The notes beneath the pieces are model-generated. The model worked only from the letters and a program-made list of their open reading frames with translations. It had not been told where the DNA came from and did no database searches. From the NCBI GenBank assembly GCA_008632985.1, contig QPGO01000159.1, positions 1 through 64,000 of the forward strand: a stretch of 64,000 bases of DNA. Direction: 5' to 3'. The stretch is from Psammoneis japonica. Its lineage: Eukaryota. The position numbers were made by a program, and so were the translations under genes. This document shows positions 1 to 64,000 of this stretch, one piece after another; the first letter of the stretch is position 1; each line of letters opens with the position of its first letter.

Positions 1-742
1 TACAATCTCCCACAATGAAGGAAACATGAGGCTGGGAGGCATTGGAGACTGAAGTGAAAACTTTCCCTGGATGACATTTGCAGCACTGATGGAAAACATT
101 TCATCCTTTGGCAACTCAACATCTGTTGCAATTGACACCTGTGAATCCTGATTAAGCTCAGCATTTCTTTTGGCTCCAATGAAGTTTGACAAAGTGGCCA
201 AAAAATGGTCAAGAAAGACCTGAAGTGCACAACACAACATTGGAAAAAGAATTGCTCTAAGACACAAACTGACAAAATGTTTTGCAGAAAAATGAAAAAG
301 CAGGCAGTGAGCCACATTTTGACACACCTCAGCATTTGTGAAATGAAGTTGCTCTTCCTCTTTCAAGCTTTGCAGATGATCTTTGGTGGACCCATTGACA
401 ACATATCTGGGTGGGTTGTACACATTGAACTGATGAAACATGTTCTGAAACTTTTTGGCAACTTTGTCATTGTATTCATCTACTTTTCTTGCTGCCTCAA
501 TTGCTGCTGAGTCTACAACAGTGTTGAATTCTTCCCAAACAAGCAAAAGCTCTCTCCAAATGGGCTCCAGGGATGGCATTGGACTGTCATTAAAGCTGAT
601 GTCAAACTGAAGAGGCTTGTACACTCCAGCTGCTGGCAATGCAAGAACATCTATTTGAAACACCTCTGGCAAAGCACTCATGGGAATGTTTGCAAGCCGT
701 GCAATGTCTTTTCCCCCTGAGTTGCAGACAGGTGCTGAAGTG

Positions 743-2233
743 TTAAGAAGTGTGCAATGGTGACTTGAAAGCATTTCTGCACATGACAAAAACTTGCTCA
801 CCTTGCACAGTTCGAGCCAAAAGATTTGTGCGCCTGTCAATCTCATCAACCAACTGAGTTATGCTCAATTTAAACCTTTCTTGAGCTTTTGCAATCACTT
901 GAAGCCTGTTGTTCAAAGGTTCAACAATGTGTTCATGCAAAAGGCTTTCCACACTGATGGAAACCCCAGCACAGCAGCTGGGACAGTTGTGATCAGGGTG
1001 GTGGTCATCTGATTTCAGCTGCTTTGATGAGCTGCCAGTCAAACAAGCAAAAAGAGTGTGAAACTCAATCTGCAATTCATTGAAGATTTCTGAAACATTG
1101 ACTGTTGCTTGCATGCTGACAAATGAGTCAAACTCTCCATAAGTAAAAAGTTTCAGATTCTTGAAATAGTCAATGTCATAGGCTCCTCTCTCAACCACAT
1201 ACTCAACAATGTGGCTCAGTGTGTTTTGGCTGCTTTCAACATATTTTCTCAAAGCAGAAAACATTTGAACTTTTTCTTGATTGGATTGTTCCTGAGCAGA
1301 CTGGTGTGTCACCTGTTGCTTCAAAAGCAGAGATTGCTGTGCAAGGGCAGCTTGGTCATAATTGGTGCATGTGGTGTTCTTGATCAACAATGGTTGAAAG
1401 GGATCACTTTGAAAAGAGCTCCCTTTTAGTTCATACAATTTCAAGAGAGCAGAAGTTGCCATTGCCATAAACTCAGTGCAGCTTTTCTGTTTTGTTTGCA
1501 ATTCATGCAGAAACTTCTTGTTCTTCTCTTGTGCAAACAACACCCTCTCTTTCTCCTTCAATCTACTGTTGTGAATGTTGTTCTTACAATGTTTCACCTG
1601 CATATTGATGCAGTGTGCAAAAGATTCACTTTCTTGCTTCAATGCACTCAATGATCCTGTGTAAACTTCTTTCTTGAAAGCCTCCCCAGTGGTTGTTGAG
1701 AGAGGAGAGCTGATGACAAATGACACAATGAAAGATGACATTCTCCAACTGGAAAACCACATTAAGACCACAGCAATGACAACCACCTTCATTCTGTTTT
1801 GAAGGAAGTGATGGGAATGTCTCTTCCTCTCTGCAGAAATTTTGGAAGCTTTGGTTTGATGCCATTGTTTGTCATTTCTCATGCCTCTGACAGAGCCAGA
1901 ACCCATTCCATCAGAAAGAACAGGTTGTTTGCCTGAACCAATGTTGACAGACAATTCAGCACTGTCTGAAAAAAGGCCATGAACAGATGCCAATGCTGGC
2001 ATGCTGCTCCATGTGCTGCTGGTGCCATTATTGGTGTGGCAGTTTCTTCTTGTCCTTCTTGGAGCATCCATGACCTTTTTTGTGATGTAAGCAGAGCCAT
2101 TGTCCCTTGCATCACATGGAACAGAAAAGCAATTGCAGTTTCTGCCTGAGGAAAGATGCTGCTCTTCATTGTGCCAGGTGTCACAGTTGTGACAGGAGGA
2201 GCAGAGCATTGCTGTGGGAAGTGGCTGACACAA
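743..2233 (-). pseudogene. Decayed gene of unknown function: hydrophobic segment followed by a coiled-coil-like region; probably continues toward position 1
   Basis: 496-codon ORF with VVVIAVVLMWFSSWRMSSFIVSFVIS and Q/E/K/L-rich helices. The DNA is nearly devoid of CG and poor in TA, so part of the ORF length may reflect stop-codon loss. Confidence 0.4.
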
Positions 2234-2397
2234 AAGAACAGGATGAAAAAAGCCAATGTGCTTGTTCTTCTAAGAAGATGCAAAGAATGTGACATCTGCA
2301 TGTTGTCTTCTGAAAGTCGTGATGAGGGTGATGTTTGTTTCTGAATGGTTTCATGGTAGTTTCTGCTTTTAATTAAAAAATGTTCATCACAATGACG

Positions 2398-2777
2398 TGC
2401 AGCATGCGTTGTAAAGTAGACGAAATTAAAGATATAGATACTTAAATATTATTATATATGTCAATCGTACGACAATCTTGGATGCGTACGACGGTAAGAG
2501 CGATCACACAGAATTGATCGGAAGTCTAAAATTGCAAATACAATCGATAGACGATGGTGACACACAAGATGTCAACATTGATCGTATCCGGACAATCTGT
2601 TGTCATGATTAGATTCTCCAAAAGGCCTTTGCTCCTACAGGAGTAGCACAATAGCTTTGCGCCATTGAGAACTTCTTCGGAGAATCCCAATGTCGTAGTG
2701 TAAAATCCAATCTCATAATTTTCACTTTTCATGATTTATTCAACTTTCGTTTATACTCAGTCTTCAATCACAGTGCA
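2398..2777 (+). mobile_element. Solo LTR related to the Gypsy-B family (diverged subfamily)
   Basis: Reverse-complement similarity to the LTRs at 8371-8737 and 14566-14932 (e.g. atcgtatccggacaatctgttgtca, tctcataattttcacttttcat). TGCA...TGCA termini; flanks GACG (2394-2397) and GATG (2778-2781) are a 4-bp TSD with one CpG decay. Confidence 0.85.
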
Positions 2778-3181
2778 GATGATGACTCTAGTGTTGCTAT
2801 TAGCATCATTTCTGTAGGTAGAAACAGTGCCACACTCTGCGCAAAAACTTCGATGGCGAAACCAAAAAAATGCACAGGTTCAGGCACAAAAACCATGACA
2901 CCGGATGTGACGTTTTTACAGCCATCAAGCACATTCTACACAGAAAGGTGTGGTGCTGGCACAGGCAATGACAATGTCTATGCATGCCCAAAACACACAC
3001 AAAGAATGTCAACACTGAACCAAGGATGTGCATGATGCAAACCGCATGAGCTCAAAATGTGAACTTCAATGAAGTGCAGAGGACAGACCATGTCTCACAA
3101 CATCTTGTTGAGGTGCACATCACTTGAGCACATAAATGTTGTTGCAGGCTAGTGCAAAAGCAATTCCTGTGGTCTAAAACC

Positions 3182-3627
3182 AGAATTGTGGTTCACACAA
3201 AACACGAAACAGAACTCCTCAATTTTCACCTTTCACGATCATCTTTCTTTCTTCTTGTTCACACAACATGTTCTCTGTCATTCCACACACCCATCTGTGT
3301 TCTTCCATCCAGTCTGTTCTTGAGGCAGGACTGGTCTGGGTTAGACTTCAACCCACGCAGAGTTTGGCCATAAGAAGTTGCTTCTCTGAATGGCTGCAAA
3401 ACTTGCTGAGACAACTTTAGTGTAAGAAAAGAATTGTGGTTCACACAAAACCCCAAACAGAACTCATCAATTATCACCTTTCACAATCATCTTCTTTTCT
3501 TTTTTCTTGTTCACACAACATGTTCTCTCTGTCATTCCACATGCCCATCTGCGTTCTTCCATCCAGTCTGTTCTTCAGGTAGCACTGGTCTGGGTTGGAC
3601 TTCATCCCAAACAGAGTTTGGCCATAA
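3182..3627. repeat. Imperfect direct duplication of a ~190-bp unit
   Basis: agaattgtggttcacacaaaac...gagtttggccataa at 3182-3373 and 3430-3627. The spacer contains tgcaaaacttgctgagacaact, which recurs almost exactly at 56521. Confidence 0.85.
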
Positions 3628-6600
3628 AAGCATTTTAGTCTATCGCACATAATTGTGTGTAATCTTAGCTCCTCGCATAACGTGCACAATGTAGTTTGCT
3701 TTTGAGCCACTTGGCTCACAAGAACAACAACAGTGGCACCGATGTCACGACACCAGTCTTTCAGCTCCTGCAACGGTCTCTGCACAGAGACTCATTTGCT
3801 GTTTAGACAGCAGTAAGGAGTTATTGTTTTCTACCACCCAGTCATCTCCAATTTTTGTCTGATTAACAGTCTTGCTCATTCTTACCCATTGAGCATTCAT
3901 CATCATCATTGAGAAAAATTTGAAGCATGTGCTTGCCTTCTTCACTGCTGGACATTGGATTGAATCTATATGTTTGGATCTATCCAAGACCTCACATCGC
4001 TGGGCACATTTATTCAACAGATGTTTGTTTGGTCAGGAATTCCCACATTCTCAGACATTTGAGATTCTGGATTCCCTAAAGCGGGTTCTACCCTGGTTGG
4101 CAGACAGACCAATCTGTCTGCACACGCTCACGCGCGCACGATACACTCCGACTGCCGTGACTGCTGCCCCATGTCTACCCCGGACTGCTGGTATTCTACA
4201 GTTCTACAAGGTCCACGAGGATGACTGTGAGAAGAAGCAGCTCGTGATTACAGCCTACATTGGTGTTCAGGGTGCATTTCCCACATTTGTTCGTTCCTCC
4301 ACAGCGCCAGTTTGGCCAGCCTGATCAGGTTATCCAACCGATGCAAAATAAGAATGGTTCAGGGGATTTGTCCACCTCTAGTTGGCTTGTCAGCAGGTGG
4401 CTTGTCAGCAGGGGTTTTTAACCTGTTACTCTGCTCTCAGGCAACCCAAAGTGTCAACAGCCACAGGTTCAGACGTGCCGGCACAACTCTACGGACCGGA
4501 TGGGAAGCTTGGCACACAACTACGAATGGGACAGCACAACCCGGCGGCTTCTGATTTGTGACATAGATCAAGATTCCAAGTCAAGTTTCAAGTCAAGTTT
4601 CAAGTTAAGTCAAGTTCAACCTCAAGTTCAACCTCTGGTCCAAGCACTGACACTCTCTTCAGTTGCACCATGGTCCTCACCCGACAGCAACAAATCAATG
4701 GCTTTGAGCACATCCTGGGCACTGTCCTGAACCAAGCTGTGGACAGTCCTTTGTACTCTGCCCTTGACATTGATGGGACTGACTCTTACCAGGATCTCTT
4801 CATGTTTGCTCTGGATCAACTTGACACCCTAGTTTACAATGATGGCACCAACCAACTTCCATTGCCACAAGGACACAAAGCACTCATAGTGGTGTTGATT
4901 GGTTTTTACACTGTAAAAGTGCATGCCAGCGCTGATGTTAGCAATGACCCCACTTTGTTCATGCTTGAAAAATTCACTGACTTTTGTCTTAGTCCCAAAT
5001 GTGCAGTGTCACTCTCCATGGGCTCTGCACCATCTGCCCCCACTCCTGGCTTGTTTCCTCCCAAACCATGTGACCCAGTGTGTGACTTCAAATGAGGCAT
5101 CAAACGTGACCCACTCACCTTTCCGTCTCTCAAGTCTGACAAGCAGTGGCACAGGTGGAACACCTCCATTGTTGTGCAAGCCCACTCTCAGGATGTCGAC
5201 AACATCCTTGACCCGAAGCACAAGCCCTCTGCAAATGAAGAGAAGGTTTTGTTTGAGGAACAACTGAAGCACATGTTTGCCATCTTTGAGTGCATTTTGC
5301 AAAGTGACAAAGGCAAGGCACTCCCCCTTGAGAACATGTTGACTCCTCTGATGCTCAAGGAGTGCTCAAGAAGCTCTCTGAGTGTGCGCCCTTGCATTTA
5401 CCCACACGGTGCTCAAGTTGTCAACCCTTCTCACCTGCCTTGCTGCTGCTTGTCTTGGTGATGGCACCTGGAAAGGCTCCACCCAGGCCTCCACACTCTA
5501 CTGGTGAGACCAACTTTGGAAGCATGAGGCTCCAATCCCAGACACAGATTGATTCTCTAAAGACCAGAAATGCATCATGCTGGAGAATGCCATCCACCCT
5601 GTCAAAGAACTTTGTTCCATCAAGAACCAAGCTGACCAGTGTCGCATGCAGCACGGCAAAAGCCTCACCTGCGAGCAACATTGTGGGCACCCACTTTCTG
5701 CGGCAGCGCAGTGTGACAGCACATTTGCACCCAAAACAGCCTCCCACACCCCACCTGAGCCAGCTGTGCTCATGACCTGGCACCTGATGACCCTGACAAT
5801 GATGTGGTTTTCGACATTGACAGTGATGTTGACATCATCCAGGCTTGTGCTTCTCAAACCCACAGTCCCTCTCTCACCAGGGAACAGTGGCGCCACATTC
5901 TGTGGGATCACCAGCACATCTAGGACAGCCTGCCTCAGTCCACCAAGGCCATCATCCTTGGATCACGCACTCCCCATTCCGGCAACTGTCATGAGTTGGA
6001 TGCTGTCAATCTCCACGACCTCCATCTCAGAAGCGATGGTGACGTCAATTTCCATGCCAATGCTCATGACATTGCCTTGCACACCGGGGCACCTGCTGAC
6101 ATGCATGACAGGACAGATGACAACCCCATCATGGCACACCTCATGAAGCACAAGCCTCTGCTGCCCAGCAATCTACAACATCTCCTGTTGTCTGACAAAC
6201 CTCCCTCCACTCGTTCTGGAGAGAAACCTCCTGGTTCAAAGCCCTCGCCTGCCAACACTGAGATCAATGGACACACTCATTGCCGTGTCAACAATCACAA
6301 CGTTGTCTGTTCTGCATCAACTCACAACTTGATACAAAAAAGAGCTTTGGTCAATCATGGTGCCAATGGTGGAATTGCTGGTGATGACGTTTGTGTCATC
6401 ACACACTGATGGGCAGGTTGATGTGCAAGGCATCAACAACCACCAACTCATCAACATTGCCATTGTCACTGCCGGTGGTGTCATCCACACACAACGTGGT
6501 CCCAGGATTGCCATCCTTCATCAGTGCGCTTGCACTGGCAAGGGCAAGACCATTCATTCTTGTGGCAAGCTCAAGTGGTGCAAGCACGATGTCAATGATC

Positions 6601-6906
6601 ACTCCATCACCAAGGTCCCCAATGGGCTGCAGCGCATTGCCACTGTTGATGGCTCCATCATTCCCAGCAACATCAAAGCTGGCTCACCTTACATTGCCAT
6701 GCACCCGCACACTGATGCCGAATGGGACAACCTGCCACACGTCATCCCCACTGGCAACAACACCTGGGATCCGTCCGCACTCGGCCACCAGTTCACTGAT
6801 GAAGAGACCTGGTAAGATGCCATGCTGCCATCTGGATGATTCCGACTGGCCATCCAAATCCCTCGAGTTACGTGGTTGCTTTGTTGGCATTGCCAAACAT
6901 GTGGGC
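3628..6906 (+). mobile_element. Truncated Ty1/Copia retrotransposon (family Copia-1, CoDi-like), copy 1
   Basis: Partial LTR to 3860 matches 30383-30627; the leader matches 21981-22810; gag starts MVLTRQQQ at 4670; protease-like ALVNHGANGGIAGDDV. Near 6820 it jumps into integrase sequence matching ~27800 (internal deletion) and is cut at 6906 by a CAGGG-type TIR end. Confidence 0.9.
4670..6815 (+). pseudogene. Copia gag-protease, frameshifted
   Basis: Consecutive ORF pieces 4670-5095, 5174-, 5577-, 5996-6409 and 6357-6815, homologous to the 22881-23825 ORF. Confidence 0.85.
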
Positions 6907-7080
6907 CAGGGACATGAATGTCCAGTCAGGCGAGATTGTGACTCCTGGCACAAAACAAATTGTACCTTTGCATTGATTTCTCCAAGGTTTATCCACACAT
7001 TTGCAGACGAACAAATGTCCAATGTTCACAATCAACATGGGCAATCCCTTTGACAGGCCAAAAGTGAGGGAAACAGCAAA
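6907..7080 (+). mobile_element. Isolated terminus of the CAGGG-type TIR element family
   Basis: cagggacatgaatgtccagtcag...gggcaatccctttgacaggccaaaagtgagggaaa matches the reverse complement of 10685-10848. Confidence 0.8.
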
Positions 7081-7094
7081 CAGAGGACGATAAA

Positions 7095-8370
7095 GCATGT
7101 CATGCGTGCAGCAATGGCACCCCTTCTTGGGCACAGCAGCTCTTTGCTGCACCTCCCAAAGTGGCCTCCTGATCCTCCGCCATGGCCATCTTTCTTTTTA
7201 TGGCTCCTTTCCTTTGCCATTGTTGCCATTGCCATTGTCCCTTCCTTCTGTCTTTCTTTGAACCCTTCCTCCGCTCCTTTTTCCTGTGCATCGCTGCACC
7301 CTTTGTACCAGCCCTCCATTTCCACGATTGCGATCTGCCTGTTCCTTCTGCCTTGTCTGCTTTCCTTAACCAATCATTCATTCCTGGGAGTCTCTCCTCC
7401 TGTCCTTCCTGCTGCCCTTTCCCTGCTCATGACTCCTCCTGCTCCTTTGGCCATAATTCCTCCCTTGCTTTTCCACAGCCCTTCGCGTGTTCTATCTTGC
7501 CCCCTTTCCTCAACCAATCACTTGCGTTTGCCAGTCTTTCCTTTACTTTTCTCAACAAATCATTTACCTCTGTCAGTCTCTCCTTCTGTCCTTCCTGCTG
7601 CCTCTTTCCTGTCCATGACTCCCTTTGTGCTTTTGGACACAATTGCCTCCCTACAGTTCCATGTGCTTCCCCATGTCTGTCTGAATGCAATTGCCTACGT
7701 CATTCCTCTACCTGCCATCTCCCTGTCCTTCCACACAGCTTCGCAAATTGCTTTGCACGTTTACTCCTGCCCTGCCTCTCTTTGGCTATCTCTACACAAC
7801 TCCTGTGGGCCTCCCGCAGTCTTTGGCAATTTGCTCACAATAAAGCTCTCTGCAAATTATTGCCTTTTTCTCTTTCGCTTTCAGCCAGGACTACTTCCGC
7901 TTCCTCTCCTGCAGCCAACGTCAAGCTTCTGGTTCAGGTGCTTCATCCCACTGATGCCCCTGATGTGCCGGCTGTTGCTCTTGCCTCCAAGGTCATCCAT
8001 GACATCATTCTCAAGATGCTTCAACATCATCAAGAGCGTCTTTCTCCGCTTCTCTTTACACTCAACTCTGTTGTGCTCTCTGAAACCAAGAAACGCTCCT
8101 GCCCTCATCAAAATCAGTGGGCTTCTTACTTCCATGTTACCCTCTGCCTGGCAATGCCCACAGGTTCCATCTTCAACTTCCTTCCCTTCCACAGTCAAGT
8201 GCTTTCCTTCCTTCCTCAAAAGTGGCATCTCCATCCCACCTACCACTTTGCTGTGTTTCACTCCATTGGCACCTCCCCCATCTTTCTTTATCCCATTTCT
8301 TGCCAACCCCTGTTGTGGATAATCCTTGGGCTTGGTGTTGCACCTTTGTGGTTCCCGCTTGCAACTCCTT
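7095..8370 (+). pseudogene. 5' segment of a non-LTR retrotransposon (LINE)
   Basis: Strongly pyrimidine-rich plus strand. Joins 14937 once Gypsy-B1 (TSD CCTT) is removed, and that segment joins the RT at 30633. The left boundary is approximate. Confidence 0.6.
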
Positions 8371-9001
8371 TGCACTATGCTTGAAGAACGAGTATAAACG
8401 AAAGTAGAATCAAGTATGAAAAGTGAAAATTATGAGATTAAATTTTACTCTGTGATTTTTGGTTTCTCCGAACGAGTTCTCAATGGCCTAAAGCTTCTGT
8501 ACTGCTTCTACAGACAAAAGGCCTTTCGGAGAATATATTCGTGACAACAGATTGTCCGGATACGATTGCTATTGACACGTAAGATGTCAACATCGTCAAT
8601 CGATCGTATTTGCAATTTTCGACATCCGATCAACTCTGTGTGACCGTTCTGTCCTTTGTACGCATCCACGACTGTGTAACGATTGACCTATAAATTATAT
8701 ATAATTATAAATATGTATATAACAGTCGCATACTCCATTCGCCTCCCTAATTGCACATTAGAGTTATTCGTTAAGTGAAATAATTTGACGGACATTGACA
8801 TTGTCAATAATGTCTCCACGTTAACTGTATTGTGCCATTAGCAATGACTGTTGTTGTTTCATATAGGCCAGCATAGGGCCGTTTCACTTTCCAAATGTCT
8901 TTCAAGAGTATCATGGTTTGTCTCACGCTCTATGTGTATATATAAACATACTGTAGTATTGCGTCGAGCATTCTCTCTGACATTATTTGTTCATGTGGAC
9001 A

Positions 9002-10848
9002 CAAGGACCAATTGTCCTGGATGTGACACGCGCACGTGTCGGCTACAGGGAGCTTGGCGCCTTCGCGTTGATTTTAAGGTTTATCCACATATTAGTAGTC
9101 ATATAAACATATAATGTTAAAAATTAACACGGGCAATCCCTTTGATAGGCCAAAAGTGAGGGAAACTGAATCTCAAGCTCTCACGCACACCCACCGACAT
9201 GATGCCACACCACCTTCATTCCGCCGTTGTTCTCCTTCGTGATCCCGCTGTTGCTCTCCGTCGTGGTCATATGCCAATACGTTCACTTCTCTGTTGGATT
9301 ATTGTGAGCAAATGCATTTTGCAAATGCCATTTTGATTCCTCTTGCCACTCCATTTTGTTGCTTCTTGTGGCGTGTGAGTATTTGCCGAAAGTTTTTTGA
9401 ATGCCTGTCATTGTGTTGCTGTATTTCATTGCGTTTGATGCATCAAATTTTGCCATGCCCCTCATTGTAAGCGTCTTCCTTTTCTTCTTTTCAGTGGCTC
9501 ATTGAAACTCACATGTGTAAGAAACTCATGTGAAGGCAACTCAATCGACAACTCATAATTCATTGTGTGTGTGCATCACGTGATGCGTGTCTCCACGAGG
9601 TGTGCACCATTGTTAAACTTTTGGGTGCATCTACGACAAGCATTTTTACTTACCCTTGTTGTGTGGTTCATGCCATCAACGGTTCCGACTTGAGCAATGG
9701 TGTAGGTTCCTTCAGAAATGCCGCGTCGTGAAAGCAAATCCGAGTGAATGTCAGTTTCAATCTACGGGTGCTTCAATGCAAGGTTAAGCGAATGGCAGTT
9801 TCCATCTCTACAGGTACTTCGATTCTTACGATTCATGCTGTGGTGCGTGTGTGGCATCTTATTTTTGCAGTTCCCCATACAATGTAATTCTAACATTTTA
9901 TTTTAAGTAACAATGAATTTTTCATTTTCGTAGTTAACCGAAAAGTAATCACAAAATTCAAGAATCTATACTGTAGCTGTGTGTTTACACAGCTGCTCGT
10001 CCTGCTAAGTAGTGAAGGTTTTTCTCTACTCTACCTGTTCACCTCTACGGTAGTAGAGCTAGCTCTAGCTTAGCTCCGAGGCCAGTAGACTCATTCTCTT
10101 TACTGGCTACAGTAGAGATTGGAGCTCTCTCTAGAGTAGCTAGCTAGCTAGCTAGCTAGACCGAAAGGCAATCACAAAATTGAACAATCTATGACTGTGT
10201 GTTTATTCAGCTGCTATGTGGTAAAGGTTTTTCTCTACTCTACCTATTCGCCTCTTGTAGAGCTAGCTCTAGCTTAGCTCCGAGGCCAGTGGAATCATTC
10301 TCTTTGCTAGCTAGAGATTGGAGCTCTCTCCAGAGTAGCCAGCTAGCTTCTCTCCACTGGAGCAGAAGCTAGAGTAGAGGGTCAAGCGAGCTTCTTCAGT
10401 TTTCCACTGAACGTTCTAAACCCTGCAGATTTTTCATGAGCTCGCGGGGTCAAAGGTAAATTGGCACATGGTTGCTCGGCCCAAATGTCACCGCCGCCGA
10501 GACACCGTGCAGTACATCTGAAGCTTGAATCTTGTTTTCTGGCATTGAGCATCTCCACATATGCAAGTAAAATGATCAGTCGTGGTTGCTACATAGTTGG
10601 TCGGGGCAAGAAGTGCTTGTCTTTTCTCATAAGATGTGCACTTTGTGTTGGCGCCGCGTCAGAGCGTGTTGTTTGATTTTTTGTTTTCCCTCACTTTTGG
10701 CCTATCAAAGGGATTGCCCATGTTAATTTTTTAACATTATATGTTTATATGTCTACTGGTATGTGGATAAACCTTAAAATCAACGCGAAGGCGCCATTTG
10801 TTTTGTACCGCGTGTCACATCCCGTCTGACTGGACATTTATGTCCCTG
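9002..10848. mobile_element. Non-autonomous TIR DNA element (hAT-like CAGGG terminus) inside Gypsy-B1
   Basis: ~110-bp near-perfect inverted repeats at ~9057-9167 and ~10685-10796; termini caaggac.../...gtccctg; no TSD found. Confidence 0.7.
9938..10350. repeat. Two tandem ~200-bp units rich in AGCT/TAGC
   Basis: Units begin at 9938 and 10161 (ccgaaa(a/g)g(t/c)aatcacaaaatt); (TAGC)n run at ~10137-10159; the same array recurs at 54259-54640. Confidence 0.85.
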
Positions 10849-13800
10849 CTGTTCTTTCATGGTATTGATTGTACATAGCATTTACTCGATGTACGCTCTT
10901 GCTTATGGCGTTCACTTACTTGTGGATTTCGTGTAGTTTGGCGGGCTTACTTTATGTGCCATGTTGCTCTGCTGCACTACCACGTTTCATAAGTAGTAAT
11001 TAACGATGGTCAAGGATATTTTCTAACCATTTCGTCTTGATAATCCTGTGACAATGATGGTTATGAATTCCATTGTGGATTTTTTGTACTTCAACCATCT
11101 ATCAGTTGGATTTTAATCGTTCTTTGGACGTTTCTTTTGACATACCAGTGTTATTTTGTCATTCCGAAGGCACTGCTTTTGTGCCCTAAGTGGATAAATG
11201 TCCATTTTTCTTTTCTTTTTCTGAATCTTTGGCACATCTCGTGTGTCGACATGCACAAGTTATTTCTGTCTTGCCTCGTACATTGTACAATACAACCGTA
11301 CGGGTGTTGTGAGATTGTCTTTTGCCAGTGTGAAGTGGATACATACTGCATAATCATATGCCAATCTGTCACAGAGTTTTTTTCTAACCGTCCTTTAATA
11401 AGGCGATTTTATCCTTGTGACATGAGCATTTTTCGATCTCGCTCGCCTCCACGAAAAGTGTTCGTATGATATGTCGCGTCCGACAATTTGGAGGGAGTGT
11501 CTTTATCCCGTTTTAACGGTAGGACATTGTCGTAGGATTCAATTTTCTATAGTAAGTCGGCTGATCGCGTCTATCGCGACGACATTCGCCTTGCCCTCTA
11601 TGTATTTATTCTTGACTGAAGTATTCTATTGTAAGTTGCCAACGTATGACTTTGTCCGTTGTGTCTTATGATCTGTATATATATGAATCTGTTGGCCGAA
11701 CAGTATATTTTGGAATTTTATAAGTGTTTTCACTATGGACAAAAGTTTCTTTTTTATTGTAACGTATAAGTTGAAATACGTGTATGATAACAATATAGTT
11801 TTTGATTTGATACGTTCCATATTTTCGGAGACTTTTCGTTCCGTACTTGTACTTTTGCCGTTTGACCTTTATTGAGGTGAATTTGGCTAGTATTGTACAG
11901 GAGATCGTTGAGACTACATGTCTCGATAGTAGTAACGTATAACGACGAGATGCCGTAGTGTTCTTTACGTTTTTCTGGTGTTGCGATTGCTTGAATCGCC
12001 TCCATTTCCTTTGTGATCGATTGCATATCGTTACGTATGGAAGTCTTGATAGTTTATTTCAAGTTAAATAGTGAAGGACCTTTGTTGTTAACCTTCAAAG
12101 TGACTGTTCTAGTCATTTGAATGCTGTGTTAAGCTGTTACTTGTACAGGTGATATTTTGAAGTCACTTTTTGTCAGGCACAAACGATCATATATAGTCGT
12201 TCTGACAACTTCAAACCTGTTATGAGTTTACTCATGTTTTGTATAAAAATATCTGGGGCTCTATAGCTTCTCATAGGAAGTCCATAGCACTTATTTTCTC
12301 CCCACGGCATGATTTACGTGTTGGCACGACGTGTGTTTTTTTTAATTGGACATGACATTGTACATGTTCAAATTGAATGAGGTCGCATATATGAAACTTT
12401 CTAGTTTCTAAAGCATGTCCTGAATATTTGGTAGAGGATATGGTGTATGTACTGGCCTCTTATTTAGTTCACAAAAGTCGGACAGAAACCGAGCTTTGAC
12501 CATTTTTCTATTTTTTTAAAGGTTGGAGCTGTCCATTCAGAATAGTTTGTTTTTCTTTTAGGACTTTTAGTTTACAAAGCCTTTCCATCTACTAACGAGT
12601 CGCCTCCAAGGCTTGTGGAAACAAGAAACCTTTCACGTGATGCGGTTTCGAGCCAGATTTCACTGCAAGGTTTTTCCGGTCCACTCGCCTAGAGAACCAT
12701 CGAAAAGAGATTTAAATCTTTTCAAAGGGAAGATCAATTGCTTCTGCTCCTCTGGAGTCAGATGAGTTGCCGCAGCTGTCACATCATTGAGATTAGAAGC
12801 GTGATAATGTGAGATGAGGACCATTGGTTCCATTATTAACTCTATTCACGGTGTCATGTTTTTCAATGTGATCGGCATTCAGCTGGAAACATCGGCTTCG
12901 AAGAGTGGATCAACATTCTTCATAGATGCAGTTGCTTCTTCCTCTTTGATTTCTTCATTTGCACAGTCCAATGTGATTTCAAGACTGGACATTAAGTCGC
13001 ATCTCATGATCATATCATATTGACCTGAAGAACATTTGTAATGTCAACATGTGCTGTTTTAACATCAGCATGTCTTAAATTTGCATAGTGAGAAACTGAA
13101 TTCGGTGTTTACTATCAGTCATAAAGAGCTCACCCTTGGTTTCCCAAGTTTATGGTGGTGGATTCTTGTGTTCTCAACTTTCGCATGAATTTGCGCAAAA
13201 TTATGGTTGACGATGTTCCGCTGTCGACAGGAACACGTAGATTCTTATTTTTCTCCTTCCCCAAGGAAGCATTCATATAAATGATGACTCCTGGACTAGC
13301 ATGAATTATTTCTGCCTTTTTTCTAGGCTTCCTAATATCCAGCAGGGCACATAATTTGTGAATAGACCAAAATTATCCTTCGGATTCACTCTGGATCATC
13401 CGATCAAATTGGTAATTTTCTTCACTGAGGGTGTCAGACAGAATCCGATTCTTTGCCCTTATGCTCTTTTTCTTTGTTGGAGGAACTCGCTTTGAGTGTT
13501 TTTTTTTGAACCGCCTGATCAATCATGACGTTCAACTCTTTTTTGCGAGCGGCATTTTTGTTATCGCGACGCCACGTGCGATTGCCATTTGAACGGCGCC
13601 GTTTCGGATCACGCTCAATGTGTCCACGGCATTCTTTCGCTAGTTTCTTAATCGACCAGCATTTGTCCGTGTTGTGAGTGGATTTTTCGCATAAAACGCA
13701 CCACTTCTCGGACTGGGAATTTTTGGTACCATGTTGGTGACCATTTTTGGAACCAAATTTGGAAGCATTTTGGATTTGGAATCAACTTTGCTGTCAGCGC

Positions 13801-14936
13801 CTGATTTGATATATTTTTTCATCATGGACGTCTTCAACGACCTTTAGATGACTCAAAACTTAATCAGCTCATCAAGGATGAGTTGCAATAGTTGATTGTT
13901 TTGGACAGTAGACTGATGCTGCCATCCTTGCGGTGCGAGTGATAGCTGATATCTCAGTGCTCGGTTTCCCGCTAGATTCGACTTAGAATCGATTGAAGGG
14001 TCGTATGGACGCTCTTCATTGACCTCTTGGGTCGAATAGGCACTCTCTTGCTGCTGAGAGCCTTTGGTTTCTTCAGATCATCTCGAAAATAATAATTCTG
14101 ATTCTGAAGTGCAATTCTTGGAAAGACATGAGACAAGAGACTCTTGAGGTACTTTCCAACGGTTCCTTCTTGCTCTTTGAACTTGAGGCTCGTCGATTCG
14201 GTCTCTAAAAACTCTGCAATAGTTTCTCCTTGCATACCAGATATATTTCTCGGACCTGATTGACTCAAGACTTGAAATTCTACCCAACCATGACTTGGTG
14301 TGGATATTTCGATAATGCTGTGCACTTGTAGAGTCCTTGGTCCTGAGGCACTTGAAATGGATCGTGTTGGAACGAATCCTCTTGTCTTGTAGACAAAAAA
14401 CAATGTTCCATCTTGAGGTACTGCTCGGTTTGAGCTGCTTCCGCTTGGAAATCGATTCCAGCAGAACTGATGCATTTCACACCTGCTCATGGAAGAATTT
14501 ACAAAGGCAAATTAGTTAAAATTTTCATTTTCCGTGTTTTTACCTTCTGTGGTGTGTATACACAACGCACTATGCTCAAAGAACGAGTATAAACGAAAGT
14601 AGAATCAAGTATGAAAAGTGAAAATTATGAGATTAAATTTTTCTCTGTGATTTTTGGTTTTTCCGAACGAGTTCTCAATGGCCTAAAGCTTCTGTACTGC
14701 TTCTACAGACAAAAGGCCTTTCGGAGAATATATTCGTGACAACAGATTGTCCGGATACGATTGCTATTGACACGTAAGATGTCAACATCGTCAATCGATC
14801 GTATTTGCAATTTTCGACATCCGATCAACTCTGTGTGATCGTTCTGTCCTTTGTACGCATCCACGACTGTGGTACGATTGACCTATAAATAATACATAAT
14901 TGTAAATATGTGTGTAACAGTCGCATACTGCACCTT

Positions 14937-16331
14937 TGACGAGAGGGCTCACGGCATTCTTGCTGGCCTGGCCCCTGCCCTTTGTAGCTCCTCCCGCCGC
15001 ACCTGTGAGTTTCTCTTGTCTCACCTACACTCTTTTCTTGTTGGCAAGATCCCCAGCACAACCACCAACCCCATTCTCCAATCCTTCTGAGACTGCTCTA
15101 CCTTCCTTAATCTCACTGGCATGTGGCCGTCTCAGCATCCCAACCCCCTTAGTCGTGCCACAATGTTGCCGCCCTCCGGGTCTTCTACATCTCTACAGCC
15201 TCTGATGCCATCTGGAATGCCCTTCTTCATGTCACCAACTCGCCCAACGCTCCGCCTTCTTCCTTCTCTATTCTGGGCACTTCAACTGCTGTTATTCCCT
15301 TCCCTGCTCCCGCTAACTTTACCGCTACCTACAACGCTCTCAAGGAACTTATCTCCCATCAAGACAACATTGTTGTGGTTGTCTCTGACCGCCTTGAGCT
15401 TCCTTTGACTCAGCCCAGCATCACCCGCCTTCTCTCTGCCCCCAATCTTTGCTCCCTGGCTCCCATCTTCTCCACTCACGACTCTCTTCCAATCAAGTGC
15501 AAGCTGCTCTTCTTTCCCTCTCCATGCACCATTGCTCTTTTGGATGTCAACCTGCACAATTATGTTGGCTTCCCTTCTGATCTCCTCAATCCTGTGGCAG
15601 ATTCCTCCCTTGCTGATGACATTGTCCCTCCATCCTGCTCCTCTGCTGCTCTTCAGCCACCTGCTCCTTTGCATGACACCTTTTCCTGCCATGCTCTGGA
15701 GCTGCTTGCTCAAAACTGGCAGGTCCCCAAGCCCCAAGACCCATCACCTGCTGTCAAGTCTCCTCTGCCTTTTCTCAGTCTGCTTGCTCTCTGACCACTG
15801 GGCCTCCTCCCTCCCCAAGCATTCTCATCCTTCTCCTGATGCCCCCATGCATCCAGCCAACATTCTTGATCAAAATTGTGCAGACTGAGTCTGACAACTC
15901 TGTTGCTCCTCGGCAGTCCCAGAGCAAGATGGAACTCTTAAATGCCCTTGATCCCTTTGTTGGCACCTGTTGTCCAGCTCACCTCCCCACCTGGATGCCT
16001 TTATACAAACATGCTGTCCGGGCTGCCACCCCCAACATCGACTCTCTCTGTGACACCATTGATTCATGGAACCTACCAAAACCCGTGCCCTGCCAACTTG
16101 CCCTTTTGCTCCTGGTCCTCTTCATCTACAGATGCATCTTCACTTCCTGCTGCTACACTCAGCCACCCACTGCTGCTCTGCCCAAGTTAGCACTGACAAG
16201 GAAAACTTCCACTCAGCCTGATCCAAACTTGCTTCTGCACTCCCAGCAGCCGCTGTCACTCCCGAATGGCTTCCTAACATCCTCAAGCTCTGCCCTCCCT
16301 GCTTGCACCCTTCTGGCATATCTGGTGCTCC
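14937..16331 (+). pseudogene. Middle segment of the LINE
   Basis: Same pyrimidine skew; lies between the Gypsy-B1 TSD and the Copia-1 TSD GCTCC, so it was contiguous with 30633. Confidence 0.65.
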
Positions 16332-16773
16332 TGACAGGATTTGAACAAGATTTTAGTTTATCATACATAATTATGTGTGCTCTTAGTTCCGCGCGCATCG
16401 AGCGATGTAGAATAATAACAGTGGTAGTGCCGATATCACGACACCAGTCTTTTGGCTCCTGTAACGGTCTCTGCACGGAGACTCATCTGCTGTTTAGACA
16501 GCAGTGCAAGCTCAAGCTGAGGTTGATGTCAAAACAAAGAAGTGAGTAGACCGAAGAGAGGGAGAGCCTGAGCGTTCAGCGAGCGCTGGCGAGCCCTCTC
16601 AAACGGCTACGTTAATCTAATATCCAAAATTAATACTATGTGTCAGAAGCGTGCGAGTGAGTTACTGAACTCTTCCCTTCCATGATCCGAAAGAACTAGA
16701 GGATCATGTAAAGGGCCAAAACCAAAGAAATTATACAGGAGGAAACCCAGGTGTTGGGAAGAAAACCCCCTGA

Positions 16774-19700
16774 TCAACCACAAAAAGGAATCAGGCGCCG
16801 AATGTTGAGGCACTCAACCACATGAGGAGCTCGACGAAGCGAGAGCGTGCCATTCACATGCACTTGAACAATAGGATAAGGGCCATGAGCACGAGGTTCG
16901 AGGCTGGATGGGTCAACCGACTTGATTAGAACTTGATCACCCACTTGATAATCGTAGGATCTTCTCTTGGCATTAGCTCTTCGCAAATTATCGTTGATCA
17001 GCGTCTGGCGATGGCCTTGAATCGTCAATAAGTCTGCTAGTACAGGGATGTCTAGGATCATGTCACGTCCGAACACCATAGCACCTGGTGAAGTCTGTAA
17101 AGAACGGGAAACAGCACAGCGAGTTGCATACATTGCAGTTGCCAAAGCATCATCCACAAGGCTAGCTGCATCCTGAAGGTTTTGAGGTGGATTAGAAGCA
17201 ATGAGCATGCGTAATACATTACCGACGGTCTGGTGCATTCGTTTGCAAATAGCGTTGGCTTGGGGGTTGTATGAAGTAGTTGGCACATCATCAATTCCGG
17301 CTTGTTGCAACAGCATCTGAAAATCGTACCCAGTGAACTCGCCGCCGTTATCGTGGATACATCGATTCGGTCTGGGATGGCGTGCAAGCCAGCAGTTTTC
17401 GAATTGGTTAGCAACATGTCGGGCAGTTTTATTTTCAATTCTCACCAGTTCAACAAGATTAGAAACAGGATCAATATAGGTCAACGCCCGAAACTCAATT
17501 TCTCCATTCGGCACTTTGATTTTCCACGGGCCAATGAGGTCAACCGCCACTTCCAACCAGGGAGTCAATGGAGCTTCTTGCTCGGGCAAGTCTCCATAGC
17601 CAGGACCCAAAGTTTTATTCCATTGACAATCAGCACAAGAGCATTCATCACACATACGACGCAACCCAGGATGGCAACAATGAGCCTGGATCGTTTCACG
17701 CATACGCTGGCTTCCGGCATGGCCAAGGACGAGATGATACCACTGTAAGATGTCGGGCATGAGCGCAGTCGGCAAACAGATTTTCCACTGTCCTGGAGGA
17801 TCATTGGGTCGCATACGACAACATACAAGCGGTCGATTATTCACATATTCCACGAGGAAACGATCAGGGTGAGTAATGCGCATCTGGTTCAACTGTTGGT
17901 CCTCGAACTGGTGCTCCTGAATACATTGTAATGTCATTGGATTCTGCATCTCCTGCATCGTAGGGTAATTCAAGAAGGAATCGAACAGTTCCGGTTCATC
18001 CACAAAGAAAGAGAAGAAGTGTGAGTGGCCTTCATTTTCAATGTTGCGACAACACTTGAATCGGCATGCGCCGAGTTCCAAGTCCTCATCGCGGAAATCC
18101 TCAACTTCGGATGGTTCCTCACTCGGCACCAACTTCGAATTGAGCGGAGCAAAATCAACAACAGTTCCTTTACCCGGAGCCAAGCTCTTCCCTTCAGAGG
18201 GAGGATCCATGCGAGGCAAACGAGAAAAACAATCAGCCAAGACATTCAATCGGCCTTCAATGTAATGAAATTGAGGGGCAAAGTCTTCCAAAAAGAGTTG
18301 CCAACGAAGTGCGCATTGCGAATTCAAAGTGCGAAAGGTGAGGTTCTTGTGGTCAGTGAATACATGCAAGTCGCCGCCAAGGAGCATCGATCGGTATTCT
18401 CGGAAGCACATGACAATGGCCAACAGTTCTTTTTCGATCGTCGAATAGTTTTGTTGTGCCGCATTTAGCTTTCGAGACCAGCATGCAACAGGTTTTCCAT
18501 CCTGTACAATCACTGCGCCCATCTGGTAATCACTAGCATCGGTGTAGATATGGAAGGGTTTGTTATGATTCGGATGAGCCATCAATGTTTCGGCCACTAG
18601 AACTGCTTTCATCTCATCGAACGCCGCCTGACATTCCGCTGTCCACGTCCACGTGCCTTTACCTGTGAGATCTGTTAAGGGTTTCAATAGGTGAGAACGC
18701 CGAGGCCACATATTACGATAGTACGTTACAGCACCAAGGAACGAACGAAGCTGCTTGATGTTTTCCGGAGGTTGCATTCGCAGGACAGCCTCCACTTTTT
18801 TCTTCCACGGACGAATTCCAGTCGGAGCCAGCCAATGCCCAAGGAAATCCGTTTCCTGCACACACCATTCGCATTTCAAGGGATTTACTTTGAATCCAGC
18901 TTCCTCCAAGCATTGTAAAAGTTTGTCAAGACAGTCAAGGTGAATGTCAAAGTCATCATCAAATTGAGCGAGATCATCAACATACGCGTCAACGTCCAAG
19001 TCGTGCACAGTTTTCTCAATCAAATGTTGCACAATATCTGGAGCCGGCTTCAGACCCATTGCTAAACGGCAGTGTCGGTACTTTCCAAAGGGTGTCACGA
19101 TTGTCATCAAATCCTTGAAATCGTCATCCAATTCAAACGTGCAGTACATCATTGAGAGGTCCAATTTGGTCAAAAACTTGTATCCGGCTCTCTTCTGCAG
19201 TACATCTTGAATGATCGGTAAAGGATAAACCTTGCGCTTGAGGGCTTTGTTGAGTTCCCGAAAATCGCTGAGCCACCGCACTCGACCATCCTTCTTCGGC
19301 CGAATGAAAGTACCAGCAGCCCATTCCGAAGTTCCGGCTTCTTCAAGAACGCCAAGAGCCACTAAGTGATCCAGTTCTCGTTTGAAGGTTTCGAGATCAT
19401 TGTGCGGTACTGCATGCGCTCGAGAATGGTAAGGAACAGCGTTAGGATCAACATCAAGGTGAACTTTTTCGCCAGCATACTTGCCGAGAGTGCCATCAAA
19501 AAGAGCAGTGTGTTTTTCCAATGCAAGGCGTAATTTTTCTTGTTGTTTGGTAGTGAGATGCTTCTGAGCTGACGCTACTTCAGAAGGGGACGTCTCCTCA
19601 TACTTTGCATCGAGGATGTAGCTGTCCCATACATCATCATCGTTAGCTAGCTCATCAGTCAAGTCGTCAAGCCACTGCTGGATGCTAATCCGATGGTTTC

Positions 19701-19881
19701 TTGGTTTCATTGCAATGCTTGAATTGAGCCACTTGACAATTCCGTGTTCGAAATCTAATGTGATACCTGCTCTCGCCAAGAAGTCCTGTCCAAGGATCAC
19801 ATCACACTGGCAAGGTGAGTCAAACACATACGCATGCATGCCATCAACACGTTTGGTCTTGTCAAATTCAGGGAGCACCAC
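16774..19881 (-). CDS. pol: Gypsy pol (RT, RNase H, integrase); open but carries many substitutions
   Basis: 1035 aa: DFRELN, KLDLSM, YVDD, IYTDASDYQMGAV, TDHKNL, integrase VAVDLIGP/HDNGGEF/NPQANA. Confidence 0.93.
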   Translation of the reverse strand: MVLPEFDKTKRVDGMHAYVFDSPCQCDVILGQDFLARAGITLDFEHGIVKWLNSSIAMKPRNHRISIQQWLDDLTDELANDDDVWDSYILDAKYEETSPSEVASAQKHLTTKQQEKLRLALEKHTALFDGTLGKYAGEKVHLDVDPNAVPYHSRAHAVPHNDLETFKRELDHLVALGVLEEAGTSEWAAGTFIRPKKDGRVRWLSDFRELNKALKRKVYPLPIIQDVLQKRAGYKFLTKLDLSMMYCTFELDDDFKDLMTIVTPFGKYRHCRLAMGLKPAPDIVQHLIEKTVHDLDVDAYVDDLAQFDDDFDIHLDCLDKLLQCLEEAGFKVNPLKCEWCVQETDFLGHWLAPTGIRPWKKKVEAVLRMQPPENIKQLRSFLGAVTYYRNMWPRRSHLLKPLTDLTGKGTWTWTAECQAAFDEMKAVLVAETLMAHPNHNKPFHIYTDASDYQMGAVIVQDGKPVACWSRKLNAAQQNYSTIEKELLAIVMCFREYRSMLLGGDLHVFTDHKNLTFRTLNSQCALRWQLFLEDFAPQFHYIEGRLNVLADCFSRLPRMDPPSEGKSLAPGKGTVVDFAPLNSKLVPSEEPSEVEDFRDEDLELGACRFKCCRNIENEGHSHFFSFFVDEPELFDSFLNYPTMQEMQNPMTLQCIQEHQFEDQQLNQMRITHPDRFLVEYVNNRPLVCCRMRPNDPPGQWKICLPTALMPDILQWYHLVLGHAGSQRMRETIQAHCCHPGLRRMCDECSCADCQWNKTLGPGYGDLPEQEAPLTPWLEVAVDLIGPWKIKVPNGEIEFRALTYIDPVSNLVELVRIENKTARHVANQFENCWLARHPRPNRCIHDNGGEFTGYDFQMLLQQAGIDDVPTTSYNPQANAICKRMHQTVGNVLRMLIASNPPQNLQDAASLVDDALATAMYATRCAVSRSLQTSPGAMVFGRDMILDIPVLADLLTIQGHRQTLINDNLRRANAKRRSYDYQVGDQVLIKSVDPSSLEPRAHGPYPIVQVHVNGTLSLRRAPHVVECLNIRRLIPFCG

Positions 19882-19890
19882 ATCCTGCAG

Positions 19891-21552
19891 TCAAACGTAA
19901 CGAGCAGATTTGAATTCTCCTGCTAACGTCCGAAACTTCGCAACAATTGGCCCTGTTTCCTCCAATGCTGGTGCCGCTCCAACTGGCAACACCCGAGCAT
20001 GAATCATTGAATGGGTTCCACCAGAGTCGAGCAACACCCGCATCACGCACTTGCTTTCCTTATTTTGAATGAATCGCGCCGCGAACAAGGTTGTAGGGAC
20101 CACATTAAAAGGTTTGGTTGGTTTTGTTTTTGGGGTTGGTACAGTGCACTCAAGTCCCACATCGTCTTCATCATTCATAGCATAATTTTCGAAATCGTCA
20201 TCATCAAACAAATCAGCAGCATATACATGACAATCATCAATACAATCAGTGCAATCATCAAACATGTGGGAATCAGGAGCGACACACTCGGACGACAGCT
20301 CTTCAAGCTCATTGGGTCAGTGTCGACCGCATCCCGAGAAGCGACCACCAGGTCGAAAACTTCCCGCTCCACCTCGATGCTCATGAGGCCCTCCAATAAA
20401 ATCAAGATGATGGCTTTCAGCAGACCAATCATTAGGAGGAGCCATTCTGGCCGGATTACCGTAACCGCCGCCATCTGCATTGGTTCAGGTGTCGTTTTGA
20501 CATTGCATATAGGAGCCACCATCTTCATGATGCTCGCCGCCATTGCCGCCAGAGTTGTGGTTTCCTCGACTGCCATAATTTCCTCGGCCACTACCACGAC
20601 CTTGATGGCCACGGCCTTGCCAACCACGACCTTGATTTCCGCCATAACCATGACCTCCACCGCGACCGCCACCTCGACCACCATGGCCACCATATCCGCG
20701 ACCGCCACGATCAGTCCTTGGACGGTAGTTGTTGGAGTCGGGATTCATGATGCAATCTTTCCACTTATGATTGTGAGTGTGCAACAGACATTGGGTTTCT
20801 GGGTCAATACGATTGCCTTTCTTCTTATTCGAGCCGCCTTTAGACTGTCCATCTTTGCGCTTTTTCGACGTCTTCTTGTTCCTATCCGCAAACGATTTCT
20901 CCGTGCTCACACACGTGACTATTTCCGCTAGTGTATCATTTCCAATCATGCGTCCTGCTCTTGTGCACATCTCGCGCCACGATAGAGGGAAGCTATCGAA
21001 AATCATCTTCTTCTTTTGGTTCTGAGTAATAACTGGATTATTTCCCGGCAATTTGTTCGTGTGTCGTGCCAAAGTCTCCATTTGATCCGCGTGTGCCTGT
21101 ACTTCAACGTCACACGGCTTTTTAAGAGCAAGTAAGTATTCAATCATTGTGTCACGTGCTTCAGTTTCACAATACGACAAATAAAAATGAGCCAATTCTT
21201 GATCGAAACGAGCTACCATCTTCTGCACATCCGGAATCGCCATGGTGAGATTGGACCATTTATCTTCAGCTGTATCCATCAATGCTTCTTCAAAATTATC
21301 AAACAATTCTTCTCCTGTATTGAATTCGAGTTTTGCAGCCAGTTTACGAAAACGATCTTCCACAAACAACAACGCTTCAATTCCATTACTTCTGTCAAAA
21401 CAAGGGCACTTTTTCGTACGCGTGCTACCATCATCATACGATTGGGTTAATTTTACGAGTTCCAAATCCAAATGAGCAAATTTTGCAGCATACAAAATGC
21501 ATGGTTCCTTAAGGCTCTCGCGATTACTCATCAGGCCAAGTTGGTCCACCAA
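19891..21552 (-). pseudogene. gag: Gypsy gag and aspartic protease, same frame as pol, broken by TGA stops
   Basis: Gag with knuckle-like CLLHTHNHKWKDC and an RGG-rich tail; protease RVLLDSGGTHSMI; ORFs 20485-21552, 19891-20265 and 16774-19881 share one frame. Confidence 0.88.
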
Positions 21553-21980
21553 GAAACTGTTTCAAGTACTCTACCTTTGATTCGAGTTGTGCTACCCGAA
21601 TCGCCAAATCCTGTTCGCGTTGTTTTCGTATCTCCTTTTCTCGTTTTTGTTCCAAAGCCCAATTCGCTGCTTTCGCTCTCAAAGTTCTTTTCTCTTGTTT
21701 CGTAAGCCTGTTAGTTGTATCGTTGTTTCTCATTCAGCTCTTTACAATCAACTGCAATTACAGTGCAAGCTCAAGCTGAGGTTGATGTCAAAACAAAGAA
21801 GTGAGTAGACCAAAGAGAGGGAGAGCCCAAGCGTTCAGCGAGCGCTGGCGAGCCCTCTCAAACGGCTACGTTAATATAATATCCAAAATTAATACTATAT
21901 ATCAGAAGCGTGCGAGTGAGTTACTGCAAGCAGCAAGGAGTCATTGTTTTCTTCTACCCAGTCATCTTCATTTTCTGTCA

Positions 21981-21997
21981 GATTAACAGTCTCGCTC
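21981..21997 (+). promoter_or_regulatory. Putative primer-binding site of Copia-1 (GATTAACAGTCTCGCTC)
   Basis: Directly follows the 5' LTR in both copies (also 3861-3877); the reverse complement contains GACTGTTAATC, which resembles a tRNA-Asn(GTT) anticodon arm. Confidence 0.6.
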
Positions 21998-22810
21998 ATT
22001 ATTGTCCATTGAGCGTTCATCATCATCATAGAGAAATTTCTGACGACGCCCACCCTTGGCGGTGGAAGCATGTGTCTACCTTCTTCACTGCTGGACACTG
22101 AATTAAATCTATACGTTTGGATTTATCCAACACCTCCCGTTGTTGGATGTGTTTATTCAACGGATATTTGTTTGGTCAGGAATTCCCAAATTCTCAGACA
22201 TCCGAGATTCCGGATTCCCCATAGCGGATTCTGCCCTGGTTGGCAGACAGACCAATCCATTCGCTTGCGCCCACGCGCCCACGATATAAACCCGTGACTC
22301 TGGCCCTGCTCCACGCACGCCAAGTCTACCGCTTTGTATCTACACCGGATTGCTGGTCTTCTACAGTCCTAAAAGGTCCACGAGGACAACTGTGAGAGGA
22401 AGTAGTTCATGATTACAGCCTACATTGGGGTGAGGGTGCATTTCCCACATTTGTTCGTCCCTCCACAGCGCCAAATTTGGCCGGTCTGATTGGGTCATCC
22501 AACCGATATAAAATAAGAACAGTTTGGAGGTCTTGTCCACCTCTAGTTAGCTTGTCAGCAGGGGTTTTTAACCCGTCACTCTGAACTCAAGCAACCCAAA
22601 GCGTCACCAGCTGTGGGTTTGGACGTGCCGGCACAACTCTACGGACCGGATAGGAAGCTTAGCACTTAACTACGAACAGGACACCATAGCCTGGCGGCTT
22701 CTGACTTATAAGATAGTCCAAGACTCCAAGTCAAGACTCAAGCCAAGTTTCAAGTTATTTCAAGCTCACCCTCCCACTCTAGCTGGTCCCGACACTCACC
22801 TAGTTGCAAC

Positions 22811-23798
22811 ATGGTTCTCACCAGACAGCAACAAATCGATGGCCTCGAGCACATCCTAGGCACGCGATGGCAATGTCAACTTGTCTGTCTGCACTCACGA
22901 TCTTGCGCCAGCCTCCGCACAATCCGACGCTACAGCCGATGCAGCCGATGCTAACCCCATTCTGGCTCATCTCACCAGGCGCAAGCCTCTGCCACCCGGC
23001 AACTTGCAACATCTCCTGGCACCTGAACGGCCTCCTTCCGCCCATTCTGGAGAGAAACCGCCCAAATCTGCACCTTCCGTCTGCTCTGACGCAAAGCCCA
23101 ACGACACTGACATCGAGATCAATGGTCATAAATGCCATCGTGTCAACAACCACAATGTTGTCTACTCTGCCTCGACCCACAAATCGACTCGCAAAGGCAC
23201 CCTCATGGATCGTGGTGCAAACGGTGGTGTCGCCGGTGATGATGTTTGTGTCATTGCTCGCACTGGTCGCCAGGTTGACGTCCAAGGTATTGACGATCAC
23301 CAACTAGTTGACATTCCCATTGTCACTGCCGGTGGTGTCATCCACACACAACACAGCCCCGTCATCGCCATTCTTCACCAGCACGCCTACACTGGAAAGT
23401 GCAAGACCATACATTCTTGTGGTCAACTTGAGTGGTACAAACACGACGTCAACGATTGGTCCATCAAGGTCCCCAATGGTCTGCAGTGCATCACCACCAA
23501 TGATGGATATGTCATCCCCATTGACATCAAAGGCAGCCTTCTATACATCGCCATATGCCCGTACACTGATGCCAAATGGGACACCTTGCCACACGTTGTC
23601 CTCACTGGTGATGACACTTGGGACCCATCTGTCCTTGACCACCAGTTCACTGATGATGAGACGTGGTATGATGCCGCATCTGACCTTCAGGCCAACCCGA
23701 CTGCCAACCTCTTTGACGAGTTTGGCAACTATCGCCACCGTCATGTCGTCAACAACGCCATGCTTACGGACTCCATCCTTGATGACCACCTGCTCCCG
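22811..23798 (+). pseudogene. Copia gag start fused by deletion to the protease region
   Basis: MVLTRQQQIDGLEHILG at 22811, then a jump to sequence matching ~6033; LMDRGANGGVAGDDV. Confidence 0.88.
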
Positions 23799-26700
23799 TG
23801 CACTATGCTCGAAGAACGAGTGTAGGTTCTATTTTTTGATAGTAAGTCGGCTGATTGCTTTTGCGATGACGTTCGCCTTGCCCTCGATGTATTTTATTTC
23901 GGGACTGGAGTTCTGTATAATAAGTCATCAACGCATGACTCTGTCCGTTGTGTTTTATGAACCGTATATATAGATTAATCTGTTGGCCAAACAGTATATT
24001 ACGGGATTTATGTAGTGTTTCCACTATGGACAGAAGTTCTTTTTCCGTTGTGACGAGAATATTGAAATACCATGTATGATAATAACATAGTTTTTGATAT
24101 GATGCGCTCCATATTTTCGGAGACTTTTTGTTCTGTACTTGTCCTTTTGCCGTTTGACCTTTATTGAGGTGGATTTGGCTAGAAGTGTACAGGAGATCAT
24201 TGAGGCTACATGTCTCGATAGTAGCACTAACGTGTGTCGACAAGCTGTCGTAATATTCTTTACGTTTTGCTCAATGTTGCGATTGCCGGAATCGCCTCCA
24301 TTTTCTTTGTAATCGGATGTATACCATTGCGTATGGAAGTCTTGATAATTTTTTTTCAAGTTAAGTAGTGAAGGACTTTTGTTTGTTAACCTTCAAAGCG
24401 ACTGTTCTAGTCGCATGGATGCCGTTTCAAGTTTTTCTTGTGCAGGTGACATTTTGAAGTTACCTTTTGTCAGGTATGAACGTTTATTTTTAGCCGTTCT
24501 GACAACTTTAAACCTGTCATGAGTTCGCTCATGTGTTGTATGAAAATATCTGGGGCTCTATAGATTCTCATTGGAAGTCTATAGTACTCATTTTCCCCCA
24601 CGGCAATGTTCTGATGTGAGCACAACGTGTGCTTTTTTGATTTTACATCGTGGTGTTCCATGTTTGAATCGTAATTTCATTTTTAAAACTTCAATCTTTC
24701 ATAATTGGTTAAGTTCCTTTCAAATGGACGCCTCCAAAGACTATGATAGGAGAAGGGTTCTCACACGTCGTGGAATCGCGGGAGATTTTTCACGGCGAGA
24801 TCCATTGGTTCTTCCTATTCATTTGTCCAAGGAACTTTTCAAAAGGATTTCAAACCTCTTAAGAAGGAGAGTGAGTGGTTTATCTTCTTTTGGTTTAGAT
24901 GTATTGCTGTAGCTGTCACTTGATTAGAATCGACGGCGTGATAATGTGAGTCGAGAACCATCGGTCTCGTTATTAACTCTATTCACCGCGTCATATTTTT
25001 CAATGTGGTCGGCATTCAGCTGGAACATTTCTGTATCGAAGAGTGTATCAACATTCTTCATAGGGTAATTGTTTCATTCCCATTTGATTTCTTCAATTGC
25101 GTAGTCTAATATGATTGCAAGACTGGACATTAAGTCGCGTCCCATGATCACATCATTCGACCTTGAAGGATATTTGGTGTTATCGACATATACTGTTTGG
25201 ATATCAGTAAGTCTTAAATTTGCATAGTGAGAACTGAATTCGGTGTTTACTATCAGTCGTAAAGAGCTCACCCTTGGTTTCCCAAGTTTTTTGGTGGCGG
25301 ATATTTTGGTTCTCAATTTTCGCACGATTTTGCGTAAAATCATGGGCTGACGATGTTCTTTATCGAGAGAACACATAGAAGCTTATTTTTTGCTTTTCTC
25401 TGAGCAGTAGTCATATAGACAGCGAGAATAGGACTCGTATAACATACTATGATGCTTTTTCTGGATTTCCAGACGTCCTGTAACGCGTTATACTCCTCGA
25501 GCGGTATAAATTTTTGATCGGACTCGATCGGGTCAATTTTTCTAAATTGATAGTTTTATTCGCTAAGCGTTTTAGAGTCTTAATTTTCGCTCTTATTTTT
25601 ACGTTCCTTTATCAAGGAACTCGCTTTAATTGTTTTTGTGAACTGCCTAGTTCATAGTTTAGTTCAATTCCTCTTTCACAGAGGTATTTCTGCTCTCGTC
25701 ACGTTCGCGTGCGATTGCCATTCAGAGCGTCGTATTTTTGGGTCTTTTTTAGAGCCACCCTTGCACTCTTTTGCTAATTCATTTTCAGAATAGCCTTAAT
25801 CCGTGATGTGGGTATTCTTCTTTCAAAGATTGGACCCTTTTTTCACTTTGGATTGTTCTGGTACCATATAGGAGACCATTTTGGGAACCAAATTTGGAAC
25901 CATTTTGGTTTTGGAATCAACTGCACTATCAGAGCCTGATTTGATATGTTTTTTTGTCATAGACGTCCTTGCCGACCTCTAGACGACTCAAACCTCAATC
26001 AGCTCGTCAAGGGTATGATCCAGTAGTTCAACATTTTGGACAGTAGGCTGATGCTGCCATCCTTGCGGTGCGAGTGATAGCTGATAAATCAGCGCTCGGT
26101 TTCCCGCTAGATTCGACTTAGAATCGATCTGAGGGTCGTATAGACTCTCATCATTGACCTCTTGGGTCTATCAGAGGCTTCCTTGCTGTTGAGCGGCTCT
26201 GGTTTCTTCAGGTCGTCTCGAAAATAATTTCCCTGATTCTGAAGTGCATTTCCTCAGAGGACATGAGTTATGAGACATTGAGGTACTTTCCAACGATTCC
26301 CTCTTGCTCCTTGGACTCAAGGATCATCGACTCGGTCTCAAAAAACTCTCCAACAGTCTCTCCTTGCATGGTAGACGTATTTCTCGGATCTGATCGACTC
26401 GGGACTTGCATTCTCTGCAACCATGAATTGGTGTAGATTTTTTGATAATGCGGTGTACTTGAGAGCCCTTGATCCTTGGGTGCTTGGAATGGACCGTATT
26501 AGAGCGAATCTTCTTGTTTGGTAGACGAAAAACAGCGTTCCATCTTGAGGTACTGCTCGGATTGAGCTTCTTCCGCTCAGAAATCGATTCCAGCAGAACT
26601 GATGCGATTCGCTCCTGTTTATAGAAGAATTCACAAAGGCACATTAGTTAAAATTTTCATTTTCCATGCTTTTTACCTTCTGTGGTGTGTATACACAATG

Positions 26701-27065
26701 CACTATGCTCGAAGAACGAGTGTAAACGAAAGTAGAATAGTGTAGGAAAAGTGGAAATTATGAGATTAGATTTCACTCTGTGATTTTTGGTTTCTCCGAA
26801 TGAGTTCTCAATGGCCTAAAGCTTCTGTACTGCTTCTACAGACAAAAGGCCTTTCAAAGAATATAATCGTGACAACAGATAGTCCGAATACGATTGCTTT
26901 TGACACATAAGATGTCAGCATCGTCTATCGATCGTATTTGCGATTTTCGACTTCCGATCAACTCTGTATGATCGTTCTGTCCTTCGCACGCATCCACGAC
27001 TGTGGCACGATTGACATATAAATAATATGTAATCATATATATGTATATAACAGTCGCACACTGCA
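23799..27065 (-). mobile_element. Gypsy-B copy 2, internally deleted
   Basis: Complete LTR 26699-27065; only ~26 bp of the other LTR remain at 23799; 4-bp TSD CCCG (23795-23798, 27066-27069); interior matches ~11540-14565; remnants YYRLPM and TEKELLSIVETL. Confidence 0.92.
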
Positions 27066-27069
27066 CCCG

Positions 27070-30000
27070 ACGTCTGATTTCTTCTACGAATGCCATGAGC
27101 ACGAGATCAATCCAAAGGATCCTGACTTTGAGTCTCTGCGCCCTTATTTTGGCTTTCTTCCGAAGAACACTGTCCGCCGCACTTTTGATTGCACGACGCA
27201 ATGCGATTGCATGCCCACCAGCACGCACCTGAAAAAGGCGTACAAGTCGCCCAACCCAGCTCTCAACGTCCACCAACGCAACGAACCCGTTGCCACAGAC
27301 ACGGTGTACTCTGAGACACCCCCGCCATTGACTCCGGCTGCACCAGCGCCCAGCTCTTTGTTGGCACCGACTCCCTTGTCACAGATGTGGATGGAACCAA
27401 GACCAACAAGGAATTCATCAACATGCTTGAGGACAACATTCGTAATGGTGGTGCCCCATCCAAGCTCATCACTGACCGTGCTCAAGTTGAGATCAGCAAC
27501 AAAGTTCTTGGCATCCTTCGTGCCCTCTTCATCTCTAGTTGGCAAAGTGAGCCTCACCAACAGCATCAGAATTTTGCTGAACGTCGCTGCCAAACTATGA
27601 AGACCATGGCGCCAACACCATCATGGATTGCTTCGGGTCTCCGGCTTACACCTGGCTACTTGCCCTGATGTGCATGTGCTTCGTGCTCAACCACACGGCA
27701 TCTGCCAAGCTCCACTGGTGTACCCCCACCAAAGTGCTGTCTGGCTCTACTCCCGACATCAGCTCGCTCCTCCGTTTTCAATGGTAGGAACCCGTGTGCT
27801 GTCTCTATCACCTGGATGATTCCGACTGGCCATCCGAATCCTGTGAATTACATGGTTGCTTTGTTGGCATTGCCGAACACGTGGGCCACCAAATGACGTT
27901 CAAGATTCTTTCTGATGACACTCAGAAGATTCTCTACCATTCCAACGTGCGTTCCGCCCGTGATCCGTCTACCCCAAACCTGCGTCTTGATCCTCCTGAT
28001 AAGAAATCTGCTGAACCCGTCATTAAGTCCGGCCACAACTCCAAGGATTCGACGGATTCACCAGATGGGGAGGCAACCAGGATGCCCAAAATGCCGGTCT
28101 TTGACCCCGAGGATATCATCAAACATGCCTTCCTCATGAAGCCAGAAGAGGACTGACAATGCCACAGAGCCCAAGCCATTGAGGACCACGACTGGAAAAT
28201 CGGAGACAATCCTGAACTGGTCAAGTTCATTTGCTCCATCAACAATGATGAGTATGAGGAAGTCCTGGCCTGCAACAACATCATGCACCACATTGAGCAA
28301 GAAGATGAGGACACCACCCTCTGGAAGTTCCGACACATTGTGTCACACAAAGGACCACTGTGACCCCATGACCCCTCTTGGAAAGGCTCAAGCTACAACG
28401 TCATGCTTGAATGGGAGAATGGGGAGATCACATCCAAACTCCTTGCCATCATTGCCAAGGACAATCCTGTCACCTGTGCCATCTATGCACGTGAGCACGG
28501 CCTTCTAGAAACCGAAGGATGGAGACATTTTCGCAAGATGGCCCTGCATCAGAAGAAGCTATTCCACATGGCCAACCAAGCCAAGCTGTTATGCTCCTTT
28601 CACACTGCGCCACGACACAAGCACAGACATGAAGTGCCACGAGACTACAAGCATGCCCTGGCCCTTGATGAGTGCAGCAACGGCAACCGCAAGTGGGGAG
28701 ACGCAATGGACCTCGAGATGACTCAGCTTGATGAGTACGAGGTCTTCCACGACTGCAGACACTACAAGGATTCCAGTGCTCCATCAGGACACAAGAAGAT
28801 CCGGGTGCATCTCGTCTGCGACGTCAAACATGACGGATGGCACAAAGCAAGGCTTGTTGCCAATGGGCACCTCACAGACGTGCCCGTTGATAGTGTCCAT
28901 TCCAGAGCAGTGTCTCTCCGTGGCCTGCGAATGATGATCTTTCTGGCCCAACTCAACGAACTAGAGACTTGGGCCACTGACATTGGGAATGCCTCCTGTC
29001 TTGAAGCTACGACCAAGGAGAAACTGTACATCGTAGCAGGCCCCGAGTTTGGCAAGCTGGAAGGACACATCCTTGTCATCCACCAGGCATTGTACGGACT
29101 CCGCAGCTCCGGCCTCAGATGGCATGAAGAACGCTTTGCCGATTGCTTGCGTGCCGAAGGCTTCTTCCCGTGCAAAGCCGAACCCGACATCTGGCTGCAT
29201 ATGAATGGTGACCACTACAAATACGTGGCAGTGTATGTGGATGACCTAGCCTTCGCCATGAAGGACCCCCAGGCTTTTGCAGACACCCTCATGGAGAAAT
29301 ACAAGTTCAAGCTCAAGGGCACTGGACCATTGGAGTTCCATCTTGGTTGCGATTTCACCCGCGATCCAGACGGCACCCTGTGCCTTGCTCCCCACAAGTA
29401 CATTGAGTGCATGGTTGACAACTGCGCATGCCTCTTTGGGGAGAAGCCCCGCACTGATGTGCTTTCACCCCTTGACAAGGGAGACCACCCTGAGCTTGAC
29501 ACTTCCAAATTACTCAAACCCGATGGCATCCACCAATTTCAATCCTTTATTGGTTCCCTGAAATGGGCTGCATCCCTTGGTCACATTGACATTACTACGG
29601 CTGTCATGTCTCTGTCTAGCTTCTGTGCAGCGCCTCGCCAGGGCCACCTAGACCATGCCAAACGTGTCTGCAGATTCCTCTCCAAGATGCGTCATGCATG
29701 GTGCCCTCTGAGTGCGCACCGAGGAGCCCGACTATTCAGACCTTTCTAAGCCCGTGTATGACTGGGCCCAGTCTGTGTGTGGGGAGGTAGAAGAGCTGCT
29801 TCCGCAAGATGTGCCTGAGCCACTTGGCAAGTTCCTCACCACAACACACTACGTCGATGCGAACTTGTTCCATTGCATGCTCACTGGACGCTCTGTCACC
29901 GGCATCCTCCATTTCCTCAACAAGTTTCCGGCTGATTGGTTCTCTAAGAAACAAGCTACAGTCAAGACTGCCATGTATGGATCCGAGTTTGTCGCCGCAA

Positions 30001-30340
30001 GGACGTGCGTTGAGCAGATTATTGACCTGCACATCACTTTGCATTATTACCTTGGCGTCCCCATTCGTGAAACATGTTACATGTTCGGGGGGGACAACAA
30101 GTCGGTTGTGGATAGTGCCACCATCCCGCACTCCAAGTTGCACAAGCAACACACTGCCCCTCTCGTTCCATCGTGTACGTCAGGCGATTGCCTCCGGTTT
30201 TCTTGAGTTTCATTTCATCGAAGGGGGTCCCGCAACCCGGCTGACATCCTCAGCAAGCATTGGGGTTACTCCCAAGTCTGGAACCTCCTTCGTCCTCTAA
30301 TGTTTTGGAACTTGAATCCCGAGGCTTTCAACCAATCCAA
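27070..30340 (+). pseudogene. pol: Copia integrase-RT-RNase H, frameshifted
   Basis: LITDRAQVEIS, SEPHQQHQNFAER, HKARLVA, LYGLRSSG, VYVDDL, HYVDANL, GSEFVAAR. Confidence 0.93.
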
Positions 30341-30632
30341 CTTTGAATCTATCGTTGTTGACCCCTCAAGCAAACTGGGGAGTGACAGGATTTGAACAAG
30401 ATTTTAGTTTATCATACATAATTATGTGTGCTCTTAGTTTCGCGCATGTCGCGCGATGTAGTTTGCTTTCGAGCCACACGGCTCACAAGAATAATAACAG
30501 TAGCACCGATATCACGACACCAGTCTTTCGGCTCCTGTAACGGTCTCTGCACAGAGACTCATCTGCTATTTAGACAGCAGTAAGGAGTTATTGTTTTCCA
30601 TCACCCAGTCATCTTCATTTTCTGTTAGCTCC

Positions 30633-32714
30633 TTCGACTTGCTCCTCTTCTTCTTTTTCACAATGAGCCCATAGAGCTCTCTGTTGATTTTTAACTTTCT
30701 GCTCTTTCCAAGTGCAAGCCTGGCACTGCTGCCAGCATGTTTGCTGATTCTACCCAATCTTTTCAAGTCCTGTGCTCTCTTCTCCACCCAAGACCCCCGC
30801 TGGCAACTCTCAGCATCCTCATCTGCCCTCCTTTCATGAACTCATCCTACTTCTTCTTCATGGCTCTGTTCCTTCCTCTGTCCACCCTCTGATTGCCTCA
30901 AACTGCTTCATTGCACTTCACAAAGATGCCAATGATCTTGACAAACTTCGTCCCATTGGCATTGGCGCAGCTCTTTGCCGCATCACTGGCTCTGTTGTTG
31001 TGACCCTCTTTGCTTTTGACTTCACCGAATGTCTTGTTCCTGATGGTTTGTTTGGCACTGGCATCAAGGGTGGCCTTGACTGCCTCGTTCACTCCACTCA
31101 TGCCAACATCAAACATCACCTTTCCACTGCTGACCCAACCAAAGCTCTTCTCCTCCTTGATCTTGTCAACATGTTCAATGAAGTCTCCCGTGATGCTTGC
31201 CATGTCACCTTGCCTCTGTCAAGGCCTTCCATCTGCTTCTTCCTTTCTTCGATCTTGTGTGTCAAAACTCTAACAACTGCTGGTGCTGCTGCCCTGGATC
31301 CTCTTGGGACTGCTTCATCCAAGAAGAAGGCTTTGCTCAAGGCTGCCCTCTCAGTCCCGTCTTTGCCAGTCTCATCCTTTTGCTTGTCCTCTGCCCACTC
31401 AATGAAGAAATCCATGCATGCATCCCCAGACACTCTCCCCCTTCTGTTGGCTCCTGCATTGATGATGCTCATGCTTTTCTCCCTGACAGAATCTCCACGT
31501 GTCCAGCAGTATAAAACGTACACAGGAATCAAACCTGCATCAGGAAAGCGCTAAACAAAGTGCCACCACTGCACGACAATACCCTGTAGAACATCAGATC
31601 ACATAAACAGTGTGCAGGACTGGGCTATGAGTTCCATCACCCCCCTTGAATTCGATGTGCAACGAGAATTCCGTCCACCATCGGAACCTCGCAACTAACC
31701 AGGGCTTACTGCAGCGCACGCCACCCAAAAAATGCACGAGTGCCTGTCTTGCACAAATTGTCAACAAAGGAAATCTCGAGAGGCTCGAACCCAAAACAAA
31801 TGAGTGCGTTTCCATGACAGAATCTCTACATGTCCAGCAGTAAAAATGCACACAGAAATTGATCCTGCATCTGGTAAGTGCTAACCAAAGTGCCACTGCT
31901 GTACATCAACACCCTGTAGAACATCAGATCATATAAACAGTGTGCAGGACTGGGCTGTGCATTCCGTCACTCCCTCACTCTGTCCTTCTGTGGTTCCTTG
32001 AGTGCTTCTCCACTCTCAGTGCTCCTTGTGGCATCACTCTTAATCTTCACAAGACCAAGATTCTTACTTCCATCACTGGCACCAGTCACATTCCTGCTCT
32101 CTCCCTCCCTCTCAGGCTGATCCTCTTTGCATTGCCCTCTCATGTCTCAACCCCATGAATGATCGGTCCCACAGCTCTGAGCTCACCACCAGAGTTTGCT
32201 TCCTCAGTCAACCCCTTGGGTTGCAAGACTTTGCCAATTCTTTCTTCTCTGCCACCACTTCTGCTCTCTCTGACAAAGCTGACATGCTCCTTTCCTGCCT
32301 CCACGACAAGCAAACCCAGGCTCAACTTTTCAAACATTGCTTCACTCCTTCCTCCGCTCATTTACTCGGTGCTGATTTCCATCATAAAATTGATCCGGAC
32401 AACCCTCCCGATCCCTTCCTCTGAACCTCCTCCTTTCAAGATTTTCTTCTCACTGCCACCCATCAATTTCTCCACTGTGCCACCCCCAGTGCTGCTCCTC
32501 TTCCTGATCACTGCCTCACCATCGCCTTCCTCTGCCTGCTTTGCTTGGTGGCTTTGGTCTTCAAGATCCAGCAACTGCTGCCATCCCTTCCTTTCTGATC
32601 TCACTCCTCCACTCATTTTGCTTTGCATCCCTCGGTGTCCAGCTGCCATCAGGTGCTGCCATCATGCAGCAGGCATCCCTACCGTGGCCGCCGATAATGC
32701 CACTTTCCTGCGTC
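30633..32714 (+). pseudogene. Non-LTR reverse transcriptase, CRE/Ambal-like
   Basis: ALHKD...KLRPIGIG, GTGIKGG, LLDLVNMFNEVSR, QEEGFAQGCPLSP, SCIDD (degenerate YIDD), GITLNLHKTKI, GGFGL. Confidence 0.85.
31484..31969 (-). mobile_element. TRIM (terminal-repeat retrotransposon in miniature)
   Basis: Direct repeats 31484-31639 and 31815-31969 with TGAC...TCA ends; 175-bp interior; minus-strand PBS TGGAAACGCAC and PPT AAGGGGGG; 5-bp TSD CTCCC (31479-31483, 31970-31974). Confidence 0.92.
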
Positions 32715-33956
32715 TGTAGGCTGTCCGTAGCGACGCTGATCCCGCAGAAGCGTGTTGCAGAAGACACGACTCCTAGTACGAGACCAACGATAGGCTACAG
32801 GAGTGACCCATACGACTGAGACCGGCGCGACTGGCCATCGCGCGCGTGACTCACCTTGTATGAAGGGTCTGCGTAGGATGTACGCAGTACCGAGTATGAG
32901 CCTGTTGATAGGCTCCGCATGAGTGTCAATAAGTGTTACAAAAGACTTATGCATAAGTCTTTCCAATGACTTATTAGGTAACAAGAATTCTGGTTTCTTG
33001 AAAAAGAACACCATCGCGTATTTGTACTCTAACTAAAATAATCTCATAATTTCACAAAACACGAATTATCAACCTCTTTGCGACTAAGTACTTAGACCCT
33101 ATTTTTGCATAGGGCATAGTAATATTACTCCCAGTAAGTGCAAGAATACCCTTTATTTAACTAACCATGACTGTCAGCCGTTCTGCAGAGAAGAGTGGGG
33201 ACGCAACAGAATGTCATTTTCCTGTTCTATATGACCGTTTCCTTAAGAGGACAGCAGAAAGCAAAAAATCGTCAAAATGGCGATCGTGCGGTAAGAACGC
33301 GTACGAGTATTTTTCAGAACTTTCAGCGATTGACAATGGCGGTGATGCGCTGTAAGCGCTGCCGAATGATGAGAGAAGTAATCTCGTCAAAAATGGCTCT
33401 CTCTGCGTATGTCAGCACGAGATGAGAACTCCAAGATTCAATGCGCTTGACACGAAAAACCGCAGATGTCGCGTTTCATGAGCGATTTGAGAATCTTGTT
33501 CTAAATTTATTCAATTCCGGTGAGAAAGATACTGACACCGATGACTGCCAAGAAGGTAGTACTGCAAACTACACGAGAAAAGTAGTTTAGATGTGTCAAA
33601 AGGCCTAAGACAAAGTGTCAACAGAAAATGACTTATGACACTGCCTATAGTATATTTTCCACGTCTCTGGGACGTAGAATAGACACGATATTTCTGCAAG
33701 GCCTATAAATGGCCTAGAGCTAATGCTCATACTGGACATACAGTAAATAATTCTACAATGCGCTGTATCATGCACACGTCATTTATTGACACTTAAATGT
33801 GAGAATGACCGTACAGTAGCAAAGATACTAGCTGGCCAGATCGACAGACAAATGCAACCTGATGCTGCCCTATTCCAGGGTATTATTTTCATTCTGGGGG
33901 TTGGAAAAAGCTGCACCTATGCAGCAAACCCGTTTGGTTTGTCCCCCTTTTGGGAC

Positions 33957-36583
33957 TTACCATAAGATATGACTTATAATTTCCCAGAGTTTCGGTCCAG
34001 GCAACAACTTAGTTAGTACGTCCGCTAAATTCGTGTGTCCGTCTTCCCAAGCAATGCACACTGTTCCAGCGGCTTGTGCCTCACGAGTCCTGTGACAGGC
34101 AATCGCATTGTGCTTCTTCTTCAAAGTAGACTCCAGTTTAGTTGAGTTCTTGAAGACAGCCTCATTATCGCAGAAGACATTAGTGGCCCCGTCCATGGGG
34201 ATTCCGAGCATCCGAAGCTTGTAACGCAAGGCTTCAATTTGCTCCACTGCAGTCTTCATTGCCACGAACTCTGACCCAAAAGTAGAGGACTCTACGGTAT
34301 TCTGCCATTTAGAGCAGCATAAGATGGGCGCTCGTTGAATGAATATCAGGATCCCAGTGTGGGACCTGTGCGTCATACGACATCCGGCGTGATCAGCATC
34401 GACAAAGCAAGCAGTGGTCACGCTATTCCCGCGTGCTTCCGGCATATTCGGCGGCATTGGTTCAGCTGCGCTAGGGTAATATTCTTCCCAATCGCACTTG
34501 GTAAAATGACTCTTGTCAAAGACAGGCTCAGTGTTGTCGAACACTAGTGCAGACTTAGAGTGAGCCTTCAAGTACGCGAAGATATGGAGCACCTTGTCCA
34601 GGTGTCCAACTCATGGTGCTGCCAAGTAGGAGGACATGAGCGAGACAGCAACAAAAATGTCCACTCACCCTAGTTCAACTACCCATCGTAGCACACCAAT
34701 AAGGCCTTGGTAGCAGTTGGCCGTTTTGGCATTCAACTCAGGTGAACCATCCAGTTCAGGCCTACATCCCGAGCTCAAGGGCATCGACGCCTTCATCGGA
34801 AGGCACCTATCAGTTTTCTTAAGCTCTAATTCAACATCAGCTAATGCCCTTTTGACATAAAGGTCAGAGGACATAGCCCAGTGTGTCTTACCATCCGAGT
34901 CAGACAACTGGCAATTTCGGATCTGGGCGCCTAAGCACTCTTCCGGCTCGCAGACACTTCCGTCCTTGAGCATGTACCTAGAGCTCATATAATCCATAAC
35001 CTTCTGAGGTTCATGGGAGACGCACAACAAGTCGTCCACGTAAACAAGTACATATTCCCAGTACTTGAAGCCATCCGGCTTAACTGCAGCTCGCATCCAA
35101 ACGTCCGGGTCAGCCTTACAAGACTCGAACCCAGCATCACTCAAAGTAGCTGCCATGTGTTCTCTAAATCTTGCACCTGAAGACTTGAGACCATACAAGG
35201 CTCGGACAATGATCACCGGCCTTCCTTTGTTATGCTTCCCAAATTCCAGGCCAGCAGCAGCACAACACTTCTCCTTAGTGTGTGCGTTCAAATAGGCATT
35301 CTGAACGTCGGCACTCAGGACCTCCAGGTCGTTGAGGGCTGCTATAGTGAATGCTATCCTAATGCCATCACATGAAACCACGCTGGAATAAGTTGATTCC
35401 TCAGGTGGATTGGTCTGATGGCCTCCGGCCACGAACCTTGCTTTACGTTGGAGGGTGCTCTTGATGTCAAAGATCATATGACAATCAACATGTTTGCACC
35501 CGACCGGCACAGTATCGTCATCGCAGAATTCGAACGCAGGCATGACGTTACGCATTTCCTTCTCAATAGCCTTGAACCAGAAGTCAGTCCCCATTCTGTT
35601 ATCTATTTCCATAGCTTCCTTAACAGATTTCGGGAGTTCAATTCCGAACTTATGCGTACGTTTCCAGTAACGCGACTTGACTTTCTTTAAGATCCTCGAC
35701 CTGCGATGCAAGACGTCCCGGACCCACCAGTTAAAAGCTGGTTCACTAGCTGCCTTGTTCGCTACAGCGTACTCAGCAACCTCGACTGGGTTAGATTCCT
35801 TCAAATCCTTGAGGGGAACCCAGGATGTAGTCCCATCCTTCCATTTGACTTGTAGGTCCCAGCCTACGGTCGTCCTCCTAGGAGCACGCCTGCCAGTCTT
35901 AGTCGTCATGTACCCATCATCAGCCTTTACGGCATGGGCATCACTTTGGTGATCGACCATTTCCTTCATGATCTGGCAGGCATTGCCTTCAGAGTCTATC
36001 TGAGTGAATAGATTCTCTGCAATTACGTTAGCAGCACAGGAGTCAGTGGATCCATCAGGGAATTCCACGTCATATATCCTTGAGTCTAGGACAGGGTTGT
36101 CATTCCCAGTGCCAATAGGAACCCCGTCACTATCCCATTTGCATGCAATAACCCTAGCATGGGTCAATTCACCTCCACGCGGTAACTTGACTTGAGCTGT
36201 GAGGCAGTTGTCAAGCCCCTCCGGGGTGCACTCATCAGCTTCTGGTTTGGAAGCGTCGGGTTCCACGGGTTCAACAGCATCGTCCCATTCGTCCATGAAG
36301 TCGTCAGGGAGTTCAGGGAAGTCAGCATTGGCATCCTGTTCTGGGATGTTAAGTCGTTCGATCAAAGCCTGATTGACTGATGCAAGATCCTTTTGGATTG
36401 CTGGAGTTTTAAGGTTGTCCTCCGGCATGGCCCGTGCATCTTTCCGAATGATGGGTCTGCCTGATTCAGGCAGGACAACAAATGCCACATCATTGGTGCA
36501 GTCATCAGCTGCTACGAGCCAATGGCCAATGCACTTTTTCTCATGTGGGAACTCAGCCACAGGCATGTAACAGCAAACAGGTT
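33957..36583 (-). pseudogene. pol: Copia family 2: integrase C-terminus, RT and RNase H
   Basis: RKARFVAGGH, ADVQNAYL, LYGLKSSG, VYVDDLL, FVDADHAG, ESSTFGSEF, NLADVLTK; no LTR pair identified. Confidence 0.93.
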
Positions 36584-37061
36584 CATCAGAGGCCCGAATT
36601 CATGAATCATTGTATGCTGGTGCCAGCATGGGAATGTTGTATCCTAAATTTGTGTTTTACCACGAATCCACAGATTTATGATAAATCGGTGTTATTTATG
36701 GTTAATCACGCCGATTTACTGTTAATCGGCGTGATTTATAATAAATAAATGTCCATTTCCATCAATAAATGTCCGACAAAATCAACAAGTGTCTGTGGTG
36801 ATAAACAAACAGTTCTTGTTTTTAATCTGTAATGTACAACGCAATAAAGTATGCTCACAAACCAGTCACTTTACTGTCAACAACATCGATTATTGCCATC
36901 TGCTAGGCAACGATCGAATCCAATGTACAGATTTGTTTTGAATCTCCCATGTGTTTGCAAATGAGTGGAGTCACAGATCCCGTCTATTTACTACGTTTCT
37001 GTTACTACAACTGATTTTCCATGAGTGTACATGAATCTCATTGCTACTTAGTTACTCTTCA

Positions 37062-38454
37062 CTAGACTGGAGTCAACTCCAGTTCGTAGATTTCCTCGCA
37101 GTTGAGCATCTGCTCTTCCTCGTCGTCCGAGTCTTCCTTGTTTTCCTCCGCCGCTTGTTTCTCTCGCTTGGCGTCAATGGCCCTGTAGAGTTCTTCAAAG
37201 CGCTCGAGTCGTTTGCTTGCAACGTCTTGCTTGATTTCCTTGACAAGTTCACAAAAGAACTTGTTCACTTTCAGTGACCATCCCTTGTTCTTCCACGGCG
37301 TCTTTTGCTTCTTCCTTGCCGTACCGTCTTCTGCCGAATCCATTGGCTTCGCGGCCGTGAAGTGCTTGAGTCTCCTGACGGACTTCCTCTTCCAGTTGGA
37401 CAGCTCCTTCTGGTCTGCAATGTTCTCCACATTCTTTTTTAGCTCTTTCGTCACGTCTTGTAGTGCTTTCACACGCTCGCCCGTCTTCGCTTTGTTTCTG
37501 ACCTGTTTGATCACCGCGTTGCGCTTCTTGGTGTATTCTTCTCTTGTCTTAATGAACTTCTCTTTGAGCTCTTCGACATCAGTTTCTTCCTCCATCGTGT
37601 CTTGTGGGTCTTTCTCGAGGAGTGAGAACTTGCTCTTGTTTTCATCGTCCTTCTCCTTGAGCATGGTCATGTCCGGCAGGAATGTCTCGCATAAGTCGTT
37701 CCTGTCACCTGTGGGACACCCGTCATCTTCAATTGGCACCTCGTACTCCGAAACCAGTGTGCTGCCCTCGTCTCTGCTCTTGTAGTTGGCATGCCATGCG
37801 TCGTAGTTATTCTTGAGGCTCATGAGTGCACATGCCTCGGTGCACGACGTGCCCATCCTCTTGCCCTTGGAGAGTGTCTCCTTCCAACAAGCGTCTCCAA
37901 CAATGGGGCGCAAGATGTAGTCGTAGAACACCATGTGCAATGTTGGATTCTCCAAGCGGCATTCGAATCTTTCGACGGACGGCAAGATNGCAATTGTGTT
38001 CCTCGCAGTATGCACAAAGATCTGCACTCACATGTAAATCCAGTGCGACGACTGTGTTAGTTGCACTCTTTGCAATCAGGATTCCTTCCAGGCTGCACTC
38101 ACTGTGGAACTTGTCCTGCTGGGCCTGGCATGCGTTGGATCTCTTGATGGACATCCAATCCTGGCACATTTTCTTTTCCTTCATTGTCAGCCATAGATGC
38201 TTGAGGTAGGATTTCTGCGCCTCTTGTGGCAGTTGTGGTAGCATCCCGTCCATAAGGAGTTTGCTGCAATTCTGGGCGTAGTCTCTGTGCATGAGTCCTG
38301 ATTCCTCCAAATCCTTTGGGTCAAAAATGAATATGATGTTCAGGAAAAGTGTCTCCTTGACATGGTCTCTCACCTTGGCTGTGTCCCGCATAACCTTGGC
38401 ATCGTCTGCGATCCACTCACTGGTGTTCACCTCTGTTACGACCTGGGTTGTCAT
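37062..38454 (-). CDS. Accessory gene 1 of the Plavaka-like element: charged, K/E-rich protein, two exons
   Basis: ORFs 37807-38454 and 37062-38027 linked by a GTGAGT...CTAAC...CAG intron (~38022-38102); ambiguous n at 37989 coincides with the frame change. Confidence 0.65.
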
Positions 38455-38838
38455 GTTGGATCTCGCCGCATTTGTTTTTTGTGTGGTGATTCCTGTCTCT
38501 GTTCAGTCTTGTGGATGATGGCCGTTCCTTCCCATTTGTTATGATCCTTCTCTGTCCTTTAGAATGACATAGAGGACTTGAATCGTTGGATGTGCTCAGG
38601 CTTTGATGTATGTTCTTTACAGTTCCCGAATTTTTTCTTACATTTCAAAAAAAGAACTCACAGTAATTCAAATCCAATGTCTTGTCGAAGGAATGGATAT
38701 GATTATTACGCAGTCCTCCCTGTTTGGTTTTCGGCCAGCTCTCAACGGCTAGGGCTATTCAGTGTTTGCCACAGTGGCTTTGAATTTAAATCAGTGGGAG
38801 CTTCCCCCCAATAAAATGACTGAAAATCAATCTGGCTA

Positions 38839-41800
38839 GTGCCAAATCAATGTTCTGCAGTCCATTTGCGTCTGCAGAACCTTTTTCAATCTTGTGCCTT
38901 ATGCATCATGGTTCATTTGCACCGCCGCTGCCAACGTCGGTTTGGTCCAATCAGCCACAGTGCTTCCACCACACAGCAACTGTGCACGTTCCAAGCCACA
39001 GCGTCACTCCTGCAAGAGCAGCGCTCTCAAAAATCTGCGGCCTTGTCCGGTCAAGAATTTTCGAATCCTGATCCGTCTGATTCCTCTAATTTTGCCCCTC
39101 CTGATGTCCAGGAAGATGGAGGGTTCCACGACGACAACGCTTTCTCCCCCTCAGGCAATGATGATGGCACGACAAGCCCTCCTCCAGAGGACGATGAAGA
39201 TTGTGCGGAGGAAGGTGAAGAATCCGATCTTGACGGCAACGACGGAGGCTGGGACGATAGCTCCCAATATGATGTGTTTCTAGGTCCTCCTGTTGATTCT
39301 TGGAATTCCGACAACGAATCGGAAGATGGTCCGCCTCATGCAGGAGAGGGGCCACCAGGTCCTCCAATTGAGAGCAGTGGTGCTGGTCCAAGTGACAACG
39401 ACCCTCCTTTGAGTGGATCATCACCGACGTTTACTCTTGCCGAGGAAGCATCTTTGGAGCTGATAACTCTTTGTGACAGTTCTGGCGCGACTCGCAAGTT
39501 TTACGGGAAGTTGCTTGCCCTGTTTCGTCGGTTCCGCAAGAGGAAATTCAATTTTGAAAATGCGCTTGGTCGAGACAAGTTGGTTGAGAACTTGAGTAAG
39601 AAGGTGCACATGCCCAAGCCCGACACCCGCATCATTGGTGGCCGCGAAGTAACTCATTTCCGCATGCTTGACATGTTGCGAGACCTACTCCGTCATTCCT
39701 TGTTTGATGACGAGCACAACCTCAACGTGAATAAATCTATGCAGGATCGCTTCAAGAAGTTCATCCCGGTTGAAGACACCGATCTTGGTGAGACAATGTC
39801 TAACAAATGGTGTTCTGACACCTGTGACAACCTTCCAGAAGACTTCGATCCAGAGAAGGACTTGCTTCTGCCCATTGCGTCTTATGCGGACCAGACGGGT
39901 ACCAATGCGCATCAACGCTGCCCCCTGGAGCCCTGGCTGTTTTGCATCCTTCTCGCCAAGAGGCATGTTCGTGAGCGTGATTGTGCGTGGCGTCATCTTG
40001 GCTTTATTCCGAGTCTTGACAAGGGCGGGACAGCCACCACTGTGGATGATAACGGCAACGTAAATGAAGATGAGGTTCAAGCAGCTGCAGGTGACTCTTC
40101 TTCGTCGTCCTCCAACATCCATGCTTACCACAACATGCTGTCGTTCCTGTTGGAAGATCTGAAGTCTCTGCAGGCGGAGCCTCCCCTGCTGCGTGTAAAC
40201 ATGGGCGGCATTCGCCGTCTTATGCGAATCCTGATTGTCCAAGGCCCAATTTTGGGGGATCAGAAGTCTCAAGATTACATCTGCGGTCGCAAGGCCACCA
40301 ATGGTGGCGGTGCCGGTCGAGTGCACCGTTTAAGCATCGTACTTTGGAATGACAAAGACGGAGAAAGAAAACTTTGAGAGTGAACTAGTTGCGGTTGTAG
40401 GATCGACCAGGTCGACTTCCCTTGCGTCCTATCCCAGAGGGCATTTAAATTCAGGGTTTAGCCGCATGACTCTCCAGACCCACGCGGAGAAGATGGGATG
40501 CCTTTTTTACCTATGTGTTGGAATGCAATTTAGCAAGCCGCGTGAGATCATGGAAACGGCACACGCCAGACAAAAGAACAAGTACCAAACGTTTCCTACG
40601 GCTTCTAAACTTGCCTCGTTGCGGAAACCAAAGGCTACAGACAAGAAGGGAGGTGCGAAAGGTTCTTCCCCAGCTTCCCAAGATCAGGGTACACCTTCAG
40701 AAGGTCAGAGTGCGCGTCCCTCTGTTGGCTGCAAACGATCAGGTTCCAGCAGTAGTTTCGCTCGACGCCCGAACAAGAAGACAAAGTCATCTCAGCAGGC
40801 GGCCCGACAAAGAGCAGCACATAATTCGGCGTCGGAAGAACCAGACAAGAGTGTTTCTGATAAGGAGGACGACGATGGCGAGAAGAAAGAGAAAGACAAG
40901 AAACCTCTCCCTCCCTCCTTTTTTCCGTTACGGAAGGACACATTTTATGCCATGGATAGTGACACCAAAGATCCTTTTGATCGCAAACCAGAAACAATCC
41001 AGTACGTGATCAAGCATCTAAAGCTCCACGGATTTGGTTTTTTGCTCGAAGAAGACTTTGATGATTTTCAGCTTGACCAGTTGTTTGTTGAATCATGGAA
41101 GATCCTCAAGAAAATCCAGGCGAAGGTTGAGGATTCGTATCCTTCCTCCCAAGACGTTGCCTCCATCGACTGTCCTATTATTCGTGACTGATGTGACTGT
41201 TTATTCCAACGACAAAGCCGAAGGCCAAGGCTAACCAAGGTGGAGCAGTACGTTGGCACGCGCTTACGCAAGACTGTTGCAAAGAAAAGGGTGGATCTTT
41301 CATCCTCACCAGTAGTGGGACAAGAAGACAACGAGCGTGAAGAAGACACACACAACCCTTATCAGTTCTCTTACCCGATGGAGGGTTGTATTGTGAAACA
41401 CCGTCGGAAGAAACCCACAATCAAGGGTAATGGATACACGGGTGCCATCTTATCTGACATGACGACGTACTCCTCCTTCTTGGAGTACATTCTCTGCNNN
41501 NNNNNNNNNNNNNNNNNNNNNNNNNNNNNNNNNNNNNNNNNNNNNNNNNNNNNNNNNNNNNNNNNNNNNNNNNNNNNNNNNNNNNNNNNNNNNNNNNNNN
41601 NNNNNNNNNNNNNNNNNNNNNNNNNNNNNNNNNNNNNNNNNNNNNNNNNNNNNNNNNNNNNNNNNNNNNNNNNNNNNNNNNNNNNNNNNNNNNNNNNNNN
41701 NNNNNNNNNNNNNNNNNNNNNNNNNNNNNNNNNNNNNNNNNNNNNNNNNNNNNNNNNNNNNNNNNNNNNNNNNNNNNNNNNNNNNNNNNNNNNNNNNNNN

Positions 41801-42612
41801 NNNNNNNNNNNNNNNNNNNNNNNNNNNNNNNNNNNNNNNNNNNNNNNNNNNNNNNNNNNNNNNNNNNNNNNNNNNNNNNNNNNNNNNNNNNNNNNNNNNN
41901 NNNNNNNNNNNNNNNNNNNNNNNNNNNNNNNNNNNNNNNNNNNNNNNNAAACAGCCCCACTTCATCTTCCTTCGAGACGACTTTGACAATGTGTTGGCAA
42001 TTGATCGTTTTGGAAAATCGTCCAAGACAACCAAGTCCACCGGCCGTCCCTGTCATGCCTTCCTTGAAGCCCTTCAGGAACTGGAGCCAGATCAGCAACG
42101 CTTTGATATCTGGACGGAGGCGAAGCTATCCAACGGAGAGTATTTACGTGCGTGCCCGCAACACAAATCCAAAGAGGGACCATGGTTTGACTGGGCTGAA
42201 GTTGACTTTGCAATGGGCGATGGTTCTGCCCAACCATTCCCCTCCCGTGTGATTGGTTTTTACCGGGCAGAGGATGATGTTTTGAAGGCAATTATTCACT
42301 CTGTTCATTACAAGCTGGCGACTGCCACTGAGTCAGACTTTGGGGACACTAGACTGTTCACTCACTACCGACAAGAATTCCAAGCCAACGGGAAACCCTC
42401 GCTACGTACATGCCGGCTGGATGAGATCCAACGCGGCATTCTCTGCTTCATGTTCCAATGACACAAGGACCCAGTCCCACCAACCGTGCGTAATCCGGCC
42501 AGCAGAAGAGAGCACCGAGTTATGGTTGTCCGTCCTCGTTTGGACTGGGCAAAAATATTCGTGGAGTGGACCAGAGAGATGATGGATCGAGAGGAAAACG
42601 CGGAGGGTTTGG
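38839..42612 (+). pseudogene. Plavaka-like transposase (interrupted; spans the assembly gap)
   Basis: LLPIASYADQT, AWRHLGFIP, YHNMLSFLLEDL, ILGDQKSQDYICGR, C-terminal RACPQHKSKEGPWFDWAEV...PSRVIGF; family assigned from remembered motifs; start uncertain. Confidence 0.75.
41498..41948. other. Assembly gap
   Basis: Run of n. Confidence 1.
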
Positions 42613-42688
42613 ATAAGTTCTCTTTTTAGATAAATTAATATGTAAACACCTACAATGCAACTTACATAACAAGGAACACCGTGTCCGT

Positions 42689-43180
42689 TCAAACACTGAA
42701 ATGGGCGCGGGCAACAGCAAGTGCATCTGTATATTCTTGAGTAGGCTCTGGTACATCGAACTCACACCTGTTCCTGAAATAGCCTAATTGAGACTCGATC
42801 TTCAAAGCCAATTCGAGGACGTCTTCATTTGCCTTCGCTTCACCATTCATGAAGTTGACCGCACTCCACATCTCTTTGTTAAATTGTGGAGATTCAAATT
42901 CCAGCCGACTACAACGGACGAAACTCCTAACCATCTTCCGTTCATATTCCCTGCCTCTCTTGAAGGCCTCAATCAGCTCGATCATCGAGTTTTTCAATGC
43001 CCCCTGCTCATAGTTCAGAAAGCGAAAATCGCGTGGACCATCTGATGGAACGACTATGCCTTCAATGAGTGGCTTGACAACATTCTGGAGAGTACGAATT
43101 AGAATCTTAATAGCCTCGTGCTGTTGGTCCACCGTATCACTGCCGGTTACCTCTTCCGTTTCTAACAAATTGCGACTCAT
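42689..43180 (-). CDS. Accessory gene 2, hypothetical helical protein (likely start MSRNLLE)
   Basis: Protein-like ORF convergent with the transposase, inside the TIRs. Confidence 0.5.
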   Translation of the reverse strand: MSRNLLETEEVTGSDTVDQQHEAIKILIRTLQNVVKPLIEGIVVPSDGPRDFRFLNYEQGALKNSMIELIEAFKRGREYERKMVRSFVRCSRLEFESPQFNKEMWSAVNFMNGEAKANEDVLELALKIESQLGYFRNRCEFDVPEPTQEYTDALAVARAHFSV

Positions 43181-43380
43181 AAAAAGAGGCGAATCATAGC
43201 TCAACGGCAGGAACAAGGCAAACGGTGTTTGACGCGTTCCAGCCCTAGGTGGGAGCTCGTAGTACTGACGTGTGACACAAATAATTTTTATCATCCGTCG
43301 TATATTTCGCACGTACATTTCTACGTGTCATATTTAAAAAAAATTGTCCAGACTTGCTGTTTTGCGAAGCCCCAGACGTT

Positions 43381-44853
43381 TTATATAACGAATTTATAGA
43401 AACAACAATGCACCACAATTACAAGGTTCCTGAACTTGTGACGATTCGTGTTGCCACAGGATTGCTCAAACGCAGAGTGGAGCTCTCGTTCCACTAACTC
43501 TTGGTGCCGTCGTGCCATGCCTTTCGCGGTGGCTTGGGTCGACACATGATCCTTGATGCCATCCAACCGCTCAGCAAGGAGAATCTTGGCAACCTTCCCA
43601 TTCTTCAGTTTTGCGTCCGTGTCGATCAGAGTCAACATGTTGTTGCACATTTGTAGAAATTGCTTCCTCTTTTGGCAACCAGAAAACATCACAGTTGACC
43701 AGTGACGACAGTTCCCATGCTCCTTCTCCACGTGAGGGAGAAAGCAACAGTCAACGATGGCCGCGGCAATGCTGAGGCACTGCGCCGTGAAGTCCAATTT
43801 GGATTTAAAGCTTGAAAGACGAAGGAAGCAGTCCTTGTTGCCAAGCTTTTCCCGTTGGATCATCTTGCATAAATCATTCATCATTGCATGGAGGTTCTTG
43901 CCGAATTTGGCGAGATTGCCAAAGGACTCAGCAAGCTTCCGATACTCAAGAACATAGCTCCCATCTTTGCGACGGTGGCACAACCAACCACGGCTTTTCA
44001 CATAATGAAAGCCATCATTATACCCAAGAGATTGACCAACTACATCGCAAACAGCCAACACTTCCTCAAAAAAATGGGAGGACCGATTCTGGCATTTGTG
44101 ATAGATGAAGGGAAGAGCAATGAGATCAGGAGAGGGAGTCCACTCATGAGATTCAAGAAACTTCTGACGATGGCGCTGCATCTCAATAAGTTTTGTGAAA
44201 CGCTTCTTGGAAATATAGGCACCGCCAGTGCCCCCAGTGAAAACTTGGGCTTCATCGTCAAGCGCGAGGGGGGGTTTAGTGCGTAGCCCGACGGTGGTTA
44301 CCGCGCTTTCATCATCAGAGTCTGAGTCAGAAAAGTCGTCGCCATCGTTTTCGTCAGGAAACGAAAGATCGCTAGCATATCCTGGGTTGTCGGGGGCGGC
44401 GACATGGCCGGAATTGAGTTTTCTAGCAGGGACGTCAAACGATGTGTCGTCTGGAGGGCCACCGGAAACCTTGTCAGTACATAGAGTGGCCAAAACCATG
44501 CCGCGGCCCACGGAATTGTCGGAATCGTCATCTTTTGGAGGAGAAGAACCCTTCAAATCATCATCGGGATGCGTTGCAGAGGCTTCTTGAGATGCCGTGG
44601 GGGGCAAGACACCGTCAGAAGGCCGTGCCGCCAATTCTGGAGGGGAAACAAGTTCCTGAAGAGATCCGTCGTGGTCGGGTGACGTGACATAAAACGCCAT
44701 TACGCCGGTTCCGGAAATAGAATCTTCATCCGATGAGTCGGAGAGTGAGGAAAACACTCGCTTTTGCTTGGTTGTTACTTTGAAGCGAGGCATACGAGCG
44801 GCGGGAACAGCGGGCGGAGGGAAAAAGCGCCATGGGCAGTCAGAGCACCACAA
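43381..44853 (-). CDS. Accessory gene 3, hypothetical: acidic disordered N-terminal half, helical C-terminal half
   Basis: 490-codon ORF (likely start MPRFKV); may splice near 43420. Confidence 0.6.
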   Translation of the reverse strand: MWCSDCPWRFFPPPAVPAARMPRFKVTTKQKRVFSSLSDSSDEDSISGTGVMAFYVTSPDHDGSLQELVSPPELAARPSDGVLPPTASQEASATHPDDDLKGSSPPKDDDSDNSVGRGMVLATLCTDKVSGGPPDDTSFDVPARKLNSGHVAAPDNPGYASDLSFPDENDGDDFSDSDSDDESAVTTVGLRTKPPLALDDEAQVFTGGTGGAYISKKRFTKLIEMQRHRQKFLESHEWTPSPDLIALPFIYHKCQNRSSHFFEEVLAVCDVVGQSLGYNDGFHYVKSRGWLCHRRKDGSYVLEYRKLAESFGNLAKFGKNLHAMMNDLCKMIQREKLGNKDCFLRLSSFKSKLDFTAQCLSIAAAIVDCCFLPHVEKEHGNCRHWSTVMFSGCQKRKQFLQMCNNMLTLIDTDAKLKNGKVAKILLAERLDGIKDHVSTQATAKGMARRHQELVERELHSAFEQSCGNTNRHKFRNLVIVVHCCFYKFVI

Positions 44854-45477
44854 TCCTACGTAGATCCCACGGGGTCAAGATCCCTGTGAGAAAACCGATG
44901 AGCTCGGTTTTTCCCATAAACATAGGGAACTTGAGTTTGTAGGAGGGGAAGTAGGATGGACAAAGCCTACAACCGGATTCCACGCAATCATGTTGCAAAA
45001 TGAATTATTGTGGGATGAAGAATGATGAATCACTGAGGCATGAATCCCAGGATCCAACGGACAACTCTCTCTACTGCCCCCAGAGCAGATACAGCTGAAA
45101 TTTCGTAAAATGATTGACATCCACCATGAGGACGGGAATACAGTGTTTTTATTGAAAATACGTTAAAGACTCTGAATACGAACATTGTCAGTTGGAAGGC
45201 AACAACATTATCTGGATGTGAGGAAAGTTATGCCATGTGTGATAAATTTATTGGTGTACAAGTAAATAACTGCACATAAGTCAAAAATGTCTCCAGGCAA
45301 TATATACGTGCAATACCAATAAGTATGGTGCAAATAAATAAAAATAGTGCATTCCCAATAAGTGCATTGAAAATAAATCTGTCTGGTACAATTTCAATGA
45401 GTACGCGCGAAAACGCGCCATGACACATTGGGGTCACAAGACATGTGACTACTGCCCATTTCTACGGGTCTCTGATG

Positions 45478-48456
45478 CTTGACACCAATCAAAAAAGAGA
45501 GGGATGAGATGTCAGGTGTTGAGCCTGTCACCTCTTCCTCTGGGACTCGTCCTCCCATGTCCGAAATGCTAGTCGCAATCATGCGTCGGATGTCACACAT
45601 CCATTTGGCACTATAGGACCAAAGTCGCCTGTGAGTGCCAGTCCAGCATGGAGTCACGCGGACCCTCTTCTTCAACTCACAAATGGATGCCTCCACCAAG
45701 TTCTGCCAGGGGCTGTGTGGGGTGGACACCTCCTGATGCATCCTGCATTCCTTGCAAATGTCCTTGGTCTGGCCTTCTGCCATTTCCGGCATGCCATGCG
45801 ACACAAGGACTTGCGGTACGCCAATGTCATGTGTAAATGACATGACGGCAATCGGGTGGTCCTGTTTCCTCTTCCAAGGACAGAACCCATCATGCCCTCT
45901 TCCGTTGGTAAACACGCTTCCTCCTATCTCGCCATGTATCAATTTAACCTTCGAAAACATCTGGTCAGAGTAGAAGCGTCCCTTGACAGCAGGGAACTTA
46001 AGCCAAGGGGCTTTCTTCCGGACTTTCCATTCAGTTGGTGTGTAGACGTTACGGACCCCTGCCTGGGTTGTCACTCTAAGGGTGTTCTTAGCGGCCGTCA
46101 GGCCAATGTTCCACCTCTTAGAGAGTATCTTGGGCGTGACAGTCGATGCACGACTCGAGGTTGACAGTGCATGCACCCGTTTATGCTCAGCACAATCCGG
46201 GTGGACATCTAGGTCATACCGGTCATGTAGCCTGTCTCCCTCAATGTCGTTGTGAGAGACATTCACCTGAGCAACCAAGTGGTGATACAGAGAATCGTCG
46301 TCATAAGTGTCCATAATGACATTCTCATCGTGATATGACGTCTGATACGAATGAATTGAAGCGACACACCTGGTCGCATTCATCATTGTCGATTGTCTGT
46401 CAGACTTCGCTGATCCTTGGCGCACACTAGCACATACGTGCTCTTCCTCCTTTTGTGCCATGGCATCAGTAGAAGGTTCCCATCTAAGGGGTGATGTGAG
46501 TTCCAGCTGGGGGAGGGTCTCCAGATCCTCCTGAGTCGGCTTATGTGAGTCAAAGACTGAAGCAACACCTTGCATGCATAAAGGTATCCTGATTTTCGAG
46601 TCAGGGAAAGCAATAGAGTGTGTGCCATTGGGATCAAACTGGCGAGGGGTGTCGTGGACAGTCAGTCCATTCGCTCACAGTTGGTTGGGGCACAGCAGGG
46701 TGTTAGTCATTCTGTCCCCGAAAAACATAGCCTCATGGACTAACAGCAGGCATGGTTGTCCATTAGTTGGATCAACCCACATGGTAGCAGCCGTGCAAAT
46801 GGGGACATTCCTCATTGGTGCACACTCTTTGGAGTAAGGATGTACTACGACAGTGCAGTCGACATCAGAGTACATGATGAAATTGGATCCAACAGAACAT
46901 GTGTCAGTGTGCGAGTCCAAATCGTTGGTTGCTTCACCATCTGAATGTCCAGCAGATGACAAAGAGATATGCATGTCCTTTGGAAATCGCCTAGATAAAT
47001 GTACAGTGCCAGCAGGTGTAGCAACAGTCGGTTCTATACCTTTTAGTGCTGGCGCAACTATTCATTCCTCCTTCTGAGGTTTCTCATGGGCGCTACATAC
47101 GAACTGCGTGCCGGCATTGGCGGCAGGCTTATCCAACTCTTCGGAGTCCTTTTGTTCATCAGCAGGTTGAGGCTCAGGCTTGGCAATAGCCACCTTCTTA
47201 ACAGCACGAGTTTTGGCATCAATCGGCAGCTGCTGCTTTGCATTTCTTCTCGGCTTTCTTGGCCTCGCGGAGCTTCTTAACTTGCTCTTGCTCAGGACCA
47301 TCAAGAGCATTCCACTCTTCAATAGGATAATGGCCTGCCCAAATCCTGTGCTTATCCTTTTTAGGTTGGTGCTTACCGTCAGGGTTTCCTTGCCGGTTGT
47401 TACGGCGTTGGACGGATGCGATTCCGAGAGTGTCAGCTTTGCGGTTCTTAGCATTTTCTACCAGAATCTTCATGTGCTGCTGGCATGCTTCGAAATCTGC
47501 TAGCTTCGTCAGGTCTCCGTCCACTGCACTCTTACCAGTCTCCAACCCAGGGTTGGAGATACCCTTGAGAAAGTCAGAGACCTTCTTGGTCTCGGCTGCC
47601 GGTTCATCCAGCTCGGACAAGTCATTGTGAGCTTTCTGATGGCGTTGAATGTACTGGTCAAAGGTAAAACGACCCCGTCCAGTGTACTTCACGGTAGCAA
47701 TCTGTGCACAGGCACGGTTCTTTTGGGCAGTGGCGGCAGCCAACCCTTCCGCCTGCCTCTTGAGTGCAAAGAAGGCAGTACAACCATCGCGATTGCGATT
47801 GGAAGGTTTGACAAAAGCCCATCCGGGCCCCCCTGTCACTGGCTTCTTCAAGAGATCATACAGACATTGTCCATCCTGTGTATGCTGAGCTCTAGCAGCA
47901 ATAAGGTCTTCGTCAATGGCAGAGTAGGTAGCAGCCAACATTTCGGCGGTGACGTCTTCATGCTCCCTAATTAGGTAGACAAGGGGTACGCCGGTAACGG
48001 CACTACGGTGGTGGCATAGTTCAGTCTCCAGTGACTCTTGGAAGGTAGGCCAGTCATATAGATTCTTGAGTTCCACGGCCGTCTTGGTAGCCGATTCGTC
48101 ATCTGAGTCCGCTGACTTGAATTGTTCCAATTCCGTGAGACCCGCCGTCCATGTCCCAATAACGTCACCAGTAAAGAGAGCAGCAGTCGGCTGTTGGTTC
48201 CGGGCTCCGCGGTAGTCAATCCATGTGCGCGTAGTGCCTTGAACTTGTGATTCGCCAGGTGTGGGAAGCGGACTTGAGGGTTGGTGGCGGCATCCACGCT
48301 CTTCACAATGCCCTTAGTCACAGCAGTAATCTCTGCTAAAGGGACCTGTTCCAAGTCCTGAACAGCAGCAAAGCCTTGACCGGCTATGTAGGTGCGCGTC
48401 TGTGCATTGTATCCACAACTCGTAAGACAAGCAGTAAAGGCTGCGGCAGTGGCCAT
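45478..48456 (-). pseudogene. Copia family 2: gag, protease and integrase N-terminal part
   Basis: gag MATAAAF..., FTFDQYIQRHQKAHNDL, protease DLDSHTDTC, LSKRWNIG, PHSPWQNLVE, TGSTPDIS. Confidence 0.9.
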
Positions 48457-49407
48457 GGTGTATCAGTAGTTATTCGCATTTCAATGCGTGAGCATCCACT
48501 TGTGTGAGTAGAGAAAAGTGAGAAAATGTGTGGTTCTCGTGCTGATTTGGCGGTTTCTATTTAGCGAACTCGCGAGCAGGCGGTGTTACTCCTAAGTAAT
48601 AATTTCCAACAGACATGTATGATATCCACATGTACAGTGTCTAAGACTCTGTCCAAACTGGACCATACAGTGCCTACAGCATGTACATACCTGACATCAC
48701 GAAGCCTTTTTGCGGACGTCACAGGGTCATACCTATGCAGTGCTTTCCAAACTGCATCATACTTTTATACATACCCCCACTTCATCCATACACGAATATG
48801 TTACAACCCTGATTCAACATATTTTATCAGTGATGGAGATTGATCATTTAACAAGGGGGTATTGAACTAACTACATTGATGAAGTTGGAATTAAACACGA
48901 CCAGAGAGATGCCACCATGACGACGAGAACGCAGCCATAAGGCGACAACAAGCCAAGTAAAGGATAAAAATCGATCATAATATTAAAATTATGTATGACT
49001 TATGTATAAACAACTTCACTGTATGAGCATCTGCTGCGGATTGATTGAGAGAATGTTCAGGAAAAATGCTGCATCGTGATGAGACAAGAACAGCACGTAA
49101 AGCGACCCAAACAGAGCAAGTGCCTCACATTTGAGAAGGTTGTGGGTTGTTCTTGGAAAAAAGGTACAGCCATATGCACTTTCGTTGCATCAAAAACGCT
49201 ACTTCTGGGTCGTCTCGTGTGTCGACTCGGGGGTGTGGTGTTTGGGGTATGCCATTTCCGAGGAACCCTGTTCTGACCAGAACAAGGTTCCTCACCAAAG
49301 TACGTATGGCCTAAAATTACGTCATGCATGGGGCTAATAACCACTTATTTTTTCGAAGAGGCTCATTTTCCACAGGCTCAGAGTAAACGGAACACACGGT
49401 AATATAT

Positions 49408-51873
49408 GTGGTTTCTCAAAACCCGCGTTGTGACATGTGTTTCATTGGGGCTGCCTTCAATGGAACTACGCCGACAACATCAACCATTGGTTGTCAGCTA
49501 GATGACTTGCAGAGGAAGCTGGCGATACGAAATGTATTTGGACGAGCTGAAACAGCCGACTGTGCAGGTGCAAACGTCGGATTCACCAAACTGACCTGCA
49601 CTTTACCAGCAAGCAGTTTCATTCCAGCTGACATGCTTGAAAAGCATGGTTTAGATGGGTCGTGGCTTGTTGCTGGTAAGTCGTTTGCTGATGGGGAACC
49701 TAAGTTCTGCTTCCACGATGCGCCGCATGGTTTGAAACACGTGAGTTGTGCAATGAGAAACCGATCCCTGTCATGGAATCCCGACGACACCTGTCCAATG
49801 TCAATGAATGCACTTCGGGATGTCTACCAATCCATCATGCAGAGTACAGACGAAATGGCCTTGATGTATTCCACGAAATTAAGGCACGTTCCCACCCTGA
49901 TAATTTCGGCCGTAAAATAAATATAATTTGGCCAAATTTACGTATTTACGGGCGTCAGGCTGGGAACGAATTCGATCGGGAAAAAAGATCAAAATCTCAT
50001 GTCGAGCTCGGCGAGGACGCTACACGCCACAGCACTGTTTACACTGCTACAGTAGTAGCTAGAGCTGCTAGCTAGAGAGACACCATAACATTGTCAGCGA
50101 CAATTGTTGTCCATTTTGCGATTGCTCTATCTACGGTAACCCAAGACTCAGGATAACACCGGTGAAGGTCAGAAGAAATACATCCAACATTCAATCCACT
50201 AGCAAGAGTTGCAGAGAGATCAGAAAGACGCACTAAACAATGGCATGCAGTGAGACTACAGCATGTAAAACTACGAAATGTAATTTCTACAGAATATGAG
50301 GTTCTAAAAGGCACCATTGTTGACTCGTGCGGTTTACCATTGGCCTAAATCCATTTCAAAGAGCAAAGTAATACAGAGCAAGTCGCAGAGAAGGCCTCCA
50401 GACAGTAGAGCAAGGCACTGTGAGGCACAAAGCCGACGATGTTGTGCAAAACATTGACCTCCACCGGCATCATTGTCCTAACTTCCGACAAGATTGATGA
50501 AATAAGTGCACACAGCCTTCTTCATAGTCATATTCTATCACAACAAGCCTTCCTGTTGTTGAAGTGACCAAAACATTGCATTCTTGACTCTTGACCGTCA
50601 ATCAAGTAACCTTGAGTATACACCAAAGAACCACCTCAATGTAACATCAGATCATATGATATTGCTACGAGGATTCGGCCTCAAGTCTGCAGACGTATGG
50701 TTTGTGAAGAATCCCAACGCGAAATCTGAACAAGAGAAACGAAGACATCAAAAATACCATTAGTCGACACGGTCATCATAAGCCATAACAACAACGAAAA
50801 ATCAAAATTCTGACAGCTTGATCGTATCGAGCGTAGTCTTATTGACCTGTCTCTACATTCTTACCTTCGTAGGCAGGACGGTCGTTCGTGTATGAACGGG
50901 TCCGTTCATGGCAGCAGCCATCATGGTTTGTTTGTGCGATCGGAGCGGAGAAAGAAAAAAAAGGTGCGAGCTTGTGTGACGTGGCACGTTCGAGCTCCCA
51001 AAACGCCGAATTTACCGTGAAAATTATATTTACGGGAGAGAATTTACGACGACCGACACCTGTCGTCGTAATTTGCTGATAATTACGGCTGTAAATTGGC
51101 GGATGGAAAACAGACGTGCGATTTTTCTTGTACGAGAGTTTCTACAGGAATTTTGTGTAGAACGAAATTATATTTATTTTACGGCCGAAATTATCGGGGT
51201 GGGAACGTGCCTAAGAGCCTCCGATTTCGATTCTAGAATGGATGCTTCTCAAAAGCAGAAGGTTCAACCGGCAGCCCGTACTTTGAGCAACACCATGTGC
51301 CGGGCGATAGACAAAGTGTGTGCTGACTCGACGATCGACTTTCCGTCTATCCCATTTGAGCAGAGAAAATTCCAGCTTTCCAAGCTAAGAGCGCTTTGCT
51401 CAAATTGCAATCGTTGGTTTGACATATGGAACTCTAGAGACCCATCCAAGCCGAATCATTGGAAAGCATTGGTGACTCGAAGAAACGCAGTGGAAATTGC
51501 GGACGAATTGCTTGGCATTCTAAAATTCTTCCAAGATTGGAAGGAGTCCCTAACACGCCCAGATGGCACATTTATGCAGGATATGTTCATCCCAATGGAA
51601 ACTTATGAGACCATGAAGCAAGATTGCTATGGCGCTGCTTCCTATGTATATGATCAAGTCGTCAACAAAGGCCGAGAAGTGTATCTATACCGTTGCAACC
51701 AGGACAAGTGCGAGAACCACTTTTCCCATTGCCGCGTCGCTTGCGGGAACGCTCGAAATCCCAAGGGTGCTCATGTAAAGACTTGTGCCAAGTCGTCGGG
51801 TCTGAAGAGGGCCATCCAGGCCAGCAAAAATGGGAACGTCACATTGTTCAAAGTAGCAAAGAAAAGGAAGTGA
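49408..51873 (+). pseudogene. P-element/THAP9-like DDE transposase core, split by an insertion at 49883-51211
   Basis: TADCAGAN, FHDAPHGLK, KQKVQPAARTLS, NRWFDIWNSR, NQDKCENHFS...GNARNP follow the P-transposase motif order; N-terminus unresolved. Confidence 0.82.
49883..51211. mobile_element. Non-autonomous PIF/Harbinger-like element
   Basis: ~47-bp TIR GGCACGTTCCCACCC(T/C)GATAATTTCGGCCGTAAAATAAATATAATTT; TSD TAA (49880-49882, 51212-51214); subterminal TTAC(G/C)G repeats. Confidence 0.9.
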
Positions 51874-51892
51874 TACTAACTTACTGATTTAT

Positions 51893-53122
51893 TCACTGCG
51901 TCTTTGCACTTTCGTGCACAACAAGTACCTTAGTTCTAGTTGGCAATTGGTCAGTTCCTTTGTATGGTCGTGACTGCCTTTTGAGACGAAGCAAGTCGGA
52001 CGATTTCATTTTTCCATACAGCTCCAGTATCATTCGAAAGTACGCTCGCCAAAGGAGCAAACGTGACTCCACATTAAAGCTTGGCGGGATACACTTGATA
52101 AACAATTCCCTCAACGGCAGACTCTTTTTTGTAGTGGATAGGATATCTTCTAGAATTCTTCCGCACCAATGCAACACCTGTATAGCGGTGAAATTCACCA
52201 GGTAGAGCCCCTCAAGTAAGCTGACAAAATTAAACCAATTCTGCCCCGGACGGGTCATACACCCATGCGCCTTTTTGTTCTCACGAAAGTCAATCTCTTC
52301 AGTTGGCATGTTGGATTTCTGAGCATCATCAGTGGTAAGTCGGTTGTATTTGACGAATTCAATAAGCAGCTCCTTATTCATACTGCGCATTTTGCTGCAA
52401 GATATGACCTTTAGGAGAAGCCACCCTGCAACACTGTACAATTTTCCTTCATATCCACTCAATCGCTCCTGGAGAATAGCTGTGTCAACGTCTGAATCCA
52501 ACTCTGGTGTCACATCGTGCAATACCGTCTTAGACCATTCGGCATACATGTCATAATGAAATTGGGCAAAGAAGCATCTAAGGCGAATTGCTTGGTTGTC
52601 GGACTCTGAGTTGAAACATGAGATAATTTTCTGTAGGAAGCATTCCCGCAAGACGACGTGGATTTCATGCCATTGGTTGTTGATACGCCTGTCAATTGTT
52701 TGAGGCGTCGCCCCTCCCAGAGTCTGGCAAACTGCATTTTCAAAGCTAGGTATCTCCTGAGCAGCAAGCAACTTGAACTCTTCTTTGCTTGCAAAGTCCA
52801 TGATATCCGAATAATCAACGTTTGTTTTGGATACTTCCTCCTGAGTATTCTTTGCCGCCCGCCCCACTACAGACAGCATGTCATCACGGTCATCTAGATG
52901 CAAGACCTGACGAATCTCATCGACATCATCCACCTTGAATGTTGGTGGAGGGACAATACCCCGTGCTTTTCTAAATGCAAGCCATCGTTGTGACTGGTAC
53001 CGGCGGTTGGAAAGTATATTGAGCCGTATGAGCAACTCGTCAAAGGAGGTGTCGCGTCCTTTCCGTGGTAGCGGTTTGTTTATGTTCCACCTTGTCGTGA
53101 ATCCACGGTCATACACACACAC
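51893..53122 (-). CDS. Second gene of the P-like element, hypothetical; probably extends to the acidic ORF 53149-53391
   Basis: 409-codon ORF with normal Tyr content, ending ~20 bp from the transposase stop; motif LYSVAGWLL...GCMTRP...FVSLLE. Confidence 0.75.
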   Translation of the reverse strand: MCVYDRGFTTRWNINKPLPRKGRDTSFDELLIRLNILSNRRYQSQRWLAFRKARGIVPPPTFKVDDVDEIRQVLHLDDRDDMLSVVGRAAKNTQEEVSKTNVDYSDIMDFASKEEFKLLAAQEIPSFENAVCQTLGGATPQTIDRRINNQWHEIHVVLRECFLQKIISCFNSESDNQAIRLRCFFAQFHYDMYAEWSKTVLHDVTPELDSDVDTAILQERLSGYEGKLYSVAGWLLLKVISCSKMRSMNKELLIEFVKYNRLTTDDAQKSNMPTEEIDFRENKKAHGCMTRPGQNWFNFVSLLEGLYLVNFTAIQVLHWCGRILEDILSTTKKSLPLRELFIKCIPPSFNVESRLLLWRAYFRMILELYGKMKSSDLLRLKRQSRPYKGTDQLPTRTKVLVVHESAKTQ

Positions 53123-54258
53123 TTCTGGAAGAATTCATCCAGCTCTCTTCAAATCATTGCGTAGTCGAGAGTCGAAGTACTGCTATCGGCCTGATTCATT
53201 GCGTTGATTCCTGTTGGCGGCGGCGGTGGTGCTAGTTGTTGTTGCTCACACATTTCTTGATACTCTGCGCCCATGTTTTCCATCTCGTCCCTGGAGAACT
53301 CATTCTCATTTTGCGCATCATCAACAGAGATGACTTCTTCTTCATAGAGGGCATCAGCCTCGTCAAAATGATGCTCAGCAGGGCCACTCATCGTGAACTA
53401 CACACACGCACTTCAATACAGAGAAGCGATCTGTGTTGGCTGCAGAAAATCTGTTTTCGAAAGTCGCAATTTCCGTTGTCGTAGAGGCTACGAGCTGATT
53501 GGTAATGTTGCTATACATATACTTTAGAGCATTAATAATGAACATTAAGTAGCCGCTCATATCCATCAAATGTCTCCCGGCCAGACAGACGGTGTCCCGC
53601 CTAGGTTTACTCTGAGCCTGTGCATTTTCGGCTCTACTGACGTCAGGTATGTACACAGGTATGGTCCAGTTTGGGCAGGGTCTAAGCAGTATGACAACGT
53701 ATTTTGATTAATCAAATGTATATGATGAAAAACAGACCTCAATACATAAATCATTATGTCACAGTCATCACGAATGTTTATATGTCTTAGCCAACATATT
53801 CCATCCACAAACATTCCGTCCACTAACGTCATGTCTAACGGATCACAGCTCTGGTCTCCAAGAGCATATCGTTCATATCCATGAATATTGATATATATAT
53901 ATATAAAGGACTCAGCGATTACGCGAGCAACCATGGGACCAACATGGCGCTTACGGCAAAAAATCGATCGATCGCAACGATACCGTCGTACCGTTCGCGA
54001 TGCCCGTTCCAGGCGGTGAACATCATAGCGTATTGGCTCTGATAAAGTGAATAAATGCTACCATGATAGCTAAGAATCGGGTGTAAGACAAGACGGAGTG
54101 TTGAACAGCATCAACAGGTTCTAGAATTGTGAGATGTTACGCTACTGGGACCACTAAATAAGCGATAGTGGACCAATCGCCAATGGTATATAAACTGCCT
54201 ATATTCGTGACAGCACATCAGCATTTATTCATTTCTGTTCCTCCTCCTGCCCTCTAAA

Positions 54259-55153
54259 CCAAAAGGTAATCACAAAATTCAACAATCTATGACTGTGTGT
54301 TTACACAGCTGCTCATCCTGCTAAGTGGCAAAGGTTTTTCTCTACTCTGCCTGTTCACCTCTAGCTAGCAGAGCCAGCTCCAGCTTAGCTCCAAGGAGAG
54401 TAAAATCATTCTGCTAGCTAGCTACACTGAAAGGTAATCACAAAATTCAACAATCTACAACTGTGTGTTTACACAGCTGCTCATCCTGCTAAGTGGTAAA
54501 GGTTTTTCTCTGCTCCACCTGTTTGCCTCTAGCAGAGTAGAGGCAGCTCTGGCTTGGCTCTGAGACCAGCAGAATCATTCTGTTTACCAGCTAGAGATTG
54601 GAGCTCACTCTAGAGAGTAGCTAGCTGGCTTCTCTCTGCTGGAGCAGTGGCCAGAGCAGAGAGTTCAGCAAGCTTCTTCAGTTTTCCACTGAACGTTCTA
54701 AGCCCAGGAGATTTTTCACAAGCTCGAGGGTCTTGGGTGGTAGAGCCCCAGGCACCATCAGGGACACAAAGCAGAGCAGGTGGGAAATGATGCCTTGCAA
54801 TGGTGCATGATGTCTTTCATGAGGTAAGTCTGTCCTTAATGCTGGGCATGCAACTTGCAGCTGCAAGAACAAACAACCACTTAATGAGGGATGTGCTTGT
54901 CAAGGGGTCAAAAAGGTAAATCGGCACATGGTTGCTCGGCCCAAATGTCACTGCTGCCGAGACACCGCACAGCACATCTGAAGCTTGAACCTTGTTTTCT
55001 AGTGTTTTGCATCTCCACATGTGCAGGTAAAATGACCAGTCATGGTTGCTGCATAGTTGGTTGGGGCAAGAAGTGCTTGTCTTTTCTCATAAGATGTGCA
55101 CTTTTTGTTGGCACCATGTCAGAGCGTGTGTTGTTTGATTTTTTGTTTTTCCC
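54259..55153 (+). repeat. Second copy of the interior of the 9002-10848 element
   Basis: Matches 9938-10690, including the tandem units and the HGCSAQMS block, with an extra ~170 bp. Confidence 0.88.
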
Positions 55154-55762
55154 AGAGTGGAAGGTGTGGGAGACATGAGGGGCAGCAGGAGGCATCAAAG
55201 TAGCTGCCAAATTGGAGAGAGAAGATGGTAAAGGCATGCAAGAGAAAGAGGTGGCAAAGGGTGGTGGGACCACAGCAACATCAGGAGCACCAAAAGAGTT
55301 CTCAAAGGCAATTAGGGAGGCAGGAACCTGACAGACAAAAGGAACGGGGAGTTTGCCAGCAGCTTCATAGTCACAGAGGCATGCGCAAATGGAACCGGCA
55401 AGGGCTGGGGATGGTGTGAAAATTCTTGGATCAACAGCATAAGCAAGTGCCAGGAAGGGAAAGAATGATGGATTAAAAGTGGCACCAAGCTTGTGAAGGA
55501 AGCGGCAGACCCGGGGAGGGCAGGAAAATGATGGGAGTCTGGGAAGAGAGCCAAATGGTCAAAGAGGAACCAGGCAAAATGGGGTGGCAGCAAAAGGATC
55601 ACAGTCAGAATAGGAAGAAGATTTGGGTGGGCAGCAAGCAGAGGCAGGGTGGTGTCATGCCAGGAGAAGTCTGGCAAATCCATGTCAGAGAGACACCGAT
55701 GTAGCAGAGGAACAGAGGCAAGAGATGCGGTGAGTCTTGGGGATGCCAGGTCTGAGCAGAGT
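55154..55762 (-). pseudogene. Probable LINE fragment
   Basis: Only compositional evidence: pyrimidine-rich minus strand like the LINE segments. Confidence 0.35.
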
Positions 55763-55764
55763 CA

Positions 55765-56520
55765 AAGAATGGGGTGCATGCAGACCTTCTTGTGTCCCGC
55801 TGGAGCATTGGAGTCCTTACAGTGCCTGCAGTCTTGGAAGACTTTGCACTCATCAAGTTGATTCATCTCAAGGTCCATTGCATCTCCCCACTTGCAGTTG
55901 CCATTGCACTCATCCATGGCCAGGGCATGCTTGTAATCACATGGCACTTCTCATCCACACTTGCAACATGGAGCAGTGCAAAACGAGTGCAGCTTGGCTT
56001 GGTTGGCCATGTGGAACAGTTTCTGCTGGCACAGACCCATTTTCCGAAAACGCTTCCATTCCTCAGTTTTGAGGAGGCCATGCTCACGTGCATAGATGGC
56101 ACATGTAATGGGACCATCCTTGGCAATGAGGGCAAGGGGTTCAGATGTGATCTCCCCACTTTCCCATTCAAGTGTGACATTGCAGCTTGAGCCTTTCCAG
56201 GAGGGGTTGTGAGGTCTCAATGGTCCTTCATGTGACACAATACATCAGAATTTCCAGATGGTGATGTTGTCTCCTTCTTGCTCCATGTGGTGGATGATGT
56301 CATTGCAGTCAAGGATTTCCTCATGCTCATCGTTGTTGATGGATCAGATGAACTTGATGAGTTCCGGGTTGTTGCCAATCTCCCAGTTGTGGTCTTTGAT
56401 GGCTTTGAAATTTTGGGCCCTGTAGCGCTGTCTGTTCTCTTGTGCTTTCCTGAGGAAGGTACATCCAACTATGTTCTCGGGGTCAAAGACTGGCATCTTG
56501 GGCATCCCGATCTCCTCCCC
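55765..56520 (-). pseudogene. Copia-1 pol fragment
   Basis: Reverse-complement match to ~28066-28815 (EWESGEITSEPL, KWGDAMDLEM). Confidence 0.9.
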
Positions 56521-57745
56521 TGTAAAACTTGCTGAGACAACTCACATGACAAACAAATCACAACAGGAATGCTGCTTTCGAAAATGAGCCATGACACAAA
56601 ACTCAAAAATTGCTTGAGGTTGTCCGCAGAATCTGCCACACATTGTGTGCCTAAATTGCTGTCTTCTCACAATTTTTTGTGCAAAGATAGACTTGACTGT
56701 CATCTGATCAGGTGCATTGTTGCAAATACATTGTTCTAAAATGTGCCTGATCAGTCAACAGTCAAGTCCATTTTTCACAAATTAATGTTTTTCTCAGCAA
56801 CATTTGTGCAAATATTTGCTGTACAAGCAGGGAAAGTTTTGTGAAAGTCTGTCCATTAAGCACTCATTTGGAGGATGGTCAGTCACTTGTTGATTTCACA
56901 AATGATGTTGAAGAGCACCAGAGCATTTGGTTGCTGATGGAGCAGGAGAGTTTGCTTGCAAAAGAAAAGAATTTATGAAGCATGCAAGAAGAATGAGGAT
57001 CCGATTACATGCAACAGAACATGAAAGGAACAATCAAAATTATGTGGCTGAGAGATTTGAATGTCATCACACAGCAGGAAAGAGGTGTGGCAGTTGAGAA
57101 TGACCTAAAAGAAAGCACCAAAACGTTCATGAGATTTTGGACTGGTCTTTATATGAGGTGGAACTGCTGTGGTGCATGGCACATGGAAAAGACTGATGAA
57201 CTGAGTTTGAAGAGGTCACAGGATGAACACCTGAAATAGGGGAATATTTGGATTTATGAATTTTGTTATCTTGTTTGGAGGTGGGATCACCCTGACAAAC
57301 TCAATGTTTGTAATGATCTAAGGAGACCAGTGCATTGGCTTGGCACATCTCACAAAGTTGGCTCAGACACATGCTGTTTGTTGATCACTGAGGAGGAGAG
57401 TGTGGAAGATGCACTTCAGATTGATGAGGAGGTTGCAAGGCCATCAACAAGGAAATGTCAAAAGTGAAGGTAGCATGGAATGAAGAAGATGGTTGCACTC
57501 CAGAACAGATCAGACAAGGCAAGAATCCAAGTGTGGTTGGGTGTCAAGATATTGCAAATCACCCAGTCTTTGATGTCGACATGGATTTTATGAGGAAAGC
57601 AACCCCCCAACCCCAACCCTGCACAAGAAGCACAATGCAACAAACAATCACATGGTGCAAGAAGCTGTTGCAGTGGGTGTTGTGAGAGTTGGAAAGGAAG
57701 ATGGTGGTGAAAAAACTTAGCGGATGTTTTGCTGCTCAGAAAAGA
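56521..57745 (+). pseudogene. Highly decayed, deleted Copia relic (third family)
   Basis: MSKVKVAW...TPEQIRQGK...VGCQDIANHPVFDVDMDFMRKA and RNase H-like HMVQEAVAVGVVRVGKE. Confidence 0.65.
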
Positions 57746-57796
57746 TAGAATGCATGCTTCTTTAATTTGTTTTGGAAGGTCCAGACACCATGGTGA

Positions 57797-58754
57797 GGCC
57801 AACCCTGGCCAAGCAAAAAAGGAAAATGAAAAAGAGCCAGCCTCAACTCTTTTTTCGTTTTGTTGTTTTGTTGACCTAACCAGCATGAAAAACAACAAGA
57901 GCCAAACATCCGTGTGTCTTGGGCATTGCTGATGATAAGAAAAGCAAGAGGCCCAACATGACAATGAAGATGACAGCCCAGGATGGCATCAAAGTTCCAC
58001 CTATGACAATGAGAATAACACCATTAGAACCACCATAATTTTCTTAGCATGCGGGTGCTGTTTCTTGTTGTGTTCAGTGCAAATGCAAGAGGCTCATGGG
58101 GTGACTTAAGTGGTTGTCACGTGGAAAGTTTTTGTGCACTTCTCAGGCCATTTCAAGCTCTTAATCTAAAAGCAAACAACACAAGAATAGCACCATTGAA
58201 CAAGTCACATCTAAATTAGTCAGTGTGGTTATTTCTGTGTCATGACAGATCTGCATCAGAGACCTTGTGTATTGACTCTCTATGATGCACATCAAAACCG
58301 GCAAAATCATTTGAAGACAAAAGGTTGGTTGTAAAAGGACTGCAGCAGCATGCTTCACCATTGCCTACAAGAGACACATTATGTCTACTTCACATCATTG
58401 ATTGGTGTTGATTCTAAAGTCGTGATGTTGAAAGAAGTCATCAAAAACAAACACAGACTGCCACATGCCAGCAACTTGATGTGGTGCGTGAGGTGAACTT
58501 TGGTTTGCTTTAAGTGTCCGGTGTAAACCAAAATGCATGTACATACTGTGTGACAGCACATGGCCCACATCACTCTTTTTTCTCTTTTTTCATGCTTCTG
58601 GGTTGTGATAAAAGAGTTATTTTGGCTGACTTGAAAAGAGTCATTTTGGCCGACTTGAAAAAGAGTCAAGGGTGAAAATCTGGGCAAGGCAGTTTGAGCT
58701 TTTCCAGCTATTTTGTCTTTTTCATTTTCTTTTTTTGCTGGGCTAGGGTTGGCC
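57797..58754. mobile_element. MITE-like element with GGCC termini (Harbinger/Tourist-like)
   Basis: ~40-bp imperfect TIR ggccaaccct(g/a)gcc(a/c)agcaaaaaa(g/a)gaaaatgaaaaaga; TGA on both sides (57794-57796, 58755-58757). Confidence 0.7.
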
Positions 58755-61373
58755 TGACTGGTCAGAAAGATGAAAACACATGCTTTAAAATTTGTTTTAG
58801 CAGGCCCTGATGCCAAGGCCAGAGACCTGGGGTACATTGACCATTGTGTTCTTACCTCCCAGACCAAGTGTCACTTTGTGGCTGTAAGCTTGGGTTGTGT
58901 GTTTTACTTCCTACAAGGAAGATGTTTCAGTGATTTGACTGGCTGACTCAGCATCGGCTCACGGGGACCAAATGAATTGTGATGGTCTGACTGACTGTTT
59001 GTTCAGCAATTGCATTTGCATGTGGTGTGACATGTGTCAGATGTTTTCAATGCTTGACTTTGGCCATAATTTTTAGTTTCTAATCATGGTGTTGATGTTG
59101 AGTGTTCTTTAGATGAATTCTGGGTCCATTGGATGCACTTTCCTACATCAGCCATGTGACAGGTCAATGCTGGTGGGGAGGGACCCTGTGTCAGTCTTCA
59201 ATCTAATGGCAACTGTCCATTGCCAATCCAGGGGGTTTACACAGACCCAACCCAAAAAACAGGTTTTTTGACAATGTCAAAAAACTGGACCATGACTTTT
59301 TGTTACACTCCCTGTGCATTGCACAAGTGGTTCATGGTGGTTCACTGTTTTCGGGGTTGTCTAATGTGCAAACAGCCCAGAGTGTAAAAGCAATCTCATT
59401 CATCATTTTTCAACTTTTTGACCATTTCTGAGTGTCAAACATTGATGTCACTACACAGTCTTTTTTTGAAGGGGTTTTGGGGAGTTTGCAAATGGGCTAA
59501 ATGCATCACACAACACATCTGTTGCTCTAAATTCTCATGCTGACAAAAACAAGCAATTCTGGGTTGCTGTTTTCTTAGTTGTTGTCACTGTTTTTGAGCA
59601 TGCCATGGTTGCTGTGGTGTGTTGTGATTGATGGTAACATGAGATTCATAGGGACAGAAAAGAAATGACCCCAATGGAGGTGTTTCTTGATGTTTTTTTT
59701 GATGCGTGTTGTGTGATGACATCATCACATGTGATGTCAATGTTGCACTGTGATGCTTTTCATGATGACATCATGCCACTGTTGACACTTAAATGCATGA
59801 AACAGGATGATGTCAATGTGATTAATGACTCAGTGGGTTGGCAAAATCTTTGGACAATCCACACCAGGTCATTACCCCATTTCTATGAGCACTTCCCACA
59901 CAAAAATTGTGCAATGTACTGTGAAAGAATTGAAGCTCCAAAGCCTGACATTGTTCTTTTGTTTCTTGCTGTGCCATCCCCAAGTTGCACCCACCAAAAT
60001 GGCACCCATCTGTTGCCCTTTGCACCACTGCCACAAACTCCCCTGTCCTCAAACCAATGGCCTTCAGGGCCAAGAAGGCCAGAGCACAGGGGCAGGTGGT
60101 TGCCAAAGAGACTGTGCTCCTCAGTGCAGTGTTTTGGTTGGAATATTTTGTTTGGAAGAACAACACAAAAACAGAGCCTTGGCCAAGCACTGGAGTGTTT
60201 TGCAAAATGCACAGTTGTCCACTGCATTTTGAGGCATCCATCCACATCAATTTTTTGTCATGGGGAAAAAAGAGTGGTTCTGGCTGCTCAGCTCTGCGGG
60301 TGTGTGACAGTCAAGCAGCCTGACAGACAGACAAGCATGACAGGCCCTGCCCATGTTGCAAAGTAAGGCAATGGTGTTGGCAGCATGTTGGTTTTGGTGC
60401 CACCACTCTTTGCTTATTTGCACAATGCTGAAGTTTCTTGTGGGAGAATGTGACAAGAAACAAGAAGCTCGCAAACAAGCACAGCAGGCTTCACACTGCA
60501 AAGCAAAGCAAAGCAACAGCTTGAGTGGCATCTCAGATTTGCACAGCAATGCTCCACATCACCACTGTGCAAGGCAGAAATTTCTCACTCAACAATGGGG
60601 TCATGCCAACATTTGCTGTGGCCATTGCTTTTTCAACTGGCACTTGCTGGGCCAACATCTGACAGGGGCTGCTGTTGTTTCAAGGGCACTTTTGAGGCAC
60701 ACCTGCATGCAAACTCACTGAGAATGGTGTGAACTGGAAATCCAAGTGAGCAAACACACTGTCAATGACTGAGTGGACACAGCCCAAAATGTGAGACCAG
60801 CACAAAGTGCTCTCCACCAATGGCAGTGTTTTCACATGGGTGCCATGCTCCAGTCTTTTCTAGAGATGCTGATTTTTTGCACCTGGTGAAAACAGCTCTT
60901 TCCTGACAACATTGCTGAAAAAAAAAGAAGAGCACCAAGCAGCTTTCAAGGAACAGCCTGTGTGACTGGAGATGCAAAGAAGCCACTCAAAGCAAGGCTC
61001 AAAAGTGCTGCCCAGGGAGGCAACACAGTGCTGCCACCCTCCCTGGGCAAATTCTGAGGGCTGAAGCTGGCTGCTCTCCTCACTTTTGTGTGCACTTGCA
61101 CCCAAGACATTTTTTGTGGTGATGAGAGCTTCTTCTCTTTCTGAGGAGAGTTGGTCATGATCACCCATGAAAGGCTAACCCGAAAGTAACCCACCAAACT
61201 TTGTTGAGTGAAATGACTCCGATGATGGATCGCCGGCCTGTCAATGTTCAATGACCTTCCTGGAAGAAAATGCTGGCTTTTCTCCTTCTCGCATCTGTGT
61301 GCAGCACTCCATTACAACAACAACAAAAACAACAACAACCATCTGCCATTGTTGTATTTTATAACCCCCGGTC

Positions 61374-62300
61374 ATGGTGTCCACCAGCTCTTCTCCTGAC
61401 AACGAAGTTTTCATCAACAATGTTGAAGTGACTGACATTGAAGGTGATGACAACAGCAATGACCATGATGCCAACAGTGACCCAAACAAGAGCAATGCCC
61501 ATGACAGCAATGCCAATGAGTGCACTGATGACAGTTCACACCAATCTGATGATGATGACACCACTGACAAGGATGACCAGACCATGGACCCTTCAGAATG
61601 GCTCAGGAAGTCATGGCTGCTGATGGGGTGGCTGACAAAGTCACCACTGGCTCTCCCTCCAACCCACCCAAATCTTCTGCTCATGATGCTCATGCAAGTC
61701 TGCCTGCATCCCGCCTGGATTCGTTGTCTTTTGTTTCAATCCCAATGTTCATGGAAGGCCACTGCATTCACTCTCAGGAGTGCCCCCTCAAGGAGCAAAG
61801 CAAGGAGCTTGTTGCAAAGGACCGGCTGACTGCCAATCTTTGTTGTGAGATTGACAGCTTGCCCCCATCCAAGGATGAGATTCTGGATGGCTCTGAAAAC
61901 CAACAGTGCTTGGATGGATTCAAGCAAAAGTGTTGAAAGATGTTTCCTGTTGGTCATCATTTTGCCAGCAACAAACAGCTGCACCAGGCTGCGGTCCACT
62001 TCGTCAACATGTGGGCTGTGAGCTGTGTCCTTGATGGCAAGAGGGTGGTCTGTCAATTTTCTGACACAAAATCTGAAGCTTACAAACAGCACAAGAGGAA
62101 AGTGTGTGTGCCTTGAGGAGTGTTGTTACTTTGTGCTCCTGCAGTCCATGGAGGAAATGATGGATGGAAAATGGTCCATCAAAGACGTTTGCTTTTTATT
62201 TGCCGACCAAATGCTGACCCAAGGTTTCTCCTTTGGTGTGATTGTTGTCACACATTTCTCAAAGTGTGGCCAAAGCAAGGAAACTTTGGAGTGTGTTCCA
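61374..62300 (+). pseudogene. Decayed gene, possibly the N-terminal part of a MULE-like transposase
   Basis: Acidic N-terminus followed by FPVGHHFASNKQLHQAA..F...WA; family assignment is from memory and weak. Confidence 0.3.
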
Positions 62301-62307
62301 CTGTGAG

Positions 62308-64000
62308 TGACAGAAAATGAAGATGACTGGGTGGAAGAAAACAATGACTCCTTACTGCTGTCTAAATGGCAGATGAGTCTCCGTGCAGAGACCGTTACAG
62401 GAGCCGAAAGACTGGTGTCATGATATCGGTGCTGCTGTTATTATTCTTGTGAGCCGAGTGGCTCGAAAGCAAACTACATCGCGCGACGCTCGCGAAACTA
62501 AGAGCACACATAATTATGTGTGATAAACTAAAATCTTGTTCAAATCCTGTCAGTCCCCAGTTTGCTTGAGGGGTCAACAGCGATAGATTCGAAGTCGGAT
62601 TGGTTGAAAGCCTCGGGATTCAAGTTCCAAAACATTAGAGGACGAAGGAGGTTCCAGACTTGGGAAATGCTTGCTTAGGATGTCAGCCGGGTTGCGGGAG
62701 CCTTTGATGAAATGAAACTCAAGGAAACCGGAGACAATCGCCTCACGTACACAATGGAACGAGAGGGCAGTGTGTCGCTTGTGTAACTTGGAGTGCGGGA
62801 TGGTGGCACTATCCACAACTGACTTGTTGTCCCCGAACATGTAACATGTTTCACGAATGGGAACGCCAAGGTAACGTAAAGTGATGCGCAGATCAATGAT
62901 CTGCTCAATGCACGTCCTTGTGGCAACAAACTTGGATCCATACATGGCAGTCTCGACTGTTGCTTGTTTCTTAGAGAACCAATCAGCCGGAAACTTGTTG
63001 AGGAAATGGAGGATGCCGGTGATGGAGCGTCCAGTGAGCATGCAATGGAACAAGTTCGCATCAACGTAGTGTGTGGTGGTGACGAACTTGCCAAGCAGCT
63101 CAGGTGCATCTTGCGGGAGCAGCTCTTCTACCTCCTCATATACAGATTGAGCCCAGTCATACACGGGCTTAGGGAGGTCCGAATGGTCGGGCTCCTTGGT
63201 GTGCACTCAGAGGGCGCCATGACGCATCTTGGAGAGGAATCCGCAGATGCGTTTGGCACGGTCTAGGTGGCCTTGGCGGGGCGCTGCACGGAAGCTAGAC
63301 AGGGACATGACAGCCATAGTAATGTCAATGCGACCTAGAGACACGGCCCATTGCAGGGATCCAATCAAGGATTGGAATTGGTGGATGCCCTCCAGTTTGA
63401 GTAATTCGGAGGTGTCAAGCTCAGGGTGGTCACCCTTGTCAAGGGGGTGAAAGCATATCAGTGCGGGGCTTCTCCCCCAAAGAGGCGCGCATAATTGTCA
63501 ACCATGCGCTCAATGTACTTGCGGGGAGCAAGGCACAGGGTACCGTCTGGGTCACGGGTGAAGTCGCAGCCAAGATGGAACTCCAATGGTCCAGTGCCCT
63601 TGAGCTTGAACTTGTATTTCTCCATGAGGGTGTCTGCAAAAGCCTGGGGGTCCTTCATGGCAAAGGCTAGGTCGTCCACATACACTGCCACGTATTTGTA
63701 GTGGTCACCATTCCTGCGCAGCCAGATGTTGGGTTCGGCTTTGCACGGGAAGAAGCCTTCGGCACGCAAGCAATCGGCAAAGCGTTCATGCCATCTGAGG
63801 CCGGAGCTGCGGAGTCCATACAAGGCCTTGTGGATGACAAGGATGTGTCCTTCCAGCTCACCAAACTCGGGGCCTGCTACAATGTACAGTTTCTCCTTGG
63901 TCGTAGCTTCAAGACAGGAGGCATTCCCAATGTCAGTGGCCCAAGTCTCTAGTTCGTTGAGTTCGGCCAGAAAGATCATCATTCGCAGGCCATGGAGAGA
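62308..64000 (-). mobile_element. Copia-1, further copy: 3' LTR with RT and RNase H, runs off the window
   Basis: LTR 62308-62552 is the reverse complement of 30383-30627; ORFs 62574-63206 and 63458-63982 match 28930-30340. Confidence 0.95.

Follow-up and report, generated by a model that had tools for sequence, protein, structure and literature searches.

In fungal RIP, C is changed to T at CpA, which requires duplicated sequence and leaves an excess of TpA and AT-rich DNA. Deaminases of the TadA/ADAT2 type have as their natural tRNA target an A preceded by U, and in bacterial and fungal cases of mRNA editing Tyr (TAY) becomes Cys (TGY). A mutation bias from G:C to A:T is near-universal, and A:T>G:C hypermutation specific to TpA opposes it. 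For such hypermutation the literature searched gave a single preprint, by Mettrop et al. (bioRxiv 10.64898/2026.01.13.699255, version 2026-04-14), on integrated viral DNA of the marine alga Bigelowiella natans. According to the accessible part of this text, mutation-accumulation lines had 231 de novo mutations within two viral regions, of which 230 were A>G or T>C, each of these at a TpA, and the rate in viral regions was about 6e-7 versus 3.5e-10. Hypermutation came as bursts that affected 11 of 15 lines, at about 1000-fold the background rate, and G:C>A:T changes were nearly absent from the hypermutable regions. Dinucleotide thresholds, the same as those applied here, defined 124 clusters in B. 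natans. The preprint proposes an ADAT2-like adenine deaminase, with an ADAT2 homologue as the candidate, and cites reports of ADAT2 action on DNA in amphioxus and trypanosomes (10.64898/2026.01.13.699255).

Here we analyzed a stretch of DNA of 64,000 nucleotides (the window; features in Table 1), for which a preliminary description had proposed a strand-symmetric conversion of TpA to TpG or CpA in repeats by a process with no described mechanism. The last point is superseded by the preprint, which shows the same TpA-only spectrum experimentally (10.64898/2026.01.13.699255). By analogy, the process in the window may be of the same kind as that in B. natans. As far as the preprint text goes, the two share the exclusive TpA>TpG/CpA context on both strands, a local rather than genome-wide occurrence, silent foreign or mobile DNA (presumably silent in the window) as the affected sequence, single-copy DNA included, and many affected open reading frames (ORFs) that cannot be annotated. 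The mutations were seen in real time in B. natans, whereas here they are read from the sequence record. Our targets are LTR retrotransposons, with evidence from LTR pairs and polarization by homologues; the terms CpG, LTR and retrotransposon are absent from the accessible preprint text (10.64898/2026.01.13.699255). The window also differs in that CpG decays just as strongly as TpA, the two losses co-varying from copy to copy, and in a possible strand bias. It provides an independent, sequence-level corroboration of the B. natans report, to which retrotransposon targets, post-insertion timing, the co-variation by copy, the survival of long ORFs and the possible strand bias are new. Should the host be an organism other than B. 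natans, the defense would be more widespread than known.

Like RIP, the process disables mobile DNA by hypermutation after insertion, in a dinucleotide context and with variation from copy to copy. However, the direction is opposite: CpA becomes TpA in RIP, but in the window TpA is lost (0.24) and CpA and TpG are enriched (1.6 to 1.7). Here, too, present-day repeats are not needed, no stop codons are created, and G+C is unchanged rather than lowered. TpA depletion, the unchanged G+C and the single-copy depth of the depleted stretch at 1-2532 led us to reject fungal RIP.

Table 1. Features of the window, in order of position
Feature	Position	Strand	Basis
Extreme TA/CG-depleted cluster	1..2000		TA 0.17, CG 0.00-0.07; composition
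Solo LTR of B family, outgroup for polarization	2432..2777	-	self-BLAST; alignment
Cluster, 5 consecutive 1-kb bins	3001..8000		TA o/e <=0.43, CA+TG >=1.52
Gypsy-B1 LTR; retains TA at 4 sites differing from partner	8372..8737		96.4% over 366 nt to 14567-14932
Gypsy-B1 internal region, degenerate pol remnants	8738..14566	-	tblastn; composition
Gypsy-B1 partner LTR; 3 TA>TG and 1 TA>CA	14567..14932		polarized by B2 LTR and solo LTR
Gypsy-A LTR, left copy	16502..16667		166-nt match, 96.4% to 21761-21926
Open pol ORF of Gypsy-A (1038 aa) with RT, RNase H and integrase; TpA and CpG changes	16774..19890	-	Pfam; 120 homologues
Gypsy-A LTR, right copy	21761..21926		166-nt match to left copy
Gypsy-B2, partial sister of B1; LTR at 26699-27065	23822..27065	-	self-BLAST
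Copia-1, RT region and C terminus	27608..30302	+	tblastn; Pfam RVT_2
Copia-2, C-terminal half of pol	33960..36599	-	66% identity to P0129 residues 493-1370
Copia-2, N-terminal half	45397..47061	-	48% identity to P0129 residues 1-489
Cluster, 7 consecutive 1-kb bins	55001..62000		same thresholds; 60-61 kb: TA 0.06, CG 0.03, CA+TG 1.88
Copia-1', sister of Copia-1 at 92% identity; extends past window end	62310..64000	-	self-BLAST

Dinucleotide composition and read support

Composition was scored as dinucleotide o/e in 63 bins of 1 kb, using the thresholds of the B. natans preprint. Eighteen of the 63 bins passed; within them TA stood at 0.24, CG at 0.24, CA at 1.59 and TG at 1.70, and no other dinucleotide deviated. 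TA and CG, both self-complementary pyrimidine-purine steps, are erased and CA and TG accumulate, with G+C staying at 47% in depleted bins and other bins alike. The passing bins include runs of five and seven, a footprint of reduced TpA together with raised CpA+TpG in consecutive 1-kb windows that is also described in the accessible preprint text. TA o/e spanned 0.06 to 0.93 across the window; the internal region of Gypsy-B1 was mildly depleted (TA 0.69, CG 0.87), and 10-12 kb was near normal. A homologue search with a 508-aa ORF inside the extreme cluster at the start of the window found none.

Repeats had been named as the target. Retrotransposon copies are indeed hit, but the stretch 1-2532, which is among the most depleted and to which a contig at depth 36 is identical (0 differences), is single copy by depth. 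In all, about 8.5 kb of single-copy DNA, the extreme stretches included, is matched by exact k-mer contigs of a public run (depth about 36) with 0 differences; as this sole run containing the window could be the data from which the assembly was made, the support is not independent.

Substitutions in the retrotransposon copies

Four copies (Gypsy-A, Copia-2, Copia-1 and Copia-1') were polarized against 120 to 150 homologues each. Counting was limited to nonsynonymous single transitions, at columns where at least 60% of homologues agree, which leaves out changed columns with transversions or multi-step changes (60 of 100 in Gypsy-A, 83 of 155 in Copia-2, 18 of 38 in Copia-1 and 11 of 19 in Copia-1'). 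A>G/T>C changes were found at 45 of 278 TpA sites versus 8 of 1,142 A/T sites outside TpA (odds ratio 27.4, p 1.3e-25), which bears out the proposed enrichment at TpA over other contexts. The ratios were 16/93 versus 3/407 in Gypsy-A, 24/133 versus 5/514 in Copia-2 and 5/31 versus 0/135 in Copia-1; at the 21 polarized TpA sites of Copia-1' no change was detected, despite CpG decay in this copy. In Gypsy-A, A>G was seen at 10 of 51 sites after T versus 1 of 219 elsewhere, and T>C at 6 of 42 sites before A versus 2 of 188 elsewhere. In all six Ile>Val changes of this element, the mutated A is preceded by T.

The peptide strings quoted in the preliminary description are all present at the elements named. 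Those of Gypsy-A (FLGHWL, PVACWSRKL, MAHPNH, GKYRHCRL and ARHPRP) all fall on columns that are Tyr in 81-100% of 120 homologues. Overall, 9 of 25 conserved Tyr residues of Gypsy-A are now Cys (four) or His (five); when each of the 120 homologues served as pseudo-query, Tyr>Cys/His averaged 2%, with a maximum of 3/25. Copia-2, in which a nested insertion some 9 kb long separates the two halves, has three of its four quoted motifs on conserved Tyr columns, but DSCAANV lies on a variable one (F 38, Y 35 and V 27 of 120), and in VGCKHVDCH the second C is not a mutated Tyr but is conserved as Cys in 108 of 120 homologues. Among the sister-copy examples, SVCG/SVYE could be polarized (Tyr in 93% of homologues), but DNCA/DNYA and PDYS/PDHS sit on variable columns where Tyr is merely the commonest residue (44/105 and 23/81). 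The string SCIDD is present, but its assignment to a LINE was not confirmed: even with the cutoff at E 5, Pfam gave no match to a reverse transcriptase for ORF 30748-31551.

The quoted differences between paired LTRs were likewise found in Gypsy-A and Gypsy-B1. The Gypsy-A LTRs differ by TGTG/TATA, two CpG-derived sites and one transversion. In an alignment of the Gypsy-B1 pair with two outgroup LTRs, TA loss is directional, 4 to 0; the B2 LTR and the solo LTR give TA as ancestral in B1, and the homologue consensus also gives TA rather than TG/CA. These differences at TpA within LTR pairs show that the process acts after insertion. We regard a TpA-targeted, post-insertion process as very probably real, and the reading that conversion on both strands would reflect DNA-level change after integration, as first suggested, is supported by the ancestral TA and the LTR pairs, and by the near absence of change in other contexts.

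The proposed strand symmetry held in part. Both strands are hit, but by window strand A>G was seen at 34 of 151 sites on the minus strand and at 11 of 127 on the plus strand (p 0.002). The hypermutation may therefore be strand biased, which a simple symmetric model does not predict, and such a bias may help to show which base is attacked.

The preliminary description missed a CpG>TpG/CpA decay of equal strength, which co-varies with the loss of TpA both between regions and between copies. In the four polarized copies, 59 of 354 CpG sites had undergone transitions (C>T before G 26/146, G>A after C 33/208) versus 28 of 1,145 other C/G sites, an 8-fold increase; the counts were 12/49 versus 3/173 in Copia-1 and 6/36 versus 2/109 in Copia-1'. 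This loss is as expected from 5-methylcytosine deamination, which accounts for the CpG half only, as TA>TG/CA cannot arise by that route. TpA loss is unequal between sister copies of equal age: in the segment 12760-14934, B1 lost 41 TA to 14 of B2 and 30 CG to 13, and in another sister pair one copy lost 16 TA to 4 and 7 CG to 0. That TpA loss is copy specific and tracks CpG decay suggests that loci are targeted through their chromatin or methylation state. The coupling is loose, since Copia-1' combines CpG decay with unchanged TpA sites.

Mechanism and rival explanations

The best explanation overall, to which we assign a probability of about 0.55, is a locus-selective, DNA-level TpA>TpG/CpA hypermutation of the same kind as in B. 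natans, by a deaminase recruited to silenced chromatin. Selected loci (LTR retrotransposon copies and adjoining single-copy, presumed silent DNA) would be hypermutated as adenine at 5'-TA-3' on either strand is enzymatically deaminated to hypoxanthine, which would be read as G at the next replication. A deaminase of ADAT2/TadA type would be the candidate enzyme, and the chromatin to which it is recruited would be silenced and probably methylated at cytosine. Such enzymes prefer an A preceded by U or T, and Tyr(TAY)>Cys(TGY) is typical of their off-target editing; their natural substrates are tRNA or mRNA, however, and not chromosomal DNA. That an adenine deaminase causes the TpA changes is a tentative proposal, at slightly less than even odds. 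If true, a DNA adenine deaminase that occurs naturally and prefers TA would be of interest for base-editing work.

G:C>A:T change is near absent from the preprint's regions and CpG decay is strong here, which implies either two separate processes or a different variant in the window. A single locus-targeted machinery in an organism other than B. natans that attacks both A at TpA and (methyl)C at CpG, for example a dual-specificity ADAT2-like DNA deaminase brought to silenced chromatin, is in our view unlikely. If it existed, TpA editing would be a widespread eukaryotic defense against retrotransposons and viruses that, unlike RIP, acts by missense with frames left open. Because TpA is self-complementary, sequence alone cannot tell whether A or T was attacked, and TET/JBP-type oxidation of thymine at TpA to 5-hydroxymethyl- or 5-formyluracil or a base-J-like product that mispairs with G, giving T>C, would leave an identical signature compatible with the polarized counts. 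Some protists have their modified thymine concentrated at TpA, 5-formyluracil mispairs with G, and the co-variation of TpA and CpG losses would fit enzymes that act on 5-methylpyrimidines (5mC and T). We nevertheless consider thymine attack improbable, as the preprint authors, in the text accessible, favor adenine deamination and found an ADAT2 homologue (10.64898/2026.01.13.699255).

The correlation of TA and CG o/e over the 63 bins (r 0.68) and the co-variation by copy would also fit biased repair, in which a TDG/MBD4-like T:G glycosylase in methylated chromatin excises T from replication-error mispairs in a TpA/TpG context. For thymine DNA glycosylase, TpG.T ranks second among contexts, and in Escherichia coli CTAG is depleted through very-short-patch repair. 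This reading, under which TpA>CpA/TpG would be fixed as a by-product of CpG guarding, is distinctly unlikely, because Copia-1' has CpG decay without TpA changes and because an inducible enzyme better fits the bursts reported for B. natans (10.64898/2026.01.13.699255). Known RNA deaminases also prefer U before the edited A (10.64898/2026.01.13.699255), and A-to-I editing of retrotransposon RNA at UA sites by an ADAR- or ADAT-type enzyme, followed by reverse transcription, would suit the sense-strand bias of Copia-2 (at TpA, A>G 20/76 versus T>C 4/57; Tyr>Cys 11 versus Tyr>His 1). However, 14 of the 45 TpA events in the four copies are T>C on the sense strand and paired LTRs, identical at insertion, differ at TpA, which contradicts sense-RNA editing as sole cause, as had been argued before. 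Single-copy stretches with no recognizable retroelement are moreover among the most depleted, and the bias fits grouping by window strand better than by element sense strand (p 0.002 versus 0.03), so that pre-integration editing appears very improbable.

Scarcely credible, finally, is the absence of any special mutation process, the pattern being due instead to selection that acts on expressed RNA against UpA/CpG, to ancestral composition, or to an artifact of sequencing or assembly. Most genomes have a mild deficit of TpA, TA o/e was 0.58-1.01 in 20 distant Gypsy relatives taken from metagenomes as control, and the only supporting run is the one of possibly shared origin noted above. Yet TA o/e falls to 0.06-0.17 here, far below these controls, and this reading is contradicted by the loss of conserved Tyr, the polarized changes in LTRs, the pseudo-query control, the differences between sister copies, and the exact contigs that carry the calls.

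Surviving reading frames

TpA>TpG/CpA cannot make a stop from a sense codon, and long ORFs survive for this reason; with stop creation impossible, targets would be disabled by missense (Tyr to Cys/His, Ile to Val) and keep their long frames. These surviving frames explain many unannotatable ORFs and are a hazard for gene prediction in such genomes. The window contains 66 ORFs of at least 150 aa, versus 11.8 ± 3.3 in 100 Markov simulations, in which the longest ORF was 394 aa.

Mobile elements and composition of the window

The 64-kb window is eukaryotic and rich in transposons, with a G+C content of 46%. Its dinucleotide observed/expected (o/e) ratios are 0.495 for TA, 0.644 for CG, 1.40 for CA, and 1.36 for TG, with the remaining twelve at 0.93 to 1.13. 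Pfam and tblastn searches revealed a Ty3/Gypsy element (Gypsy-A), two degenerate copies of Gypsy-B, two sister copies of Copia-1, and a Copia-2 element interrupted by a nested insertion.

Coordinates of mobile elements and associated features
Feature	Position	Strand	Remarks
Solo LTR	2432–2777		
Gypsy-B1 LTRs	8372–8737, 14567–14932		
Tandem duplications	9937–10348, 54254–54593		unit of ~170–210 bp common to both; 54-kb copy more TA/CG-depleted
Gypsy-A LTRs	16502–16667, 21761–21926		
Gypsy-A pol	16774–19890	−	Ty3/Gypsy; 1038-aa open pol
Gypsy-B2	23822–27065	−	partial sister of Gypsy-B1
Copia-1	27608–30302	+	
Copia-2	33960–36599, 45397–47061	−	two halves
Nested insertion	36600–45400		~9 kb, splits Copia-2
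517-aa ORF	38824–40374	+	in nested insertion; resembles Plavaka/CACTA-type transposases (Pfam E 0.0017)
N gap	41498–41948		in nested insertion
497-aa ORF	43384–44874	−	in nested insertion; without family
Copia-1′	62310–64000	−	sister of Copia-1

For the 517-aa ORF, 28 of 30 Atlas hits belong to the Plavaka/CACTA-type transposase set. The ORF at 50980 to 51870 weakly matches a TNP-like GTP-binding insertion domain (E 0.0025, under the curated cut-off) and may be another CACTA-type transposon remnant. The ORF at 30748 to 31551, which contains the SCIDD string and was previously described as a LINE, has no reverse-transcriptase match. LTRs of Copia-1 and Copia-2 were looked for and none were found, and Rfam and tRNA scans of the window gave no matches. 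A search of metagenome loci for close relatives of Gypsy-A yielded only distant ones (27 to 54% identity), which served as a composition control.

Changes at TpA in conserved residues and LTRs

The preliminary description had quoted peptide strings in which Cys or His replaces an expected Tyr, and all of them are present in the window. We aligned Gypsy-A pol with 120 homologues and scored columns in which at least 60% of homologues agree. The window copy differs at 100 of 565 conserved columns. Tyr is the most-changed residue (10/25; four to Cys, five to His, and one to Phe), and each of the five quoted Gypsy-A motifs falls on a column with 81 to 100% Tyr in the homologues. When each of the 120 homologues was used as query, Tyr>Cys/His changes averaged 2% (maximum, 3/25), compared with 9/25 in the window's Gypsy-A. 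Furthermore, T precedes the mutated A in 6/6 Ile>Val changes of this element, and one Val>Ala change is GTA>GCA.

Polarised rates per opportunity were calculated at conserved columns from nonsynonymous single transitions only, with stop-making changes left out; synonymous sites are outside the reach of the method. Changed columns left out as transversions or multi-step changes numbered 60 of 100 in Gypsy-A, 83 of 155 in Copia-2, 18 of 38 in Copia-1, and 11 of 19 in Copia-1′, and wrong-frame ORF fragments (c2_c, c2_d, c1_b, c1_up, c1_up2, and c1p_b2) did not enter the counts.

Polarised transitions per opportunity by neighbouring base
Element	A>G after T	A>G after other bases	T>C before A	T>C before other bases
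Gypsy-A	10/51	1/219	6/42	2/188
Copia-2 (120 homologues)	20/76	2/289	4/57	3/225
Copia-1 (+; 142 homologue segments)	1/15	0/75	4/16	0/60

Over all four copies, including Copia-1′ with 0/21 at TpA, the total was 45/278 at TpA versus 8/1142 elsewhere (odds ratio [OR] 27.4, p 1.3e-25). CpG was also affected, with a four-copy total of 59/354 versus 28/1145 (OR 8.0, p 1.7e-19). In Gypsy-A, C>T before G amounted to 7/49 versus 4/156, and G>A after C to 4/60 versus 6/176, while CpG transitions in Copia-2 and Copia-1′ were 30/160 (versus 13/531) and 6/36, respectively. At the base 3′ of TA, A looks disfavoured (2/49, versus 19/71 for T), a comparison confounded by codon structure. Unpolarised comparison of repeats (17 non-redundant pairs from 32 HSPs) gave transitions per pyrimidine site of 0.107 for YpA, 0.117 for YpG, 0.064 for YpC, and 0.061 for YpT; as TA is the less common state, these pairwise rates underestimate the effect.

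Differences at TpA between paired LTRs, reported earlier for Gypsy-A and Gypsy-B1, were seen again in both. The Gypsy-B1 LTRs are 96.4% identical, and one carries three TA>TG and one TA>CA relative to its partner. Since the Gypsy-B2 LTR and the solo LTR match the TA-keeping partner, TA is the ancestral state; Gypsy-B2 has TpA changes of its own as well. The Gypsy-A LTRs differ by TGTG versus TATA, and a former CpG reads CTG in one and CCA in the other. As paired LTRs are identical at insertion, these differences arose in chromosomal DNA. Polarised counts and LTR pairs thus bear out the core of the preliminary description, a DNA-level, post-integration conversion of TpA.

RNA editing had already been considered insufficient as an explanation, and the counts agree: sense-strand T>C (relative to the element) makes up 14 of the 45 TpA events, so both strands are affected and editing of sense RNA cannot be the only cause. 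A (long-read) basecalling artefact at modified bases is argued against by contigs of one public run (depth ~36), which show 0 differences over ~8.5 kb of single-copy stretches, including the most depleted one at 1 to 2532. That run contains 88% of the sampled words of the window; among the runs listed for the window, none is of RNA. The variants therefore have read support in the form of exact contigs at depleted single-copy stretches. The run may well be the data set from which the assembly was made, however, in which case its support is not independent. Dependence on repeats was also weighed. The LTR-A family has hundreds of copies by depth and the depleted stretch at 1 to 2532 is single copy, which makes the process independent of present-day repeats. 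For the chemistry of TpA conversion, adenine deamination, thymine modification, and biased mismatch repair would be candidates; dinoflagellate-type 5hmU is a lead under thymine modification only.

Among the 40 sites listed of 268 that differ in other genomic copies, 34 are transitions, of which 12 are TA<>TG/CA and 10 are CG<>TG/CA. Summed contig depth at 16009 to 16675, 3336 to 4669, and 8005 to 8671 was 8,600 to 25,500, compared to ~36 in unique DNA, indicating LTR/repeat families that number several hundred copies per genome. The repeat family at 4670 to 6670 has ~25 copies by depth, and its window copy has a TA o/e of 0.07 to 0.12. Contigs at least 90% alike map to this stretch, and much of its depletion may be common to the family and thus older than the family's spread.

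Variation among loci and a similar process in Bigelowiella natans

The earlier statement that no mechanism had been described is overtaken by a preprint, the one paper on a process of this kind found in a full-text literature search (bioRxiv 10.64898/2026.01.13.699255). It reports on 15 mutation-accumulation lines of B. natans, in which two integrated viral regions account for 231 of the 302 point mutations in the nuclear genome. All but one of these (230 of 231) are A>G or T>C changes, each at TpA. The rate in the viral regions is ~6e-7 per site per generation versus 3.5e-10 elsewhere, hypermutation was limited to 11 of the 15 lines, and the larger of the two viral regions is silent and has a single copy. 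The same text describes 124 clusters of TpA-poor, CpA+TpG-rich windows in B. natans, finds TpA-poor genes to be enriched in reverse-transcriptase and DDE domains, and has its authors propose an ADAT2-like DNA adenine deaminase. In contrast to the window, which has all three, the preprint text available makes no mention of CpG, LTRs, or retrotransposons (10.64898/2026.01.13.699255). New relative to it are the retrotransposon targets, the proof of post-insertion timing, the copy-specific co-variation with CpG decay, and the consequence for open frames; strand bias is a possible further addition.

In 2-kb bins, TA o/e ranged from 0.08 to 0.93 and CG o/e from 0.03 to 1.09, with coinciding minima. 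Across 63 1-kb bins (one gap-containing bin was dropped), the two were correlated (r 0.68, p 9e-10). The preprint's thresholds were passed by 18 bins, including runs of five (3 to 8 kb) and seven (55 to 62 kb). Ratios in these bins depart from ~1 only at TA (0.24), CG (0.24), CA (1.59), and TG (1.70), and their G+C content (47%) equals that of the other bins. Compared with its sister copy at 24897 to 27067, the stretch at 12760 to 14934 has TG/CA where the sister keeps TA at 41 sites, and the reverse at 14; for CG the figures are 30 versus 13. Likewise, the 54-kb copy lost 16 TA and 7 CG, versus 4 and 0 in the 10-kb copy. Sister copies are by definition equal in age yet unequal in loss, so loss of TA and CG is a property of the locus and not only of age. 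The coupling of TpA and CpG is loose, as Copia-1′ shows CpG decay without TpA changes.

Open reading frames and strand bias

By the genetic code, no sense codon can become a stop through TpA>TpG/CpA; TGA arises by TpA change from TAA only, and TAA or TAG is erased to Gln, Trp, or TGA. The window contains 66 ORFs with a length of 150 aa or more, compared to 11.8 ± 3.3 in 100 Markov simulations keeping local dinucleotide content, in which the longest ORF had 394 aa. This excess probably arises because such changes make no stops and erase TAA/TAG. Many ORFs of the window overlap on both strands and lack homologues. A Pfam search of the long ORFs found nothing in most, and scoring the 8000 best-matching candidates gave no homologue for the ORF at 746 to 2269 (−). 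Several ORFs of 400 to 500 aa are without homologue or domain and resemble remnants of coding regions that missense changes have disabled. Surviving open frames are a trap for gene prediction.

The strand symmetry claimed in the preliminary description holds in that both strands are affected, but the two are unequal: A>G events number 34/151 on the minus and 11/127 on the plus strand of the window (p 0.002). The bias is better accounted for when events are grouped by window strand than when they are grouped by the sense strand of the element (31/150 versus 14/128, p 0.03). Tyr>Cys versus Tyr>His changes are 11 versus 1 in Copia-2 and 4 versus 5 in Gypsy-A. Along Gypsy-A, visual inspection showed alternating A>G and T>C events and no clustering. 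There is only a hint that a replication-linked (direction) asymmetry may lie behind the strand bias. The three informative elements all lie at 16 to 47 kb, and the G-C skew is negative at 1 to 44 kb and positive at 44 to 64 kb, with a cumulative minimum near 44 kb.
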